Source: Crocinitomicaceae bacterium (GTDB taxonomy: Bacteria > Bacteroidota > Bacteroidia > Flavobacteriales_D > Crocinitomicaceae). Taken from it: DNA of 64,000 nucleotides. A model generated the notes under the pieces. It made no database searches. It was not told the DNA's origin and saw nothing but the letters and a program-made list of their open reading frames with translations. The stretch covers positions 1,640 through 65,639 of the forward strand of contig JBGCFR010000025.1 of the NCBI GenBank assembly GCA_045107045.1. The letters are read 5' to 3'. Below, piece after piece: positions 1 to 64,000 of the stretch (positions are counted from its first letter, which is position 1; each line of letters starts with the position of its first letter). The position numbers were made by a program, and so were the translations under genes.

Positions 1-450
1 GGAAAGCGTCAATTTTCGCTTACTTATGTAAGTGACCTTGTTGATTCTATAGTTAAAGCTTTGTCAAAAAATATTAAAAATAACACCTATAATGTGGTTA
101 GCAACCCAAAAACCAATATTAATGAAGTTATTGAATATGCGACTGAAATCCTTAATTCTAAAAATGAGCTGATTAATGCAAAACCAGAGTTTTTGAAGAA
201 AAACAAAGTCAGCCAATGGTTTGATATGCCTTTTTGGTTAGATGGAGATTTCTTTACTCATAGTAATCATAAATATATTAACGATTTTGAATTAGAACCA
301 ACAGAATTGAAAAAAAGCATTGAAGAAACTATAAAGTACTATGAAAATTTAGGATGGAAAGAACCCAAATATGGAATGACAGAAAAAAGGAGAATGGAAC
401 TTCTTGAAAAAATTAATAAAAAAACTACAGCTAACAACGTGTATAATTAA
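1..450 (+). CDS. NAD-dependent epimerase/dehydratase-like protein, C-terminal part (5' truncated by window edge)
   Basis: Frame is open from base 1 (GKRQFSLTYVSDLVDSIVKAL...TYNVVS...DMPFWL), resembling the C-terminal half of extended SDR proteins; the stop codon lies inside the attC-like element. Confidence 0.65.
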   Translation, partial: GKRQFSLTYVSDLVDSIVKALSKNIKNNTYNVVSNPKTNINEVIEYATEILNSKNELINAKPEFLKKNKVSQWFDMPFWLDGDFFTHSNHKYINDFELEPTELKKSIEETIKYYENLGWKEPKYGMTEKRRMELLEKINKKTTANNVYN

Positions 451-557
451 TTACTACGGAATTCCTTCGCAGGAATTCACTCGAATTAATTAACTTAGCT
501 CAACGTCGGAAAATCCTAACTGATTTTCCGTAACTAACCATACAAAAACCGTTATAA
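429..557 (+). repeat. attC-like recombination site / imperfect inverted repeat
   Basis: AGCTAAC (429-435) and GTTATAA (551-557) core-like boxes. A 13-bp arm (441-453/531-543) has three A/C mismatches that become G:T pairs on the bottom strand. Two internal hairpins (459-478, 507-530). Confidence 0.6.
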
Positions 558-1043
558 TGCAATAGCCCAACCACTTCTCGAAGAAAAATAACAGGTGAAA
601 TAGCGGTGAAAAAACCACAGTAACCGAAAGTTCAAGGCGGACAGCACCCAAGGCAAACCACAGTATTTTAAAATGCAAAATGTTAGCGGCATTAACTCGG
701 CGGACTGCACCCACAGTTTGGAAAACCAATTCGGTGCGGGGCGACTGACAATTTTATTTGAATTATGTGTGGAAAGTTGCGGTTTAAGTTGGAGCTGACC
801 ATCAGGAAAAAATGTTTGAATTCAAGTAAAAACATTAGTAAGACCGGCTAGTTCCGCCAGCGATAGCCAGGAAATCCGTCGGCCGCACTTTTGTTTTGAG
901 CAGGATGAAATCATTTGTTTGTGCGGGTCTTGAGTTTTTGGTTCGTTTTGTGTCAAGACAAAATGAACGAAAGATGAACGGGAAATTAGAGTAGAATAGG
1001 TGTAAAATTTTAAAAGTTAGTATGTTGGAAAATAAAAAGCATG

Positions 1044-1110
1044 TTACAACAAGCAAAATTTACAGCGAAGCTGTTCGGCATAAATGCCTATTTTTACCCA
1101 AACGTTAGCT
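1044..1110 (+). repeat. second, shorter attC-like site
   Basis: TTACAAC (1044-1050) ... GTTAGCT (1104-1110), with internal hairpins acagc/gctgt (1062-1074) and ggcat/atgcc (1077-1088); outer arm pairing is weak. Confidence 0.4.
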
Positions 1111-1382
1111 ACAATCGACTCTCTTACTTTTAAAGAAAAACCAATCTTGAAATCATTTTCAATACCGCAGTGGTAATATTTGAAAAGACTTACTTAGTTA
1201 GGAGGATGATTTTTACCAAGCCAATTTTTTGATTCTAAATATTGTGGAAATTGTCTCCCAAAATCCAATAGAATATTGATTTTCACTAGATGTACTTTAC
1301 TTTTTGCTAATAGCGAATTAAGAAACATTATTTATTAATGCAACCTTTCAAAAAAAGAATGCATCAATTGAAAAAATAGAAT

Positions 1383-2939
1383 ATGAAAAACTGCGTATTA
1401 TTTGTACTTGTTCTTTTAATTCACTCGAGTGCTTTGTATGCTCAAGATGGAGTACTAGATAATTCATTTGATTCTGATGGAATTGTAACAATGGACATTA
1501 GTAATTCTAATGATGTAATGAAATCTATAATTACACAGCCTGATGGGAAAATAATCGTTGCAGGTTATACATCTGACATGGTTATAGATAATTTCTGCGT
1601 GGCTCGATTTCATAGCAATGGAACAATAGATAATAGTTTTGGAGTAAATGGTATTGTCGTAACCGCATTTCCATCTACTAGCCTAGCTTCTGAGGTTGCC
1701 TTGCAGAATGATGGTAAAATTATAGCTGTCGGTCATACATGGGAAGGTTCAGTAAATAATTTTGCTTTGGCGAGATACAATTCTGATGGGAGCTTGGATG
1801 CTTCATTTGGTAATTCAGGAATAATTAGCACCTCTTTATTTGGAAATAATGCTTTTGCAAAAACATTAAAAGTTCAAAATGATGGTAAAATTATTGTTGG
1901 AGGTATGGTTTTTGATTCACCGCCAGACGGTTCTTCTTTAGCAATTGTAAGGTATAATCAAGATGGAACTTTAGATAATACATTTGGAGGTGGAGGCATT
2001 TCAACAACAGATGTAACACCGGGCTTCGGTTTAACGGCTCTTGATATTCTAAATGATCTAGCTATTCAACAAAACGGAAAAGTAGTTGTTTGTGGAATTT
2101 CAGGACCAGATGGGGTGATATTACGGTATAATTCTGATGGGAATTTAGATCTAAGTTTCGGACTAAACGGAATAAAAACCCACAATTTTTCTACAGGCGG
2201 AATGTCTGTTTTTAATGGGATTGACCTGCAACAAGATGGCAAAATAATTACTGTAGGATTTTCTTCAGGCATGAATGGCATTAGTGATCTACTGGTTATT
2301 AGGTCTAATATAAATGGAGATTTAGATAACACTTTTGGCAACATGGGGATAATATTTACCCCATTGAGTGCAGAGGCAGATGGAGCGGAGGATGTTCTTG
2401 TGCAACAAGACGGTAAAATTTTAGTGGGAGGTAATGTTTCAAATTCCATTTATAAGTTTGCATTAACTAGATACGATACAGATGGAAACCCAGATTTAAC
2501 ATTTGGTACTAATGGACTTGTGCAAACTGAGGTTAACTCAGAGTCTAGCTATCTTAATGCAATTACTATTCAAACTGATGGCAAAATATTAGCAACTGGT
2601 ACAACGGGTTCAACAAATTCTGATATAACAATTATTAGATACTCTTCGTCAATATTGTCTTCATCAAATCCTATACCTTTATTCGAAAATGCTTCAATTT
2701 ATCCTAATCCTACGTCAGATAATGTAAGTATCACTTTTATGTCAAAACAAGAAGGCGTAATATCTATAAAACTATTTGACATGAGTGGCCGATTATTACT
2801 TGAAAAAAACTACCCTTCATTAATACCTGGAATAAAAAATACAAAAACACTTCAATTAGAAGTTTACTCAGAAGGAATCTATTTTATTGGTATTAGCACA
2901 TCCAATACAAGTCGAATATTTAAGGTTGTGAAAAAATAA
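1383..2939 (+). CDS. T9SS-secreted delta-60 repeat beta-propeller protein
   Basis: Signal peptide; about 7 repeats of DGxLDxSFGxxG / QxDGKIIVxG; C-terminal IYPNPTSD...GIYFIGI...KVVKK sorting domain. Confidence 0.9.
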   Translation: MKNCVLFVLVLLIHSSALYAQDGVLDNSFDSDGIVTMDISNSNDVMKSIITQPDGKIIVAGYTSDMVIDNFCVARFHSNGTIDNSFGVNGIVVTAFPSTSLASEVALQNDGKIIAVGHTWEGSVNNFALARYNSDGSLDASFGNSGIISTSLFGNNAFAKTLKVQNDGKIIVGGMVFDSPPDGSSLAIVRYNQDGTLDNTFGGGGISTTDVTPGFGLTALDILNDLAIQQNGKVVVCGISGPDGVILRYNSDGNLDLSFGLNGIKTHNFSTGGMSVFNGIDLQQDGKIITVGFSSGMNGISDLLVIRSNINGDLDNTFGNMGIIFTPLSAEADGAEDVLVQQDGKILVGGNVSNSIYKFALTRYDTDGNPDLTFGTNGLVQTEVNSESSYLNAITIQTDGKILATGTTGSTNSDITIIRYSSSILSSSNPIPLFENASIYPNPTSDNVSITFMSKQEGVISIKLFDMSGRLLLEKNYPSLIPGIKNTKTLQLEVYSEGIYFIGISTSNTSRIFKVVKK

Positions 2940-3179
2940 CTATTTGTAGAAAACATTGAGTTCAATTAACACTATCTAATTATTCTAGTGACTGCAATGG
3001 AATCCTTCAGTCGAAACCAATAATTATACGAATTTTGGTTCGTTTATTACTTAAGTACTTATTTTCAAAGTTAGTCATTACGTACTCGTACTGCAGAGTT
3101 TAATTAAGATAAAATGAATAAAGGCTCGAAGGGAGGAGGTGCGTCTGTAATGTGTTCAAGATTCTGAAAATAAAGCAGT

Positions 3180-3297
3180 AGCTAGCAACAGTTAAATTCA
3201 ATTTGCATTTACAATCAAGCGTTTTAGTTCTCTGAAAGTGACACTAAAACATGGTTTAGAATAATAAAATAGCTAGTTAAGCTAAACAATGCTATGG
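3180..3297 (+). repeat. degenerate attC-like site
   Basis: AGCTAGC (3180-3186) ... GCTATGG (3291-3297) around a perfect 8-bp hairpin gttttagt/actaaaac (3221-3250); similar length to the 429-557 element. Confidence 0.3.
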
Positions 3298-3484
3298 CGG
3301 TTATCTAATTACAGTCTGCGCGAATGCAAACAGAAATTTAGTCAGGCGTAATCACTATAAATACGATAGAATAGTTTCAGGAATTACCCTTAAAAATTCA
3401 GACATTGATTATTAGTAACGGGTAGGAGCAACCACAGACCCCTCATGGCAAGGCTGAAAGATAAAAATTTATCAAGCTACCAAA

Positions 3485-3784
3485 ACTTGCGCGAAAGCGC
3501 TCAGCTTATCTCCTAATTATTTAAGCGATCTTTTAAAAAAAGAAACAGGAAAAACAACGCTTGAACATATTCACCTTTTCTTAATTAAGAAAGCTAAAAA
3601 TAATCTGCTAAATTCATCAGCAACTATTAGTGAAATAGCCTACTCCCTCGGATTTGAATATCCGCAAAGGTTTAGTAATTTGTTTAAATCAAAAACAGGT
3701 ATGAGTCCAATGCAATACAGGCATTTGTTAAGGCATCCAATTAATAACACATGGCAAAGAACAAAACAAAGGAAACCGAAGTGA
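3485..3784 (+). pseudogene. AraC-family regulator remnant (HTH domain only, no start codon)
   Basis: Manual translation: CAKALSLSPNYLSDLLKKETGKTTLEHIHLFLIKKAKNNLLNSSATISEIAYSLGFEYPQRFSNLFKSKTGMSPMQYR; in-frame TGA at 3455-3457 with no ATG before the domain. Confidence 0.85.
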
Positions 3785-3933
3785 ATGTAATTGATTTATT
3801 GATTCATATGTTGGCAATGAGCAAAAGAGAATCGATAGTTATGAGCATAGTTAATTGTTGCGGGTGATTAATTAATTGTGCTAAACATAACATCTATTGT
3901 TCTCAATATGATGAGATGTTTTCAACTATTAGT

Positions 3934-3941
3934 TATATTTG
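3934..3941 (+). promoter_or_regulatory. Bacteroidota -7 promoter element TATATTTG
   Basis: Exact TAnnTTTG 15 nt upstream of ATG 3957. Confidence 0.55.
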
Positions 3942-3956
3942 GTAAAAGCAAATTGT

Positions 3957-4292
3957 ATGAATAGATTAATTGTGTTCTTACTAGTGGTAACAGTTGTAAA
4001 TTGCTCTAAATCGATAGCTCAAAACCCAAACATGCCCAATTATGATGGAGATTGGGAATCTAAAATTCATCCATTATCTTTTAGTTGTAAAATTGGAATT
4101 TCGTCTAACAATGAATTTAAGGTTTCACTCAGTAATTACCAGAAAGTATTTGATGAGAAAATTACTTCAACCACTTCAGATAAAGTTTCTATAAGTTTTT
4201 TAGAGGTTTATGATTTTACAGGAAGGTTTAACAAAGACAAAAGCAAGCTTGAGGAGTTTCTTAAAATTAGAAATGATGAGAAGAAAGTATAG
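3957..4292 (+). CDS. secreted hypothetical protein, possibly truncated
   Basis: Signal-peptide-like N-terminus MNRLIVFLLVVTVV; ATG 3957 preferred to the TTG at 3939, which lies inside the promoter. Confidence 0.5.
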   Translation: MNRLIVFLLVVTVVNCSKSIAQNPNMPNYDGDWESKIHPLSFSCKIGISSNNEFKVSLSNYQKVFDEKITSTTSDKVSISFLEVYDFTGRFNKDKSKLEEFLKIRNDEKKV

Positions 4293-4327
4293 ATTACCTT
4301 AAGTAGAATTTGAAAAAACAAAGAACA

Positions 4328-4648
4328 ATGATAGCAAAAACACCAAAGCCACCATATTATGCAGTAATTTTTAGTTCTATCAATACAGAACATATAGCTG
4401 ATTATTCTGATATGGCTGATAAAATGGTTGAATTGGCCAGTCGTCAAGAAGGTTTTCTTGGTGTCGAAAGTGCAAGAAATGAACTTGGCATTACGGTGTC
4501 ATATTGGAAAGATTTGGATTCAATCAAAAAATGGCGCAACAATGCTGAACATTCCGTAGCAAGAGAAAGAGGACGAAATGAATGGTATAAGGCTTTCAAA
4601 ACAAGAATTTCGCTGGTGGAAAGAGATTATGGATTTGAAGCAGAATAA
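4328..4648 (+). CDS. antibiotic biosynthesis monooxygenase (ABM) family protein
   Basis: PPYYAVIFSS...GFLGVESAR...GITVSYWKDLDSIKKWR...EH..AR..GR..WY; start is ATG 4328 or TTG 4310. Confidence 0.9.
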   Translation: MIAKTPKPPYYAVIFSSINTEHIADYSDMADKMVELASRQEGFLGVESARNELGITVSYWKDLDSIKKWRNNAEHSVARERGRNEWYKAFKTRISLVERDYGFEAE

Positions 4649-4728
4649 CAGAGACTAAATGTTCAGTTTTTACATTTATTAATTATTCCTTACATTGGTA
4701 ATATCATTGTTAACCATAAACTGACAAT

Positions 4729-6211
4729 ATGAAAAAAGTGCTATTAACGGCCTTAATTTTGTTAACCATTTTAGAGGCTAAATCGCAAACTATAATAAAT
4801 CCTGAATGGGTTAAAACCGAGTTTGGATCAGTTAATAATTTAGCTGAAGCATGGGGGTGTTGATGTAGATGCTAGGGGTAATGTGTATTGGGCATTTAAC
4901 TCAAATAATCTTAACCAGGGGTTAGACTTAACCTGTAAAAAGTATAACACTATTGGTGTTGAACAATGGAGTACGCCGTTCTTTTACGGTGGGTCTGGTA
5001 CACAACAATCGTACATTGTAAATGTAGGTGAAACTGCGCTCTATATTGGCGGTAGAGAATGCACAGGCTTGACAAATACCTGTGATATGCTGCTATTAAA
5101 AATTAATAAAAACAACGGCACTTTGATTTGGAACGAAACCATGAATTTTAGTGGAAATGGCTATGATGAATTGGATGGTTTAGCTTTAAAAGATGATGGC
5201 ATCTATTGTGGCGGTTGGGCACATGAACTGGAAAGCGGCACTTTTAATGCCGATATGGGATTTTGGAAATTAGATTATAGTGGCAATACTATATGGACAA
5301 ATTATTTAGGTCAAACTGGCTCAGCAGAGCACCAAGATGGTCATTTTGTAGTTGATGATAATTACATTTTTGCGGCAGGATTATGGAATGGTAGTGGCGC
5401 CTTTAATTTATATAATGGACATTCGATAGTTGGTAGATTCGATAAGTCAAATGGCGCAATGGTAGACACTACTTTATTTGGGCCTCAGTCCAATAATTTT
5501 CTTGATATTGAAAATGCACTTGGCATGACAAGTAGTGGTGACTTTTTATACATTACGGGATATACAACCCCTATTGCAGCCAACGATTGGCAGATATTTG
5601 TAGCGAAATATGATAAAAATTTAAACCAAATTTGGTACACCGATTGGGGTGGTACTGACGCCGAATCAGCTAGGGGTATAACAGTTGTAGATGATGTTAT
5701 TTATGTGGCAGGTCTATCATCTTCTCCTTCAATTATTTCGGGTGGACTTAGGGACGCGGTTTTACTAAGGCTAGATACCTCAGGTAATGTATTGTCTTAC
5801 GAAACTTGGGGAGATGCTAACGAAAATTCATTCCGTGATATTTATGTGGATAACAACGCAATTTATTTGTCAGGAACTTCTGAAATAGATACGACAACTG
5901 ATCAGAAATCAGCATTTTTATTAAAAGTTGCCAATGGAATCGGAGGTACAGGTAAAATTGCCAATGACAATAAAATAGGTTTCAATGTTAGTCCTAATCC
6001 TTCAAATGGAGAAGTTCAAATTCTATTTAATAATAATCAACATGAAGAAGGATTAGTAAATGTCACAGATGTGAATGGTAGGGTAATCATGAGTAAAATA
6101 TTTAGTGATAACGTAGAAAATATTGATTTTAGGATAACCAATAGCGGCATTTATTTTATTACTGTTGAATTTGAAAAATACCGAATCTCGAAAAAGGTGA
6201 TTATTAATTAG
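4729..6211 (+). pseudogene. T9SS-secreted beta-propeller protein interrupted by a +1 frameshift in a G5 run
   Basis: ATG 4729 gives signal peptide MKKVLLTALILLTILEAKSQ...EAWGC-stop; deleting one G at 4853-4857 gives AWGVDVDARGNVYWAF, in frame with ORF 4883-6211, which ends in a T9SS CTD (VSPNPSNG...GIYFITV). Confidence 0.8.
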
Positions 6212-6316
6212 TCGTAAAATAAATTCGTTAGTATTTGGATTTATCATGCAACAAATAGGATTTCCATTTGCTGTTCGAAATTGGATTTAAATGTGCTCAG
6301 TTATTTTTAAATTCAA

Positions 6317-7318
6317 ATGATGAAAAAAACTAGCACAATCATTCCTGGATTTATTATTTCGATTTGCATTGGTTTAATTTCTTTTAATACTACTACAATT
6401 GGTGAAATTGGAAAATGGGAGATGCCTAAAGTTCAATTTCCAATTGATAATCCATTTTCAATCGAAAGTATAGAATTAGGTAATGCTTTATTTGGTGAAC
6501 GTTTATTTTCGCAAGACACTTCTATAAGCTGCCAAGGCTGTCACATGACACATATGGCACTTACAGATCAATTAAAAGTTGGTAAAGGTGTTTTTGATAG
6601 AGAAGTAACTAGAAACACACCAACACTTAATAATATTGGTCTGCACCCTTATTTGATGCGAGATGGTAAATTCCAAACATTGGAAGAGCAAGTTTTGGCC
6701 CCATTGGAGGACCACCGTGAGTTTAATATAGAAGTTAATGAATTAATGGACCGATTGAAGTCGGTTTCTTATTTAGATGCAATGAGTCAAAAGGCCTATG
6801 GTTCAGATTTAACTATTGAGATTATTCAAAAAGCAATTGCTAACTTTCAACGCGTTTTGGTATCTAAAGACACTCCCTTTGATGCCTACATGAACGGGGA
6901 TGGAACAGCTATTTCGGTTAGTGCAAAAAACGGTTATCAGCTTTTTAAAAGTGATAGACTTAACTGTATAAAATGCCACAGTGGTTTCGATTTTACCAAC
7001 TATTCGTTTCAAAACAATGGCACCTACGAAATCTATAATGACAAAGGAAGGGCAATTATCACGAATAATAAAGAGGATATAGGAAAATTTAAGGTGCCAA
7101 CCCTAAGAAACCTAAAGCTCACTTTTCCATATATGCACAATGGTTCATTTCAATCATTAGAAGATGTTATAAGTCATTATAAGAATGGGGGAGCGAATTC
7201 TAAAAACAAGTCACCACTAATTCGTGGATTTGAATTAACGGCTACCGAACAAAAAGACCTGATTGAATTTCTAAATTCGCTTACAGAGTATAGGTTCCTA
7301 CAAATAGATGATAATTAG
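6317..7318 (+). CDS. di-heme cytochrome c peroxidase / MauG-family protein
   Basis: Two CxxCH motifs (CQGCH, CIKCH), RNTPTLNN, GKFKVPTLRNL..TFPYMHNGS. Confidence 0.92.
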   Translation: MMKKTSTIIPGFIISICIGLISFNTTTIGEIGKWEMPKVQFPIDNPFSIESIELGNALFGERLFSQDTSISCQGCHMTHMALTDQLKVGKGVFDREVTRNTPTLNNIGLHPYLMRDGKFQTLEEQVLAPLEDHREFNIEVNELMDRLKSVSYLDAMSQKAYGSDLTIEIIQKAIANFQRVLVSKDTPFDAYMNGDGTAISVSAKNGYQLFKSDRLNCIKCHSGFDFTNYSFQNNGTYEIYNDKGRAIITNNKEDIGKFKVPTLRNLKLTFPYMHNGSFQSLEDVISHYKNGGANSKNKSPLIRGFELTATEQKDLIEFLNSLTEYRFLQIDDN

Positions 7319-7403
7319 ATTGAAATATGCGCTTTGCTAATTGCGAGTAACTGAATTTTGTTTAACAAATTTTGTTTTTAATATAAATAGTAGTATAATT
7401 GCA

Positions 7404-7419
7404 TACCGAACGGTCGGTA
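7404..7419. promoter_or_regulatory. putative TetR operator (near-palindrome taccgaacggtcggta)
   Basis: GC-rich near-palindrome in AT-rich DNA, 13 nt upstream of an operon ending in a TetR gene. Confidence 0.6.
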
Positions 7420-7432
7420 CTTAATCTACATT

Positions 7433-7873
7433 ATGAAAAAAAAATCGTTATTAATGCTGTTGTTACTTGCATTATCAATTTCCAATTTATCCGTTTCTCT
7501 TCAATATAAAGGGAAGTTGGACGTAAATATTAACCATATAAAAAATAAAAAGGGGCATATAGTAGTTGCATTATTTAAAAATGCAAAGGGCTTTCCTGAA
7601 GATACAGATCAGGCCTTTAGGATAAAAAAAATTCGAGCGTCAGAAATACGACATCAAATCAGTTTTTACAATGTAGAACCAAATAATTACGCCCTTGCAG
7701 TTTTTCATGACGAAAATAGTAATGGAAAGTTAGATGTAAATTTCTTTGGAATTCCCACCGAAGGTATGGCAGTTTCAAATAATATCGACGGAAGTTGGTC
7801 AGCACCAAGTTTTGCAGAAGCCAAATTTACTTTTACAAAAAATCATTCGCTTATAATAAATATAATCAATTAA
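7433..7873 (+). CDS. DUF2141 family protein
   Basis: GxIVVALF..AKGFP...YALAVFHDENSNGKLDVNFFGIPTEGMAVSNN...APSFAEAKF. Confidence 0.9.
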   Translation: MKKKSLLMLLLLALSISNLSVSLQYKGKLDVNINHIKNKKGHIVVALFKNAKGFPEDTDQAFRIKKIRASEIRHQISFYNVEPNNYALAVFHDENSNGKLDVNFFGIPTEGMAVSNNIDGSWSAPSFAEAKFTFTKNHSLIINIIN

Positions 7874-7945
7874 AACAGGTTCACCAATTATCAATAGCAC
7901 CCTTAAAATTTTAACTTTTTTAAAATAACGTTTTAAAACTTTGAC

Positions 7946-8446
7946 ATGACACATTCTAAAATACTGTATACTTTATTAATTATTTCATCAATAAATCTCA
8001 CCTTGATGGTTCCAGGTGGCCCTGTTGAAACACGCGATTTTTCACATATTAATGCTTCAATATTGAGTGCTTTTAACATTTTTCTTACCGCATTAGGAAT
8101 GGTGAGTTTATTCTTACCCTATTTCATATATAAACAACAAAATTGGGCCATACGAATAGCATTTTTATGCGGAATTAGTTATTTAACTGTATTCGGAATT
8201 GATTTAATAAAGTTATTTCCAAAATCTCCAACACCAATGCCAGTTTCCTTGCTAATCATGGAAGTGTTAGGAATTATTTTATCTATTCCGCTGATATATT
8301 ATTCTATTAAAAAAATGAAAGATGCTACAATTAGTCAAAAAGCCATTAGACTTTCAAAAATGAGCTATCTTCTTATAGGAGTAGTTATTATAATTGCATT
8401 ATTTATTATTATTTTTGCAACAAATGCTGCAATGACAAGTAATTAA
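7946..8446 (+). CDS. integral membrane hypothetical protein
   Basis: About 5 hydrophobic segments; stop overlaps the TetR start (TAATG). Confidence 0.75.
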   Translation: MTHSKILYTLLIISSINLTLMVPGGPVETRDFSHINASILSAFNIFLTALGMVSLFLPYFIYKQQNWAIRIAFLCGISYLTVFGIDLIKLFPKSPTPMPVSLLIMEVLGIILSIPLIYYSIKKMKDATISQKAIRLSKMSYLLIGVVIIIALFIIIFATNAAMTSN

Positions 8447-8988
8447 TGGAGACAAAAGAAAAGATATTGTTAACTTCTTATAAAGTGTTTATTAATAATG
8501 GGTATCACAATACATCCATGCAGCAATTGGTAAATGAAACGAAATTGTCTAAAGGTGCGTTTTATCATCACTTTCGCAATAAAGATGAATTATATCGGCA
8601 AGTTATAAATGAGTATTTTTTGTCTTTTTACAAAGCAATTGATTGGGATCAATATAATCAAGTTAAACTAACGTATAAACAGATTGAATTTGAAATTCAA
8701 AAATTCTATTTAAATTTTGTACCTCAAATCTTATCAATTACTCAAAATGGAATGTCAGGATATTATATAATGTATTTTGAAGCTTATAATAAACTACCTG
8801 AATTCAAAAAAGAAGTTCAGAAATTTTATAGTAATCTTGAAGCACTCTTGATCAAGGCAAATAGTAATGAAGGTGAGTCGTTAAAAAAAGCAACACAAAT
8901 TATTTCTAAATATGAAGGAATATTGTTCCTTTTGGCAATTGATCCGAGTTTGAAAATAGAAAAATTAGTTGCTCAAATATCTGAATAA
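8446..8988 (+). CDS. TetR/AcrR family transcriptional regulator
   Basis: TKEKIL...F..NGYHNTSMQQLV....LSKGAFYHHFRNKDELY helix-turn-helix. Confidence 0.95.
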   Translation: METKEKILLTSYKVFINNGYHNTSMQQLVNETKLSKGAFYHHFRNKDELYRQVINEYFLSFYKAIDWDQYNQVKLTYKQIEFEIQKFYLNFVPQILSITQNGMSGYYIMYFEAYNKLPEFKKEVQKFYSNLEALLIKANSNEGESLKKATQIISKYEGILFLLAIDPSLKIEKLVAQISE

Positions 8989-9248
8989 AATCTATTTTGT
9001 TCTTACTGGTGAATTATAACATAAGTTGAAATGCTTGATGATAAAATTCCCAAATTTTGTACTTTTAATTGGAATTTAAAATACAAGTGCAAAGGTTTAA
9101 TATATTTATACTCTAAATGACTGATGGAAGAATTAAATCGTGGGAATTACTTCCAAACTCACTAAAAGTATGCTGACATTTTATTAAACTTGCTGAAATT
9201 TATTACGCCATATAAATAATATGGTTTTTCAATTAAATTACTAAAAAT

Positions 9249-9776
9249 ATGAAAATAAAATTCTTGATAGCATTTTTTTTAGGTTTATTACTAAGTTGTT
9301 CAACAACGAAATCATCAATAATTATTGCCGATACTTATGATGAGGAAAAAGACATGACAACGCTGATAATAGCGCCGCTTGGGAACATTAATATTCCAGG
9401 TAAATGGACTAAAACGAAATATAATGAAGTGAGTCGGCAACATTTTTTTAAAAATAATAATGAAACTACAATTGCCATAGCTAAAAACTTAAAGGAGAAG
9501 TATCCATTTTATTCCAAGTCCGCTTCGAACATAATGTTTGCAAAAATTTTTTTTGAATGGGAGAAAGCACACTATGAGCAACAAGGGTTCACGGTAGGGG
9601 AATATAGTAAAGGAAGTAATTATATAATTTGGACCGCTAAAAAAGATGAAGTAAACACTATGTTTTTATATGGAGCAAAAGGTAATTTTGCTTATAATTA
9701 TTCTGTATTTGCTAACAACTGGAGTGAAGAGAAGAGGGTGCAATTTTTGAAAGATCTCTTAGAAAAAAATGAATAA
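9249..9776 (+). CDS. hypothetical lipoprotein
   Basis: Lipobox LLLS-C after a hydrophobic signal; no recognised domain. Confidence 0.75.
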   Translation: MKIKFLIAFFLGLLLSCSTTKSSIIIADTYDEEKDMTTLIIAPLGNINIPGKWTKTKYNEVSRQHFFKNNNETTIAIAKNLKEKYPFYSKSASNIMFAKIFFEWEKAHYEQQGFTVGEYSKGSNYIIWTAKKDEVNTMFLYGAKGNFAYNYSVFANNWSEEKRVQFLKDLLEKNE

Positions 9777-9848
9777 TCTTTTTGGGTTAGTTGATGGAGT
9801 TACTTAATATCGGACAGTTTCATAGTGTCAATACAACACTTGCTAAAA

Positions 9849-10688
9849 ATGAAAATATATAATATACCTAATGATTTAGATAATAAAGTTTTGGCAACTT
9901 TTAAAGTTTTTGATCATAGAACTTCAGAAGAATGTGTGAAGCAAATGGTAGTGTTAAAACAGAATGTATTTAGTTTTTTAATTGAGGGTAGTAAGGAAGT
10001 GTTTTTTGACAATAGATCTACTTCCATAGAAAGTTCAGACTTTTTATTAATGAAAGCAGGTAACTGTTTGATGTCCGAAAAACAATCAGCAGATACGGGT
10101 GACTATAGAAGTGTTCTGTTCTTTTTTTCTAAGGAATCAATTTTTAGATTTATACAAAAATACAGTTTAAAAGCCTCTAGAAAAGATTGTTTGAAGTCTG
10201 TTTATTCATTTCCGCATGATAATTTTATAAAGACCTTTGTTGAAGGTGTTATTAATATAATTCAACTTAATTCAAAAATTCAAGAGGAATTATTGGGTGT
10301 TAAGTTTGAAGAGATAATGTTATATTTAAAAGAGACCCAAGGTGTTGATTTTATATTTGCTTTAACAGATAGTGTTAATAAACGATCTCAACATTTTATT
10401 GATGTTATTGAAGCAAATAAATTAAATAAATTAACCATAAAGGAGCTATCATTTTTGTCAAATATGAGCGTTTCAACTTTCAAGAGAGAATTCGAAAAAC
10501 GATTTAATTGCTCTCCCAGTCAATGGTTTCATGATAAAAGGCTAGAGCATTCTGCTTTTTTATTAAAAAGTAAGTCTAAACGGGCATCTGAGATTTTTGA
10601 AGAAATAGGTTATCAAAATTTGTCTAATTTCATTCATGCATTTAAAGCAAAATATGGCGTAACACCCAAACAGTATCAATTAAATTGA
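9849..10688 (+). CDS. AraC family transcriptional regulator
   Basis: C-terminal LTIKELSFLSNMSVSTFKREF...EIGYQNLSNFIHAFKAKYGVTPKQY; start is ATG 9849 or GTG 9825. Confidence 0.93.
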   Translation: MKIYNIPNDLDNKVLATFKVFDHRTSEECVKQMVVLKQNVFSFLIEGSKEVFFDNRSTSIESSDFLLMKAGNCLMSEKQSADTGDYRSVLFFFSKESIFRFIQKYSLKASRKDCLKSVYSFPHDNFIKTFVEGVINIIQLNSKIQEELLGVKFEEIMLYLKETQGVDFIFALTDSVNKRSQHFIDVIEANKLNKLTIKELSFLSNMSVSTFKREFEKRFNCSPSQWFHDKRLEHSAFLLKSKSKRASEIFEEIGYQNLSNFIHAFKAKYGVTPKQYQLN

Positions 10689-10744
10689 ACTTTCAGCACA
10701 AGTTTTTGGACTAAAATGAGCACAATACTTTTTTGTGTAAGTCA

Positions 10745-10752
10745 TAGATTTG
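10745..10752 (+). promoter_or_regulatory. -7 promoter element TAGATTTG, preceded by ttgRact direct repeats at 21-bp spacing (10685, 10706)
   Basis: Exact TAnnTTTG; 21-bp-spaced repeats are typical of AraC-family binding sites. Confidence 0.5.
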
Positions 10753-10772
10753 TAGTCTAAATTATAAATGAA

Positions 10773-11339
10773 ATGAAAAAAATCAATCTTATTTTTTTGA
10801 TACAAGTGATAGTTTTTAATTCAGTGTATGCTCAAAATACATTTACATTATCAAGTAATGAATTAGGCGGGCAAGCAACCATCAATGAGGAATTTAATGG
10901 TTTTGGCTGCATGGGAGACAATTTATCACCTCAGCTATCATGGCAAAATGCACCTGAAGGAACAAACAGCTTTGCAATAACAATGTATGATCCAGATGCA
11001 CCTACTGGAAGTGGATGGTGGCATTGGGTAGTATTTGATATTCCTTTAGGAACGAATGAGATTGTTAGTGGTGCTGGTAGTACAAACCTTAATTTAATGC
11101 CAAGAGGAGTTATTCAAAGTGTTTCCGATTATGGAACTAATGGTTATGGTGGACCATGCCCTCCAGAAGGTCATGGATTACATCAATATATCATTACAAT
11201 TCACGCTTTAAGTATAGCTAAGCTTGGGTTAAACCCCAATACGAATCCAGCTGTAGTAGGTTACAATATATTAAGTAATACTTTGTCAAAGGCGAGTATA
11301 GTAATTTACTACGAAAGAGTTAACAAAGCCGAGGAATGA
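10773..11339 (+). CDS. YbhB/YbcL family Raf kinase inhibitor-like (PEBP) protein, secreted
   Basis: SPQLSW..APEGT.SFAITMYDPDAPTGSGWWHW...YGGPCPP.GHG.HQY. Confidence 0.95.
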   Translation: MKKINLIFLIQVIVFNSVYAQNTFTLSSNELGGQATINEEFNGFGCMGDNLSPQLSWQNAPEGTNSFAITMYDPDAPTGSGWWHWVVFDIPLGTNEIVSGAGSTNLNLMPRGVIQSVSDYGTNGYGGPCPPEGHGLHQYIITIHALSIAKLGLNPNTNPAVVGYNILSNTLSKASIVIYYERVNKAEE

Positions 11340-11340
11340 A

Positions 11341-11760
11341 ATGAAGTCTGAAACCAAAGATGATTTAGATATACTTAAAATAGATAAAGTGGTCAACTTA
11401 TTTTTTGATGCTTTTACAAACAAGAGTAAGAAACCCAATCTTGAATCACTGCATCAGCTTTGTTTGCAGAAAGCAATTATTATTAACAATACAAATGGTT
11501 TGTGTGAAACTTATGATTTAAATGAGTTTATTATTTCTAGAAAAGAAATCCTTTCCAATGGGACATTAAATAATTTCGTAGAACATGAGCAAAGTAAACA
11601 AACAGAAGTAGTTGGGCATATTGCTCATAGGATTTCTAATTACAAGAAAGTTTGGGTTTCAGAAGGACATCAATATACTGGTATAGGAGTTAAAATGTTT
11701 CAGTTTGCAAGACAAAACAATGACTGGAAAATATGTGCAATCATTTGGGATGATCATTGA
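11341..11760 (+). CDS. NTF2/SnoaL-like (DUF4440-type) protein
   Basis: G..MFQFARQNNDWKICAIIWDD C-terminal strand motif typical of NTF2-fold proteins. Confidence 0.75.
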   Translation: MKSETKDDLDILKIDKVVNLFFDAFTNKSKKPNLESLHQLCLQKAIIINNTNGLCETYDLNEFIISRKEILSNGTLNNFVEHEQSKQTEVVGHIAHRISNYKKVWVSEGHQYTGIGVKMFQFARQNNDWKICAIIWDDH

Positions 11761-11920
11761 TAAAAACCAAACTTAATACATGAAAAAACTACTTAGGAAG
11801 AAGAATAATCATTTTCCCAAACGAATTCATAAACTTCGTGAAGAATTGATTTAGCTAAAGCAGAAGAGCAAATTTGAAAATAGTTGTATTTTGCAAACAG
11901 TGAATTAAAAATGATAAAAT

Positions 11921-12448
11921 TTGAATAACAAACTAAACACATTCGAGACCGAAAGACTGCTTCTTAAACCAACTTCTAAGACAGATGACAAGTTTATTTT
12001 TGAATTATTTAATAGCCCTAAATGGATAGAATTTATTGGAGATAGAAATATCAAATCAGTTAAAGACGCAGAAAAATATATAATTGAAAAAATTATACCT
12101 CAGAAAGAAAACTCTGGATTAGGAACTTATACAGTGATAACTAAGAATGAAAATAAGAAAATAGGAACTTGTGGGTTGTATAATAGAGAAGGGGTAGAAG
12201 GTTTAGATTTAGGTTTTGCGTTTTTGCCAGAGTTTGAAAGAAATGGCTTTGCTTTTGAAGCATCCGAGAAGATAGTGGATGTTGCTTTCAATCATCTGAA
12301 TTTAAATGAAATTAAAGCTATCACAGTCAAAGAAAATACTTCGTCGCAAAAATTATTGGAAAAATTAAAATTCGAACTAATGAATATTATATTACTTCCA
12401 AATAATAGCGAAGAACTATTACTATATTTAAAAACTAGACAAATATGA
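11921..12448 (+). CDS. GNAT acetyltransferase, RimJ/RimL-like
   Basis: ETERLLLKP...IGTCGL..R......DLGFAFLPEF...GFAFEA...N.SSQKLLEKL. Confidence 0.92.
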   Translation: MNNKLNTFETERLLLKPTSKTDDKFIFELFNSPKWIEFIGDRNIKSVKDAEKYIIEKIIPQKENSGLGTYTVITKNENKKIGTCGLYNREGVEGLDLGFAFLPEFERNGFAFEASEKIVDVAFNHLNLNEIKAITVKENTSSQKLLEKLKFELMNIILLPNNSEELLLYLKTRQI

Positions 12449-13266
12449 ATCTTAGAATAATAATTTTCACAGTATTATTTCTTTTTTTTAGTAGCCAAAT
12501 ATTTGCGCAAAACTCACAAACTAAAAGTCCTATAGCTATAGGCGAAAGAGTTGAAATTAAATCTACTATTTTAAAAGAGAATAGAGTGTTGAACATCTAT
12601 TTACCAGCTGGGTACTCAAATGATTCTCTTAACGGTTATCCAGTCATCTATTTATTAGATGGCTCAATGAATGAAGACTTTCTGCATATATCAGGATTGG
12701 TCCAATTTGGTTCATTTTCATGGATAAAAATGATTCCACAAAGTATTGTTGTTGGTATATCTAATATTGATAGAAAAAAAGATTTTACGTTCCCGTCAAC
12801 AATAAAAAGAGACAATAAGAATTTTCCGACAACAGGAAGTTCAAGTTCATTTATTAGCTTTATTGAACAAGAATTACAACCATTTATTGACAGTAACTAT
12901 AACACAAGTTCAGTTAAAACAATAATTGGTCAATCTTTAGGAGGTCTTTTGGCCACTGAAATTTTATTAACTAAGCCTCACTTATTTGATAATTTTATAA
13001 TCATTAGTCCAAGTTTATGGTGGGATAAGGAATCATTATTGAAAAAAGAACCATCAAAATTTCAATCCAAAAAATCTATTTATATCGGTGTTGGTAAAGA
13101 GGGGAAGGTAATGGAGCGCACAGCAAAAGAACTCTATGATAAACTAAAAAAAAGTAAGCAAGAGAATGACGATTTGTATTTTGAATTCTTTGAAAAACAG
13201 GATCATGGAGATGTTCTGCATTTAGCAGTTTATAATGCGTTTGATAAAATTTTTAGAGCTGAGTGA
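12445..13266 (+). CDS. secreted alpha/beta hydrolase esterase (IroE-like)
   Basis: YPVIYLLDG, GQSLGG nucleophile elbow, SPSLWWD, HG catalytic His. Confidence 0.92.
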   Translation: MNLRIIIFTVLFLFFSSQIFAQNSQTKSPIAIGERVEIKSTILKENRVLNIYLPAGYSNDSLNGYPVIYLLDGSMNEDFLHISGLVQFGSFSWIKMIPQSIVVGISNIDRKKDFTFPSTIKRDNKNFPTTGSSSSFISFIEQELQPFIDSNYNTSSVKTIIGQSLGGLLATEILLTKPHLFDNFIIISPSLWWDKESLLKKEPSKFQSKKSIYIGVGKEGKVMERTAKELYDKLKKSKQENDDLYFEFFEKQDHGDVLHLAVYNAFDKIFRAE

Positions 13267-13465
13267 TTAGTAATTAAAGAATTATTTTAGCTCAAAAACG
13301 ATACGCTTTTTATATATCATGTTTGATATATATGATCTTTATTTGAAATGTTACACCTGGGGTTTTAGATTAGTTAGTGTGTATTGGCAACTTTTTTTCG
13401 TAAGTTTAGATAATTAATTTCAGTGTATACACACTGTCATTTTAAAAACTTAAAAATAAAGCCTT

Positions 13466-13690
13466 ATGAAAAATAATAGAACGATTAGTATAATTGCCAT
13501 TTCTGTTAACTTGATTTCTATTTTATATAAATTAATGCAAGGTGCTCGTGCAGGCTGGGAAACCATGCTTCCGATAGTAGCAACTGGTGCAGTATTAACA
13601 ATAGTAGCAGTATTAATACAAAGAAATTCAATTGCATGGACTGCAGTTATAACTGCAATACTGTCAATCCTATTTTTTTTCTTAGCATAA
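13466..13690 (+). CDS. small membrane hypothetical protein
   Basis: 74-aa ORF with three hydrophobic segments and an A-rich leader. Confidence 0.6.
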   Translation: MKNNRTISIIAISVNLISILYKLMQGARAGWETMLPIVATGAVLTIVAVLIQRNSIAWTAVITAILSILFFFLA

Positions 13691-13827
13691 ATCAGTTAAA
13701 AAAGACTATTAAATGATTTTGGTTAATTACGAATTTCAAAAGATAGCCAAACCATCTTAATTCTAATAGTGGACTAGAGTAAATTAGCCTTAACTCTGAA
13801 GAAATAAAATCAAAAATAAAATCAACT

Positions 13828-14487
13828 ATGAACAATCAAGACGATCAAATTGACAGAAGAAAATTCATTAAAAAGTCATCAGTTGCCACTTTGGGGGTAG
13901 GCAGTCTATTGATTTTACCACAAGCAGGTTCAATGGTTGACAAAACAAGTATTGAAGAAATGAATATTGTTGGACCAAAAGAAGGGTTTGCACCTCAAAT
14001 TGGCACTTTGGTATCTATGATGAATTGGATGAGGTCTACTATTCTTTACCCGGTAAAGGGTATGAGTGTTGATGATTTAGATTACTTGGTTGATGAAAAA
14101 GCCAATTCTATTGGTGCTATGTTATGGCACTTGGCTGCTACGGAGCGATTCTATCAAATCCATACCTTTGAGGGAAAGGATTGGGGAGATTGGGAGGAAG
14201 AGGATCAATTGGAGTGGGGTACAGCCTCTGGTTTAGGAGATGATGCCCGAGAAAAAATAAATGGAAATAACTTAGAATTTTACCTAGAAAAATTGAAAAA
14301 TGTCAGGGAAAATACACTTAAAGAATTTGCAAAACGAGATGATAAGTGGTTAATGGCGGTTGATCAGAAATGGTTTTGGGGTCCGACCAATAACTATTGT
14401 AAATGGTTTCATGTCTGTGAACATGAGTCGAATCATAATGGTCAATTTAAATTTATTAAAAGTAGGTTACCGTCTAACAAGAATTAA
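13828..14487 (+). CDS. DinB/YfiT-like protein with twin-arginine signal peptide
   Basis: DRRKFIK Tat motif; NSIGAMLWHLAATE and HVCEHESNHNGQ metal-ligand motifs. Confidence 0.88.
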   Translation: MNNQDDQIDRRKFIKKSSVATLGVGSLLILPQAGSMVDKTSIEEMNIVGPKEGFAPQIGTLVSMMNWMRSTILYPVKGMSVDDLDYLVDEKANSIGAMLWHLAATERFYQIHTFEGKDWGDWEEEDQLEWGTASGLGDDAREKINGNNLEFYLEKLKNVRENTLKEFAKRDDKWLMAVDQKWFWGPTNNYCKWFHVCEHESNHNGQFKFIKSRLPSNKN

Positions 14488-14513
14488 TTCTAGTAAACTT
14501 TCAAACAAATAGA

Positions 14514-15203
14514 ATGAAGCAAAAATTACTCCTTTTGCACGGCGCTTTAGGAACTAAAGACCAATTCAAAGTATTAGAGACAAAACTCTCACCTGAATTT
14601 AATGTATTAAGTTTTGACTTTGAAGGTCACGGTGGTCAACAATCTAATAATGATTTTTCAATGTCCTTGTTCGTTGGGAATGTTGTAGATTTTTTGAAAA
14701 AGAATAAAATTGACAGTGTCCATGTATTTGGATATAGCATGGGTGGTTATGTAGCTCTGTGTTTAGCAAGTAAGCACCCCCATTTAGTGAAACGAATTAT
14801 AACATTGGGAACTAAATTCGATTGGACGAGAGCGACAGCTGAAAAAGAAGTTAAAATGTTAAATCCAAATTCGATAGAAGAGAAAGTTCCACGTTTTGCT
14901 AGTCATCTTGAAACCATTCATGGGAAAAATTGGAAAAAGATGGTTGTAAAAACTGCAAATATGATGCTTGGGCTAGGTGAGGAAGCTTACTTATCAAAGA
15001 ATGAACTTGGTGGTGTTTCGCATGAAATTTTGATTGGTGTCGGAAGTAATGATTCTATGGTGAGTATTGAAGAGTCTGAGGCATGTACAGATGCTTTACC
15101 AAATGGTAACTTAGAAATTATTGAAGAATTTGAACATTCTATAGAAAAAGTAGATAGTTTGGTTCTGAGTACACTAATTTCTAATTTTATAAAAGTAAAT
15201 TAA
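14514..15203 (+). CDS. alpha/beta hydrolase
   Basis: LLLLHGALG, GHGG, GYSMGG. Confidence 0.92.
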   Translation: MKQKLLLLHGALGTKDQFKVLETKLSPEFNVLSFDFEGHGGQQSNNDFSMSLFVGNVVDFLKKNKIDSVHVFGYSMGGYVALCLASKHPHLVKRIITLGTKFDWTRATAEKEVKMLNPNSIEEKVPRFASHLETIHGKNWKKMVVKTANMMLGLGEEAYLSKNELGGVSHEILIGVGSNDSMVSIEESEACTDALPNGNLEIIEEFEHSIEKVDSLVLSTLISNFIKVN

Positions 15204-15257
15204 GAAATTACTTTATTTCGAATGATTTAAACTACAAAACAAATATATCAGCACTGT

Positions 15258-15800
15258 ATGAAAAAGAATACTGTTTTTATTGCAAAGAGTATGGACGGCT
15301 TTATTGCCGATAGGAATGGGGGAATGGATTGGTTGCAAATTACACCCAATCCGAGAGGCAATGACATGGGGTATCAATTTTTTTTAGATGAAATGGATGC
15401 CATTGTAATGGGAAGAAAATCCTACGAAACCATTTTAGGCTTTGACATTGACTGGCCTTATAACATCCCAGTATTTGTTTTGAGTAGCACTTTAACTGAA
15501 GTGCCTTCAGAACTCCAAGGTAAAGTACATTTTGCCAATGGGCAATTAAAAGAAATACTAGCTGGGATACATGAGCATGGTTTTCACAATTTATATATTG
15601 ATGGAGGTATAACCATTCAAAATTTTCTGAAAGAGGATTTAATTAATGAGTTAATCATCACTACTATCCCCATATTATTGGGTGGTGGTATTCCACTATT
15701 TGGAGATTTATCTGTTCCCATCAGATTTCAATGTACAGGCACAAAAATATTTTTAGATGCAGTAGTACAAAATCATTTTGTAAAGTTGAAAGTGGAGTAG
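15258..15800 (+). CDS. dihydrofolate reductase / RibD C-terminal family protein
   Basis: FIAKSMDGFIA, IVMGRKSYE, LYIDGG, IPILLGGGIPLF. Confidence 0.93.
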   Translation: MKKNTVFIAKSMDGFIADRNGGMDWLQITPNPRGNDMGYQFFLDEMDAIVMGRKSYETILGFDIDWPYNIPVFVLSSTLTEVPSELQGKVHFANGQLKEILAGIHEHGFHNLYIDGGITIQNFLKEDLINELIITTIPILLGGGIPLFGDLSVPIRFQCTGTKIFLDAVVQNHFVKLKVE

Positions 15801-15828
15801 ATTGTTAGTGTAAAATATGATTTAAGAG

Positions 15829-16383
15829 ATGAAATTTGAAGAAATAAAAACGGATAGATTGATTTTGAGAAAACTATCTCAAGAAGTGTATGATCAAATA
15901 TTTGGTTATTATTCAAAGGATGAGGTGATGTCCTATTTGGGTTTAAGTTCAGAGAAAGAATATTTAGAAGAAAAAGTAAAATATGAAAGTGGATTAACCA
16001 CTCACAATAGAAAAATACTTTACTTTCAATTATTAGATAAGACTACAAGTACAATAATTGGTTGGTGTGGATACCATACTTGGTATGTTGATCATTTTAG
16101 AGCTGAAATAGGTTATGGCTTGTTTGATGAAAGTTTGAAAGGAAAAGGTTTGATGTCAGAAGCAATGTTACCAATTATTAAGTTTGGATTTGATCAAATG
16201 AGTTTAAATAGAATTGAAGCTTTTATAGCGCCTTATAATCAAGCTTCGTTGAAGTTAGTTAGTAAATTCAACTTTAAAGAGGAAGGCCTACTACGAGAAC
16301 ACTATTATAAAACTGAAAATGCGGAAGCTTCAGCAGTATATTCTTTATTAAAAAGTGAGTTTAAATTAAAAGATCATATCTAA
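15829..16383 (+). CDS. GNAT acetyltransferase, RimJ/RimL-like
   Basis: TDRLILRK, RAEIGYGL....KGKGLMSEAM, NQASLKLVSKFNFKEEGLLREH. Confidence 0.92.
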   Translation: MKFEEIKTDRLILRKLSQEVYDQIFGYYSKDEVMSYLGLSSEKEYLEEKVKYESGLTTHNRKILYFQLLDKTTSTIIGWCGYHTWYVDHFRAEIGYGLFDESLKGKGLMSEAMLPIIKFGFDQMSLNRIEAFIAPYNQASLKLVSKFNFKEEGLLREHYYKTENAEASAVYSLLKSEFKLKDHI

Positions 16384-16506
16384 CGGATGTCAATAATTGG
16401 GGTGGTGATCTTTTTAGTGAATAACTTCAAACAATCATTGTGGAAAAGTATTTGAACTTAAAGAACAACTGATTAAAAAAAGTTGGATTTTTGTTTCAGT
16501 TGAATT

Positions 16507-17640
16507 ATGCAATATTTACCATCATTTGAACTTTCCTTTTTAGGAATTATACTCATCACATTTTGTGGGGTAGTGGCTATTCAAATATTGTATCTTATTA
16601 TCTTTAATTTTCGGTTATTGTTGCATAAACACAGACCAGATAAGTCCAACTTTGAACCGCCAATTAGCTTAATTATTTGTGCTAGAAACGAAGAGGATAA
16701 TTTATATCAACACTTGCCTTCTATTTTAGATCAAATATACTCTAAGTTTGAGGTCATTATTGTTAATGACCAAAGTCAAGACGATTCTAATCATATTGTA
16801 AGAGCCTATCAAAAAGATTATCCTAATTTGAGGTTAATTGAATTAGAAAAGAATAAACATAGAAAATTTGGAAAAAAAATCCCATTAACTGTTGGTATTA
16901 AGGGTGCTAAGTATGGAATGATTATGCTTACAGATGCGGATTGTAAGCCCAACTCTAAGTATTGGTTAAAAGAAATGGCAGCAACCTATACGTCAAAAAA
17001 ACAAATTGTAGTTGGTTATGGTCCATTTTATAAGCGTAAAGGGTTTCTTAATAAGTTAATCAGGTTTGACATGGTATCAATTGCTATTTCTTATCTTTCT
17101 GCTGCTAAAACAAATTTGCCTTATATGGGAGTAGGCCGGAATATGGGGTATTCTAAAGATTTATTTTTAGAAAATGATGGTTTCAAGAAACATTATCATA
17201 TAGCATCTGGTGATGATGATTTACTATTGAGAGATGTAGCAACTAGAAAAAATGTCGGCATCAATATTAATCCAAATACTTTTGTATACTCCGAAGCCAA
17301 ATCAACATTTAGTGCATGGTTAAATCAGAAAAAACGGCATTTTACTACTGCGCCTGAATACAAACTTATTAACAAGTTGTTTTTAGGAATATTCCCCTCT
17401 ACCTTGTATTTAGCATGGTTTAGTTTCTTTATTTTACTGTTTAATACTAATTGGACTCTATTTATTGTGAGTGTTTTGGTATTAAGATACGCATTGTATT
17501 GGCTTATAAATGGCTTGTTGTTAAGACGGTTAAAAATGAGAGACCTAATTTGGTTTTATCCTTTTTATGAATTACTTCACGTTATAGTTATGCCATTTAT
17601 ATATTATGCAAACCCAAAAAGAGATAAAAAGGCATGGTAA
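16507..17640 (+). CDS. glycosyltransferase family 2, membrane-bound
   Basis: SLIICARNEE, VNDQSQD, LTDADC (DxD), SGDDDL, QKKRH; flanking TM helices. Confidence 0.92.
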   Translation: MQYLPSFELSFLGIILITFCGVVAIQILYLIIFNFRLLLHKHRPDKSNFEPPISLIICARNEEDNLYQHLPSILDQIYSKFEVIIVNDQSQDDSNHIVRAYQKDYPNLRLIELEKNKHRKFGKKIPLTVGIKGAKYGMIMLTDADCKPNSKYWLKEMAATYTSKKQIVVGYGPFYKRKGFLNKLIRFDMVSIAISYLSAAKTNLPYMGVGRNMGYSKDLFLENDGFKKHYHIASGDDDLLLRDVATRKNVGININPNTFVYSEAKSTFSAWLNQKKRHFTTAPEYKLINKLFLGIFPSTLYLAWFSFFILLFNTNWTLFIVSVLVLRYALYWLINGLLLRRLKMRDLIWFYPFYELLHVIVMPFIYYANPKRDKKAW

Positions 17641-18239
17641 AAGGAACAAATCTTTCGGAAAAAGGTCAAAGAGATTTAGCATTGGTTGAAAAAGCACTAA
17701 ATGGTAGTCAGCCAGCCTATGCAGAATTAATGGAAAAATACCGTGAATCAATTTATTTTATGATGCTCAAAATGGTGTCTAAAGATGAAGATGCTGAGGA
17801 TTTAACCATTGAAGCATTTGGAAAAGCGTTTAACCGCTTGCATCAATACTCGCCAAGTTTTGCTTTTAGTACATGGTTGTTTAAAATCGCCTCAAACAAC
17901 GCCATTGATTTTATTAGAAAGAAGAGAATTCAAGTAACGTCAATGGACACCGGCTATACAAATAGTGATGGTGAAAGTATTAGTATTGATGTAGAGAGCA
18001 CTGAAAAAGATCCTGAGGAAGTGACCATCCATTTGGAGAAGGTAAAGCACATGCGGAATATTGTACAAACCTTAAAGCCACGATATAGAGATTTAATCGA
18101 AAAAAGATACTTTCAAGAATTGTCTTACGAGGAAATTGCAGTGGATATGAAATTGCCACTAGGAACAGTAAAAGCTCAGCTGTTTAGAGCACGGGCATTT
18201 CTAGCAGATATCATGGAGAAAACTAAAGATTCTATCTAA
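17634..18239 (+). CDS. ECF RNA polymerase sigma-70 factor
   Basis: DAEDLTIEAF..AF, FSTWLFKIASNNAIDFIRKK, LSYEEIA...LPLGTVKAQLFRAR. Confidence 0.95.
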   Translation: MVKGTNLSEKGQRDLALVEKALNGSQPAYAELMEKYRESIYFMMLKMVSKDEDAEDLTIEAFGKAFNRLHQYSPSFAFSTWLFKIASNNAIDFIRKKRIQVTSMDTGYTNSDGESISIDVESTEKDPEEVTIHLEKVKHMRNIVQTLKPRYRDLIEKRYFQELSYEEIAVDMKLPLGTVKAQLFRARAFLADIMEKTKDSI

Positions 18240-19150
18240 ATAAAAGTAGCTGGCTTATTATCGTAAAATACAGCACCTTCTTTGAGTGAATAAGGTGACA
18301 CAATAAACTCTTTAACGCCCATTTTAGATATAATCCACTTTGTTTTAACCGCGGCAATATTGATCATCTTTTTTCTGATTGGAATAATAAAATTGTTCGC
18401 TTGCCGCTCAGCCTTAGTAGATAAGGTAATTTGGTCTAGGTTGGTCAATAAATCGAACATTTCAAGTTTGACATATTCATTCCTAGGGTATTGAAGATTA
18501 GAATGAAGCTCATAAAATGTTTTGAATGAACCAGAGGAACCAATCAAAACATCAGCTGACTTATTGTCAAAAAAATATTTGGTATTTTTTTCTAAATGAC
18601 GTTCAATTTTTGAAACCATTTCAATATCTAATTGGTCCGGTTTATCTAAGTATTGATAAATCCTCGAAACACCAATTTCAAAACTTGCTTTATCCTGTAT
18701 GCCTTTATGATTTGCGAAAATAAACTCCGTACTGCCACCTCCAATATCCATAATTAAACTTGGACGATCAAACTGATGATTAATTTTGACTCCATGATAG
18801 ATGTGATTAGCCTCTTCATTACCGCAAATAACTTGAATACAAATGCCAGTTTGTTGTTTAACAGTGTCAATAAAATCTTGTCTATTATCTGCATTCCTTA
18901 GCGCCGAGGTGCCTATCGCTTTAATTGTTCCAACATTCAATTCCAAGCATTTGTTTTTGTACTGGTTTAAAGTCTCAACGCCCCGCTTAAAAGCCTTTTT
19001 GGCAATGATAGAATGATTGATGCCTTTATTACCTAAACCAACGCCAATACGTTCTTTATAAATCGTTTCGAACTGATCTTTCAGTCGGTCAACCACCAAT
19101 AAATTGAACGTATTTGTCCCTATGTCGATAATGGCAATTCGGTTTTTCAT
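18236..19150 (-). CDS. ppx: Ppx/GppA family exopolyphosphatase
   Basis: IAIIDIGTNTF, GTSALRNADN, EEA, MDIGGGSTE, SLKEG. Confidence 0.92.
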   Translation of the reverse strand: MKNRIAIIDIGTNTFNLLVVDRLKDQFETIYKERIGVGLGNKGINHSIIAKKAFKRGVETLNQYKNKCLELNVGTIKAIGTSALRNADNRQDFIDTVKQQTGICIQVICGNEEANHIYHGVKINHQFDRPSLIMDIGGGSTEFIFANHKGIQDKASFEIGVSRIYQYLDKPDQLDIEMVSKIERHLEKNTKYFFDNKSADVLIGSSGSFKTFYELHSNLQYPRNEYVKLEMFDLLTNLDQITLSTKAERQANNFIIPIRKKMINIAAVKTKWIISKMGVKEFIVSPYSLKEGAVFYDNKPATFI

Positions 19151-19266
19151 AAATTAGGTTCCTTCTAAAACTATGAAAAATAAACGATATTTCAAAACAA
19201 AATCTAATAACTACTAATAGGTTATTGTTTTATACCCTTATTCAATGGACCACTAAAATGTTTGCA

Positions 19267-20592
19267 CTATTTATATCTAATCCACTTAAATACTTCCTTC
19301 CAACTAGCCTTTTTGCCGTACATTAAAATACCAGTGCGATAAATTTTTGCGGCCATCCAAGTAGTAAGTAAGAATGTAGCAATTAATAAAGTGACAGACA
19401 GTATAAGAATGAGAGGGCTAACTGAGCCAACAGCTACTTTTACTACCATCACAATAGGAGAGGTGAGCGGAATAATCGAAAACCAAGTACCAATTGCACT
19501 CTCGGGATTGGTTAACATCATAGACGCTACCATATAAGCTAAGATAAGTGGAAGGGTAACAGGTAATACCAATTGTTGTGTATCTGTTTCAGAGTCGACC
19601 ATAGAGCCAATCATTGCAAAAATACCTGAATAGATTAAGAACCCACCAATAAAGTAAATTAAAAAGAACCCAATCATTACGGGCCAGTTAACATCAAAGT
19701 AAATAAAGTTGATGACGCTGTTCGATCCTTGAAGTCCTTCAGTTACAATTTGTCCATTATCAAGTGCAGCTGTATCCCAACTGCTTGGGTCAACCATATC
19801 TGGGAATACAAAAATCCTCAGCAGCATTAAACCTATACCGGACATGAGTACCCAAATTAAAAACTGTGTTAGTCCGACTAATCCAATGCCAATTATTTTA
19901 CCAAGCATTAATTGAAACGGCTTTACTGACGAGATAATAATTTCTACCACGCGGTTTGTTTTTTCCTCAATTACACCCCGCATGACTTGGTTTGAGTAAA
20001 AGAAGATGAAAAAGTAGATCAAAATGGCAAACCCGAATCCAACAATTGATTTCATATCTGAATTATCTTTTCCCTCAGGGTCTTTGGCATCTAAAAATTT
20101 AAAATCAAAAGGTAATTGGATTAAGTTGTACTCCGTTTTTGTTAAGTTAGTTTTCTTCAATGCAAAATACTCTCTTATTCTAGCTTCAATTCTATTTTCA
20201 ATATATGATTTTGTTCCAAAGCTTGGTGTTTTCCTGTAATAAGAAATAACCCTCCTATTTTCAGGTACTTTTTCGTTTAAACTCAGTAATATGTCATATT
20301 CAGCAAATTTAGGATCGTTTAAAAATTGACTTGCACTATCAATATAACTTTCGTAAAAAAAGAACTGAGCTGGCCTATCAATGGCGTCTTCTTCGAAAAT
20401 TTTGGTACCACACCACCCACCTGGGTCAGCAACCAGAACTTTAACTTGTTCGTTCTCTTCCACAGCCAAATACATGGCACCAAACATAAAACCTAAAAAT
20501 AGAATAGGGATCAAAATAGTGGTGACTAAAAAGGATCTCTTTTTTACTCTAGTATTGTATTCACGGCCAATTATTAGTTTCAAATTACTCAT
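19267..20592 (-). CDS. ABC-2 type transporter permease (NatB-like)
   Basis: VIEEKTNRVVEIIISSVKPFQLMLGKIIG; multiple TM segments. Confidence 0.93.
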   Translation of the reverse strand: MSNLKLIIGREYNTRVKKRSFLVTTILIPILFLGFMFGAMYLAVEENEQVKVLVADPGGWCGTKIFEEDAIDRPAQFFFYESYIDSASQFLNDPKFAEYDILLSLNEKVPENRRVISYYRKTPSFGTKSYIENRIEARIREYFALKKTNLTKTEYNLIQLPFDFKFLDAKDPEGKDNSDMKSIVGFGFAILIYFFIFFYSNQVMRGVIEEKTNRVVEIIISSVKPFQLMLGKIIGIGLVGLTQFLIWVLMSGIGLMLLRIFVFPDMVDPSSWDTAALDNGQIVTEGLQGSNSVINFIYFDVNWPVMIGFFLIYFIGGFLIYSGIFAMIGSMVDSETDTQQLVLPVTLPLILAYMVASMMLTNPESAIGTWFSIIPLTSPIVMVVKVAVGSVSPLILILSVTLLIATFLLTTWMAAKIYRTGILMYGKKASWKEVFKWIRYK

Positions 20593-21520
20593 TTTCGCCT
20601 CCCTTCACTTGTTGTACTGCATTTATAAAAATATCATTCATTGATGGTAACACCTCTTGAACAGAAATGATATCAACCACTGGCATAACTGCTTTTAATA
20701 AATCATTGACAGTGTTGTCATTCTTTAACTGAACATGTGCTATGGCAATATTATCATCTACCTGCTCTTTATCAATTAAATTAAAATTGCTCCAAAGTGC
20801 ATTGGCAAAAGCCATCATTACACCATTAAATTTAACGGCATAGGTATGGGTATTAAATTGTTCTTTTACATCTTTCAACTTTCCATTTAAAACCATTTTA
20901 CTTTTATTAATTAAAGCAATGGAGTCACAAATCTCCTCCACACTATTCATATTGTGCGTGGATAGCATAATGGAGGTTCCTTTAGCCTTAAGAGCCATTA
21001 TTTCTGTTTTTATCAACTCTGTGTTAATCGGGTCAAATCCACTAAAAGGTTCATCAAGAATTAGGAGTGGTGGTTCATGTAAAATAGTTGAAATAAATTG
21101 TACTTTCTGAGCCATACCCTTCGACAACTCTTCAATCTTTTTGTCATACCAAGCACCAATATCAAATTTATCAAACCATTCTTTGAGCTTATATTTAGCT
21201 TCATTTTTAGACATGCCTTTTAAGCGAGCAAAGTATAATGCTTGTTCACCAACTTTCATTTTTTTGTAGAGCCCACGTTCTTCAGGTAAATAACCAATTT
21301 TTGAAATATCTTCCCTTTTAATCGGTTTACCCTCAATAAATACTTGGCCGGAATCAGGTGCAGTAATTTGATTGATGATTCGAATTAAACTTGTTTTACC
21401 AGCGCCATTTGGTCCTAGTAATCCAAAAATTTCTCCTTTCTGAGTGGATATTGAAATATCATCAAGTGCTCTGTGATTGGCATATTGTTTGACAATGTTT
21501 TCAATGCGAAGCATTTCCAT
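20585..21520 (-). CDS. ABC transporter ATP-binding protein (NatA-like, DUF4162 tail)
   Basis: GPNGAGKT Walker A, LSKGMAQ signature, LILDEPFSG Walker B. Confidence 0.96.
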   Translation of the reverse strand: MEMLRIENIVKQYANHRALDDISISTQKGEIFGLLGPNGAGKTSLIRIINQITAPDSGQVFIEGKPIKREDISKIGYLPEERGLYKKMKVGEQALYFARLKGMSKNEAKYKLKEWFDKFDIGAWYDKKIEELSKGMAQKVQFISTILHEPPLLILDEPFSGFDPINTELIKTEIMALKAKGTSIMLSTHNMNSVEEICDSIALINKSKMVLNGKLKDVKEQFNTHTYAVKFNGVMMAFANALWSNFNLIDKEQVDDNIAIAHVQLKNDNTVNDLLKAVMPVVDIISVQEVLPSMNDIFINAVQQVKGGENE

Positions 21521-21628
21521 AAATGAATTGATTTAAAAGCTTAAATATAGCCGATTTTTCTTTGGCTTTGAAGATGAATTAGAAAATCTTAAGAATTATT
21601 AAATATTTGAAAACGCATTTAATTTTGC

Positions 21629-22651
21629 TTACAATAACTCAATTGACTCTTCAACTGCTAAAATAAACGATTTAGGATCATCAATAAATAAAGCTAATGT
21701 TGTAGCTTCCTTTTTGAAACCATAAAAACCAGTGTACTGAAAAGGTGCTTCAAATTCAATGATAACATTATGCCCTTCTAAATCACCTAATGGCGAGAAT
21801 GATTTAATACTTTCTTTATCAGCTATCTCTCCTTTAAAACCACTAATTGATTTAATGTCTTGAATTAAGGCCTCACCTTCTGCAATAATGCCATAACGTA
21901 AAACAATTTTATCATTTTTTATCATAACTGGACGCTGACTAAGCGATTTTAAAATGCCTAATATTTGAAAGCCTGAATAAATACTTAAACCAGTCAAAAC
22001 CCACGCAAAAATGGTTGACCATGATTCAAGAAGCAAGTGAAATACGAAAGTTTCTATTCCAATCAAAAAAAGTAAGACTATCAATATGGCTCTTGTGCCA
22101 CTTTCACGGTGATAAGTATATTCATTCTTAGCTAAATTTAGTGATTTCCATTTAATAAATGAATAATAGAAAGCGCTGACTTCCATAGCAACAAAGCTGA
22201 TTGCTTTTTGAGGCATAATATCAGCTAAGGCGATTTTTATATTGGAATGAAAGTCGTAATTTTCAGTTTCTTGTTTTTTAAATGCTTTTACAGATTTACG
22301 GATGGTAAAAATGAGATATAGCATCACAAAAAGTTCCACAAATGGAAGTATCCAAAATTTGACAGAATCCAGTAGACTCTGATGTTGGATTGGAATAATA
22401 ATACTTGCCGTAATTATGCCAATAATGAATACAGGGACAATAGTGGTTTTTGGAATGGATTTTTTTCTAATGATAAAGAAATAAATGAGGGGTAAAGTAA
22501 AAATTAGATCTAGAATTATAGCTGGCGCCAATTTACTGGCGTTAGGCTCGAACAATGTAGATTTTGAAATAAGAACCATTGAACCAATAATAGTAATTGG
22601 TAATGTGTACCATAGTAATTGTAAAATTCTATTCTGACTTATTTGGTTCAT
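21629..22651 (-). CDS. integral membrane hypothetical protein
   Basis: 340-aa ORF with 6-7 hydrophobic segments and a soluble C-terminal domain. Confidence 0.8.
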   Translation of the reverse strand: MNQISQNRILQLLWYTLPITIIGSMVLISKSTLFEPNASKLAPAIILDLIFTLPLIYFFIIRKKSIPKTTIVPVFIIGIITASIIIPIQHQSLLDSVKFWILPFVELFVMLYLIFTIRKSVKAFKKQETENYDFHSNIKIALADIMPQKAISFVAMEVSAFYYSFIKWKSLNLAKNEYTYHRESGTRAILIVLLFLIGIETFVFHLLLESWSTIFAWVLTGLSIYSGFQILGILKSLSQRPVMIKNDKIVLRYGIIAEGEALIQDIKSISGFKGEIADKESIKSFSPLGDLEGHNVIIEFEAPFQYTGFYGFKKEATTLALFIDDPKSFILAVEESIELL

Positions 22652-22694
22652 AATCTATCATTAAATAATAATACACTCTTTACATAGTCCGTTT

Positions 22695-23432
22695 TCACTT
22701 GTTTTTTACATAAATCAATTTAAATCTTGAATTGTCTTGACTACGTTCTTCAATTTCAAATTGATTAATAGAATTAAACATTGGAGTTAATTTATCAAAC
22801 CCAAAATTCCTTGCATCAAAATTAGCCTGTTTTTTTAGAATCAATGATCCAACATCTCCTAAAAAAGCCCAGCCGTCCTCATCTGCTGCATCTGCTACTG
22901 TAGCACGAAGGAGCTTGATGACTTGAGGCGTAATTTTATCGTGCTGACGTTTTGTTTTGCTTTTTTTACCAGTTTTAGAATCTTCAATCTCTTCATCACT
23001 ATGCAATATTTCAAGGTAAATGAATTTATCACAAGCCACTATAAATGGGTTAGGTGTTTTCTTTTCGCCAATGCCATATACACGCATGCCTGCTTCACGT
23101 AATCGAGTAGCTAATTTAGTAAAATCACTATCGGATGAAGCCAAACAAAAACCATCTACTTTACCTGAATATAGGACATCCATAGCATCTATGATCATGG
23201 CTGAATCCGTTGCGTTTTTTCCAGTAGTATAACTGTACTGTTGAATAGGTGTTATGGCATTTTCTAAGAGAACTGATTTCCATTTATTGACATGAGGACT
23301 TGTCCAATCGCCATAAATTCTTTTAATTGTAGGGGTGCCATATTTGGCAATTTCTTCCATCATTTCCTTAATGTACTTTGATGGTATATTATCACCGTCA
23401 ATTAAGACGGCTAATTTTGTATCTTTTATCAT
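22695..23432 (-). CDS. NYN (LabA/DUF88) domain protein with C-terminal OST-HTH/LOTUS domain
   Basis: AVLIDGDN, RIYGDW, GKNATDSAMIIDAMD, SSDSDF, FDARNFGFDKL. Confidence 0.93.
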   Translation of the reverse strand: MIKDTKLAVLIDGDNIPSKYIKEMMEEIAKYGTPTIKRIYGDWTSPHVNKWKSVLLENAITPIQQYSYTTGKNATDSAMIIDAMDVLYSGKVDGFCLASSDSDFTKLATRLREAGMRVYGIGEKKTPNPFIVACDKFIYLEILHSDEEIEDSKTGKKSKTKRQHDKITPQVIKLLRATVADAADEDGWAFLGDVGSLILKKQANFDARNFGFDKLTPMFNSINQFEIEERSQDNSRFKLIYVKNK

Positions 23433-23572
23433 ATTGTACTGTAAATATAAGCATTTATCAGAGGATAGCTGTTGTATTCAGGCTTATATAATATTGTTCT
23501 GAGGGTAGCAGTATGCTCCAATACAATAACTGTAAAGAAAAGTGTATTACTAAATTCTGATAATCCAAAACA

Positions 23573-23602
23573 AAAAAAGGCTCCAAATATGGAGCCTTTT
23601 TT
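23573..23602. terminator. intrinsic terminator downstream of the - strand T9SS gene
   Basis: aaaaaaggctcca-aata-tggagcctttttt perfect stem with A/T tracts on both sides. Confidence 0.85.
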
Positions 23603-23622
23603 AATACAAACAATTTTGATAT

Positions 23623-26040
23623 CTATGCTTTGACGAACAAGCGACGTCCTACACCGTTAATAGTTCTTACCTCAATATTGTAAAGACCGGAACTAAGTCC
23701 TTCAATATTAATGTTCTCTAAATTAGAAATCGTTTTGTTTTCGTAAACTAATTTTCCGCTTAAATCAACAATACGAATTGATTGAATTACGTCTTCCGAT
23801 TCAATGTTAAGGCTAGACTTTGCAGGATTAGGGAATACTGTAAATGTTAAATTACTATTCTCAGAAATACCTAATCCAACCGTATTAATATTTAATGTTG
23901 TATTTGTAATGATTGGCGCATTTTGATCAAAGTAAATATAAGCCGTGTTTTCAATAATGTCACCTTCACTTAAGGTAGGTAATTCTTTAATTCTGTAAAC
24001 TACATGTCCATGGCTAGCTGGCTCATTAGTTGTGCTGTCCGGTAACCATATTTGTGGAAAGTCAAACTTTTTAATGCCATTACCCATGTCTATTAATTGA
24101 ATAGGATGAGTAGCTTCAAGCAGTTCAAACGTTGTCCAATCTAGGTTTGTGCTTAAGCTATCTAAAATATAAACATCTTGTGCTGGTGCAGTTCCCGTAT
24201 TTTGAAACCTAATGACATAAGTGTATTCATCTTGTACAGCGGGATTAACGATAGTTGGCTGATTAACTGATTTATCATTCGGATCATAACTAACGCCAAC
24301 TAACATACCTAAAGTACTATAGTTATTTGATGAGTCACAATCTGCAGTTGCTGACGAGATAGCAGAACTAAACACGTGGAAAGTGCTGTCTGGAATACCA
24401 GCTGGTGTATTAAAGTAAATCACATCAGTATTGTACATATATGTACTGTTTGAATTTAGAGTCCATGTAATTGTATTTCCTGATATTGTGTAATTAGGAT
24501 TGTTAATTGAACTCAAAACTGGTGTCACTCCAGATGGATAGTCTAAACTTACAGTGTAATTCCCTGGTGCACCAGAACCATAATTACCATACTTAAACCA
24601 TACTGAGTTGGTTGTGTTTTGATAATAACCAATCCAAGGGGTAACGCTTGACCATAAATCCGCACATGTGCTTGCTGAATTGCAATTTAAAGCTAAATCA
24701 GCTTGGTTATTGTTTGCACAATTTAAATTTGAAATTACAGCACCATTTCCTAAGACATATGCAGAATTATTTACTTGCCAAGATTGATCAAGACTGACTA
24801 AAACGGTACCTCCACTTAATTGCCATCCTGTGTAAGAATAATAGCCAGTTGAGTCAGTATATACTGTTATTTGGCCACCAAGACCATTTAATGTAACCGG
24901 TGCATTATAGAATGGCACTTCTGATGAGTCCAATATTCCGTTTCCGTTGTCATCACAATATACATAGCCATTTACACAACCCACACTTAGTGCGTTTGTA
25001 TCGCAAATAATCGGAATGTTTAATATAGGGTTGTTAGTACAAGAAAGGTCCGAAATAGTATCAATAAAATTACCTGAATTATAGTAGCCATTAGAACTCA
25101 TCCAAGTTTGATCTACACTAACAAACCCTCCTGATGCAAGGCCAGTATAACTAAATGAATATAGACCATTAGGATCTGCAGTTGTTGAATGAGATGATCC
25201 ATTTGGCAAATATAGCACTAGTGGTGCACCACCAACAGGTATTTCGGTTGAATCTAAAATTCCATTATTATTATTATCACAAAAAATAGTTCCGTTTAAA
25301 CAGTTACTAGTTAGTTGAGTAGAATCACAATTTAAAATGATTTGAGATGTTATATTATTGTTCCCAGATATAGTTGTGGTAATGGTATTTGGTGTAATAG
25401 CCTGTACAACCCAATTATTTGCTGCTAACCAATTTGGGTCAACAACTATAGTATAAGTATCAGGTAAAACGCCATAAAAATTATTATTAAATATTGACCA
25501 TGCACTGTAAGTATTACCATTAGAACCGATTAATAACATTTGAGGGACAATGTTAGTTGAGTCAATAACTCCGTCGCCATCACAATCTAAGTTGGCACTA
25601 GCGTACATACCTACGTAACAACCACCCATAATAACATCCTGGGTATAATTAATAGTATCTGAAGAAATAGGGTCATAAAGGTCAATATTAAACGTATATA
25701 TTCCAGCTGTTGAATAAGTATGAGTAATTGCTGGGCTCCAAGCAATAGCAGTACCAGATGTAATTGCTGTGCCTGTATGTGTTGATGTACTTCCATCACC
25801 CCATTGGACTTCAGCAGTTAAATTAGAGTTAAGGATATTCGAACCATCAACAATTAGGTTTGCATCACCATATGAAGTGTAGTTATTTGTTATAGGAGAG
25901 ATTTCCACTGTATAGTCCAATTGACAAACAGTAACTTGACTTGTGTCATCCAGAAAAGAAGTAAAGGTAACACCTTGCGCTATTCCAACAACAGATGATA
26001 ACAGTAAGCTGATTAGAAGTGTAAAAATATTGGTTTTCAT
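23623..26040 (-). CDS. T9SS-secreted surface protein (PKD-like, SdrD B-like repeats, DUF7619-type domain, CTD)
   Basis: Signal peptide; CDxxxNGILDSxE repeats; SYDPNDK...YVIRFQNTGTAPA...IYFDQNAPIITN; CTD VFPNPAKS...GLYNIEV. Confidence 0.9.
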   Translation of the reverse strand: MKTNIFTLLISLLLSSVVGIAQGVTFTSFLDDTSQVTVCQLDYTVEISPITNNYTSYGDANLIVDGSNILNSNLTAEVQWGDGSTSTHTGTAITSGTAIAWSPAITHTYSTAGIYTFNIDLYDPISSDTINYTQDVIMGGCYVGMYASANLDCDGDGVIDSTNIVPQMLLIGSNGNTYSAWSIFNNNFYGVLPDTYTIVVDPNWLAANNWVVQAITPNTITTTISGNNNITSQIILNCDSTQLTSNCLNGTIFCDNNNNGILDSTEIPVGGAPLVLYLPNGSSHSTTADPNGLYSFSYTGLASGGFVSVDQTWMSSNGYYNSGNFIDTISDLSCTNNPILNIPIICDTNALSVGCVNGYVYCDDNGNGILDSSEVPFYNAPVTLNGLGGQITVYTDSTGYYSYTGWQLSGGTVLVSLDQSWQVNNSAYVLGNGAVISNLNCANNNQADLALNCNSASTCADLWSSVTPWIGYYQNTTNSVWFKYGNYGSGAPGNYTVSLDYPSGVTPVLSSINNPNYTISGNTITWTLNSNSTYMYNTDVIYFNTPAGIPDSTFHVFSSAISSATADCDSSNNYSTLGMLVGVSYDPNDKSVNQPTIVNPAVQDEYTYVIRFQNTGTAPAQDVYILDSLSTNLDWTTFELLEATHPIQLIDMGNGIKKFDFPQIWLPDSTTNEPASHGHVVYRIKELPTLSEGDIIENTAYIYFDQNAPIITNTTLNINTVGLGISENSNLTFTVFPNPAKSSLNIESEDVIQSIRIVDLSGKLVYENKTISNLENINIEGLSSGLYNIEVRTINGVGRRLFVKA

Positions 26041-26160
26041 AAGACTAGAATTTCTATATAAACAGATTTATTTTTGAAAGGTTGTCTAAAATGAAAAATA
26101 AAATTATTCACTCACTAGTATTAAATGTTTGTTTTCACTTCTGGATAGAAAAAAATTAGA

Positions 26161-26192
26161 AAAAAAAAGAAAGGCTACAATAATTGTAGCCT
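26161..26192 (-). terminator. intrinsic terminator after glutathione peroxidase
   Basis: aggctacaa-taa-ttgtagcct stem preceded by an A tract (U tract on the - strand). Confidence 0.65.
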
Positions 26193-26339
26193 ATTCCTTT
26201 AATTTAACGATTAAAAGTTATTCTCTGACAAAGAATTCTTTATCAGTATGACTATATTATTTAGCATGAGGTTGCTTTTATTGTGATGTTTTTTCGAAAA
26301 TCATAACTTTTTTTTATTTCCGTAAAGAAAAATCACTGC

Positions 26340-26828
26340 TTAAGTAAGTAATTTCTTTATGTCTTCCTCAATAGATTCCGGTTTAGTTAGGGAAGCATAC
26401 CTTTTTACTACAGTGCCATTTTTATCAACTAAAAACTTTGTGAAATTCCATTTTATTTTTCGACTCAGAAAGCCTCCCTTAGCTTGTTTTAAGTATTTAA
26501 ATATTGGAGATTCATTTTTGCCGTTGACATCAATTTTTGAAAACATTTGAAAACTGACGCCATAGTTTATTAAACAGCCTTCTTGAATTTCTTTTTCATT
26601 GCCAGGCTCTTGACCACCAAATTGGTTGCAAGGAAAACCTAATATTTGCAAACCTGCTGTTTTATGTGTTTGGTATAGTTTTTCCAAGCCTTCATATTGT
26701 GGAGTGAATCCACAATTACTCGCTGTGTTCACAATCAGTAGTACCTGATTTTTATATTCAGAAAGTGATTTGTTTTGCCCCGAAATAGTTTTAGCGGAAA
26801 GGTCATAGAAGTTTTGATTTGATTTCAT
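26340..26828 (-). CDS. glutathione peroxidase family protein (Cys type)
   Basis: VNTASNCGFTPQY, LGFPCNQFGGQEPG, IKWNFTKFLVD. Confidence 0.96.
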   Translation of the reverse strand: MKSNQNFYDLSAKTISGQNKSLSEYKNQVLLIVNTASNCGFTPQYEGLEKLYQTHKTAGLQILGFPCNQFGGQEPGNEKEIQEGCLINYGVSFQMFSKIDVNGKNESPIFKYLKQAKGGFLSRKIKWNFTKFLVDKNGTVVKRYASLTKPESIEEDIKKLLT

Positions 26829-26875
26829 ATTTTCATAATTTATTCACCCTAAAGTTAATTTATATTTGAATAATA

Positions 26876-28204
26876 TCACTTAATAAATTTAAGAGCTTTA
26901 GCTTTTATCTTAAAGTTGAGTTCCTCTTTTAATAATGCCTTTAAATCAACTTCTTCTGACAGTTTATTCGATAATTCCCTAAATCGTTTATCAGCTTTTA
27001 ATGCTAAACGGTCTATGTCCAAAGCAGTGTTGTTAAACCCAATTAGTTTTAAGTTATCAATATCTCTTAAACGAGATAATGCAACATAACCTTGGCCTTT
27101 TTCAAATGTTTTACTTAAATCTAGCTCAGCCTTATCTAATGTCATTCCTTGAGATTTATGAATAGTAATGGCCCAAGCTAAACGCAAAGGGATTTGAACG
27201 AATGATGCTATCGAATTTCCTTTATCATCATCTATCGACCATTCTTCGGTTGTTGCAGTAATTTCTTCGCCACCTGTAATTTTGACTATGGGGAATCCTA
27301 AACTTGAATACTCAATAATTTTCCCAAGTGTTCCATTAATATAACCTTTGTCAGTATTATTTTTGACAAACATAACCTTAGCACCTATTTTTAGACTCAA
27401 TTGTTCATTGACAATAACTGATTTTTTTAGTGTGGTGACAAGTTCTTTTTTTCCTTTAGTTGTTGCCCAGAAATTTTTTGCTTTTCCATTTATTTTGTCT
27501 AACTCAATATTGTTTATTCTATCAACATCAGCATTATGAGTATACAGTCTAATGGGACTAATAAGTGATATATTGTTTTTAATAGTTTTGTTTAGTAATT
27601 CAGTAACCGATTTCGTTATAGTACCATTTCTTATAGCGTCTAAAACATCTGTTAACGAATTTTCTGTCTGTCTGTATTGCTTAGTTAAATAGCAAATGTT
27701 AAATTCTGATTGAACCCAAGTATGTCCCATAAATGCAAATTTATCTCTACTTTGTTCATATGTGTTACCAATAGGGGGTAATTGGAAAAAATCTCCACAT
27801 ACTACAATTTGTTTTCCTCCAAAAGGCAATAGGTTATCATTTGCATACTGAAGAATCTGGTCAACTAAATTTAATTGCTTCTGATGAAGCATAGATATCT
27901 CATCAATAATTAAAACTTTCGTTTTCTCCAATTTTTTTTTGAGCGCTTTATTGAGCATTAAAAAATGAAGGTCTTTATTACTCATTTGGTCTTTAATGCC
28001 CATTCCAACCCAACTATGAATAGTTTGTCCATTAATATGGGTAGCGGCAATACCTGTAGAAGCAGTAATTCCTGAAGAAATTTTATACTTATTTAAATAT
28101 TTAATAAATGACTTAAGAACATGCGTCTTACCAGTACCTGCAGACCCTGTTAAAAATACGTTTTTACCTGATTTCAATATGGCAAGAGCCACGTCTTGTG
28201 TCAT
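26876..28204 (-). CDS. PIF1/RecD-like superfamily 1B helicase
   Basis: TGSAGTGKT, IIDEISM, GDFFQLPP, QIPLRLAWAITIHKSQGMTLD, GYVALSR. Confidence 0.93.
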   Translation of the reverse strand: MTQDVALAILKSGKNVFLTGSAGTGKTHVLKSFIKYLNKYKISSGITASTGIAATHINGQTIHSWVGMGIKDQMSNKDLHFLMLNKALKKKLEKTKVLIIDEISMLHQKQLNLVDQILQYANDNLLPFGGKQIVVCGDFFQLPPIGNTYEQSRDKFAFMGHTWVQSEFNICYLTKQYRQTENSLTDVLDAIRNGTITKSVTELLNKTIKNNISLISPIRLYTHNADVDRINNIELDKINGKAKNFWATTKGKKELVTTLKKSVIVNEQLSLKIGAKVMFVKNNTDKGYINGTLGKIIEYSSLGFPIVKITGGEEITATTEEWSIDDDKGNSIASFVQIPLRLAWAITIHKSQGMTLDKAELDLSKTFEKGQGYVALSRLRDIDNLKLIGFNNTALDIDRLALKADKRFRELSNKLSEEVDLKALLKEELNFKIKAKALKFIK

Positions 28205-28276
28205 GTCACAAAAATAAACAGGAAATCAATTAGATTTAAAAATGATTAAGGAAGTAATTAACAACTTAAGGATGAA

Positions 28277-28924
28277 TTACGATTTTATTTTTCTTAATAT
28301 CATTAGTCCGTCTCTTACGGGTAATAGAACATTTTCAACTCGGTCGTCGCTTTGAACCATGCTATTGAATTCCACAATAGCTTTTGTTGTTTCCTTCATA
28401 TCTGATGGATTTTTTAAAACATTTCCGCTCCAAAGTACATTGTCCGCAATAATGAATCCTCCAATAGGAATTTTATTAAATACTAAATCATAGTAGTGAC
28501 TGTAGTTTTCTTTATCAGCATCAATAAATACCAAATCATATGATCTGCTTAGTTGAGGTATTATATTTAGAGCATTTCCAATCAAAAAATTGAGATTCGC
28601 TGTATGGTTAGATTTTGCCCAATACTTATCTATAATGGGTTTCAATTCTTCATTTATATCAATGGTATCAATTTGTCCTCCTTCAGCAATTCCTTCCGCT
28701 AAGCATAAAGCAGAATATCCTGTATATGTGCCTATTTCAAGAATATTTTTCGGTTTAATCATATGACTGATCATACTTAATGCTCTTCCTTGAAGATGCC
28801 CAGATAGCATTCTAGGTACTAATATTTTTAGATGAGTCTCTCGGTTCAATTCTGAAAGTAATTCTTCTTCTTTTGAAGTATGCGCTTCGGCATATAAAGA
28901 GATTTTGTCGGGTATAAAGTCCAT
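28277..28924 (-). CDS. SAM-dependent O-methyltransferase (caffeoyl-CoA OMT-like)
   Basis: MLSGHLQG, ILEIGTYTGYS, FIDADK, ADNVLWSG; start ATG 28924 (the 28981 start overlaps prmC; a TAnnTTTG lies at 28945-28952). Confidence 0.93.
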   Translation of the reverse strand: MDFIPDKISLYAEAHTSKEEELLSELNRETHLKILVPRMLSGHLQGRALSMISHMIKPKNILEIGTYTGYSALCLAEGIAEGGQIDTIDINEELKPIIDKYWAKSNHTANLNFLIGNALNIIPQLSRSYDLVFIDADKENYSHYYDLVFNKIPIGGFIIADNVLWSGNVLKNPSDMKETTKAIVEFNSMVQSDDRVENVLLPVRDGLMILRKIKS

Positions 28925-28958
28925 AATTACTATAGTTAGCTGGACAAAGATAACTGAT

Positions 28959-29819
28959 TTACAATAATTGTCCAGATACAATTCTGTCTTTTCCTTGAAG
29001 GTCTTTAATAATTTCTACATTAATGAATTTTGCATTTTCCAAGTTTTCTTTAACTTTTGAGGCTAATTTTTCATGGACTTCAAAATAAAGGTATCCACCA
29101 GCATTCAATTGTTTTTTTGCTAAATCGATAATTTTATGATAGAATATTAGTGGGCTACTGTCATTTACAAAAAGAGCAAGATCTGGTTCATGATTCAATA
29201 CTTGCTCGGTCATTTCTGCTTTATCAGAAAGTAAAACATATGGTGGGTTAGATACTATGATGTTGAACATACCTAGGTTCGAAATGTCTTCGTCTAAGAT
29301 GTTAGATTGATGCCAATTGATGTTTTGATTTAGGCTTTTCGCATTAAAATCAGCAGTTTCTAGCGCTTCGGATGAAATATCGAGTCCTGTGATTTCCCAA
29401 TTATTTTTGACAGATTTTATTGAAATTGGTATACAGCCTGAGCCAGTGCCAATATCTAACAGTTTAATTGTGTCATTTTGATGATTTCTAACTATTAAAT
29501 CAACAAGTTCCTCAGTTTCTGGCCTTGGAATTAATACAGATGGATTGACTTGGAATATGAGGTCATAAAATTCGGCTTTTCCAAGTATATATTGAATTGG
29601 CTCTTTGTTTTGTAGCCTTTTGACAATTTTTCGTTGTGCTAGTAAATCTGATTCAGAAAGCAAAAATTGCTTTGTACGTACCTCGATTTTTTCTAGCCCA
29701 AATTCAAAAAAAGCCATGAGAAAGAAAATTTGTTCTATCTCATTGACTTCATATAGTTCAGTTAGTTTACTGCGATAGTATGGTATTAAATCTTTAAGCT
29801 GATTTGTTTTAACAAACAT
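28959..29819 (-). CDS. prmC: release factor glutamine methyltransferase
   Basis: EPIQYILG, VLIPRPETEELV, LDIGTGSGCI, VSNPPY, HEPDLALF. Confidence 0.96.
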   Translation of the reverse strand: MFVKTNQLKDLIPYYRSKLTELYEVNEIEQIFFLMAFFEFGLEKIEVRTKQFLLSESDLLAQRKIVKRLQNKEPIQYILGKAEFYDLIFQVNPSVLIPRPETEELVDLIVRNHQNDTIKLLDIGTGSGCIPISIKSVKNNWEITGLDISSEALETADFNAKSLNQNINWHQSNILDEDISNLGMFNIIVSNPPYVLLSDKAEMTEQVLNHEPDLALFVNDSSPLIFYHKIIDLAKKQLNAGGYLYFEVHEKLASKVKENLENAKFINVEIIKDLQGKDRIVSGQLL

Positions 29820-29853
29820 TATTCCTTTTGATTAATACAAAAGTAATTCATTC

Positions 29854-31335
29854 TTAAAACCTATAGCCAAAAGACAGTATAAATTGCTTTCTATCGTTCT
29901 GAATTAAAGAATTGCTGCCTTCTAATTCTGGAGAGTAAGCATAATGTTCTGATCCTACTTTTGAAAACATGGTGGCAAAGTCTAAATAAACACTTCCAAA
30001 GTTATATCCAATTCCGGCTGTATAGTTTTGCACTGGTTTATCAAAAACACCTTTTTCTGGTTTGTAAGCTGAGCCAAAAATAGCGTAGCCTCCTCTTAAG
30101 TATAATTGCTTATTGATTCTTGCCTCAGCACCAAATTTTAAGTTAAAGGTAGATTGATATAAATTGTCAATCTGCTTGTTTTCGTCGTTATAGGAATAGA
30201 AACCAGTTCCTATATTGCTAGGTGATTTCATAAATGTTTTACTATAATCAACTAACTCTAATTCCGCACCAATACTTCCAATTTTTTTACTAACAAGCCC
30301 TAATGAAAAATTTGCTCGCATAGGTGTTCTGATAATATAATCATTGGCTCCGGTCGGCGGACCGTTTTCTGGGCTTATTGTACCATTAATTGTTGTGTTA
30401 GTCATATCATTTCCAAATTGTTCATTAATGCTAATACGAGTAGGTGTTTCAATAGATGCTCCAACTCTAATAAACTCTGCAGGAATATATATTAAACCAA
30501 CTCTTGCATTTATTCCAGAGCCTTTGGCTTGAAGGTAACCGGAATAATCAAGTTGGGTAATCCAGGTAGCAGAATCTTTAAATTGTTCTTGATGCGAAAA
30601 ACGTGAGTCATAATTTAAAGTCACAACATTGAAGCTTCCCCCAATCAATAATTTATTCTTGTAGTTTCCACTGATGGAAAAATTGATTTCTCCCATTCCA
30701 CCTTCTGTTGTGACAGTTCGTGAATGATTCGATTTTCCAACGGCTCCTGAACTATAATAATAATCTGTGCTATCATTAGTAGTAGAATATGGATCTATTA
30801 CATAACTTTCGTATGCTAACCCAGATGAAAATGGATTTAAACTACTCGAATTAGTTGGTGGTGTATTATCAGCTTCAGCAATAAAATAGTCTACGATAGA
30901 TCCATTCGATTCTCCACCATACGAAAAGCTATTATTAAAACTCTGTTTTCTATTATAACCCATTCCAAGTTGAATTCCTGCCCAGCCATTGTACTTTTTT
31001 GGATCAAGACTGTAAGCTTTTAAATAAGATATATTTCCAAGTTTTAGCTTATTCGACGATTTTGCAAAGCTTCTTTCTTGAAATTCGGCGGTGGTGTTGT
31101 TGTTTTCTAAAAAAGTGGTAAACGAAAAATTGTTTTTCGAAAACCTGCCTGATGCCGCAGGGTTTTTAAGAGTAGAAGAGTAATCTCCACCCAATGCTGT
31201 CATTGCACCTGCCATACTTATGTTTCTTGCTGTGCCGCCTAAAGATTCTTGAGAATATCTTAAGGCGTCTTCCTCGTTTTGGGCATTAAGAAACCCAGTT
31301 GTGCCAATTAAAAGGCCAAATATTATCCATTTCAT
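29854..31335 (-). CDS. outer-membrane beta-barrel, OmpP1/FadL-like
   Basis: Signal peptide; GTARNISMAGAMTALGGD...NPAA N-terminal motif; terminal SFGYRF. Confidence 0.85.
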   Translation of the reverse strand: MKWIIFGLLIGTTGFLNAQNEEDALRYSQESLGGTARNISMAGAMTALGGDYSSTLKNPAASGRFSKNNFSFTTFLENNNTTAEFQERSFAKSSNKLKLGNISYLKAYSLDPKKYNGWAGIQLGMGYNRKQSFNNSFSYGGESNGSIVDYFIAEADNTPPTNSSSLNPFSSGLAYESYVIDPYSTTNDSTDYYYSSGAVGKSNHSRTVTTEGGMGEINFSISGNYKNKLLIGGSFNVVTLNYDSRFSHQEQFKDSATWITQLDYSGYLQAKGSGINARVGLIYIPAEFIRVGASIETPTRISINEQFGNDMTNTTINGTISPENGPPTGANDYIIRTPMRANFSLGLVSKKIGSIGAELELVDYSKTFMKSPSNIGTGFYSYNDENKQIDNLYQSTFNLKFGAEARINKQLYLRGGYAIFGSAYKPEKGVFDKPVQNYTAGIGYNFGSVYLDFATMFSKVGSEHYAYSPELEGSNSLIQNDRKQFILSFGYRF

Positions 31336-31353
31336 AATTAAATACTTTAAAAA

Positions 31354-32937
31354 TTATCTTCTTCCTCCTCTGCTCGAACTTGAATTAGAACTTCTTGAAC
31401 TTGACCTGCTGCTTGATCCAGAAGAACTTGACCTGGTAGGAGTAGACCTTGAAGGTGATGTTCTAGTCGGCGTCGACCTTGTTGGTGTTGTTCTAGTCGG
31501 TGTTGATCTAGTTGGTGTCGATCTAGTTGGTGTCGATCTAGTTGGTGTCGACCTTGTTGGTGTCGATCTAGTTGGTGTCGACCTTGTTGGTGTTGTTCTA
31601 GTCGGTGCTGACCTTGTTGGTGTCGATCTTGTTGGTGCTGATCTAGTTGGTGCAGTTCTAGTCGGCGCAGTTCTGGTTGGTTCAGTCCTAGTTGGTGCAG
31701 ACTCTGTTGAATTTCTTGTAGGACTTGTATTCCTAGGGGCAGTTCTACTTGGTGCTGATTCAGTGTTAGTTCGTGTTGGTCTAGTATTAGAGTTAGTTGT
31801 TCTATTCGTTTTAATAGGTTTAGCTTCCCATCTATTAGTAGCTGGTTTTAAATCCCTAGGTTTACTAATTGGTGTTCTTGTATTTGAGCTTTCTGCCGAA
31901 TTGTTGGTTGATTTAGTCGGCGGTGTTATTCTTCTATCCAAATTATTCGAATTTTCTTTAGGAGAAATCCTATTAGATTCAACTCCTCTCGTGTTTCTAG
32001 ATGGCAATTTTGCAGCTGCATAATTGTCTACTACTCTCTGATCTTGACGATTTGGTGTGTCAAAACTTGGCTTTTTTGCGGCCACCGGAGTTCTTTGTTT
32101 GCTATTTGAAGCAACAGTATTTGTTGAAGTTGCACTTGCACTTCTTACTGTAGTAGGGTAGGCTGTATTGTTATTTGATCTTGAGCCTGTGCTCATACCT
32201 CTTCTATGGCCATAGTGATGATTATTGTTTCCATTGGCAAAATCATTCGAATTGTTCCAATTATTATTTGCATTATTCCAACCATTGTTCCAACCATTGT
32301 TCCAACCATTATTCCAGCCATTGTTCCATCCGCCAGCATAGTAAGGATTGTTCCAACTATTATAGTATGGTGAGTTCCATCCGTTATAGTATGGTGAATT
32401 CCATCCGAAGTTACCATAGTAGGGATTGTTCCATCTGTTATAATATGGGTTGTTCCAACCATTGTAAGGATTACCCCATCCACCATAATATGCGGTGTTC
32501 CATCCCCAGCTAGGTCCATTTAAGTAAAAACTATTATACCCCCATGAGTTACCCCAATATGCAAAATTTGCACGTGGTCTATAATAATTAAAGTGGTTAA
32601 AGCGGCAATTGTTTCGGTAGTGAATCTCGCAAAAGACATTCGTATTGGTGTTAACTGCATTGCCATTATTGCTATAGTAATTGTTTACGGTGATGTTGTC
32701 ATTGTTCGAAAAAGACTGATTAGGATTTTGCTCTTCTGACCTGTCTTCTACAATAATTTGGTTATTTTCGTTTTCCGCATCCTTAATAAATGCATCATAT
32801 CCTGATTCATCTTTAGTCTCAGTATACACAAGTTGGGGTGCGTCATAAACATCATCATGTAAGATTTTGGTAGTTTGACAAGAATTAATGGTTAAAACTC
32901 CGATCATTGTTGCTAAAAAATAAAATGTCTTTTTCAT
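31354..32937 (-). CDS. low-complexity lipoprotein (DDVY motif, W/N/Y-rich repeats, Pro-Thr-Arg tail)
   Basis: MKKTFYFLATMIGVLTINS-C lipobox at ATG 32937, followed by HDDVYD; WNxPYY and GWNN repeats; PTR(S/T) tail. Confidence 0.85.
   Translation of the reverse strand: MKKTFYFLATMIGVLTINSCQTTKILHDDVYDAPQLVYTETKDESGYDAFIKDAENENNQIIVEDRSEEQNPNQSFSNNDNITVNNYYSNNGNAVNTNTNVFCEIHYRNNCRFNHFNYYRPRANFAYWGNSWGYNSFYLNGPSWGWNTAYYGGWGNPYNGWNNPYYNRWNNPYYGNFGWNSPYYNGWNSPYYNSWNNPYYAGGWNNGWNNGWNNGWNNGWNNANNNWNNSNDFANGNNNHHYGHRRGMSTGSRSNNNTAYPTTVRSASATSTNTVASNSKQRTPVAAKKPSFDTPNRQDQRVVDNYAAAKLPSRNTRGVESNRISPKENSNNLDRRITPPTKSTNNSAESSNTRTPISKPRDLKPATNRWEAKPIKTNRTTNSNTRPTRTNTESAPSRTAPRNTSPTRNSTESAPTRTEPTRTAPTRTAPTRSAPTRSTPTRSAPTRTTPTRSTPTRSTPTRSTPTRSTPTRSTPTRSTPTRTTPTRSTPTRTSPSRSTPTRSSSSGSSSRSSSRSSNSSSSRGGRR
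31430..31699 (-). repeat. 18 x 15-bp coding tandem repeat, (T/A)PTR(S/T)
   Basis: Units such as gatctagttggtgtc, counted by hand via the antisense DLVGV units. Confidence 0.92.
32272..32331 (-). repeat. 5 x 12-bp coding tandem repeat (GWNN)
   Basis: attRttccaNcc x5. Confidence 0.92.
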
Positions 32938-32946
32938 AATGTTTGA

Positions 32947-32977
32947 TTTGTAAAGGAAAAACTTATTTTTACCTTTG
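32947..32977 (+). promoter_or_regulatory. Bacteroidota sigma-A promoter for proS
   Basis: TTTG (32947-32950)-N19-TACCTTTG (32970-32977). Confidence 0.75.
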
Positions 32978-33012
32978 TTCCACATCTACCAAGATACAAA
33001 AATTATACCAAA

Positions 33013-34491
33013 ATGTCAAACAAAATAACTCCACGCGAAAAAGATTATTCGCAGTGGTATAATGATATTATTAAAATAGCTGATTTAGCTGAGCATTCAG
33101 AAGTAAGAGGCTGTATGGTGATTAAACCATATGGTTTTGCTATTTGGGAAAATATGAAGGCTATTTTAGATCAAAAATTTAAAGAAACGGGTCATTCAAA
33201 TGCTTATTTTCCAATTTTTATCCCAAAAAGCTTGTTTGAGGCTGAAGAGAAAAACGCAGAAGGATTTGCTAAAGAATGTGCTGTTGTTACTCATTATAGA
33301 TTAAAAAACGATCCTGATAATAAAGGAAAGCTAATTGTTGACCCAGAAGCTAAACTTACTGAAGAGTTAGTTGTAAGACCAACAAGTGAAGCTATTATTT
33401 GGAGCACCTATAAAAAGTGGATTCAATCTTATAGAGACCTTCCATTACTGATAAATCAGTGGGCAAATGTGGTACGGTGGGAGCTCAGAACACGATTGTT
33501 TTTACGTACAGCAGAATTTTTATGGCAGGAAGGCCATACGGCTCATGCAACAAAAAGTGAAGCAGTCACCGAAGCAGAACAAATGAATAATGTTTATGCT
33601 GATTTTGCTGAAACATATATGGCCATGCCAGTAATTAAAGGACTAAAAACAGAAAGTGAGCGTTTTGCAGGAGCTGACGAAACTTACTGCATTGAAGCTA
33701 TGATGCAAGATGGTAAAGCGCTTCAAGCTGGAACCTCACATTTTTTAGGACAAAATTTTTCGAAAGCATTTGATGTGAAGTTTGCTAACAAGGAAGGTAA
33801 AGAAGATTTTGTGTGGGCAACTTCATGGGGTGTTTCCACTCGTTTGATGGGAGCCTTAATTATGACACATTCTGATGACCTAGGTTTGGTATTACCTCCA
33901 AAATTAGCTCCGATTCATGTTGCTATTGTACCTATTTATAAGAGTGAGGAACAGCTTAATGCTATTTATGATAAACTTCAACCTTTAATGCAAGATCTTA
34001 AATCTAAAGGTTTTGTTGTGAAATTTGATGATGATGACCAACGCAGACCAGGATGGAAGTTTGCTGAGTATGAAGCCAAAGGTGTTCCAATAAGAATTGC
34101 AATCGGTCCAAGAGATTTAGAAAATAATCAAGCTGAAGTTGCAAGACGGGATACTCAAGAAAAAACAACAGTTAGTTTTAATGGAATTTCAGATTATATA
34201 ATTAATCTATTAGATGATATTCAAGTGAATTTATTTGCAAAAGCAAAAGAGTATAGAGATACACAATGCAGACCAATTGATTCATATGAAGAGTTTAAGG
34301 AAAAAATTGAAACTGAAGGAGGTTTCTTTTTAGTACATTGGGATGGTACTGCTGAAACAGAAGAAAAAATAAAAAAAGACACGAAGGCAACTATTCGCTG
34401 TATTCCATTTTACTTGCCTGAGGAAGAAGGTAAATGCATGGTGACAGGACAGCCAAGCAGTAAAAGAGTTGTTTTAGCAAAAGCCTATTAA
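33013..34491 (+). CDS. proS: proline--tRNA ligase (archaeal/eukaryote-like type)
   Basis: [53 protein letters not shown]. Confidence 0.98.
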
Positions 34492-34502
34492 ATTAATAAA
34501 CA

Positions 34503-35186
34503 ATGGAAAAAGAAAGAAATCATATTGTTAATTTGCTAAAAAGCAAATCGGTAATGAAGCAAAATGTGTTTTCAAACACTAAGGAATGGTTTAGAATATT
34601 AAAGCAAGAATTGTCTGAATGTATAAGTTTAATTCAGGAGGAGCTGAAAGATACTCCTAAAATAAGGTTAAAATATGTTGATGCTGGTCCATACGAGGCG
34701 CAGTTATTTATTGGTTCAGATGTTTTGATTTTTTACATGCATACGAATGTATTTAGGTTTTCTAAATCAAATTTTGTTCACCAAAGCTCTTATTTAAAGA
34801 AAGATCCAACTGCTGCTTATTGTGGAATTATTAATATTTATAATTTTTTAGCTGACTCCTATGAGTTAAAACGATCTAATGATGCAGGTTACTTAATTTC
34901 AAGAATTTTTGTAAATAAAGATAATCATTTTATGATTGAAGGTAAAGGTTATTTAGAATTCGCTTACAGAGATTTTTTAAACCAAGTAATGCATAAAGAT
35001 GTGATGTTAGACGTTATTTTAAAGGTTGCAGCATACGCTATTGAATTTGATCTATTAACACCTCCATATAACTCAGTTGGTGTTGTTTCAGTTGATCAAA
35101 TGCAAACACTTAGCAATAATTCAAAATTGAAAACAGGAAAACGCCTCGGATTCAAGTTCCAAGGAGACAATAAAATTATTGGCTAA
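34503..35186 (+). CDS. conserved hypothetical protein
   Basis: 227-aa ORF co-oriented with proS; no recognised motif. Confidence 0.85.
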   Translation: MEKERNHIVNLLKSKSVMKQNVFSNTKEWFRILKQELSECISLIQEELKDTPKIRLKYVDAGPYEAQLFIGSDVLIFYMHTNVFRFSKSNFVHQSSYLKKDPTAAYCGIINIYNFLADSYELKRSNDAGYLISRIFVNKDNHFMIEGKGYLEFAYRDFLNQVMHKDVMLDVILKVAAYAIEFDLLTPPYNSVGVVSVDQMQTLSNNSKLKTGKRLGFKFQGDNKIIG

Positions 35187-35200
35187 ATTTCACCTAAAAA

Positions 35201-35231
35201 TTTGTCAGGAAAAAAAATAGAATTATATTTG
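35201..35231 (+). promoter_or_regulatory. sigma-A promoter of tRNA-Glu/rpsT unit
   Basis: TTTG (35201-35204)-N19-TATATTTG (35224-35231). Confidence 0.8.
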
Positions 35232-35261
35232 CACTCCTTTTGCGAAAGGAATTGATATTTT

Positions 35262-35333
35262 GGCCCATTCGTCTAGTGGTTAGGACGCCAGGTTTTCATC
35301 CTGGAAACAGGAGTTCGATTCTCCTATGGGCTA
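35262..35333 (+). tRNA. tRNA-Glu (anticodon TTC)
   Basis: 72-nt cloverleaf: acceptor GGCCCAT/ATGGGCT, anticodon arm CCAGG-TTTTCAT-CCTGG, GTTCGATT T-loop; CCA not encoded. Confidence 0.97.
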
Positions 35334-35355
35334 CAAGTTTGAAGTAATTATTTTT

Positions 35356-35427
35356 GGCCCATTCGTCTAGTGGTTAGGACGCCAGGTTTTCATCCTGGAA
35401 ACAGGAGTTCGATTCTCCTATGGGCTA
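35356..35427 (+). tRNA. tRNA-Glu (anticodon TTC), identical second copy
   Basis: Same 72-nt sequence as 35262-35333. Confidence 0.97.
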
Positions 35428-35471
35428 CTTGTAATGCTTCAATTTAAATTAAAAGAAAAAACAATAGAATT

Positions 35472-35723
35472 ATGGCAAATCATAAATCGGCATTAAAAAG
35501 AATTAGATCAAACAATGCTAAACGTTTGAGAAATAAGTATGTGCATAAAACAACTAGAAATGCAGTACGAGTTTTAAGAGCGTCAACCGATAAGAAAGAA
35601 GCGACAGCTATGCTTCCAAAGGTTATAGCAATGCTTGATAAATTAGCGAAAAGAAATATTATTCACAAGAAGAAGGCAAGTAACTTAAAGTCGAAATTAA
35701 CCAAGCAGGTTAACGGACTTTAA
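35472..35723 (+). CDS. rpsT: 30S ribosomal protein S20
   Basis: [12 protein letters not shown]...[22 protein letters not shown]. Confidence 0.98.
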
Positions 35724-35745
35724 TTCATTAGCAATCATTTTTAAG

Positions 35746-35775
35746 AAGCTTTTCCGTCATGGAAAGGCTTTTTTT
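35746..35775 (+). terminator. intrinsic terminator after rpsT
   Basis: aagcttttcc-gtcat-ggaaaggctt followed by a T tract. Confidence 0.85.
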
Positions 35776-36011
35776 GTTTGTAATTGTATGTGTTTAATAA
35801 TTAGATAATTACAATTTTAATTGTTTTCTTGATGTAACTTTGGAACGATATATGCAAAGGCTAAGATAGAAATAGAAATAACCGTTCAATTTCTCAAGAT
35901 ATAATTCGGCAAAGAAATGATAAGGTTGATTTTGAAAAAAGAATTGAAATTCTTTTGAAAATTGAGGACTTATTGTAATTTTGGGAGAAATTGACATAAT
36001 CAGTTTAATAT

Positions 36012-37154
36012 ATGAAAATGAAGAAATTTGTACTACTAACTAGCTTAAGTTTAGGACTAGTGTTTAATGTGTCAGCTCAATCAGCAACGGATTTAGTTGA
36101 GAATGGTAGTTTTGAAGATATTATAGGTAAAATTAAAAGAGCTGGATCCATTGATTTGTCATCAGGTTGGGTTTCTCCAACAAAAACTGCGGCTGATATA
36201 TACTCAAGTATTATTAGGGATGATTTTGGAAGCCCCGAAAATGTGAATGGGAAGGAAGATCCTCAAGATGGATCGGCATATGCCGGATTTACATCATTTA
36301 GCTATGGTGATAAATTACCGCGTTCATATGTGTCAACTAAACTAAAGTTACCAATGCATAAAGGGCAAACGTATTGTGTTAAGTTCTACGTTTCTTTGGC
36401 TGAAGGCTCAAAATATGGCTCAAATAATATTGCAGCCAATTTTTCTAAGAAACAATACAATATTAATGAAGACAAAAGTATAATGGGCAAATCATCTGTT
36501 ATGCATGTTGAAAATCCAATTTTTTCTGGACAATTTGGTTGGGAAGAGGTTTGTGGAACTTACATTGCAGAAGGAGGCGAAAAGTTTTTAACGATTGGTA
36601 ATTTTAGTAGCAATGGTGAAACCGTTAGTGAAAGAATGAAAAAACCTACTGATTTCAGAGGGCAGCAAGCCATAAGAGCTTACTATTATCTGGATAATGT
36701 TTCAGTTGAATTAGTGGATGATGAAGGTGAGTGTAAGTGTATGACAGATGTAAAGGAAGAGGAGTCTTTTGTTTATGCCGTGAGTCCAGTCAATCCTGAA
36801 GGAATGACCATTCAACAAATTGTTAAGTATACCAAGGTTTATTTTGGATATAATTCAGATGAGGTTACCCTAAATAGTGAAGAACATTTAGACAACATAA
36901 TTAATGTACTTAAGGAGAATCCAACGGTAAAAGTTAAAATGACGGTGCATGCTGACGAAGATGAAGCACTTGATAAGAAGGCAGCTGGGATTGAAAATAA
37001 ACGTTCCGAGGCTGTTTTAAAATATTTAACTGAAAACGGAGTTGATGCAGAAAGAGTTTCAGTTGAAAATGTTGGTGATTCGAATTTGGCTAATAAATCT
37101 GGTTCTGAAATTGGAAAAGCAAAAAATAGAAGAGTCACATTTATACTAATGTAA
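36012..37154 (+). CDS. OmpA-family protein with N-terminal beta-sandwich domain
   Basis: Signal peptide; NLVENGSFE beta-sandwich start; C-terminal KRSEAVLKYL..NGV...KNRRVTF (degenerate OmpA-C domain). Confidence 0.8.
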   Translation: MKMKKFVLLTSLSLGLVFNVSAQSATDLVENGSFEDIIGKIKRAGSIDLSSGWVSPTKTAADIYSSIIRDDFGSPENVNGKEDPQDGSAYAGFTSFSYGDKLPRSYVSTKLKLPMHKGQTYCVKFYVSLAEGSKYGSNNIAANFSKKQYNINEDKSIMGKSSVMHVENPIFSGQFGWEEVCGTYIAEGGEKFLTIGNFSSNGETVSERMKKPTDFRGQQAIRAYYYLDNVSVELVDDEGECKCMTDVKEEESFVYAVSPVNPEGMTIQQIVKYTKVYFGYNSDEVTLNSEEHLDNIINVLKENPTVKVKMTVHADEDEALDKKAAGIENKRSEAVLKYLTENGVDAERVSVENVGDSNLANKSGSEIGKAKNRRVTFILM

Positions 37155-37173
37155 TATAAACAAATTGATATGT

Positions 37174-37203
37174 AAAAAGTCCTGCAATTTTGCAGGACTT
37201 TTT
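37174..37203. terminator. bidirectional intrinsic terminator
   Basis: aaaaagtcctgcaa-tt-ttgcaggacttttt between convergent genes. Confidence 0.9.
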
Positions 37204-37396
37204 TTATTTACAACCATATTATTTTCCCAAAGAGGCCAGCTGCAGAATAGTAAACTTGAACTCATGATAGGGGTGAAGGCTGAAATGATTGTCATATAGA
37301 TATAAAAACGATATGAATCATTTTAAGAGCCAATTATTGTACTTTACTTTAGTTAATTTGATACTGATCTTTGTAACAATTTACTTGATCAGTTCT

Positions 37397-37702
37397 CTAT
37401 GAATTCATGTCTTGCTGTGGTTTAAAAATCTTAGCATCCGCCCAAAAAGTAGCAAATGGTATCAATGAGGCAAATCCAGAAATTAATACTGTTTTAAACG
37501 ACCATTTATATTTTATTCCAACTATCAATACAAATAAACAATACGCAATGAATAAAAACCCATGAGCATAGCCCATTATTTTATTTGGCCAAAATATGTC
37601 AAACATATATTTTAAAGGCATAGTTACAGCAAATGCGATATAACTAATTCCTTCAATAAGTGATAGTAGCCTGAGGGTACCCAGTTTTGATGATAAATTC
37701 AT
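37397..37702 (-). CDS. DUF3817 family small membrane protein
   Basis: LRLLSLIEGISY...MPLKY...GYAHGFLFIAY...ASLIPFATF; TAnnTTTG at 37723-37730 on -. Confidence 0.9.
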   Translation of the reverse strand: MNLSSKLGTLRLLSLIEGISYIAFAVTMPLKYMFDIFWPNKIMGYAHGFLFIAYCLFVLIVGIKYKWSFKTVLISGFASLIPFATFWADAKIFKPQQDMNS

Positions 37703-37980
37703 TGCTATTATTTTTTTGCCTACAAATATACACTTAGCATTTAGACTTTTCTGTATGCAGAGACATTTGTGTTTATTTTTACATCATATAATAATGCTAA
37801 TAAGATTCCATCAATAAGGAGTTTGTAATTTTTTTGAAAAACTATAGTGAAACTAATGGATTCACAATGAAATGTAATTCATCTTTCGGCCTTTTTAGTA
37901 ATTCATTTATTATAATGCCAATCTTATGGTTTATTCTGATGCATCATTAAAAAAAAAATGTAAATTTACCCTTTGGTTTT

Positions 37981-38736
37981 ATGGTAGCATTTGATAACGA
38001 AATTGAAAAATTAGAGACATTTAGTCCAATTTCATTGGCAGAAATGGATGAGGTAAAACTGATGAATAGAACAGACACTAAATTTGTTTTTAAAAGGTCG
38101 GATTTATCATCAGTGCTAGAGAAATTGTCTTCTGACTACAGTGTTTTAAAAATTAATGATAATTTAATTAGTAGTTATAAAACATTGTATTTCGATACGC
38201 TTGAATTTGGATACTATTTAGATCACCATAATGGAAGAGGAAATAGGTTTAAAGTAAGAATTAGAAATTATACTGAATCTAATCTTTTTTTCCTTGAGAT
38301 TAAGAATAAATACAAAGGGAGAACAGATAAGAAGAGAATTAAGCTTAATGATTTTGAGACTAGTTTTTCTGCAGACTCAAGATTATTTGTTGATTCAGTT
38401 ATTGATTCGGCTCCTAATTTGGAAGCGAAACTTTGGAATAATTTCTCTAGAATTACTTTGGTGAACCATGCCGAAAAGGAGAGATTAACACTTGATTTAA
38501 ACTTATCATTTGACTGGAATGGAAGGGTGGAAGAGTTTGATCATATAGTGATTGCTGAGCTTAAACAAGAAAATGTAAATCGCAATAGCAAGTTCTATCA
38601 AATGATGAAATCCTTTAATATATCATCAAATAGTATTAGTAAATATTGCATTGGAGCAGTTAGCTTAAACCCAGGTCTAAAGTACAATAGCTTTAAATCT
38701 AAAACACTTTTAATTAATAAATTATTAACCTTATGA
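37981..38736 (+). CDS. VTC (polyphosphate polymerase)-domain protein
   Basis: LMNRTDTKF, YKTLYFDT, RFKVRIRNY, FLEIKNK, RITL, ERLTLD, IAELKQ, SKYC. Confidence 0.9.
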   Translation: MVAFDNEIEKLETFSPISLAEMDEVKLMNRTDTKFVFKRSDLSSVLEKLSSDYSVLKINDNLISSYKTLYFDTLEFGYYLDHHNGRGNRFKVRIRNYTESNLFFLEIKNKYKGRTDKKRIKLNDFETSFSADSRLFVDSVIDSAPNLEAKLWNNFSRITLVNHAEKERLTLDLNLSFDWNGRVEEFDHIVIAELKQENVNRNSKFYQMMKSFNISSNSISKYCIGAVSLNPGLKYNSFKSKTLLINKLLTL

Positions 38737-39437
38737 TTTCAGAATTATTTTTATCTTTTGGTATTGAATTACCCCTATTTAATGTGCTTGCTGCTGCAAA
38801 TAGATCGAACGACTTTTTAGGTATGTCTTGGATGAGTGACGATTTTTACAAATTAGTTTTTAGATTCTTTCTAAACCTTATTTATATTACCGCTATTATT
38901 CGATTCATATATTATGCAAAAACCCCCCGCAAAAATTATTTATTCACATTCTTTTTAATCTCTATTATTACCTTCTTTATCTGTTTTGCTTTAAAAAAAC
39001 TAGATATTGATACAGGTATGGGACTTGGTTTGTTTGCTATTTTTGGTATTATCCGATATCGAACAAATACAATGAAAATTAGAGAGATGACTTATCTTTT
39101 TATTGCCATTGGTTTATCAGTAATTAATGCTTTAGCAGGTAAGCAGGTATCTTATGCAGAATTATTATTCATCAATTCAATTGTACTATTAATTGTTTAC
39201 TTGATGGAAAACTGGTGGTTTGTAAGCACAGAAGGTTCAAAAACAATTGTCTATGAAAAAATTGACAATATTAAACCAGAAAACGAAGACATTTTAAAAG
39301 CTGATATCGAAAAGCGTACAGGTTTGGCTGTTACTAGGATAGAAGTTGGTAAAGTTGACTTTTTAAGAGATATTGCAGAAGTTAAAATTTTCTATAATTA
39401 TGAAAATAATGCGGACCTTTCCAATAGTGACGACTAG
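38733..39437 (+). CDS. DUF4956 family membrane protein
   Basis: GMGLGLFAIFGIIRYRT...REMTYLFIAIGLSVINA...DIEKRTGL. Confidence 0.92.
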   Translation: MISELFLSFGIELPLFNVLAAANRSNDFLGMSWMSDDFYKLVFRFFLNLIYITAIIRFIYYAKTPRKNYLFTFFLISIITFFICFALKKLDIDTGMGLGLFAIFGIIRYRTNTMKIREMTYLFIAIGLSVINALAGKQVSYAELLFINSIVLLIVYLMENWWFVSTEGSKTIVYEKIDNIKPENEDILKADIEKRTGLAVTRIEVGKVDFLRDIAEVKIFYNYENNADLSNSDD

Positions 39438-41616
39438 TCTTAGGATCTGGATAGTATTAATTTATTTTTCATGTGCCTGGTCTCAAGATTATAATTTTAC
39501 TGGTCTTTGGACAAATGTTGGACCGAATGACAATCCTGAGGCTAGAAGTCAATCAGCTGCAGGATTAGGCCCTGTAGAATTTATAAGGATATCTAAGAAT
39601 AACCCGGAACTCATGTTAGGCGGCTCATTAAAGGGGGGGTTGTTTGTTTCAGAAAATGGCGGAAATAATTGGCAAAATGCAGGGTCAGATAGCTGGCAGT
39701 CATCCAAATGTGGGTGGGCAGAATTTCATCCTGAAAATGATAATATATGGTTTGCCATTGCCATGCAGTCTACCTATAATGGTTCTCCTTCAAGTATTGG
39801 AAAAATTGGAGGTGTTTTTCGAACAAAAAACAAAGGTGATACTTGGGAATCTGTTGCTAACTATAGTGATTTCAAGAATGATTTAAGAACAACTATTTTT
39901 GGGATAAGATTCCATCCAACTAACAAGAATAAAATGTATCTTTTAACAACGAAAGGTATATATTTTACTGAAAACTGCATGGCTGATTACTTGGAATGGA
40001 CAAAAGTAAAATATGTCTCTGGAAAAATTTATGATTTAGAAGTAAATGAAGAATATTTGTGCTTTTCACAAGAAAAAAAAGGAATCTGGAATGTTATGAT
40101 TTCTGAAGGACAAAAACTAGTTCCGATTCCAGAAATTACCAAGGAGTCTAGCCCTATTAGTAATATTACAATTGAAAAGTACCAAAAAGAATTTTATATT
40201 TTAATTGACTTTAAAGATAAAAAGGATGAAGTGAGATTGTACAAACCTAAAACGAAAACTTTAACAACAGTATTTAATGCTGGAAAAGCCGTTTTTGGAG
40301 CTGGATATACTTTTGGGATCAATCCACACAATGGAAATGAACTATGGATTGGCAATGGCTTACGCATTCGAAAATGGTTAATTGATGAGCAAAGGTATGG
40401 TTCTTTTGGTAACAAGTATCATGTAGATGTTGAATGCGTTGAGTTTCATCCTACATTGGCTAATGTAGTTTATATTGGAACCCATGGGGGAGTGTTTAAA
40501 ACAGTAGACAATGGAGAAGCATGGGAATTTAAATCAAAAGGATTTGGCAATGCAGAAGTTTATGGATTGTCGGTTTCATCTCAAGACCACCAAATGATTG
40601 CAGTTGGTTTAAATCATGGGGGATCCTTAGTTAGGGCAGATTGGAAAGATAACGGAACATACTATTGGAAGCAAGTTAATGGAGGAGATGCTCTATTACC
40701 TATTATAAATCCAAGTGCAGACAGCATTATTTATACAAGTAATCAATATACAGGAGGTGGTTTGTACTATTCTACGGATTCCGCTAAACGCAATAAATTA
40801 ATTCATTCTAGACGTCAATTTTTGACATCAGGCTGGAGCATGGCCGTAAAATTGCATCCTGTTAAGGATAGCATTTTGTTTTTTAACTTCAAAAGAAATT
40901 CAGGAATAAACAAAGGATGCATTGATGTTGTAAGAAGTAAAAGACCGCATGAAAGAGACTCGATTGAAGTAATTTCCAATTTTCATCAAACACATCAACT
41001 GTCTAAATATGAGGTGTACGGCTTGTATGTTTCTGAATTTCATCCAGATGCATTATTTGCTTATGTTATTTCTGATGAGAAAATTGAAACTAAAACTAAA
41101 AAGATTCATAGACTTTATATGATCCAAAATTCATTGGTAAGTGCCGACTCAATTATTAACCAATGGCAAGAGTTAGAATTGCCTAGAAGCAGCTGGATTG
41201 GTGATTTGGAAGTACATCCTAAACGCTTGAACAAGTTGTATGTTTCTTATGCTGCGGGATTAAAAGTGAAGTCTTCTGCACCTGATGATAAAGGTATGGT
41301 ATTTCATTTGAAGTATAAGAAGTCTAATTACTCTTTAGTAAGAAACTGGGATATTTCTGCAAGTATTCCAAGTGCAACAGGAGGAAAAAATAATATGATT
41401 GTAACCAAAGAGAAGGGAATGTTTATAGGTACAAGCACTGGTGTATATTATGGAAGTAAATCTACTTTAAGAGGAGGTAAATCCTGGGAAAAAATTGGTG
41501 TCAATAGCCCTCATTGTAAAGTAATGGGATTGGATTATAAGCCAAATGGCATTCTGACTGTTGCATATGATGGTAGAGGTGTTTGGCAATTAAATGTTAC
41601 ACCAGAAGTGAAATAA
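39409..41616 (+). CDS. secreted BNR/Asp-box (Vps10/GH74-like) beta-propeller protein
   Basis: Asp-box repeats SENGGNNW, TKNKGDTW, TVDNGEAW; YIGTHGGVF, VAYDGRGVW; signal peptide from ATG 39409 (or 39400); no recognisable T9SS CTD. Confidence 0.8.
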   Translation: MRTFPIVTTSLRIWIVLIYFSCAWSQDYNFTGLWTNVGPNDNPEARSQSAAGLGPVEFIRISKNNPELMLGGSLKGGLFVSENGGNNWQNAGSDSWQSSKCGWAEFHPENDNIWFAIAMQSTYNGSPSSIGKIGGVFRTKNKGDTWESVANYSDFKNDLRTTIFGIRFHPTNKNKMYLLTTKGIYFTENCMADYLEWTKVKYVSGKIYDLEVNEEYLCFSQEKKGIWNVMISEGQKLVPIPEITKESSPISNITIEKYQKEFYILIDFKDKKDEVRLYKPKTKTLTTVFNAGKAVFGAGYTFGINPHNGNELWIGNGLRIRKWLIDEQRYGSFGNKYHVDVECVEFHPTLANVVYIGTHGGVFKTVDNGEAWEFKSKGFGNAEVYGLSVSSQDHQMIAVGLNHGGSLVRADWKDNGTYYWKQVNGGDALLPIINPSADSIIYTSNQYTGGGLYYSTDSAKRNKLIHSRRQFLTSGWSMAVKLHPVKDSILFFNFKRNSGINKGCIDVVRSKRPHERDSIEVISNFHQTHQLSKYEVYGLYVSEFHPDALFAYVISDEKIETKTKKIHRLYMIQNSLVSADSIINQWQELELPRSSWIGDLEVHPKRLNKLYVSYAAGLKVKSSAPDDKGMVFHLKYKKSNYSLVRNWDISASIPSATGGKNNMIVTKEKGMFIGTSTGVYYGSKSTLRGGKSWEKIGVNSPHCKVMGLDYKPNGILTVAYDGRGVWQLNVTPEVK

Positions 41617-41629
41617 TAAGTTGTAAATT

Positions 41630-42193
41630 ATGGTATACTTAGAATTAATCGTTGAGCTATTAAAATATGCAATTCCTTCTTTAGCATTGTTTTATGCCGT
41701 ATATTATTTTACCAATCGTTGGTATAACGTGCAGGAAATAAAGTTAACCAAAGAGCAGGTTAAAGAAGTGGAGTCTTTTAACGCAGTTGATTCCGAGAAT
41801 TCAAAAACCTTTTTTCCTTTACAGATTGATGCAGTACAAAGGTTAGTGTTATTCTTAGAAAGAATAACACCTAATAATATGGTAATGCGTCTTTTAAATC
41901 CAGGGTTACCAGCAAGAAATTTTCAACAAAAACTTTTGGATTCTATTCGTTCAGAGTTTGAACACAATTTGGCACAACAAGTATATATATCTTCAGAGTC
42001 ATGGGAGATAGTGCAGCAAAGCAAGGAAGAGGTTATTAAAATTGTTAATATGGCGGCAACTAAATTAGAAGATACATCTTTAGCGGGTGATTTAGCGAAA
42101 GGAATTTTCGAAATATCGGCACAGCTTAAAAATCAACCAACTGATATTGCCATTGAAATGTTAAAGAATGAATTAAGATCAGTGATAAAGTAA
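41630..42193 (+). CDS. conserved Bacteroidota hypothetical protein with N-terminal TM helix
   Basis: LQIDAVQRLVLFLERI...IRSEFEHNLAQQVYIS..SW motif. Confidence 0.85.
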   Translation: MVYLELIVELLKYAIPSLALFYAVYYFTNRWYNVQEIKLTKEQVKEVESFNAVDSENSKTFFPLQIDAVQRLVLFLERITPNNMVMRLLNPGLPARNFQQKLLDSIRSEFEHNLAQQVYISSESWEIVQQSKEEVIKIVNMAATKLEDTSLAGDLAKGIFEISAQLKNQPTDIAIEMLKNELRSVIK

Positions 42194-42195
42194 GA

Positions 42196-43590
42196 TCACT
42201 TACCTTTAGCCTTAAGTATAATAGCAAAAGTATAGAACATAATTTTAAGGTCCAGTGCTAAAGACATGTTCCGAATATATAATAAATCATATTTCATACG
42301 TTGCACCATTTCTTCAACATTTTCAGCATACCCATATTTTACTTGCCCCCAAGAAGTAATTCCTGGTCTTACCTTGTGAAGATACTGGTATTGTGCATCC
42401 TTTTGCTTGATCTGATCTATATAAAACTGTCGTTCAGGTCTTGGCCCAACAATTGACATCTCGCCCTTTAAAACATTAATAAACTGTGGAAATTCATCAA
42501 TCCTTGTTTTTCTTAAAAATCTACCAATCTTTGTAATTCTTTGATCATTAGTGCTTGATAGTTGGGGCCCATCCTTTTCAGAATTAATAACCATTGTTCT
42601 GTATTTAATTATTCTAAAAGGTTTTGAGTTAATTCCAATCCTTTCTTGAGTGAAAAAGATAGGTCCTTCTGAGCTTATTTTTACTAAAAGAGCTATAAAT
42701 GCGAATAATGGAGATAAAAATATGAGAGCAAAAATTGATATAATTATATCAATGAATCTTTTTGTAGCGTATTGCCAATTGGGCATGTGCAGTAGGTTGA
42801 CTTCAAGTAGCAGGGCACCATATATGCTATTCATTTTTACTTGTCCAGCTAAAATGTCGTAAGTATCTGGAATAATATTGATTTTTAAATCAAAATTAGC
42901 AAGTTGAATTAGGATATTCTGAAGTTTCTGATGGTCACTACTTTCTAATGCAATAATTACTTCTTTAATATTATGTTCTTTTATTATTTGTGTTATATCA
43001 TCAATATGACCTAAAAATGGAATATGTTCTGATAGTTTAAAATCATTTCCATTTATATTAGCGAATCCTTTTAATAAGTGACCCGAGCTTTGTTTAAGTT
43101 TACTTAATTCATCAATAATCTCAATAGCTTTTTCGCTTCCCCCAATAATTAGTGTATTGAAACCAACACGCCCACTATGGATCTTTTTTACAAGATTTGA
43201 AGTAATGATATATCTTGGGATAACAGTAATTAGAAAGTGCAATCCGAAAAGTACAAATAGTAAATTATAGTACTGTTTATAGGAATAGACCTGGTCATCT
43301 AACAACAATACAAAAAAGACGACTATTGTTCCTATGAGTGAAGCCATTACTGTCTCTTTAATAATTCTAATCCTATATTGACGAATAGTATGACGATATG
43401 TGCCTTGCATAGCATAAAGTACAAGCCAAAATGAGGGCACAATGATTAACCCTAAAATGAACTGACTGTCAAATACAACCATGTCAGATTCAATATACTT
43501 ATCACGGTAAACGAAGAAAAGACCCCATATTAATAGTGCCGAGAGGAGGTCGAAAATAATATAAAGTCTAGCTTGCTTTTGATTCGACAT
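42196..43590 (-). CDS. polyprenyl glycosylphosphotransferase (WcaJ/WbaP-type sugar transferase)
   Basis: KRFIDII, FTQERIG, KYRTM, RIDEFPQFINVLKGEMSIVGPRPER, PGITSWGQV, DLLYI. Confidence 0.95.
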   Translation of the reverse strand: MSNQKQARLYIIFDLLSALLIWGLFFVYRDKYIESDMVVFDSQFILGLIIVPSFWLVLYAMQGTYRHTIRQYRIRIIKETVMASLIGTIVVFFVLLLDDQVYSYKQYYNLLFVLFGLHFLITVIPRYIITSNLVKKIHSGRVGFNTLIIGGSEKAIEIIDELSKLKQSSGHLLKGFANINGNDFKLSEHIPFLGHIDDITQIIKEHNIKEVIIALESSDHQKLQNILIQLANFDLKINIIPDTYDILAGQVKMNSIYGALLLEVNLLHMPNWQYATKRFIDIIISIFALIFLSPLFAFIALLVKISSEGPIFFTQERIGINSKPFRIIKYRTMVINSEKDGPQLSSTNDQRITKIGRFLRKTRIDEFPQFINVLKGEMSIVGPRPERQFYIDQIKQKDAQYQYLHKVRPGITSWGQVKYGYAENVEEMVQRMKYDLLYIRNMSLALDLKIMFYTFAIILKAKGK

Positions 43591-44462
43591 TAAATGTAAA
43601 CTATTTTAATATTATCAATATAAATATGTCCTTCAGTTTGATCTTGATCTAAAACTGAACTGAAATAAAATTCGAAGTAATCCGCAAATGGGTTCAGGTT
43701 AATTTGGGTAGACAATGGGAAATATAGCCTTTTCCACTTGTATTTTTCAGCTTTTGTTCTATTGACTCCAGCAAAAAGACCTTGATCTGCCTGAACACCA
43801 GCTGAAGTCTCGTTAATAATTCCAATGGCAAATGAATTAGTGCATAAATAGTCTAATTCTAGATACATTTTTTTTTGATATATATCTAGATTTAAATTTG
43901 TGAGTATTTTGGCAATTGTGTCAGCGCTAGATAATTTAAGTAAGCCGCAATTATTTCCGTATTTAACAATTTCAGGGTAATCCGTTTTAGAGATGATTTG
44001 AAATTTGGTGCTATCTTCCTCAAGATTAGGATTCATGATAATTCCTGTATCTTCAAAATCTTCTTTTGCGACGAAATTACATACAGTTTTATATTTAAAG
44101 CTGGGTTTTATCGTTGTAGTTTCCTTCTTTGTTAAATTAACTGTAGTCGAATAGGGCTCATAGAAAGTATTGGCAGCTCTAGTTGAAGTGATACCATTTA
44201 ATTTTATGCCCGGAACAATTAAAATTTGATGGCTTCCTTCTCCCAATACAGGCATTCTAAATGGAATCTCCCAGACACCAGCCTCTTGGTTATTGATATA
44301 GACCCATGCGTCAACAATGTCATGCGAATTTGCACCTTCTATGGTTTCATTGGTTGTAAAAGTAAACTCATCAATTGCCAGCCATGAAGGCGTTAAATCT
44401 TCTTGACAACTGCTTAAAATAAAAAGGAAAGGAATGAGAATGATAAGTTTTAACTGCTTCAT
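43590..44462 (-). CDS. hypothetical lipoprotein
   Basis: Lipobox ILSS-C; translationally coupled to the sugar transferase. Confidence 0.8.
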   Translation of the reverse strand: MKQLKLIILIPFLFILSSCQEDLTPSWLAIDEFTFTTNETIEGANSHDIVDAWVYINNQEAGVWEIPFRMPVLGEGSHQILIVPGIKLNGITSTRAANTFYEPYSTTVNLTKKETTTIKPSFKYKTVCNFVAKEDFEDTGIIMNPNLEEDSTKFQIISKTDYPEIVKYGNNCGLLKLSSADTIAKILTNLNLDIYQKKMYLELDYLCTNSFAIGIINETSAGVQADQGLFAGVNRTKAEKYKWKRLYFPLSTQINLNPFADYFEFYFSSVLDQDQTEGHIYIDNIKIVYI

Positions 44463-44495
44463 GCAATACTTTTGATTTATATACGTAGAAATAGA

Positions 44496-45494
44496 TTAAT
44501 TATTTTCTCGAATGAGATTTAAATTTTTGCTGACATCATCCATAATTAAATGAGCAATTTTAAGTGCAAGATAACCATCTGTAATTGTAACTATTGGAGT
44601 GCTTGAATTAGTTATTGCGTCGGCAAAAGTTGATAATTCAGATTTTATAGCATTAACCGAATCAATTTTGGGCGTAAAAATTTCAATTTTCTTCTTAGCC
44701 TTATTTTCTCCCAGGTCTAAAACAATATCATATGGATCAGGCTCAGTATTTAGAGTTGTTAATTTCACAATCTCAGTCTTTTTTTCTAAAAAATCAACGC
44801 TGATATAAGCGTCCTTTTGGAAGAAACGAGACTTACGCATATTCTTCATTGAAATTCTTGAGGCAGTTAAGTTGGCTACACATCCATTTTCGAATTCGAG
44901 TCTTGCATTTGTAATATCAGGAGTTTCGCTAACAACAGCCACTCCTGAAGCACTTATTCTTTTTACTGGTGATTTAACAACACTTAAAACGATATCAATA
45001 TCATGTATCATTAAATCTAATACTACAGGAACATCAGTGCCTCTTGGGTTATACTGTGCCAATCTATGTGATTCAATAAACCGTGGTTGATTAAAATATG
45101 GAATTGCGTTTGAAAAAGCTGGATTAAAACGTTCTACATGTCCTACCTGAACAGTAACAGTATTCTGATCAGCAAGTTCAGTCAATTCTTTTGCTTCTGA
45201 TACGGTATGAGTAATCGGCTTTTCTACAAAAACATGCACACCTTTAAGAATTGCCTCTCTAGCAATTTCGAAGTGAGATAGAGTGGGAGTCACAATATCA
45301 ATACAATCTACTTCATTGATTAAGGTTGAAATGGAATCATACCGAGTTAAACCAAATTCTTTTTCCGCATTCAAGGCATTTTCCTCATTGGGATCAAAAA
45401 AGCCTACAAAATTATAAGTTGAAGACAATTCTAGAATAAGGCGTGAATGAATTTTACCTAAATGTCCAACTCCAAAAAGACCTATTTTGAGCAT
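44496..45494 (-). CDS. Gfo/Idh/MocA oxidoreductase
   Basis: GVGHLG, VFVEKP, GHVERFNPA, DLMIHDID; TAnnTTTG at 45510-45517 on -. Confidence 0.94.
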   Translation of the reverse strand: MLKIGLFGVGHLGKIHSRLILELSSTYNFVGFFDPNEENALNAEKEFGLTRYDSISTLINEVDCIDIVTPTLSHFEIAREAILKGVHVFVEKPITHTVSEAKELTELADQNTVTVQVGHVERFNPAFSNAIPYFNQPRFIESHRLAQYNPRGTDVPVVLDLMIHDIDIVLSVVKSPVKRISASGVAVVSETPDITNARLEFENGCVANLTASRISMKNMRKSRFFQKDAYISVDFLEKKTEIVKLTTLNTEPDPYDIVLDLGENKAKKKIEIFTPKIDSVNAIKSELSTFADAITNSSTPIVTITDGYLALKIAHLIMDDVSKNLNLIRENN

Positions 45495-45552
45495 GTATTG
45501 TATTTTTTACAAATGTAACTGACAGCTACAGTAATCGCAACAATCCTTTAAA

Positions 45553-46326
45553 TTATTTTAAGATTGGTTTTAAAAAGTTCATAATTGTATTGTAAAAAAG
45601 TTCAGGTGCCTCAGCATGAACCCAATGCCCAGCATTTGGAATAGATATGATTTTTGATTGAGGGAATTTTAGATTAATTTCAGTAAAATCGGATTCAGTA
45701 ATATAATTTGATTCAGTACCTCTTATGAAAAGAGTTTTGGTATCAATTGTTCGAAAGTAAACTTCCTCAATTATTTTGTCAATGTCATGACTTAATACTG
45801 GTAAGTTCATTCTCCAGTCTAGCCGACCTTTTTCAATCCAAAATAAATTTTTTAATAAAAACTGCCGAATTGCTTCATTTTCTATTGTTTCAGCTAATTT
45901 TATGTTGGCGGATCCTCGCGACGAAATTTTAGATAAATCAATTGAATTAAGTCCTTTAATAATGTCATCATGATGCCTAGGGTATTGCTTGTGTGAAATG
46001 TCCACTACAATTAAGTTATCTATATGTTCTTCATATTCAGCTGCAAATCCAATTGCTGTTTTTCCACCCATTGAATGCCCCAAAAGGTTTATTTTTGAAA
46101 TCCCTAAGTCTGAGATCAATTCGAACAAATCTTCAACCATAACATCATAATTAAAGTCTATTGAATGAGGTGACCGACCATGATTTCTTTGGTCAACTAA
46201 ATACACTTGAAAAAAATCAGATAGCCTTTTTGCATGAGTTTGCCAATTGTCTGAATATCCAAATAATCCGTGAAGAATAAAAAGTGGGGGTCCAACCTCT
46301 CCAAGTTTACGGTAGTGTAATTTCAT
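45553..46326 (-). CDS. alpha/beta hydrolase (YbfF-like esterase)
   Basis: ILHGLFG, DQRNHGRSPH, GHSMGGK, AGHWVHAE; TAnnTTTG at 46331-46338 on -. Confidence 0.93.
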   Translation of the reverse strand: MKLHYRKLGEVGPPLFILHGLFGYSDNWQTHAKRLSDFFQVYLVDQRNHGRSPHSIDFNYDVMVEDLFELISDLGISKINLLGHSMGGKTAIGFAAEYEEHIDNLIVVDISHKQYPRHHDDIIKGLNSIDLSKISSRGSANIKLAETIENEAIRQFLLKNLFWIEKGRLDWRMNLPVLSHDIDKIIEEVYFRTIDTKTLFIRGTESNYITESDFTEINLKFPQSKIISIPNAGHWVHAEAPELFYNTIMNFLKPILK

Positions 46327-46438
46327 AATACAAAAGTAGTAGATGATTATTTCACTTTGAAAAAAAAAAAATGTTTTTTTGAAACTTTATTTTAAAACCT
46401 TTAGTAGAAGTAAGTGAACTAATTAAAACAATGAAATC

Positions 46439-46945
46439 ATGAAAACAAAGTTTTTATCAATTTTCGCAATAGCTTCACTCGCAATGTTGAGCTGTAAGAA
46501 AACAGAAAGTGCTATTCCAGCAGAACCAGGGACAGCTACTATTGAAGGTGTAATAATGGCACCAATAGATCTAGGTAATGATACCAATTCAGCAGGTGTA
46601 TTTATTAATGGTTTTGATAACGAATTTGCAAAATCAGGAACTCAAATAACTGCAATTGTTGATACTGAAGACTTACAAAAAAATCCACAGAACGGTTTTA
46701 CTTATGAAAAACTGAAGTTTACAACTACCGTTGGAACAAATGGATCGTTTTCGTTTTCGAATATTCCATGTTATTCAACTTCAATACCTGTTGAATTGAG
46801 ATTCAATGATTTTAAAGAAACACAAACTCAGTATGACCCATCAAATAATCCAGCACAAGAAAAAGTGTTCACTTTAAGTAACAAAACCGTTCAGGTTTAT
46901 GATGGTGCCGTAGTAATTAAGGAATACGATTATTCTGCTAACTAA
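46439..46945 (+). CDS. hypothetical lipoprotein (beta-rich)
   Basis: Lipobox MLS-C followed by KKTES; no recognised domain. Confidence 0.8.
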   Translation: MKTKFLSIFAIASLAMLSCKKTESAIPAEPGTATIEGVIMAPIDLGNDTNSAGVFINGFDNEFAKSGTQITAIVDTEDLQKNPQNGFTYEKLKFTTTVGTNGSFSFSNIPCYSTSIPVELRFNDFKETQTQYDPSNNPAQEKVFTLSNKTVQVYDGAVVIKEYDYSAN

Positions 46946-46964
46946 AAACTAAACTGATTTAATT

Positions 46965-47861
46965 ATGAAAAAGATAGTAGGAATATCTATTGCTATGCTA
47001 TCTTGTTCACTGTCATTTTCGCAAGGAAATCCGCAGGTACAGAACAAGAACGGAGTAGATATAATGCCCATTAAGGGCGAATTTGCGATTGGTATAAATG
47101 CCACCCCTTTTTTAACATACTTTGGTAATATTTTTGGATATACTAATTCTAATACAATTTTGAATTCCAATAAATTTATCAGTAACTCATTCGGAGGCAA
47201 CACTATTTATGGCAAATATATGCTGACAAATAATAATGCTTTAAGAGCAAGTTTTAGAATTGCTGATTCAGATAGGTTATTTAAGTATGATGTGTTTGAT
47301 GATGGAAAAAATAGTCCAGATTCAACAGTTGTTGATACAAGAAATATTGATCAGAATACTATTAATTTAGGTTTTGGTTATGAATTCAGAAGAGGGACTA
47401 CGCGCTTAAGAGGTTTGTATGGTGGAGATGTAATGTTGTTTAGAACGCACTCCAATAATGAATATAGCTACGGAAACGGTTTTTCCTTAGGAAATCAGAC
47501 GCCAACCTCATCATTTAACGCAAATGGTTCGTATCAAGGTACAAATGGCCGTAATGTAGCAGAGAGACTTTTAATGAGTAAGTCTGGTACAACTTTAGGT
47601 GCTGGTTTAAGAGCATTTGCTGGTGTTGAGTACTTTTTTGCACCAAAAATGTGCATTGGAACTGAATTTGGATGGACAATGACAGTTTCAAGAACTGGGC
47701 AATCAGTTAGAAAAACTGAGCAGTTCGATCCAAATGCAACTGCAGAAGACGGCACTGTTGGCGGAATTGTAATCAAAGAAGATTTTACAAGTGGTGCAAG
47801 AACATTTAATCTTGATACAGATAATTTTAATGCTGCATTATATTTAATGTTCTACTTTTAG
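46965..47861 (+). CDS. outer-membrane beta-barrel protein
   Basis: Signal peptide; LGFGYEFRR, AGVEYFFAPKMCIGTEFGW strands; terminal LYLMFYF. Confidence 0.85.
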   Translation: MKKIVGISIAMLSCSLSFSQGNPQVQNKNGVDIMPIKGEFAIGINATPFLTYFGNIFGYTNSNTILNSNKFISNSFGGNTIYGKYMLTNNNALRASFRIADSDRLFKYDVFDDGKNSPDSTVVDTRNIDQNTINLGFGYEFRRGTTRLRGLYGGDVMLFRTHSNNEYSYGNGFSLGNQTPTSSFNANGSYQGTNGRNVAERLLMSKSGTTLGAGLRAFAGVEYFFAPKMCIGTEFGWTMTVSRTGQSVRKTEQFDPNATAEDGTVGGIVIKEDFTSGARTFNLDTDNFNAALYLMFYF

Positions 47862-47881
47862 AAATTAAAATAAATTAAATG

Positions 47882-47912
47882 AAAAAGAGGCTAATTGATT
47901 AGCCTCTTTTTT
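47882..47912 (+). terminator. intrinsic terminator
   Basis: aaaaagaggctaat-tg-attagcctcttttt. Confidence 0.88.
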
Positions 47913-47948
47913 TGTGCCATAATTTGTAAGCATTTTGAGCAAATCGCC

Positions 47949-47956
47949 TATCTTTG
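47949..47956 (+). promoter_or_regulatory. -7 promoter element TATCTTTG
   Basis: Exact TAnnTTTG upstream of ATG 47998. Confidence 0.6.
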
Positions 47957-47997
47957 CCCTCAAAATAAGTCTTATTCACTTAAAATTTAAGTAGGCA

Positions 47998-49356
47998 ATG
48001 AAATATTATAATTCGATATTAGAAACTATTGGTAATACACCTTTGGTAAAATTAAATAGAGTAGTAAAAGGAATTAAAGCAACTGTACTTGCTAAAGTGG
48101 AGACTACAAATCCAGGGAATTCAGTAAAAGATAGAATGGCTTTGAAAATGGTGCTGGATGCTGAAAAACAAGGTTTGATTAAATCTGGTGGAACAGTTAT
48201 TGAAGGTACTTCAGGAAATACTGGCATGGGGCTAGCTTTAGCTTGTATAGAAAAAGGATATAAATTAATTTGTGTTTTAAGTGATAAGCAATCCAAGGAA
48301 AAAATGGATATTTTAAGAGCAGTAGGCGCCGAAGTTGTGGTTTGTCCAACAGCAGTTGAGCCAGAGGATCCTCGATCTTATTATTCAGTGTCAAAAAGAT
48401 TAGCTAAGGAGATTCCAAATTCATGGTATGTTAATCAATATGATAACCCGTCAAATACTTTAGCACACTATGAACAAACTGGGCCTGAGATATGGGAACA
48501 AACAGAAGGTGAAATTACTCACTTTCTTGTTGGAGTAGGTACTGGAGGAACTATTTCTGGAACAGGTAAATTTTTAAAAGAACAAAATCCTGAAATAAAA
48601 AATATTGGAATTGATACTTATGGTTCTGTATTCAAGAAATATCATGAAACAGGTATTTTTGATGAAAATGAAATTTACCCCTACATTACTGAGGGAATTG
48701 GTGAGGATATTTTACCAAAGAATGTTGATTTTTCAGTAATCGATCATTTTGAAAAAGTAACTGATAAAGATGCGGCCGTGATGACGAGGAGGATAGCGAG
48801 AGAAGAAGGTATTTTTGTTGGGAATTCAGCAGGTTCCGCAATTGCTGGTTTGATGCAAATTAAGGATCAATTTACTGAAAGTGATGTGATTGTTGTTTTA
48901 TTTCATGATCATGGAAGTCGTTATGTTGGAAAAATGTTTAATGATGATTGGATGAGAGAGCGTGGATTTTTAGAGGAGTCACACCAAACTGCACTTGATT
49001 TAATACAGCACCATATTGATAAAAAATTAGTAGTATGTGCTAGCGAAGAATTGGTTTCGCATGCTATTGCCAAAATGAAAGATTATAACATCTCACAAAT
49101 ACCGGTTACAAAGGATGGTGGTTTTGTTGGCTATGTTGATGATAGAAAATTATTACAAAGTCTGATTGAAAATCCTGACCTTATGGATCTTCCTTTAGGT
49201 AATATCATGTTGCCAGCCTTACCTATTGTTAATTTTTCTTCAAAAATAGCTGATGTTTCGAAGCTTGTGAACTCTATAACACCCGCTGTTCTTGTAGAAC
49301 TTGAAGATGGTAAATATCATATTATAACTAGATATGACTTAATTAATGCTATCTAA
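47998..49356 (+). CDS. cystathionine beta-synthase-like PLP enzyme with C-terminal CBS domains
   Basis: IGNTPLV, NPGNSVKDR, EGTSGNTG, GVGTGGT, ITEGIG, plus a CBS pair. Confidence 0.93.
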   Translation: MKYYNSILETIGNTPLVKLNRVVKGIKATVLAKVETTNPGNSVKDRMALKMVLDAEKQGLIKSGGTVIEGTSGNTGMGLALACIEKGYKLICVLSDKQSKEKMDILRAVGAEVVVCPTAVEPEDPRSYYSVSKRLAKEIPNSWYVNQYDNPSNTLAHYEQTGPEIWEQTEGEITHFLVGVGTGGTISGTGKFLKEQNPEIKNIGIDTYGSVFKKYHETGIFDENEIYPYITEGIGEDILPKNVDFSVIDHFEKVTDKDAAVMTRRIAREEGIFVGNSAGSAIAGLMQIKDQFTESDVIVVLFHDHGSRYVGKMFNDDWMRERGFLEESHQTALDLIQHHIDKKLVVCASEELVSHAIAKMKDYNISQIPVTKDGGFVGYVDDRKLLQSLIENPDLMDLPLGNIMLPALPIVNFSSKIADVSKLVNSITPAVLVELEDGKYHIITRYDLINAI

Positions 49357-49361
49357 GTAAT

Positions 49362-50138
49362 ATGATATTGGTTGATCAAACAAATCATCCAGTTAACTTT
49401 GGTCAAAAACCGTTACGGATTATTTCTCTAGTTCCTTCACAAACTGAGTTGCTTTATTATTTAGGCCTCGAAAAAATGGTTGTTGGAATTACCAAGTTTT
49501 GTGTTCACCCGACAAGTTGGTTCAAACTTAAGACTAGAGTAGGAGGCACTAAAAATGTCAATATTGAAAAAATTAAAGCATTGGCTCCTACTCATATAAT
49601 AGCTAATAAAGAGGAGAATACTAAAGCTCAAATTGAACTGCTAAGACAAAGTTTTGAGGTGTATACCAGTGATATTAATAGTTTAGATGATAGTTATCAA
49701 ATGATGAGAGATGTTGGACTACTGACTTCAACTAAAAACAAAGTAGAAACACTTATTGAGTCATTGAGTTCAAGTTTTAAAAAATTACCTAAGTTAAATG
49801 GTACAGTTTTATATTTGATTTGGAATGACCCATATATGTCGGCAGGTTGTAATACATTTATTAATAGTATGTTAATTTTGATAGGATTGCAAAATGCGGA
49901 CGTTTCTAATTTAAGATACAATGAAATCAGTAAAGAGAAAATTATCGAAATAGCTCCAGATTATATTTTTCTAAGCTCGGAACCATTTCCTTTTAAGAAC
50001 AAGCATATTCAAATAGTTGAAAAATTTTCTGACGCTAAAACCATCCTAGTAGATGGCGAGATGTTCTCTTGGTATGGCAGTCGATTGTTGAGTTTTAAAT
50101 CCTATATAGAAAACGATTTATTGCTAAAATTAGATTAA
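49362..50138 (+). CDS. helical-backbone metal/cobalamin-binding protein (BtuF-like)
   Basis: RIISLVPSQTE, VGGTKN, ANKEEN, LSSEPFPF, VDGEMFSWYGSR. Confidence 0.9.
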   Translation: MILVDQTNHPVNFGQKPLRIISLVPSQTELLYYLGLEKMVVGITKFCVHPTSWFKLKTRVGGTKNVNIEKIKALAPTHIIANKEENTKAQIELLRQSFEVYTSDINSLDDSYQMMRDVGLLTSTKNKVETLIESLSSSFKKLPKLNGTVLYLIWNDPYMSAGCNTFINSMLILIGLQNADVSNLRYNEISKEKIIEIAPDYIFLSSEPFPFKNKHIQIVEKFSDAKTILVDGEMFSWYGSRLLSFKSYIENDLLLKLD

Positions 50139-50139
50139 T

Positions 50140-50544
50140 TTATTCTTTAATAATTGCAGCTATATTTGGTCTAAAGTATTGATCTGATTTTAATACTTTT
50201 CCGTCTGATCTGTATATTGGTTGACCATTAGCATCTAATTTGCTCATATTCGATTTTTGAATCTCCTCAAAAACCTCGGTAATCTTATGCTGTAAACCAT
50301 GTTTAAGTATTGTACCACAAAGAATATACAATTGATCGCCTAAGGCATCTGCAACCTCAATTAGATCACCAGCCTTAACTGCCTCCAAGTATTCGTCATT
50401 TTCTTCTTTCATTAAGTTGTATCTCAATTCGTAATCACTTTTACTCAGATCAACAGTAGGTTTATAATTATTTTTAATTTTAAATGCATCATGAAACTCT
50501 TCAACATGTTTAATAATCTCTATAAAGGCTTTTTCTTTCTTCAT
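50140..50544 (-). CDS. MazG-like nucleoside triphosphate pyrophosphohydrolase (PRA-PH-like family)
   Basis: LMKEENDEYL, EVADALGDQLYILCG, SNMSKL, DGKVLKS; ATG 50544 preferred. Confidence 0.9.
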   Translation of the reverse strand: MKKEKAFIEIIKHVEEFHDAFKIKNNYKPTVDLSKSDYELRYNLMKEENDEYLEAVKAGDLIEVADALGDQLYILCGTILKHGLQHKITEVFEEIQKSNMSKLDANGQPIYRSDGKVLKSDQYFRPNIAAIIKE

Positions 50545-50595
50545 TTTTATTATTTTTGATAAAGATATTAATGTACCCAAAACTATAATTATAAA

Positions 50596-53500
50596 ATGAG
50601 AGGCCTTTTATTAACAATTTTTGTTCTTTTTTCAATTTTGACAGTTTTTGGCCAGGATTATTATCCACCAATTGAGAATTATTCTACAAATACTTACGGA
50701 AAATTTAGAAACCCAGAAAATTATGCCATTGTTCAGGATAATAGAGGGGTAATGTACTTTGGTAACTCCAATGGAGTCTTAGAATATGATGGAAAAAATT
50801 GGCGATTTGTTCAGGTTAAATTAGGTGCATACGTGTACAGTTTAGCAATTGATAGTTCAGGAACAATATATGCTGGTTCTCAAGATGAGTTTGGATACTT
50901 TATTGTTAATCAAAGAGGTGGCTTAGAGTATTATTCATTAAGTGATAAACTAAGTGAACTTGATCAAATTCAAATTACTGAAATAAGGTATACTTATACT
51001 TCAAAGGAAAAAGTTTTTTTTCAAAGCAAGAATAATGTTTTCGTATATAATATAAAGTCCCAAGAACTAGAAAATATAAAAAGTAATAATAGTTTTCACA
51101 CAAGTTTTATGGTGAACAATACCTTTTATGTGAGAGAGAGAAACGTGGGATTAAAATATTATGACAACGGTAGACTAAATTTAGTAAAAGGGACTCAGTA
51201 TTTTAAAACAGAAGCTTGTTTTGGAATGACACAGTCACCTTTTCATAAAAACGGACTTCTAGTTTTTACACAAGTTGATGGAATATTTGAATGGAGAAAT
51301 GATTCTATTGTATCTATTAAAGGTTCTAAATCAAACTTAAAAGATATAAGGACATTCGGAGTTAAACTTCTGTCAGATGGTAATTATGCATTGCAAACTT
51401 TTGAAAGTGGAGTATTTATTGTTAATAATAAAGGTGAGGTTATTAACGAAATAAATAGGAGTACTGGCTTGCGATCAGATGATGTGAAATCTATGTATGA
51501 GGATAGGGATCAGAATTTATGGCTAGGCTTGGGTAATGGTATTTCAAAGGTGAATTATTATTCGCCACTGTCTTTTTTTAATGAAAAATCCGGAATTGAC
51601 GGAAATATACAGGGTTTAATAAGGTTTAAAGGAATTCTTTATGTAGCATCATCCTATGGATTATTTATGCAGGATACAGATAAGGAAAGTCTAAATAAAT
51701 TTAAGCAGGATTATAGTCTGAAACTTCAAGTGTGGGATTTTGCCGAACACAATGATTATTTGTATATAGGCACTTCGGAGGGCGTTTTTAAACGGATAGA
51801 TGAAGGTGTCCATGAACAAGTAACGTCTCTTAACACTAATGCTATTTATTTTGATGAAGATAAAAATTGCTTTATTACCTGCGGTAATTCGGGAGTTTAT
51901 GTTTGGGACAAAGATTTTAATCTACTTTGGAAAGAGGAGTTAGGACTGAATACATGCACAGGAATAATTAAGAGCCCAAAAAATGGAAATTTTTGGTTGG
52001 GGACAAGTGGTTCGGGTGTCCTAAGATTAATTCTTAATAATTCAGGAAATATCTTGGATCGGTATACGTATGAGGGAGATGGGTTGTGTGAGGGACAAGT
52101 CACTGCACCATTAATTTTAAACAATCAAGTCATCTTTGGTTGTAAGTCTGGACCTATGGAATTTCTTGATGAAGACTATATGAGGGAATTGTTAAAGGAT
52201 GAACTGTCTGAAGATGAGTTAAATGATCCTATGTATATAAGGGGGATGTTTGAGTCATTTCCATTGTACGATTCGGTTTTTAGTGAGGAAATACTTCTAA
52301 TAGAAGATGATATTGATAAGACATGGTACGTTGCAGAGCATAAACTAGGATATTATTTAAAACATGAAAAAAAGTTTGTCAATAAACCATTTTGGGGAAT
52401 AAACTATGGTAGAATAAATAAACTTCTTTTAGAGGATAATGGTGTGTTATGGATAGGTTGTGCAGATGGATTGATTCGTTTTAAGAATAATGATAGAAAG
52501 AACTATAAGTCTGAATTTACAAGTCTCATAAGAAGAATAACAGCTGGTGGAGATACTACATTTAACGGTACTTTTACGAAAAAAACCGAAAATGAAGTAT
52601 TTAAATTTGAATACGCACAAAACGATTTTGTATTCCATTATGCGTGCCCCTATTTTGAGGATGAGCATAAACCACTTTTTTCAACAATACTAGTTGGTGA
52701 TGATAAAGCTTGGACAGTTTATGATTCGAAAACTGAGAGAACTTTCACTAATCTCCCTGAAGGTAAATACACATTTAAGGTAAAAGCGAAGAATATTTAT
52801 GATCAAATTAGTACAATATCTGAATACTCTTTTGTGATAAGTCCACCATGGTATAGAACTACATGGGCCTATATTTTATATGTTATCTGTTTTATACTTT
52901 TAATTTTTTTGGCCAGTACAATCACGTCTGCGAGATTAAAGAAGCAAAATGATCAGCTGGAGAAGGTAGTTGAAGAACGAACTCAAGAAATTTCTCAAAA
53001 GAATAATGTTTTAGAACATCAGAACACTGAAATTCTTGAACAAAAAAGGGAAATAGAAGATAGTATTAATTATGCCAAAAGAATTCAGGACGCCATTCTA
53101 CCATTGGCCTCAGAAATGAAGGAGTCCTTGCCGAATTCCTTTATTATTTATAAGCCTAAAGATATTGTTTCAGGTGATTTCTATTGGTTTACCAAAATAA
53201 ATAATCAATTAATTGTTGTATGTGCAGATTGTACTGGTCATGGTGTGCCAGGAGCCTTTATGAGTATGATTGGCTCGGATAGACTAAACATTATTGTTAA
53301 TGAAAGAAAGGTGCTGTCACCAGGTGCAATACTCGGGGAGTTAAACCGAGCAATTAAAAACTCTCTGAAGCAGAAAGCTAATGAGGATACTACAAGAGAT
53401 GGTATGGATGCAGCAGTTTGTGCGATTGATTTAGCAACAAATAAATTAACCTATTCAGGCGCACATAGAGGTTTATGGATTGTTCATAATAATGAGTTGA

Positions 53501-53814
53501 GTGAAATAAAACCAACTAAAATGGCGGTTGCTGGATTTACACCTGAAAATCAAATTTACGAAGATCATCAATTTCCGATTGAAAAGGGGATGAAGTTTTA
53601 TTTAACAACTGATGGATATGCGGATCAGTTTGGAGGTACTAGAGGGAAAAAATTTATGGTCAAAAAAATGAAAAATCTGATTTTAAAAGTTTCTTCTAAA
53701 TCTTATGAAGAACAACAAAAACTCCTTGAAAAAGAATTGTTTGACTGGATGAGTAAACATAATCAAGTTTACGATCAGATAGATGACATCTGTGTAATTG
53801 GGTTTGAATTATAG
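50596..53814 (+). CDS. membrane sensor: beta-propeller + Y_Y_Y domain, TM, coiled coil, SpoIIE/PP2C phosphatase
   Basis: [70 protein letters not shown]. Confidence 0.93.
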
Positions 53815-53905
53815 AAAACTAAAAAAATATGCCTCCGTATTTTATTTTAATCATTTTTTATTCGTAATATTGCACCCCCAATTGAGGGTTTTAAATGTTT
53901 TAGAG

Positions 53906-54268
53906 ATGGATATTATTAAGCAAATACAATCAGAATTAGTTGAAAAAAAGGAGCTTCCAGCATTTGGTGCAGGTTCAACAGTCACAATTCACTATAAAAT
54001 TAAAGAGGGCGATAAAGAAAGAATTCAGCAATATCAAGGTGTTGTTATCCAAAGAAAAGGTAGTGGTGCCACTGAAACTTTCACAGTTCGTAAAATGTCA
54101 GGTAATATTGGCGTTGAAAGAATTATTCCTGTACAATCGCCTTTTATTGATAAGATTGAAGTGAATAAAGTAGGTAAGGTTCGTAGAGCAAGAATTTACT
54201 ACTTCAGAGGAAGAAAAGGTAAAGCTGCAAGAATTCAAGAAAAAAGAAGACAAGTTTCAGCAAAATAA
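53906..54268 (+). CDS. rplS: 50S ribosomal protein L19
   Basis: [40 protein letters not shown]...GKAARI; true start ATG 53906. Confidence 0.98.
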
Positions 54269-54291
54269 TTTTTGCCACTTAAGTTATATTG

Positions 54292-54324
54292 AAACACTTT
54301 CTAAATATAGAAGGTGTTTTTTTT
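54292..54324 (+). terminator. intrinsic terminator after rplS
   Basis: aaacactttcta-aata-tagaaggtgttt followed by a T tract. Confidence 0.85.
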
Positions 54325-54495
54325 GTACCATATAAATTTTCAAACGAAATTACAGTAGCCAGTTATCCATAAGATTTAGAGGTTTTAGATAAAATCTAGT
54401 ATTGATTCATTTCATTCTTAATCAGTCTTGTTATATTTGAGAAAGAACATATTCTATTAAAAGGATATAAACAGTGTTTAAAAGAAATAAGAAAT

Positions 54496-55125
54496 ATGAT
54501 AATTTTTGGAACAAGAGGTGTAAAATCAACAATTAAATCAGGAGATTTTAATTGTCCACAATGTGAAAAATCAGTGCCATATAGACATAGAAAGGTGACG
54601 AAATTTTTCACACTCTATTTTATACCATTAATTCCATTGGGCAGTGCCGGAGAGTATGTGGAATGTGGAACATGCAAAGGGACGTTTATTCCACGTGTTT
54701 TGGAAGCTGGTCCTTCAAACCAAGATGATTTTATGGCAGTTTACGAACAGGCAATAAGGCATTCAATGGTTTTAATAATGCTGGCTGATGGAGTAATTGA
54801 TAATGAAGAAAAAACATTGGTTAGAACAATTATTAATAAGTTTGGTAAAAATGATTTATCTATTTACGAACTTGAAAAGTATATTGAGCAAGTTCAAAAT
54901 GAAAAAGAAGATGTAACGACCTATTTAAGTAAGGTAGGTCCCTCATTAAATGAACATGGAAAAGAAACAATAATAAAGTGCGCTTTATCAGTTGCTGCCG
55001 CAGATGGACATATAGATGAATCCGAAATTGCCTTAATAGGCAAAATGGGGGGTGCAATGGAAATGTCTTCCTCTCATTTAAAAGGCATCATTGCCGAAAT
55101 GAATGAACAGCCTGAAAATGCTTAA
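54496..55125 (+). CDS. zinc-ribbon + TerB-like domain protein
   Basis: MIIFG...CPQC...FFTLYFIPLIP...ECGTC; LADGVIDNEE and AAADGHIDESE TerB-type motifs. Confidence 0.85.
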   Translation: MIIFGTRGVKSTIKSGDFNCPQCEKSVPYRHRKVTKFFTLYFIPLIPLGSAGEYVECGTCKGTFIPRVLEAGPSNQDDFMAVYEQAIRHSMVLIMLADGVIDNEEKTLVRTIINKFGKNDLSIYELEKYIEQVQNEKEDVTTYLSKVGPSLNEHGKETIIKCALSVAAADGHIDESEIALIGKMGGAMEMSSSHLKGIIAEMNEQPENA

Positions 55126-55147
55126 TGCTTAGGTTAATCGTATTTTT

Positions 55148-56113
55148 TTATTTCATCAATTCATTGATGATCGCTTCTAAAGAATATCCTTCCGCTTCAG
55201 CCTTATAATTTCTTACAATTCTATGTCTGAGAATTGGATAGGCCACTGCTTTTACATCTTCAATGTCTGGAGAATACTTGCCATTAATTGCAGCATGACA
55301 TTTTGCACCAATAACCAAATATTGAGAAGCTCTAGGTCCAGCACCCCATTCTAAATATTTTTCAGTTAATGGATGACAATAAGGTGATCCTTTTCTTGTT
55401 TTGGCAACTAGCCTAACTGCATAATCATATACATTTTCAGGAACGGGCAATCGTCTAACAAGATTTTGAAAATATATAATTTCCTCACCATTAAGAATTG
55501 GTTTTAGATTGACTTCTATATCTGATGTTGTGCTTTTAACTATATTGATTTCTTCCTCAAGTGTAGGGTAATCGACCCAAATGTTAAACATAAAACGATC
55601 TAGTTGAGCTTCAGGCAAAGGGTATGTTCCCTCTTGTTCAATTGGGTTTTGAGTCGCTAAAACAAAAAATGGTTTATCAAGCACATACCTGTGACCCGCA
55701 GCTGTGACTGTTTTTTCTTGCATTGCCTCTAACAACGCTGCCTGGGTCTTTGGTGGAGTTCGATTTATTTCATCTGCTAAAATTATGTTAGAAAATATAG
55801 GACCTTTTATAAATTTAAATTGTCTATTTTCATCTAGAATCTCAGATCCAATAATATCAGAGGGCATTAAGTCCGGGGTAAATTGTATCCTCTTGAAACC
55901 TAACCCTAGTGAGTCCGATATGGTTTGTATTAATAACGTTTTCGCTAGACCAGGCACACCGACCAATAAGCTATGTCCATTACTGAAAATGGACATTAAA
56001 ACTTGTTTTACAACTTCGTTTTGTCCAACAATGACTTTGTGAATTTCGTCACTAATAGCTTTGTATTTTTGTACTAGGAGATCAACACCTTCTTTGTCTG
56101 TAAGTTTTTGCAT
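55148..56113 (-). CDS. MoxR family AAA+ ATPase
   Basis: GVPGLAKT, RIQFTPDLMPSDI, LADEINRTPPKTQAALLEAM, ATQNPIEQEGTYPLPEAQLDRF. Confidence 0.96.
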   Translation of the reverse strand: MQKLTDKEGVDLLVQKYKAISDEIHKVIVGQNEVVKQVLMSIFSNGHSLLVGVPGLAKTLLIQTISDSLGLGFKRIQFTPDLMPSDIIGSEILDENRQFKFIKGPIFSNIILADEINRTPPKTQAALLEAMQEKTVTAAGHRYVLDKPFFVLATQNPIEQEGTYPLPEAQLDRFMFNIWVDYPTLEEEINIVKSTTSDIEVNLKPILNGEEIIYFQNLVRRLPVPENVYDYAVRLVAKTRKGSPYCHPLTEKYLEWGAGPRASQYLVIGAKCHAAINGKYSPDIEDVKAVAYPILRHRIVRNYKAEAEGYSLEAIINELMK

Positions 56114-56162
56114 AGTTTTTCTTCAATTCCCTCAAAAATAGTAAAAATGAATGACTACTAAT

Positions 56163-56759
56163 TCATTTTAATCCTTTTAAAACATCCCGACTATAATTGT
56201 TTTTTTCAACTTTACCTTTTGATTTTAACTTAAATCCAAAAAACGCACCTATACAACCTCCTATAATATGAGCAAATTGAGATACGTTATCGTCATTGAA
56301 TAAATAAACTATTTCTTTTCCAATAAAAATTGTTGCAACAAGAATAAATGTTAAAGGAATCTCATTGTTCTTAAAACTGACAAGACTAACAAGAATAATA
56401 AAACTGAACACTATTCCACTTGCGCCTATTAACCCATTTGAAAAGAATAAAATGTGGAATACGGCAGTAATGAAAGCTGTACTAACTATCATTAATAATG
56501 TGTTTTTTTGCCCGTATTTCTCCTCTATTATTGGTCCAAGTAATAAAATATATGATAGGTTCATAATGATATGGTCAGGACCAGCATGTGCTAAAATATA
56601 CGTAAATAGTCTAGGGTAGTATGACCAGTCTGTAAAAATAAAGTTTGGATTGAGTTTGAACAATTCCATTCCTACGTTCATATACTCAGTTAGAACAAAT
56701 ACTACTACACTTAAAAATGAAAAGCCAAGTATAATAGGAGAATTAAAGGTGATTTTCAT
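56163..56759 (-). CDS. rhomboid family intramembrane serine protease
   Basis: H...HIIMN, IEEKYG, IGASG catalytic Ser, AHIIG catalytic His; start ATG 56759. Confidence 0.92.
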   Translation of the reverse strand: MKITFNSPIILGFSFLSVVVFVLTEYMNVGMELFKLNPNFIFTDWSYYPRLFTYILAHAGPDHIIMNLSYILLLGPIIEEKYGQKNTLLMIVSTAFITAVFHILFFSNGLIGASGIVFSFIILVSLVSFKNNEIPLTFILVATIFIGKEIVYLFNDDNVSQFAHIIGGCIGAFFGFKLKSKGKVEKNNYSRDVLKGLK

Positions 56760-56793
56760 ACATTTGTTTATAATCGCACTAAAGATAATAATA

Positions 56794-57516
56794 ATGAGGG
56801 ATAAGGTTTTTTGTATTTTTTTACTGTTTTTTTGCCTAAACTTTAGCTTTTCGCAAATCGATACTTTGAGCATTGGTTTTGAGAACGATAATAATTCAAA
56901 TGATTCGCTAAATAGAACAAATATTTATATTAGTGGCCAGTTTTTTAATGCATACCGTTCGTTTGAAGATTTATCGGCATCAAATTCTTATTCTAACAGG
57001 ATTAGCGAGGAATCAATAAGTACTGGAGGGGTTGAACTTGGTTCGTATATTAAGTTGAATGATAAATTTGATTTAGGAATTGGGGTTAGTTTTTTTGGAG
57101 GTGGTGAGCAATGGAGTTATTTTGATTCAATTTCTGATTCAAGTTTCATGTACGTTAATAAATATCGCCAAATAGCAGTTCCATTTAGGCTTCATTTTCA
57201 TTTAGGTGATGAATTGAGATGGGTAACCTTTTTAGGAGTAATCCCTTCAAGTATTTTGGGGAGAAGGTATGAAAGTAGTTACACTAATGATGAAGGAATT
57301 TTAACAGAAAATGAAATAGAGACTTTTCAAGATAATCTAAACTCGTTTCAGTTAGCAGCGACTGTTGGAACTGGTGTTTCTTATCAATTAGGTAATGCTT
57401 CTGTTTTTTTACTAGGAGAGTATAGGTATCACTTTACCAATACCTATACAGGTCTATTCCTAAATCATCAACAAAAATTGATTGGTGGATCATTGGGGAT
57501 GACATTCAGTTTTTAA
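56794..57516 (+). CDS. outer-membrane beta-barrel protein (PorT-like)
   Basis: Signal peptide from ATG 56794; amphipathic strands; terminal LGMTFSF. Confidence 0.75.
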   Translation: MRDKVFCIFLLFFCLNFSFSQIDTLSIGFENDNNSNDSLNRTNIYISGQFFNAYRSFEDLSASNSYSNRISEESISTGGVELGSYIKLNDKFDLGIGVSFFGGGEQWSYFDSISDSSFMYVNKYRQIAVPFRLHFHLGDELRWVTFLGVIPSSILGRRYESSYTNDEGILTENEIETFQDNLNSFQLAATVGTGVSYQLGNASVFLLGEYRYHFTNTYTGLFLNHQQKLIGGSLGMTFSF

Positions 57517-57588
57517 GTATTTCACTTTTTTTTGTAACCCAATTGGTGACATTTCGTAATATTTTTGAAGACAACCAAATTTGCTATT

Positions 57589-58623
57589 ATGAAATTTTTA
57601 GTATTGACCTTTGTATTAAGTATGTCAACTTTAGCTTTAACCGAGACTAAATTGACTACTGTACAATATATTGATTTATGGAAAAATACGGCTGTAGAAC
57701 AAATGCATGCTCACAAGATTCCGGCAAGCATTACTTTGGCGCAAGGTATTTTGGAATCAGGGAGTGGTAATAGTAGATTAGCAAAGGAAGCTAAGAATCA
57801 TTTCGGAATTAAATGCCATAAAACATGGTCAGGTGATACTTTTATACAAGATGACGATACAAGAGATGAATGCTTTAGATCTTACTATTCTGCAGCAGAA
57901 TCTTATACTGATCATTCATTATTCTTATCTAGACGTGGACGGTATTCAAATTTATTTCTCTTAGATTTAGATAATTATAAAGGCTGGGCAACAGGTCTTA
58001 AATCTGCCGGGTATGCTACTAACCCAAAATATGCCTATCTATTAATTGATTTGATTGAGCGTTATCATTTAAATCAATACGATAAGGTTACTAGCGATAA
58101 AATCTCTGTTTTGAAGAAGCAAAGTAAGTCTGCTGAATATAAGGCAGTTGTTAAAAAAAGCTCTAATTCCGACCCTCAAGTTGGTTCCAAAACGAAAGAA
58201 TATTCTAAAACTAAAATGGCACCGGTTGCCAGTTCAAATTACAATAACAATGTAAGTGTAGTTGAAATAAAACATAATGCACACGAAGTGACAACTAGCC
58301 TTAATAAGGTTAAGTACATCTTGGTTCATGAGGGTGATACTTTTTATAGATTAGCTAAAGAGTTTGATATTACAATTACACAGCTTTATAGATACAATGA
58401 ATTTAAGAATAAAGATGTTCTAGAAATTGGAGACCGAATTTATGTGAGTCCAAAAAAATCTAAAGGCCCTAGAGGTAAAAGCAATTACGTATGCAAAAAA
58501 ACTATATCATTGAGAGAAATCGCACACGAGCAAGGCATAAAATTAAATAGTATTATGAAATTGAACCTGTCAGAAAACCCTGATGAAGTATTAAGAAAAG
58601 GTTCTAAAGTCACCCTCCGGTAG
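57589..58623 (+). CDS. GH73 glucosaminidase with LysM domains
   Basis: IPASITLAQGILESG, NHFGIKC, AGYATNPKYA..LI.LIE.Y.L; LysM VHEGDTFY.LA. Confidence 0.93.
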   Translation: MKFLVLTFVLSMSTLALTETKLTTVQYIDLWKNTAVEQMHAHKIPASITLAQGILESGSGNSRLAKEAKNHFGIKCHKTWSGDTFIQDDDTRDECFRSYYSAAESYTDHSLFLSRRGRYSNLFLLDLDNYKGWATGLKSAGYATNPKYAYLLIDLIERYHLNQYDKVTSDKISVLKKQSKSAEYKAVVKKSSNSDPQVGSKTKEYSKTKMAPVASSNYNNNVSVVEIKHNAHEVTTSLNKVKYILVHEGDTFYRLAKEFDITITQLYRYNEFKNKDVLEIGDRIYVSPKKSKGPRGKSNYVCKKTISLREIAHEQGIKLNSIMKLNLSENPDEVLRKGSKVTLR

Positions 58624-58738
58624 TTTTTGAGTAAATCGGGTTGGTTACCTGAAAAAAAGAAAACTAATTTACAAATAATATTCCTTGTGTTTAATTATGT
58701 AAAATCGTGAATCGACAGGAGGTTTTTTGGTTTGTTGT

Positions 58739-58770
58739 TGAAAGGAGGCTTTTTTAGTCTCCTTTCTTTA
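58739..58770 (+). terminator. hairpin / probable terminator
   Basis: gaaaggaggct-ttttt-agtctcctttc followed by ttatt. Confidence 0.55.
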
Positions 58771-58945
58771 TTGTAACTCTAAAATTAAATTATCAAAATA
58801 TATATCCAATAGTGTTCGGAATAGTGCAAATTATTAACCTTTGTTATCTATTGATTAAATAACTATTAATTTAATTTATAAGTTTAGATATTTTCAATTA
58901 TTTGTTTTAATTTAGTTCAATAAATTATTGAAATCCTAAATCAAA

Positions 58946-60469
58946 ATGAAGCCTTCAGTAGAACTTTTTAATTTAATAGAATCACTCACAAAATCAGAGA
59001 AAAGATTTTTCAAACTAAATTCAACACTTCAGTCAGGTGAAAAGAATTATATTAAAATTTTTGATTTTGTTGAGAAACAGAAAAAGTATGACGAAGAAGA
59101 ATTAAAGGCACATTTTAAGGGGGAAATATTTGTGGATCACCTGCCATCAGAAAAGAATCATCTTTACAAATTGATTTTAAAAAGCTTAAGGTCGTTTTAT
59201 TCAGAGCAGAATGTTAGTGCGCAACTAAAGCAGGAGATTAAAAATGTGGAAATTTTGCATAAAAAAGCACTTTATAAGGAATGCGCAAAATTTGTAAAAC
59301 GAGCTAAGAGAATCGCTAAACAATATGAAAAATTTTATTATTGGTACGAATTAATTGGATGGGAGAGAAAACTTCTTGAGGAGGCCTATGAAGAAGGAGT
59401 ATTTACTCAAGATATAAATCAGCTAATTGAAGAAGAAACGGGAGTAATTGAAAAATTAAGAAATTTAGGTGAGTATCAAATACTGTATTCTAAGATCAAT
59501 TTGATTTTTAAAAGCGGAGGATTTTCCAGAAATGATGAAGAACGAAAAATTGTTTCAGAAATTGCAGACTACCATTTAATAACAGGAAAAAACACAGCCG
59601 TTTCTGTCAGAGCTACATCTATTTGTTACTATATTAAAGGATTATGTGCTGCGAGTGTTAGAGATTACGATCTTGCCATAGTCAATTTTAGAAAAACGAA
59701 AATGGTGATGGATAAATATCCAGACATTAAACAAGATTTACAAAGTAGATACATATCGACACTAACTTTCTTATTGAGTTGCTATATTGATCAGAATGAT
59801 TTTGAAAATGCCGAAAAATTTTTAAATGAGATTAAAGATTTGCCAAATCAAAAGGGGTATGACAGCATAGACTCTAAGGTGAAAATATATTCATCAATTG
59901 GTGTAGGAGAAATACAATTGTATAACAGAAAAGGTGATTTTGAAAAAGCTAGAGAGTTATGCGAATCGGTTGATGGTAGACTTGAAGCGTATAAGAATAA
60001 ATTAACGAAAGAAAAAAACCTTCTGTTGGATTACAGCAAAGCCTATACTTTATTTGGGATAGGTGATTTCAAAGCTTCATTGAAAATAGTAAATAAAATG
60101 CTGAATGATAATGAAAAAAGATTAAGGCAAGATATTTACAGTTTTTCTAGAATTTTCAACCTTGTCATACATTATGAATTAGGGAATTTTGACTTTGTAG
60201 AATATGAAGTTAAATCAACCTCACGTTTTCTGGGTAAAAAAGAGAAGGATTACTTTATTGAAAAGGTATTTATTAAATACATTAAAAAATTATCAAAAGA
60301 AGAAGCAAATTTTGGTAAGAGGGAGATATTCGAAAATTTTTATGCCGAAATAGACAAATTATTAATGTTACCTAACGAACAAGTTATATTGGAATACTTT
60401 AATATCAAGGCTTGGGTTTATAGTAAAATAAAGCGAATTCCATTTACAGAAGCAATCCAATCGATTTAA
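58946..60469 (+). CDS. all-helical (TPR-like) conserved hypothetical protein
   Basis: LFNLIESLTKSEKRFFK N-terminus; helical periodicity throughout; no signal peptide. Confidence 0.8.
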   Translation: MKPSVELFNLIESLTKSEKRFFKLNSTLQSGEKNYIKIFDFVEKQKKYDEEELKAHFKGEIFVDHLPSEKNHLYKLILKSLRSFYSEQNVSAQLKQEIKNVEILHKKALYKECAKFVKRAKRIAKQYEKFYYWYELIGWERKLLEEAYEEGVFTQDINQLIEEETGVIEKLRNLGEYQILYSKINLIFKSGGFSRNDEERKIVSEIADYHLITGKNTAVSVRATSICYYIKGLCAASVRDYDLAIVNFRKTKMVMDKYPDIKQDLQSRYISTLTFLLSCYIDQNDFENAEKFLNEIKDLPNQKGYDSIDSKVKIYSSIGVGEIQLYNRKGDFEKARELCESVDGRLEAYKNKLTKEKNLLLDYSKAYTLFGIGDFKASLKIVNKMLNDNEKRLRQDIYSFSRIFNLVIHYELGNFDFVEYEVKSTSRFLGKKEKDYFIEKVFIKYIKKLSKEEANFGKREIFENFYAEIDKLLMLPNEQVILEYFNIKAWVYSKIKRIPFTEAIQSI

Positions 60470-60562
60470 TTCAACCTCTTACTGGTCATCATTGCAGCAG
60501 TAACTATTGGAAATTATTTTCGTATAAATTTCTGTCTATATTAAAAAAGGGCATTACCTATT

Positions 60563-61834
60563 ATGTCGCAAAAATTAAAATCGCCAATTCATATTATTGT
60601 TTTGCTAATCTTGGCGGGAGAAGCAATTTTCGTTTTGCCTTTTGTTATTGCAAGAGTTTTTAGACCGACCTTTTTAGCGGCATACGATTTAACTAATTAT
60701 GAATTAGGTATATGTTTTTCCATTTACGGAGTAGTTGCTTTGTTTTCTTACATTTTGGGAGGACGCTTAGCAGATAAATATCCACCGCATAGTTTGATGG
60801 CAGTTGCTTTACTACTGACTGCATTGGGTGGTTTTGTGATGGCTATTTTCCCTAATTATAGTGTAATGAAATATTTGTTTGGTTATTATGGATTCACGAC
60901 TATTTACTTGTTTTGGGGTGCTATGATTAAAGCAGCTAGAATTTGGGGTGGTGATTCTAAACAAGGCAGAGCATTTGGTTTTTTAGATGGCGGACGAGGT
61001 TTAGTTGCAGCAAGTTTTGCATTATTGGGTCTTGCCATTTTCTCTTTTTTTTTAGCAAAAGATATTGCTGTCGATATTGACACACTTAGTTTGTCAGAAC
61101 GTAAGTCGGCTTTTAGGAATGTCATTTTGGTATCTTCTTTATTCGTAGCCATTACTGGAATACTTGTTTTATTTTTTATGAGACAAAATTCGGAATTAAA
61201 ACAATCTGAAAAGCCCACGATCTTTAGTATTGCGAATTTTTTGGAAGTTGCTAAATTGAAATCGGTTTGGTGGTTAATGATTATTATTTTGTGTGCTTAT
61301 GTCGGTTACAAAATTACAGATGATTTTTCATTATATGCCAGTGAGGTAATGAACTATAACGAAGTAGAATCAGCAAAAATTGGAACATTAATGCTATTTA
61401 TCCGGCCAATTATAGGGGTTAGTATTGGCCTTCTTGCCGATAGAACAAAGCCAGTATTAATCTTAATGATTGGATTTATTCTAACCACGCTTGGGTCAAT
61501 ATTGTTATCTTTAGGTATTATGGGACCATCAATGTTAGTGTTTTTTATAGTTAGTATTGTGATAGTTGCAGTTGGCGTCTATTCTGCTAGAACCTTATAT
61601 TTTGCAGTTTTAGGCCAAGCAAAAGTGCCAGTTTATTTAACTGGAACTGCCGTTGGCATGATTTCTTTTGTCGGATATATGCCTGATATTTTTATGGGAC
61701 CAACAATGGGACACTTGCTTGATAACTACGAAGGTGAATTAGGTCATCAATATGTATTTTTAATGAATGCAGGGTTTGCCTTCTTGGGCTTAATTGCTGC
61801 ATTTTTTTTTAGGAGATCAATGCAGAAGGTATAA
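60563..61834 (+). CDS. MFS transporter
   Basis: GGRLADKY and GLLADRT motif A copies; about 12 TM segments. Confidence 0.92.
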   Translation: MSQKLKSPIHIIVLLILAGEAIFVLPFVIARVFRPTFLAAYDLTNYELGICFSIYGVVALFSYILGGRLADKYPPHSLMAVALLLTALGGFVMAIFPNYSVMKYLFGYYGFTTIYLFWGAMIKAARIWGGDSKQGRAFGFLDGGRGLVAASFALLGLAIFSFFLAKDIAVDIDTLSLSERKSAFRNVILVSSLFVAITGILVLFFMRQNSELKQSEKPTIFSIANFLEVAKLKSVWWLMIIILCAYVGYKITDDFSLYASEVMNYNEVESAKIGTLMLFIRPIIGVSIGLLADRTKPVLILMIGFILTTLGSILLSLGIMGPSMLVFFIVSIVIVAVGVYSARTLYFAVLGQAKVPVYLTGTAVGMISFVGYMPDIFMGPTMGHLLDNYEGELGHQYVFLMNAGFAFLGLIAAFFFRRSMQKV

Positions 61835-61839
61835 GCGAT

Positions 61840-62559
61840 TTAAATATCTTTCAAAAGATCCTTAATAATATCTTCTGCTCTATTTTTTAGAGTATTTATA
61901 GCTTTTCTATCATCAGATTCTATTTGCTCAAAGGCTGGGCCAAATTTAACAGTAACTTTTCCTTTTGTTATGCTTAATAGTTTACCACCAGACCAAATTT
62001 TGTTTCCACCTGATATAGCTACAGGAATAATAGGCATTTTGGCCTTAACCGCAATGTGAAACGTCCCTTTCTTAAATGGTAGAAGCTTACCTTTGTCATC
62101 AAAAGTTCCTTCAGGAAAAACAAGTACATTTTTCCCACTCTTAAGTTTGATAGCTGCAATTTTCATGCTTCTAATGGACCGTTTTGGATTTGTACGGTCA
62201 ATGAATATCATACCTAACAGCCACATCATCCATCCAAAAAATGGAATTCTTAGTAATTCTCTTTTAGCTACAAAGTAAATGTTCTTCGGATAGGCACATA
62301 GTAGAATAGGCACATCAAGATAGGATGTGTGATTTGACATAATAATATAATTTTTGTCTGAATCAATGAACTCCTGTCCTTCTACTTTCAAGTCAATTTG
62401 CGTAATAAACAAAATAAAAGGAGCCCAAACCTTTCTTACAATTACTAATACCCATGGCGGATTAAAGGTTAGTAAAAGTGTAATCATTGTAATTACTATT
62501 ATTAGGATAGTCCAAATAACTAGAATTAGTAACTGTATGGCGGATTTTATTGCTTTCAC
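61840..62559 (-). CDS. plsC: 1-acyl-sn-glycerol-3-phosphate acyltransferase
   Basis: NHTSYLD, FVAKREL, FIDR, FPEGT, PFKKG. Confidence 0.9.
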   Translation of the reverse strand: MKAIKSAIQLLILVIWTILIIVITMITLLLTFNPPWVLVIVRKVWAPFILFITQIDLKVEGQEFIDSDKNYIIMSNHTSYLDVPILLCAYPKNIYFVAKRELLRIPFFGWMMWLLGMIFIDRTNPKRSIRSMKIAAIKLKSGKNVLVFPEGTFDDKGKLLPFKKGTFHIAVKAKMPIIPVAISGGNKIWSGGKLLSITKGKVTVKFGPAFEQIESDDRKAINTLKNRAEDIIKDLLKDI

Positions 62560-64000
62560 TATTGTGGGTCAACATCAATTACAACTCTTACCGATCTATA
62601 ATCATGTTGCGATAAAAATACATCAATTTTTTCTTTAATTAAATCTTTTACTTTAGCTGGACTAGCTGAACGTTCATATTTAATAACGATATTTTTTAAA
62701 TAGTAATTTCTTACTCTACCTACTAACGGAGCTTCCGGCCCTTGCAATCTGTCCTTAAACACGTTTCTTAAAGCATTGGCTAAATCATGAGAAGCCACCT
62801 CAAGTAAATTCGAATCTTTATGTCTGAGTTGAAGAAATATTACTCTATAAAAAGGAGGGTAGTTAAAATTTCGTCTTTCAATTAATTCCTGTTTATACAT
62901 GCCCATATAATCATGAGACATTACTTTTTGAATAATCCAGTGGTTTGGTTCAAAACTTTGTATAATTACTTTACCTCTTTTAGCTTTTCTTCCAGCTCTT
63001 CCTGCAACTTGACTCATTAACTGGTATGAACGCTCAAAAGCTCTAAAATCAGGAAATTTAAGCATTTGGTCTGCACTTAAAACACCTACCAGTCCAACAT
63101 TATCAAAGTCAAGTCCTTTAGTTACCATTTGTGTACCAATGAGAACATCAATTTCTCTAGCTTCAAATTCAGATATAATTGAGTGATAGGCATTTTTTGC
63201 TCTAGTGGAATCAAGATCCAATCGTTTGATTGTTATATTAGGAAAAAAGATTGCTAATTCATCTTCTATTTTTTCGGTTCCAAAACCAATCATTTTTAAT
63301 TTACGACTTCCACATGCGCCACAAGACGAGGGAGGGGTTAAGAAATAACCACAATAATGACATTTTAAGACATTAAGAGCCTTATGGTATGTTAATGACA
63401 CATCACAGTTTTTACATTGTGGAGTCCAATTGCATTGTTCACATGTCCATAATGGAGAATAGCCCCTTCTATTTTGAAAGAGTATTATCTGCTCCTTTCT
63501 TTCTAATGCTTCCTCCATTTCTGTCATTAAAAATGAAGAGAAATGGGACTTCATGGACTTCTGTCGTGTTTCCTTTTCAAGGTCAGCGCATTGTATTTCG
63601 GGTAATTGTACTCCCCCAAAACGCTCAGAAATTGTCACCAGTCCATAACGACCTTCTGTTGCGTTATAATAAGACTCTAATGCTGGTGTGGCTGATCCAA
63701 GTAAAACTTTAGCATGATGCTGCTTGGCTAAAACAATACTAACATCACGCGCATTATACCTAGGGGATGGGTCAAATTGCTTGAATGAGTTTTCATGTTC
63801 TTCATCTACAATGATAAGTCCTAATTTTTGAAATGGCAGAAATATAGAAGATCTTGCTCCTAAAATAATTCTGTATTGTGACTGACTATTATTTAATATT
63901 TGTTGCCAAATTTCAATCCGCTCATTTTGATTAAAGCGACTATGATAAACGCCTACTAAGTCTCCAAAATAAGCCTTTAGTCGTGTTATTAATTGAGTGG
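62559..64000 (-). CDS. priA: primosomal protein N' (5' part beyond window edge)
   Basis: Frame is open to base 63998: GARSSIFLPF, IVDEEH, YNARD, GSATP, QNRRGYS, CxxC zinc motifs, IGTQMVTKGLDF. Confidence 0.97.
   Translation of the reverse strand, partial: TQLITRLKAYFGDLVGVYHSRFNQNERIEIWQQILNNSQSQYRIILGARSSIFLPFQKLGLIIVDEEHENSFKQFDPSPRYNARDVSIVLAKQHHAKVLLGSATPALESYYNATEGRYGLVTISERFGGVQLPEIQCADLEKETRQKSMKSHFSSFLMTEMEEALERKEQIILFQNRRGYSPLWTCEQCNWTPQCKNCDVSLTYHKALNVLKCHYCGYFLTPPSSCGACGSRKLKMIGFGTEKIEDELAIFFPNITIKRLDLDSTRAKNAYHSIISEFEAREIDVLIGTQMVTKGLDFDNVGLVGVLSADQMLKFPDFRAFERSYQLMSQVAGRAGRKAKRGKVIIQSFEPNHWIIQKVMSHDYMGMYKQELIERRNFNYPPFYRVIFLQLRHKDSNLLEVASHDLANALRNVFKDRLQGPEAPLVGRVRNYYLKNIVIKYERSASPAKVKDLIKEKIDVFLSQHDYRSVRVVIDVDPQ

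Follow-up and report, generated by a model that had tools for sequence, protein, structure and literature searches.

A likely attC-type recombination site at the end of an epimerase cassette in a Bacteroidota integron-like array with an insertion-less tyrosine recombinase

Here, we report that a 129-nt element at positions 429-557 of the window, a 64-kb stretch of DNA (C18:1640-65639) from a Crocinitomicaceae genome assembled into 79 contigs and 96.7% complete, is very likely the attC-type recombination site of a cassette carrying an epimerase gene, within an integron-like array of Bacteroidota whose recombinase has no IntI insertion. The evidence comes from the anatomy of the element, its membership in an array, a split-site rule that runs through the cassettes, homologues with covariation, strand asymmetry across the family of sites, and the linkage of integrase genes to arrays.

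Results

Anatomy of the element

An earlier note on this DNA had read the order R″-spacer-arm-two hairpins-arm-spacer-R′ in the element, and that layout proved correct to the base (Table 1). The core of the arm, GTATAATTAATTA at 441-453, pairs over 13 bp with TAACTAACCATAC at 531-543 as read from the sequence, and the pairing can be extended from 13 to 15 bp (440-454/530-544), giving a longer arm than had been described. Its only mismatches, A445/C539, A446/C538 and A450/C534, are all A·C on the top strand, that is, G·T on the bottom strand, just as the earlier note had pointed out. The unpaired spacers of the site are asymmetric (4-5 nt on the 5′ side, 6-7 nt on the 3′ side), and both R-box triplets are intact, with AGCTAAC agreeing with RYYYAAC at 6/7 positions and GTTATAA with GTTRRRY at 5/7. 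The extrahelical bases of classical attC sites, which had escaped identification before, are absent from the 15-bp stem, which has no bulge.

Table 1. Coordinates of the epimerase cassette, its recombination site and the neighbouring features of the window
Feature	Position	Strand	Remarks
3′ part of cassette gene, NAD-dependent epimerase/dehydratase	1-450	+	PF01370, 69.5 bits
attC-type site (very likely), long type, 129 nt	429-557	+	Full-length match of model R2 at exactly these coordinates; homologues
R″ box AGCTAAC	429-435	+	Pairing region reaches 5′ to about 422 (AAACTACAGCTAAC)
5′ spacer AACG(T)		+	Directly 3′ of R″ AGCTAAC; read from sequence
L″ arm TGTATAATTAATTAC	440-454	+	Holds the epimerase stop codon; conserved in several Flavobacteriales genera
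Variable centre with two hairpins (459-478, 507-530)	455-529	+	From folds
L′ arm GTAACTAACCATACA	530-544	+	15-bp pairing with L″ arm
R′ box GTTATAA	551-557	+	Putative crossover between G551 and T552
Next cassette	552-1110	+	No credible ORF; ends in its own attC at 1041-1110
attC of next cassette	1041-1110	+	True R″ TTACAAC 1044-1050, R′ GTTAGCT 1104-1110; R1 E 2e-16, R2 E 2e-13
Decayed long attC-type site, about 170 nt	3180-3351	+	87% identical to C5:43519-43695; below R2 threshold

Folding of the lone element is strong on either strand, with a z-score of about -5 on both relative to shuffles. In the single-sequence minimum-energy fold, an alternative inner pairing of TAATTAATT at 444-452 with 484-492 forms on both strands, at the nearly equal energies of -20.3 versus -21.1 to -21.3 kcal/mol, and the canonical outer stem reaches a probability of only 0.002 on the top strand and 0.02 on the bottom. 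With the arm as a constraint, the energies are -13.5 (top) versus -16.4 kcal/mol (bottom). The anatomy is confirmed; for this single sequence, the minimum-energy fold does not separate the strands.

A hairpin-rich segment at the 3′ end of a gene, with both strands folding well, is also what would be expected of a generic intergenic palindrome, be it a REP/BIME-like repeat, a MITE or an intrinsic terminator. Neither hairpin in 429-557 is followed by a T-run, however, which speaks against a terminator. A repeat search found no second copy of the element within the 64-kb window, and an Rfam gathering search of the window returned two tRNAs only and no family matching the element. These tRNA genes are identical and lie 94 nt apart, at 35262-35333 and 35356-35427 (65.1 bits each); the window also contains a tandem repeat at 31400-31757 with a 15-nt period and about 24 copies, probably within a coding region.

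Membership in an array of sites

Two covariance models were used to place the element among other sites. The first, R1, was built from 12 textbook-looking sites of this genome, of which GCCTAAC-AAC-AAATAAAAAT...ATTTTTATT-CAAAC-GTTAGGC is an example, and it matched 24-30 sites in the genome, six of them co-oriented on C68(-) and another two on C18(+). An overlap of 141 nt connects the two contigs in these orientations. Read across this junction (C68 reversed, then C18), the sites form a co-oriented array of at least nine attC-type sites, in which the 429-557 element is the eighth and the epimerase cassette is the seventh of at least eight chromosomal cassettes. R1 gave no match to 429-557 itself, even with filters off at E 10. 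The second model, R2, was iterated from 108 R1 matches in this genome and two congeners, with one long-type homologue included in its seed; applied to the 64-kb window with filters off, it recovered 429-557 exactly and at full length with 23.2 bits and E 0.009, a modest score from a model whose E-values are rough. The sole other site that it found in the window was 1041-1110.

Among R2 matches, sites of 123-132 nt are a common subclass. AAC and GTT stand at the model positions in more than 100 of the 119 sites of the family, and several sites carry a mutated GTT. The cassettes of the array include a ParD antitoxin/ParE toxin pair upstream of the window, at merged coordinates 726-1269 of C68(-), and otherwise carry unrelated genes. 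Two flanking motifs recur: the A-rich AAAAACGAAA is often found 5′ of R″ (many sites, for example on C68, C5 and C34), and GTCATT/TTCAT is often found 3′ of R′ at cassette starts.

The split-site rule and cassette organization

In integrons, crossover takes place between G and TT, with the consequence that the complement of R″ is found in the opening bases of its own cassette and not in the adjacent R′. In 71 cassettes from three genomes, we compared the 11 nt after the upstream GTT with the reverse complement of the 11 nt before the cassette's own AAC. Mean identity was 6.03/11 within a cassette, whereas comparison within one physical site gave 3.88 (p 1e-10) and random pairing gave 3.54 (p 9e-20). 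The epimerase cassette, which begins at C18:1054, the G|TT of the preceding attC, scores 10/11, with GTTAGCTGTAGTTT, the reverse complement of the R″ flank, set against the cassette 5′ end GTTAGCTGTAATTT after GTT.

The cassettes have a median length of 1251 bp, and the longest ORF is co-oriented with the site in 66 of 68. The distance from G|TT to the start of these ORFs is about 20-28 nt, and 4-17 nt separate their stop codons from R″; seven cassettes have a stop codon within the site, as does the epimerase cassette. There, the gene encodes 337 aa, starts at C18:1076 upstream of the window and ends in ...TTANNVYN, with its TAA stop at 448-450 inside the L″ arm, so that the earlier observation of an epimerase ORF stopping within the element was sound. 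The element thus lies where it had been said to lie, at the 3′ end of a gene, and it does so inside a co-oriented cassette array.

Neighbouring cassettes and decay at the array edge

DNA from the TTATAA of R′ onward is assigned to the next cassette, which is non-coding. Copies of this cassette are found at C5:50058-50479 (94%), C19:123-280 and C71:31611-31813, and the sequence from GTTATAATGCAATAGC (TTATAATGCAATAGC...) onward stands downstream of three different attCs, on C18, C5 and C19, implying fairly recent movement. The C19 copy breaks off at an internal ...ATGCAAAATGTTAGC, where the 3′ part of an attC of another type takes over, so that half of a decayed attC, or a secondary site, may lie within the non-coding cassette.

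Further downstream, the decayed site at 3180-3351 has both R triplets mutated (AAC to AGC in R″, GTT to GTA in R′) and closes a fossil cassette with a T9SS beta-propeller gene at 1383-2939. The array therefore fades into the chromosome rather than stopping at 1110.

Homologues of the element

Beyond the window, the element is multi-copy, with copies on C43 and C40 of this genome, in the genomes G001 and G008 of the same genus, and in Flavobacteriales bacterium ALC-1. The copy on C40, detected by BLAST, is decayed, with its R′ end gone. In four homologues, drawn from three genomes and including those on C43, G001:C117 and G008:C13, the arms are kept around a different centre; in these, all three A·C positions are retained and compensatory changes occur at three paired positions, so that the homologues both covary and keep the wobble positions. 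ALC-1 carries two copies that are about 93% identical over the whole element, inner hairpins included, with different R boxes. The occurrence of these copies in another family suggests that families have exchanged cassettes or types of site. Winogradskyella and ALC-1 share the arm TGTATAATTAATTRC/GYAACTAACCATACA, and slightly changed forms of it occur in Xanthomarina and Flaviramulus. In ALC-1, locus L087 (ABHI01000003.1, 11923-21043) contains at least eight sites of 129-134 nt downstream of an integrase gene. A nested shorter attC defined by the internal AGCTAA/TTAGCT (429-434/495-500) was considered and rejected as coincidental; the ALC-1 copies, which have a different R″, do not preserve it.

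Copies with conserved ends, exchangeable centres and cassette-specific R boxes are not what a generic palindrome would leave behind. Nor would such a palindrome have an orientation strictly tied to gene and array, or yield covariance-model matches concentrated in arrays beside integrase genes. We give that explanation next to no credence and favour an attC-type site.

Strand asymmetry across the family

The comparative consensus fold separates the strands clearly, at -17.6 kcal/mol for the bottom strand versus -6.0 kcal/mol for the top strand, and the bottom-strand consensus contains a continuous 17-bp L stem together with the R stem. Individually, 88 sites are more stable on the bottom strand versus 17 on the top (DNA parameters), and shuffles indicate that base composition accounts for only about one-third of this strand-stability effect. 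Transition mismatches of the L stem on the top strand number 120 A·C versus 14 G·T in 107 distinct sites under symmetric scoring, with a p of 4e-22 that overstates independence because many of the counted sites are related by descent; the pattern nevertheless holds in separate lineages, and in other genera the counts are 40 A·C and 1 G·T. This excess of A·C on the top strand across the site family argues that the bottom strand is the folding strand. A strand difference of the kind proposed in the earlier note appears only with the arm imposed and in the comparative folds; in the single-sequence minimum-energy fold, the strands are nearly equal. Bulges across the family fall on the L′ arm in 71 cases versus 28 on the L″ arm, and the spacer modes are 4 and 5 nt. 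From these sequence comparisons, a detail emerges that appears to be new: three fixed G·T wobble positions, rather than extrahelical bases, may distinguish the folding strand.

One-sided wobbles combined with covariation are also the classic signature of an RNA helix, and a structured RNA transcribed from the bottom strand, antisense to the cassette genes and with ordinary G·U pairs, would produce both. Such an RNA would leave the split-site rule at G|TT, the array organization and the linkage to a recombinase unexplained, however, and no Rfam family matched. We regard it as very improbable, and take the wobbles instead as a property of a DNA recombination site.

The candidate recombinase and its insertion site

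The earlier note had assigned the element to a poorly characterized integron-like system of Bacteroidota, and the search for its recombinase agrees with this. No match to TIGR02249, the model for canonical IntI, lies above the cut-off in this genome or in 30 relatives from its genus, family and order. The best candidate is C64:574-1713, which encodes a 380-aa Xer/XerA-like tyrosine recombinase with all catalytic residues present. It scores 233 bits with NF040815, 212 with TIGR02249, 203 with XerD and 201 with XerC, and positions 180-240 of TIGR02249, which cover the IntI additional domain near patch III, are unmatched. In the alignment to VchIntIA (2A3V), it matches on either side of a gap of about 43 aa located exactly at the IntI insertion. 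Besides its SAM_4 and Phage_integrase domains, the protein has an N-terminal extension of about 100 residues, which is conserved and forms a small beta/alpha domain in the AlphaFold model (pLDDT 80.5). The best Foldseek matches of the model are XerA and VchIntIA, in their recombinase cores only, and the N-terminal domain has no Foldseek match.

At least 565 homologues of this integrase are found in Crocinitomicaceae, many Flavobacteriaceae, Cyclobacteriaceae, Marinilabiliaceae and others. Across 80 of these loci, all 21 R2 matches (14 loci) lie downstream of the integrase gene and on the same strand, a placement with a chance of about 1e-17 per match and about 1e-11 per locus. Contigs end within 2 kb of the integrase gene on its downstream side at 41 of the 80 loci versus 7 on the upstream side, as would arise from assembly-breaking repeats. 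G001:C117 holds a complete platform, in which the integrase gene is followed by ...CCAGTA|GTTAGCTAC and then by four ORF-plus-site cassettes, the second of whose sites is a homologue of the 429-557 element.

In about 18 genera (for example at L074, L081 and L087), a hairpin, then 4-5 nt, then GTTRNNN are found 35-110 nt after the integrase stop. The hairpin has the consensus GGATATAG..loop..CTATATCC, and the sequences beyond the GTT are mutually unrelated, as variable cassettes. This integrase-proximal site resembles the L″-loop-L′-spacer-R′ part of an attC without R″. In the present genome it reads ...TATACCCGGTT|GTTAGCTGTAAC on C64(-), at C64:520-575, and the contig ends about 0.5 kb beyond the GTT, with no physical link to the array in the assembly. 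A 23-nt BLAST match to the 5′ end of the element, at C64:516-538, was at one stage a candidate half attC, and turned out to be this same integrase-proximal GTT site on the other strand.

The integrase at C64:574-1713 and its homologues are most likely the acting recombinases, an assignment made by linkage only, and a site without extrahelical bases is in keeping with an integrase without the IntI insertion, the part of IntI that reads such bases. The classical geometry of R″/R′, asymmetric spacer and L″/L′, and the textbook GCCTAAC...GTTAGGC form of some sites in the array, would also fit a standard integron attC whose canonical IntI is missing from the 96.7%-complete assembly; arrays break assemblies, so genes near them can drop out. 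We nevertheless find a missing IntI improbable, since its absence extends to 0 of 31 genomes of the genus, family and order, since arrays begin directly after the insertion-less integrase in 14 loci and many genera, and since the element has no extrahelical bases, with family bulges mostly on the L′ arm, opposite to the classical arm.

A more serious alternative is that the element is attC-type by descent and now inert, the array being a CALIN-like fossil in which recombination has ceased in this genome. The mutated triplets of the next downstream window site at 3180-3351, the C40 copy without its R′ end and the mutated GTT of several family sites would all fit such a history, as would an integrase contig unlinked to the array and an alternative inner fold predicted to dominate. 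Yet in 429-557 itself AAC, GTT and the conserved wobble positions are retained and the 15-bp arm is intact, an undamaged integrase gene specifying every catalytic residue is present in the genome next to a GTT site, and the non-coding cassette stands behind three different attCs, with the fairly recent movement that this implies. On this evidence, inertness is unlikely, though it retains some plausibility, and we prefer to see the element as the recombination site of a mobile cassette.

Discussion

By analogy with integrons, we envisage that the bottom strand of the element would fold when single-stranded in vivo, with R″ pairing with R′; in the excised circle, this R″/R′ stem would be at least 10 bp long. 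The asymmetric unpaired spacer of 4-5 nt versus 6-7 nt would come next, followed by the 15-bp stem of the L″ and L′ arms, which would be complete on the bottom strand only, since on that strand the three mismatches become G·T wobbles instead of A·C, and the two small hairpins would cap the folded site. A tyrosine recombinase would then cleave between G and TT (on the bottom strand, AA|C), and the partner in the strand exchange might be a second attC or the hairpin-plus-GTT site found directly after the integrase gene, which would be the equivalent of attI. We place the element in a non-canonical variant and not among classical attC sites because the extrahelical bases and an IntI with the additional domain are both absent.

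The closest comparison is to the attC sites (59-base elements) of Vibrio cholerae, which are about 120-130 nt long and belong to a sedentary chromosomal integron with VchIntIA as its integrase. They have the same order as the 129-nt element, R″(..AAC)-spacer-L″-variable-L′-spacer-R′(GTT..), and, like it, lie at the 3′ end of a compact co-oriented ORF with R″ complementary to the start of their own cassette. Toxin-antitoxin cassettes in the array are another feature in common with the V. cholerae integron, and a preference for bottom-strand folding, which the comparative evidence favours, would be a further one. Unlike V. cholerae attC, the element has no extrahelical bases, and bulges in its family fall mostly on the L′ rather than the L″ arm; its strand asymmetry is carried by conserved G·T wobbles; and its centre is a two-hairpin branch, not one long stem. 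The Bacteroidota recombinase, unlike VchIntIA, has no IntI insertion.

The arrangement of integrase and array has a precedent in the "inverted" integrons of Treponema and Chlorobi and in archaeal integrons, in which attI is downstream of a co-oriented intI (bioRxiv 10.1101/2022.02.06.479319). As in those systems, the insertion site and then the array come after the Bacteroidota integrase gene, in its orientation, the attI-like site thus standing downstream of a co-oriented integrase gene and not upstream of a divergent one. The inverted and archaeal integrases carry the IntI-specific domain, however, whereas in the Bacteroidota enzyme that domain is missing and an additional N-terminal one is present.

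The substrate of Xer enzymes is dif, a double-stranded site of 28 bp. The Xer/XerA chromosome-dimer recombinases (PDB 4a8e, 5hxy) are the best sequence and fold matches of the C64 integrase; unlike them, the Bacteroidota enzyme adjoins arrays of folded cassette sites. In a survey of tyrosine recombinases, the IntI insertion was described as "not fully conserved" in an "integron-like" subgroup of simple tyrosine recombinases, and no insertion-less enzymes were tied to arrays (Smyshlyaev 2021, PMC8138268). A cluster of attC sites without an integron integrase is termed a CALIN (IntegronFinder; PMC4889954, PMC9024848), and the C68-C18 array would fit this definition if the attC model of IntegronFinder sees its sites. 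Unlike CALINs, the Bacteroidota arrays have a dedicated recombinase, one that the IntI definition excludes. With IntegronFinder 2.0, Bacteroidetes yielded only In0 elements and one complete Salinibacter integron (PMC9024848). We found no published cassette arrays with an insertion-less integrase in Bacteroidota in the literature searched, which by itself leaves novelty unproven.

Taken alone, 429-557 is a more modest result, one well-supported member of an integron-like system. Beyond it, we lean toward the view that the Bacteroidota have a phylum-wide, so far unpublished analogue of the integron, in which a Xer-like recombinase without the IntI insertion and with an N-terminal domain of its own inserts captured cassettes into a hairpin-plus-GTT site that closely follows its gene, and the strand is marked by conserved G·T wobbles in the L stem instead of extrahelical bases; the near-identical sites in Crocinitomicaceae and Flavobacteriaceae would then reflect movement of cassettes between families. 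The IntI-specific domain serves both to define integrons and to search for them, and the Bacteroidota are regarded as nearly integron-free. If our view is true, single-stranded, structure-specific recombination of cassettes is possible without the IntI insertion, and a second code for strand choice might exist that uses fixed G·T wobbles in place of extrahelical bases. A large mobile-gene reservoir in marine and environmental Bacteroidota would then be escaping current surveys.

Follow-up and report, generated by a model that had tools for sequence, protein, structure and literature searches.

An integron-like gene-capture array and an adjoining attC-free gene run at the tgt-glycosyltransferase locus of a Crocinitomicaceae bacterium

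Among described systems, the closest to the locus reported here is rAID-1 (recombinase-associated acquired interbacterial defence), a class of gene clusters described from Bacteroidales (Ross et al. 2019, bioRxiv 10.1101/471110). These clusters are recognized by a XerD-like recombinase encoded at their 5' end, with at least 44% identity to BF9343_RS08045, have a G+C content below that of the host genome and carry mostly orphan immunity genes, and according to the same paper, close homologues of the recombinase (>50% identity) occur in Bacteroidales only. Both systems belong to the same phylum, and in both, co-directional genes with repetitive intergenic sequences lie 3' of a recombinase gene. 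However, the present system is found in the order Flavobacteriales, the cargo seen in it consists of a ParD/ParE pair, an epimerase, a protease, and proteins secreted by T9SS, with no immunity family among the Pfam names, its GC content is not clearly below that of the genome, and its sites can be resolved as attC-like, with R and L boxes, G|TT junctions, and an attI-like site.

The integron is the second point of reference, and IntegronFinder 2.0 reported a sole complete one in Bacteroidetes, that of Salinibacter ruber. The locus shares with integrons the long arrays of co-oriented, mostly single-gene cassettes, the homogeneous attC families within a host, the toxin-antitoxin cassettes, and the crossover at G|TT with RYYYAAC/GTTRRRY cores, and integrase-less or degraded arrays are known among integrons as well. 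It departs from them in its recombinase, which is N-terminally extended and lacks the IntI-specific domain, and in its putative attI, which is downstream of the recombinase gene, whereas the attI of classical integrons is upstream and divergent. Archaeal integrons have their attI directly after the integrase gene, and the integrases of archaeal and "reverse-orientation" (Spirochaetota) integrons keep the IntI additional domain (Ghaly et al. 2022, bioRxiv 10.1101/2022.02.06.479319). The locus resembles the archaeal integrons in that its putative attI is directly 3' of the recombinase gene and its cassettes are mostly in one orientation, but differs from both groups in the missing domain. A further parallel is offered by the pdif modules of Acinetobacter plasmids, where Xer-type recombinases move separate gene modules that have a short recombination site at each boundary. 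Unlike the sites described here, which have R and L boxes, fold, and stand in a directional array with an attI-like site, pdif sites are bound by XerC/D as double-stranded DNA and occur as inverted pairs.

Between 1 and 16383, the window (the whole 64,000-nt stretch that was analysed) has 20 ORFs of 70 aa or more on the plus strand, and the glycosyltransferase (GT) gene and sigma factor gene that come next have the same orientation (Table 1); the minus-strand ORFs of this part are all short and confined to non-coding or overlapped sequence. The initial annotation had read it as about 20 same-strand, functionally unrelated genes, and the Pfam matches agree: epimerase, DUF5122 with a T9SS tail, ABM, a second T9SS-tail protein, CCP_MauG, DUF2141, TetR, AraC, PEBP, two GNATs, esterase, DinB/MST, alpha/beta-hydrolase, and RibD_C. 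The ORF named "NTF2" (11341-11760) has no Pfam match. The switch to core genes that it placed at 16507 is borne out by synteny, since the order GT-sigma-ppx is kept across the genus and in three other genera.

Table 1. Coordinates of features at the left end of the window and of the adjoining core genes
Feature	Position	Strand	Evidence
NAD-dependent epimerase gene, 3' part; bona fide cassette ORF	1..450	+	PF01370 on full ORF
attC-like site #1, atypical, about 127 nt	427..557	+	R'' ACAGCTAAC; R' GTTATAA at 551-557
ORF-less cassette, relatively GC-rich, repeated	554..1045	+	copies elsewhere
attC-like site #2, short type, R' GTTAGCTAC	1038..1113	+	CM R1 62.5 bits, E 1.7e-10
Cassette with DUF5122 beta-propeller/T9SS-tail gene (1383-2939)	1107..3189	+	end complementarity; Pfam
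attC-like site #3, long 183-nt type, degenerate	3160..3354	+	18-copy alignment A1; nhmmer E 5.8e-52
AraC-family HTH fragment, pseudogene, where the array meets the attC-free part	3458..3780	+	translation; nucleotide-level matches to other AraC genes
Candidate decayed attC #4, weak	3865..3936	+	read by eye
attC-free run of 18 plus-strand ORFs: hyp117, ABM, frameshifted T9SS protein, CCP, DUF2141, membrane protein+TetR, lipoprotein, AraC, PEBP+139-aa ORF, GNAT+esterase, 74-aa membrane protein, DinB, alpha/beta-hydrolase, RibD_C, GNAT	3939..16383	+	Pfam; attC searches negative
T9SS-tail protein gene, frameshift splits signal peptide from body	4729..6211	+	translation, homologue comparison
Right junction of inserted block	16384..16506	+	comparison with sister species G004
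Core genes GT and ECF-type sigma factor, conserved flank	16507..18239	+	71-78% nt identity across genus

In eight related genomes, five of the same genus (G003, G005, G006, G007, G008) and three of other genera (G012, G014, G017), tgt and GT are neighbours. In the genome of the window (G000), tgt is on a separate contig (C16:23364-24491), and because it adjoins GT in the eight relatives, all sequence between the two is inserted here. Positions 1-16440 are the GT-proximal end of this large block, and the last ~65 nt of the right junction (ATTGTGGAAAAGTATTT onward) are the conserved sequence 5' of GT. The assembly covers at least ~28 kb of the block. The start of the window's contig (C18) is joined by a 141-nt overlap to contig C68, with six short attCs (43-84 bits), and one more each is present at C18:1005-1063 and at the end of C16. 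A contig-end overlap search found no link across the C16-to-C68 gap, and we infer that C16 connects to C68/C18.

This synteny bears directly on the possibility that we are dealing with ordinary chromosome, i.e., a normal conserved region whose co-orientation reflects replication-strand bias or chance. We regard this as very improbable: it is contradicted by the adjacency of tgt and GT in the relatives, by the absence of the 18 genes of the run upstream of GT in G001, G005, G006, G007, and G008, and by the bona fide attCs at the left end, even if codon usage is native and other long co-oriented runs exist in this genome. By crude ORF calling, there are 11 runs with at least 18 genes, and the present one (22 genes) ranks second by length among 849 same-strand runs, which is unusual but not unique. 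The per-gene composition check proposed in the initial annotation decided nothing; with a GC content of 0.319 for the run (p=0.027), 0.328 for cassette ORFs (p=0.07), and 0.337 for the genome, and with normal codon usage, there was no useful separation of the three.

The left 3.3 kb of the window is the end of a genuine gene-capture array, in which attC-like sites stand at 427-553 (atypical), 1038-1113, and about 3160-3354. No recombinase is encoded in the whole 64-kb window, so that these three sites (427-3354) form an array with no integrase nearby. The full epimerase ORF has 337 aa and starts upstream of base 1 (C18:1076), preceded by the short attC at C18:1005-1063 (R1 model, 41 bits). The R' flank of this attC, GTTAGCTGT, recurs without mismatch as its reverse complement ACAGCTAAC at 427-435. 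Site #1 was missed by the short-attC covariance model and has an 86%-identity copy at C40:30954-31064; GTTATAATGC, the opening of the cassette that follows it, also stands 3' of an attC on contig C5. This ORF-less cassette has a 94%-identical copy at C5:50058-50479 and copies in a sister species at 89-90% identity, compared to only about 77% for the GT-sigma core genes of that species; it has no match in Rfam, and an Rfam scan of 1-20000 gave nothing relevant. The 3' half of site #2 is found again in other genera. The ends of the DUF5122 cassette (5' GTTAGCTAC, 3' GTAGCTAGC) are complementary at 8/9 positions, the consensus at the mismatch position being TAAC.

The recognizable sites become worse rightwards, in line with part of an integration gradient suggested in the initial annotation: the upstream sites are intact, site #3 is altered in both R boxes (R'' TAAC to TAGC; R' GCGTTA to GCGT-A, a 1-nt loss), and candidate #4 is barely recognizable. 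The outer stems of site #3 (CTAAATT/AATTTAG and TTTGCATT/AATGCAAA) are present in its minimum-energy fold. A reading of the 183-nt repeat as one long hairpin was rejected (z = -0.45 and -0.24), as the outer stems alone pair and there is no full-length palindrome. Candidate #4 has GTGATTAAT in place of the expected GTGATTAAC and L boxes complementary at 6/9 positions, and it is within noise in covariance model (CM) and HMM searches. Beyond it, there is no further site. This rightward worsening counts in favour of the preferred reading given below.

The sites follow a common layout, in which R'' (..YAAC) is separated by 5 nt from an 8-bp L box; a variable loop leads to the partner of this box, and R' (GTT...) follows after another 6 nt of spacer. 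They have the imperfect R''/L'' and L'/R' inverted-repeat architecture, unpaired spacers included, of the attC sites of classical integrons. Pairing on 32 short sites extends to 94.8% of cells, versus 77.7% in shuffles (0/500 reach the observed value) and at most 41% with slid partners; in the L box of these sites, 6/8 pairs have changes on both sides, and L-box covariation is also seen in G012, over 28 long sites. What follows GTT in one site recurs reverse-complemented before AAC of the next (e.g., GTTAGCTGT/ACAGCTAAC, GTTATGT/ACATAAC, and GTTAGCAA/TTGCTAAC), with an exact end complementarity of 8-9 nt in successive cassettes, and conservation among aligned copies ends at GTT (28 copies and 18 copies in the two alignments). 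The cassette junction is at G|TT and the 5' end of each cassette is complementary to its own R'', as in integrons.

A recombinase and an attI had been anticipated upstream of base 1, and the array does continue in that direction, presumably as far as the attI-like site and the remnant of a recombinase gene that adjoin tgt. On C16, tgt is followed by the last 24 codons of a tyrosine recombinase gene, an attI-like site of 52 nt (ending ...CCCGGTTGTTA), and a cassette. The 135 nt downstream of tgt are 96% identical to the 3' end of an intact recombinase gene on contig C64 and its downstream sequence, and the identity breaks off exactly at GGTTGTTAGC. A third copy of this platform, on C5, ends at the same point; all three share sequence up to exactly GGTTGTTA and then continue with different first cassettes.

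The recombinase encoded in the genome is not an IntI. The C64 gene product (~390 aa) is Xer-like with a ~105-aa N-terminal extension, and its best matches are XerA (NF040815, 233 bits with a cut-off of 220; PDB 4A8E and 5HXY, end to end). In an alignment with VchIntIA, residues 289-309 stand against VchIntIA 181-244, i.e., 20 residues where IntI has 63, and the IntI-specific additional domain around patch III that marks classical integrons is missing. It is scarcely credible, then, that the locus is a classical integron, with an IntI-type integrase and its own attC array. The attC architecture and the G|TT junctions are integron-like, the sites themselves being attC-like, and the IntI model (TIGR02249) is the second-best NCBIfam match; the integrase part is nevertheless contradicted by the score against this model (212 bits, below the cut-off of 265), reached in two stretches that leave model positions 181-239 unmatched, and by the better match to XerA.

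Orthologues of the recombinase occur in about 10% of sampled Flavobacteriales, at the head of similar co-oriented runs, and the system is found in Crocinitomicaceae and eight other families. In five other families, the orthologue is followed by 10-14 co-oriented genes, with R1 matches (E<=0.01) in four of the five. The combination of a recombinase, at least two co-directional downstream genes, and repetitive intergenic sequences is present in G012, G002, G001, and G008. Next to the recombinase gene there is a conserved divergent gene for a ~130-aa, zinc-ribbon-like product. Among 10 array proteins scanned with Pfam, ParD, ParE, T9SS tail, Reg_prop, Asp protease, and epimerase were assigned; no immunity family was named, and many small lipoproteins had no assignment.

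For 3350-16383, the picture is different. The initial annotation had proposed a fossil gene-capture array for the whole run. The left end is a genuine array, but no attC remnant of any kind was found in this part, where genes are not separated by attC sites, and this agrees with the remark in the initial annotation that no attC motif follows ~3300 (the last attC ends at 3354). The best hit of a CM search with filters off had E >3, with the top scores on the minus strand, and nhmmer with three profiles gave a best E of 0.57 inside a coding region. Cassette-end complementarity did not exceed background, and in a stop-anchored structural scan, 0/18 run genes reached 7/8, compared to 3.9% genome-wide and 8/29 true cassettes. 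An earlier structural scanner (exact 7-nt L box) was discarded, as its pattern was palindromic, its matches in 1-20 kb were at background (~0.3 per kb), and it missed degenerate true sites. Two candidates were rejected as well: a "terminal attC" between the last GNAT and GT, since its right half belongs to the conserved stretch 5' of GT that G004 has as well, and a long-type left end after the ABM stop codon (about 4643-4680), for which the profile search gave no support. Bona fide cassettes span 0.5-2.2 kb; thus, the 13 kb are not one cassette. No homologues of run genes were found inside about 400 kb of arrays and neighbouring loci, and no attCs beside run-gene homologues in relatives or beside DinB homologues in another family.

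Our preferred reading of the block is an integron-like gene-capture array. From the tgt side, it comprises what is left of a recombinase gene, an attI-like site, and cassettes of one gene each that almost all point the same way; every cassette closes with an attC-like site and joins the next at G|TT. The recombinase acting on it in trans is presumably the intact one of C64. As attI would be the entry point of new cassettes, the window would hold the oldest part; 1-3354 still carries three sites, the last one damaged, and 3350-16383 would hold genes captured earlier that have since lost their attC sites by deletion or mutation, leaving a fixed, ordinary-looking run of co-oriented stand-alone genes. 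We see about an even chance that 1-16440 is the GT-proximal end of the array and 3350-16383 consists of older cassettes stripped of attC.

Alternatively, the array may be real and end at about 3354, with 3458-16383 an unrelated accessory island accreted at the tgt|GT hotspot by other routes, e.g., homologous recombination of imported DNA via the flanking core genes or illegitimate insertion; a deletion cutting the AraC gene would then have placed or truncated the array beside the island. We rate this somewhat below an even chance. The complete absence of attC signatures in 3350-16383 fits such an island, and so does the spacing, since spacers of 17, 26, 28, 48, and 54 nt are too short for an attC site and three gene pairs overlap or abut in an operon-like manner. 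Regulator and neighbour pairs (e.g., membrane protein and TetR) resemble ordinary chromosomal modules, and homologues of run genes in relatives match gene by gene, in non-array contexts. The boundary of the array coincides with the truncated AraC gene next to the damaged R', and a deletion junction fits this as well as gradual decay. Here, the pseudogene and the frameshift reported in the initial annotation were both reproduced: the AraC fragment retains the C-terminal ~105 aa only, without the N-terminal part and start codon, and in the T9SS-tail gene, the signal peptide (4729-4862) is out of frame with the body (4883-6211), while G004 has an intact homologue (57% identity).

What speaks against an island is the same locus in the sister species. 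In G001, attCs (63 and 46 bits) lie about 18.4 kb from GT and none is closer; in G004, a single attC, decayed in R' (GTT to GCT), lies at a distance of 15.8 kb, again with none closer. The two sister species and G000 therefore have a layout in common, with attCs on the tgt side only, followed by 13-18 kb free of attC beside GT. These zones have almost no genes in common (G000-G004: GNAT 66%, hydrolase 53%, and epimerase 44% identity; G000-G001: none) and are almost uniformly oriented, in the same direction as cassettes. An inherited island should have genes in common across the three species, and a generic hotspot should not impose a single orientation. Gene order is accordingly not conserved in relatives, and the genome has a recombinase, an attI-like site, and many repeat copies, so neither of the outcomes that the initial annotation named as refuting it came about. 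For the right 80%, we infer from position, orientation, and the comparison with two sister species, and from no sequence trace, that the attC-free genes arrived as cassettes; as a name for 3350-16383, "fossil cassettes" is plausible and unproven, with chances near even.

More broadly, and with more doubt than confidence, we propose that Flavobacteriales possess a widespread IntI-independent integron, with a Xer-like recombinase, a zinc-ribbon-like partner, a downstream attI, and R/L-box cassettes joined at G|TT, whose arrays progressively lose attC and become long co-oriented accessory runs beside core genes, such as 3350-16383. If true, this would be a major and so far unrecognized way for single genes to get into Bacteroidota chromosomes and become established there. 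Integron surveys, defined by the IntI-specific domain, report almost nothing in this phylum, while in about one tenth of the sampled Flavobacteriales genomes, a recombinase without that domain is accompanied by sites of attC type, G|TT junctions, and an attI-like site. Should the recombinase act on the attC-like sites, the IntI insertion would be dispensable for folded-attC recombination, the zinc-ribbon-like neighbour or the N-terminal extension might replace it, and rAID-1 of gut Bacteroidales would belong, as one branch, to a cassette system of wider occurrence in the phylum. With its ancestral empty state and three independently filled states, the tgt|GT locus offers a natural series for the question of whether arrays decay into ordinary-looking runs.

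The non-coding stretches at 530-1115 and 3167-3349 proved in a DNA search of 30 relatives to be repeats, with copies clustered 0.5-2 kb apart in the source genome (a 3.55-Mb draft of 33.5% G+C) and in its genus. In a 183-nt element with 18 copies, conservation spans ...TAACA to ...GGCGTT, and outside those limits the copies are unrelated. In the complete genome of a member of another genus (G012), a tyrosine recombinase of ~380 aa is followed by >30 small co-oriented ORFs, each with a ~160-nt repeat after it that extends from RYYYAAC to GTTRRRY; what follows the GTT of one repeat is the reverse complement of what precedes the AAC of the next, a hallmark of integron cassettes that join at G|TT. 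The short sites from the genus (n = 32, 60-77 nt) have in common an AAC/GTT R box, 5- and 6-nt spacers, and an 8-bp L box. In these sites 94.8% of cells pair; the figure falls to 77.7% on shuffling, with none of 500 shuffles attaining the true value, and to at most 41% when the partners are slid. Six of the eight L-box pairs have changed on both sides. As judged from sequence, the repeats in the window and the genus are cassette recombination sites, and the attC-like sites that the initial annotation noticed at the 5' end were recovered as three elements (see the table; R1 is a covariance model of the short sites).

Coordinates of the features within the window
Feature	Position	Strand	Remarks
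attC-like site, atypical	427-553		
attC-like site	1038-1113		R1 62.5 bits
attC-like site	3160-3354		E 6e-52; one R'' base changed, 1 nt lost from R'
AraC fragment	~3458-3780	+	real
Frameshifted T9SS gene	4729-6211	+	real

A cassette at 554-1045 has no ORF and no match in Rfam; its other copies (G000:C5:50058-50479 in the source genome, L024:4861-5369) are 89-94% identical and include copies from a sister species, in which the core genes GT (glycosyltransferase, 16507) and sigma factor are only ~77% identical. It may encode a structured RNA or have undergone a recent spread.

Upstream of base 1 the array continues. Contig C68 was joined through a 141-nt overlap to the start of the window's contig, C18, of which positions 1640-65639 form the window, and on this scaffold R1 finds six more sites on C68 (43-84 bits) and one at C18:1005-1063 (41 bits). 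Cassette ends match all along it, and one cassette holds an inverted ORF. The epimerase gene entering the window is itself a cassette, with GTTAGCTGT ahead of the gene and ACAGCTAAC at 427-435. One cassette within the array (L067:6751-7294, on C68) consists of two genes, a ParD/ParE toxin-antitoxin pair, and toxin-antitoxin cassettes are likewise found in sedentary chromosomal integrons.

The genes tgt and GT are immediate neighbours in five species of this genus and in three other genera. In the source genome tgt lies on contig C16, followed 3', in order, by another ~230 nt that are non-coding, the final 24 codons of the recombinase gene, 52 nt, the ORF of a cassette, and lastly a short attC. 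The 52 nt are 96% identical to what follows the intact recombinase gene of C64, and this match stops precisely at GGTTGTTAGC; a third copy of the module, on C5, heads another array and has the same stop point as the C16 copy. Such a common end point at GGTTGTTAGC is what an attI would be expected to show. The search for a recombinase and attI upstream of base 1, as had been proposed, leads to a recombinase 3' end and an attI-like site beside tgt; C16 would connect to C68 across an unassembled interval, as suggested by synteny. That the whole region is an insertion between tgt and GT is well supported.

The C5 array (L030, G000:C5:38100-50479) lies after a TolC-like efflux gene and starts with this same module, in which only ~20 nt of the recombinase gene are left; it holds three 183-nt attCs and an apparent unit of HTH, DNA methyltransferase, and restriction enzyme. 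In G012 the corresponding place beside TolC is occupied by the intact recombinase. A ~37-nt perfect-looking hairpin (ATTACCCGTAC...GTACGGGTAAT) is found 5' of the recombinase remnant on both truncated platforms (G000:C16:24600-24650 and C5:38230-38280) and is missing at the intact C64 copy, which suggests that one truncated platform arose from the other.

The closest named relatives of the recombinase belong to a Crocinitomicaceae MAG and Putridiphycobacter roseus. It scores above the cut-off of NCBIfam NF040815 "XerA / integron integrase" (233 versus 220 bits) and below that of the IntI model (212 versus 265), of which positions 181-239 are unmatched, and archaeal XerA structures align with it over their full length. 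In an alignment with VchIntIA, 20 residues stand in place of IntI's 63, so the IntI-specific domain is missing. Of 200 Flavobacteriales genomes sampled, 20 carry an orthologue (at least ~45% identity), frequently at a contig end; these genomes represent nine families. All five longer contigs examined have 10-14 co-oriented genes in a run headed by the orthologue, four of these runs containing R1 matches (E <=0.01). In most of about two dozen loci, a divergent gene for a ~130-aa cysteine-rich (zinc-ribbon-like) protein, which has no Pfam family, lies upstream of the array recombinase (e.g., L016:1796-2209 on C64 and L080:1013-1402); it occurs in several Flavobacteriales families at 29-85% identity, and its product may assist the recombinase as an accessory factor.

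Of the systems described so far, rAID-1, the recombinase-associated gene clusters of Bacteroidales (bioRxiv 10.1101/471110), comes nearest; surveys of integrons have turned up next to nothing in this phylum. In archaeal integrons (bioRxiv 10.1101/2022.02.06.479319) attI lies downstream of the integrase gene, as here; however, those integrases keep the IntI domain. No description of the Flavobacteriales system was found in the literature searched, whose coverage was incomplete, and it may be described elsewhere.

The initial annotation had read some 20 consecutive plus-strand genes over 1-16383 as a possible fossil gene-capture array. The ORF survey agrees on the genes: ORFs of >=70 aa number 20 on the plus strand, and nothing on the minus strand is a credible gene. 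By crude ORF calling, the run with GT and sigma counts 22 genes and ranks second in length among 849 same-strand runs genome-wide, eleven of which have at least 18 genes. Nearly all the gene labels were matched by Pfam ("NTF2" had no match), and the reported pseudogene and frameshift at the left are genuine. A search for the DinB/MST-like gene at 13828-14487 gave no hit in 74 sampled genomes of its own family and hits of up to 72% identity in 9 of 27 from a different family of Flavobacteriales, a patchy distribution consistent with transfer between families.

The lack of attC motifs after ~3300 was also confirmed. In the tail (3350-16383), R1 run over the whole window with filters off yields noise (E >3, top scores on the minus strand), three nhmmer profiles on the sub-region alone reach at best E 0.57, in coding sequence, cassette-end complementarity of neighbouring spacers is at background level, and none of 18 genes scores at least 7/8 in a type-agnostic stop-codon-anchored scan (3.9% genome-wide; 8 of 29 true cassettes). 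Five of the tail's spacers span 17-54 nt, and in three cases adjacent genes abut or overlap. The proposed codon/GC comparison was run, and composition was of no help in deciding. A fourth attC candidate (3865-3936) does not stand up, and a candidate terminal site before GT was rejected as it overlaps the conserved GT upstream region. Bona fide cassettes measure 0.5-2.2 kb; therefore, the 13-kb tail is not one cassette. In another family, a recombinase-headed run (L099, G046:C6:330800-346500) includes eight closely spaced genes that span ~10 kb, with attCs on both sides and none detected in between; therefore, attC-free multi-gene stretches also occur within arrays.

Gene order is not conserved among relatives. 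Upstream of GT, the genomes G001, G005, G006, G007, and G008 lack all 18 genes of the run, and G004 has three gene families in common with the run there, in a different order; homologues in relatives are gene-by-gene matches in other contexts, without attCs. Two sister species with a filled tgt-GT locus (G001 and G004) have the layout of the source genome: two good attCs ~18.4 kb from GT in G001, a single decayed one (R' GCT) 15.8 kb from it in G004, and none closer in either, with nearly all tail genes in cassette orientation and differing gene content. The tail could instead be an unrelated island beside the array, a somewhat less probable alternative, and the truncated AraC gene at the array/tail boundary is just as compatible with a deletion junction. 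Support is good for the array, for its sites, and for the inserted state, and the initial reading stands for the left end; the tail carries no direct sequence trace of cassettes, and we put the chance that it consists of fossil cassettes at about even, the reading that best accounts for three tails at the same site that share an orientation and differ in their genes.
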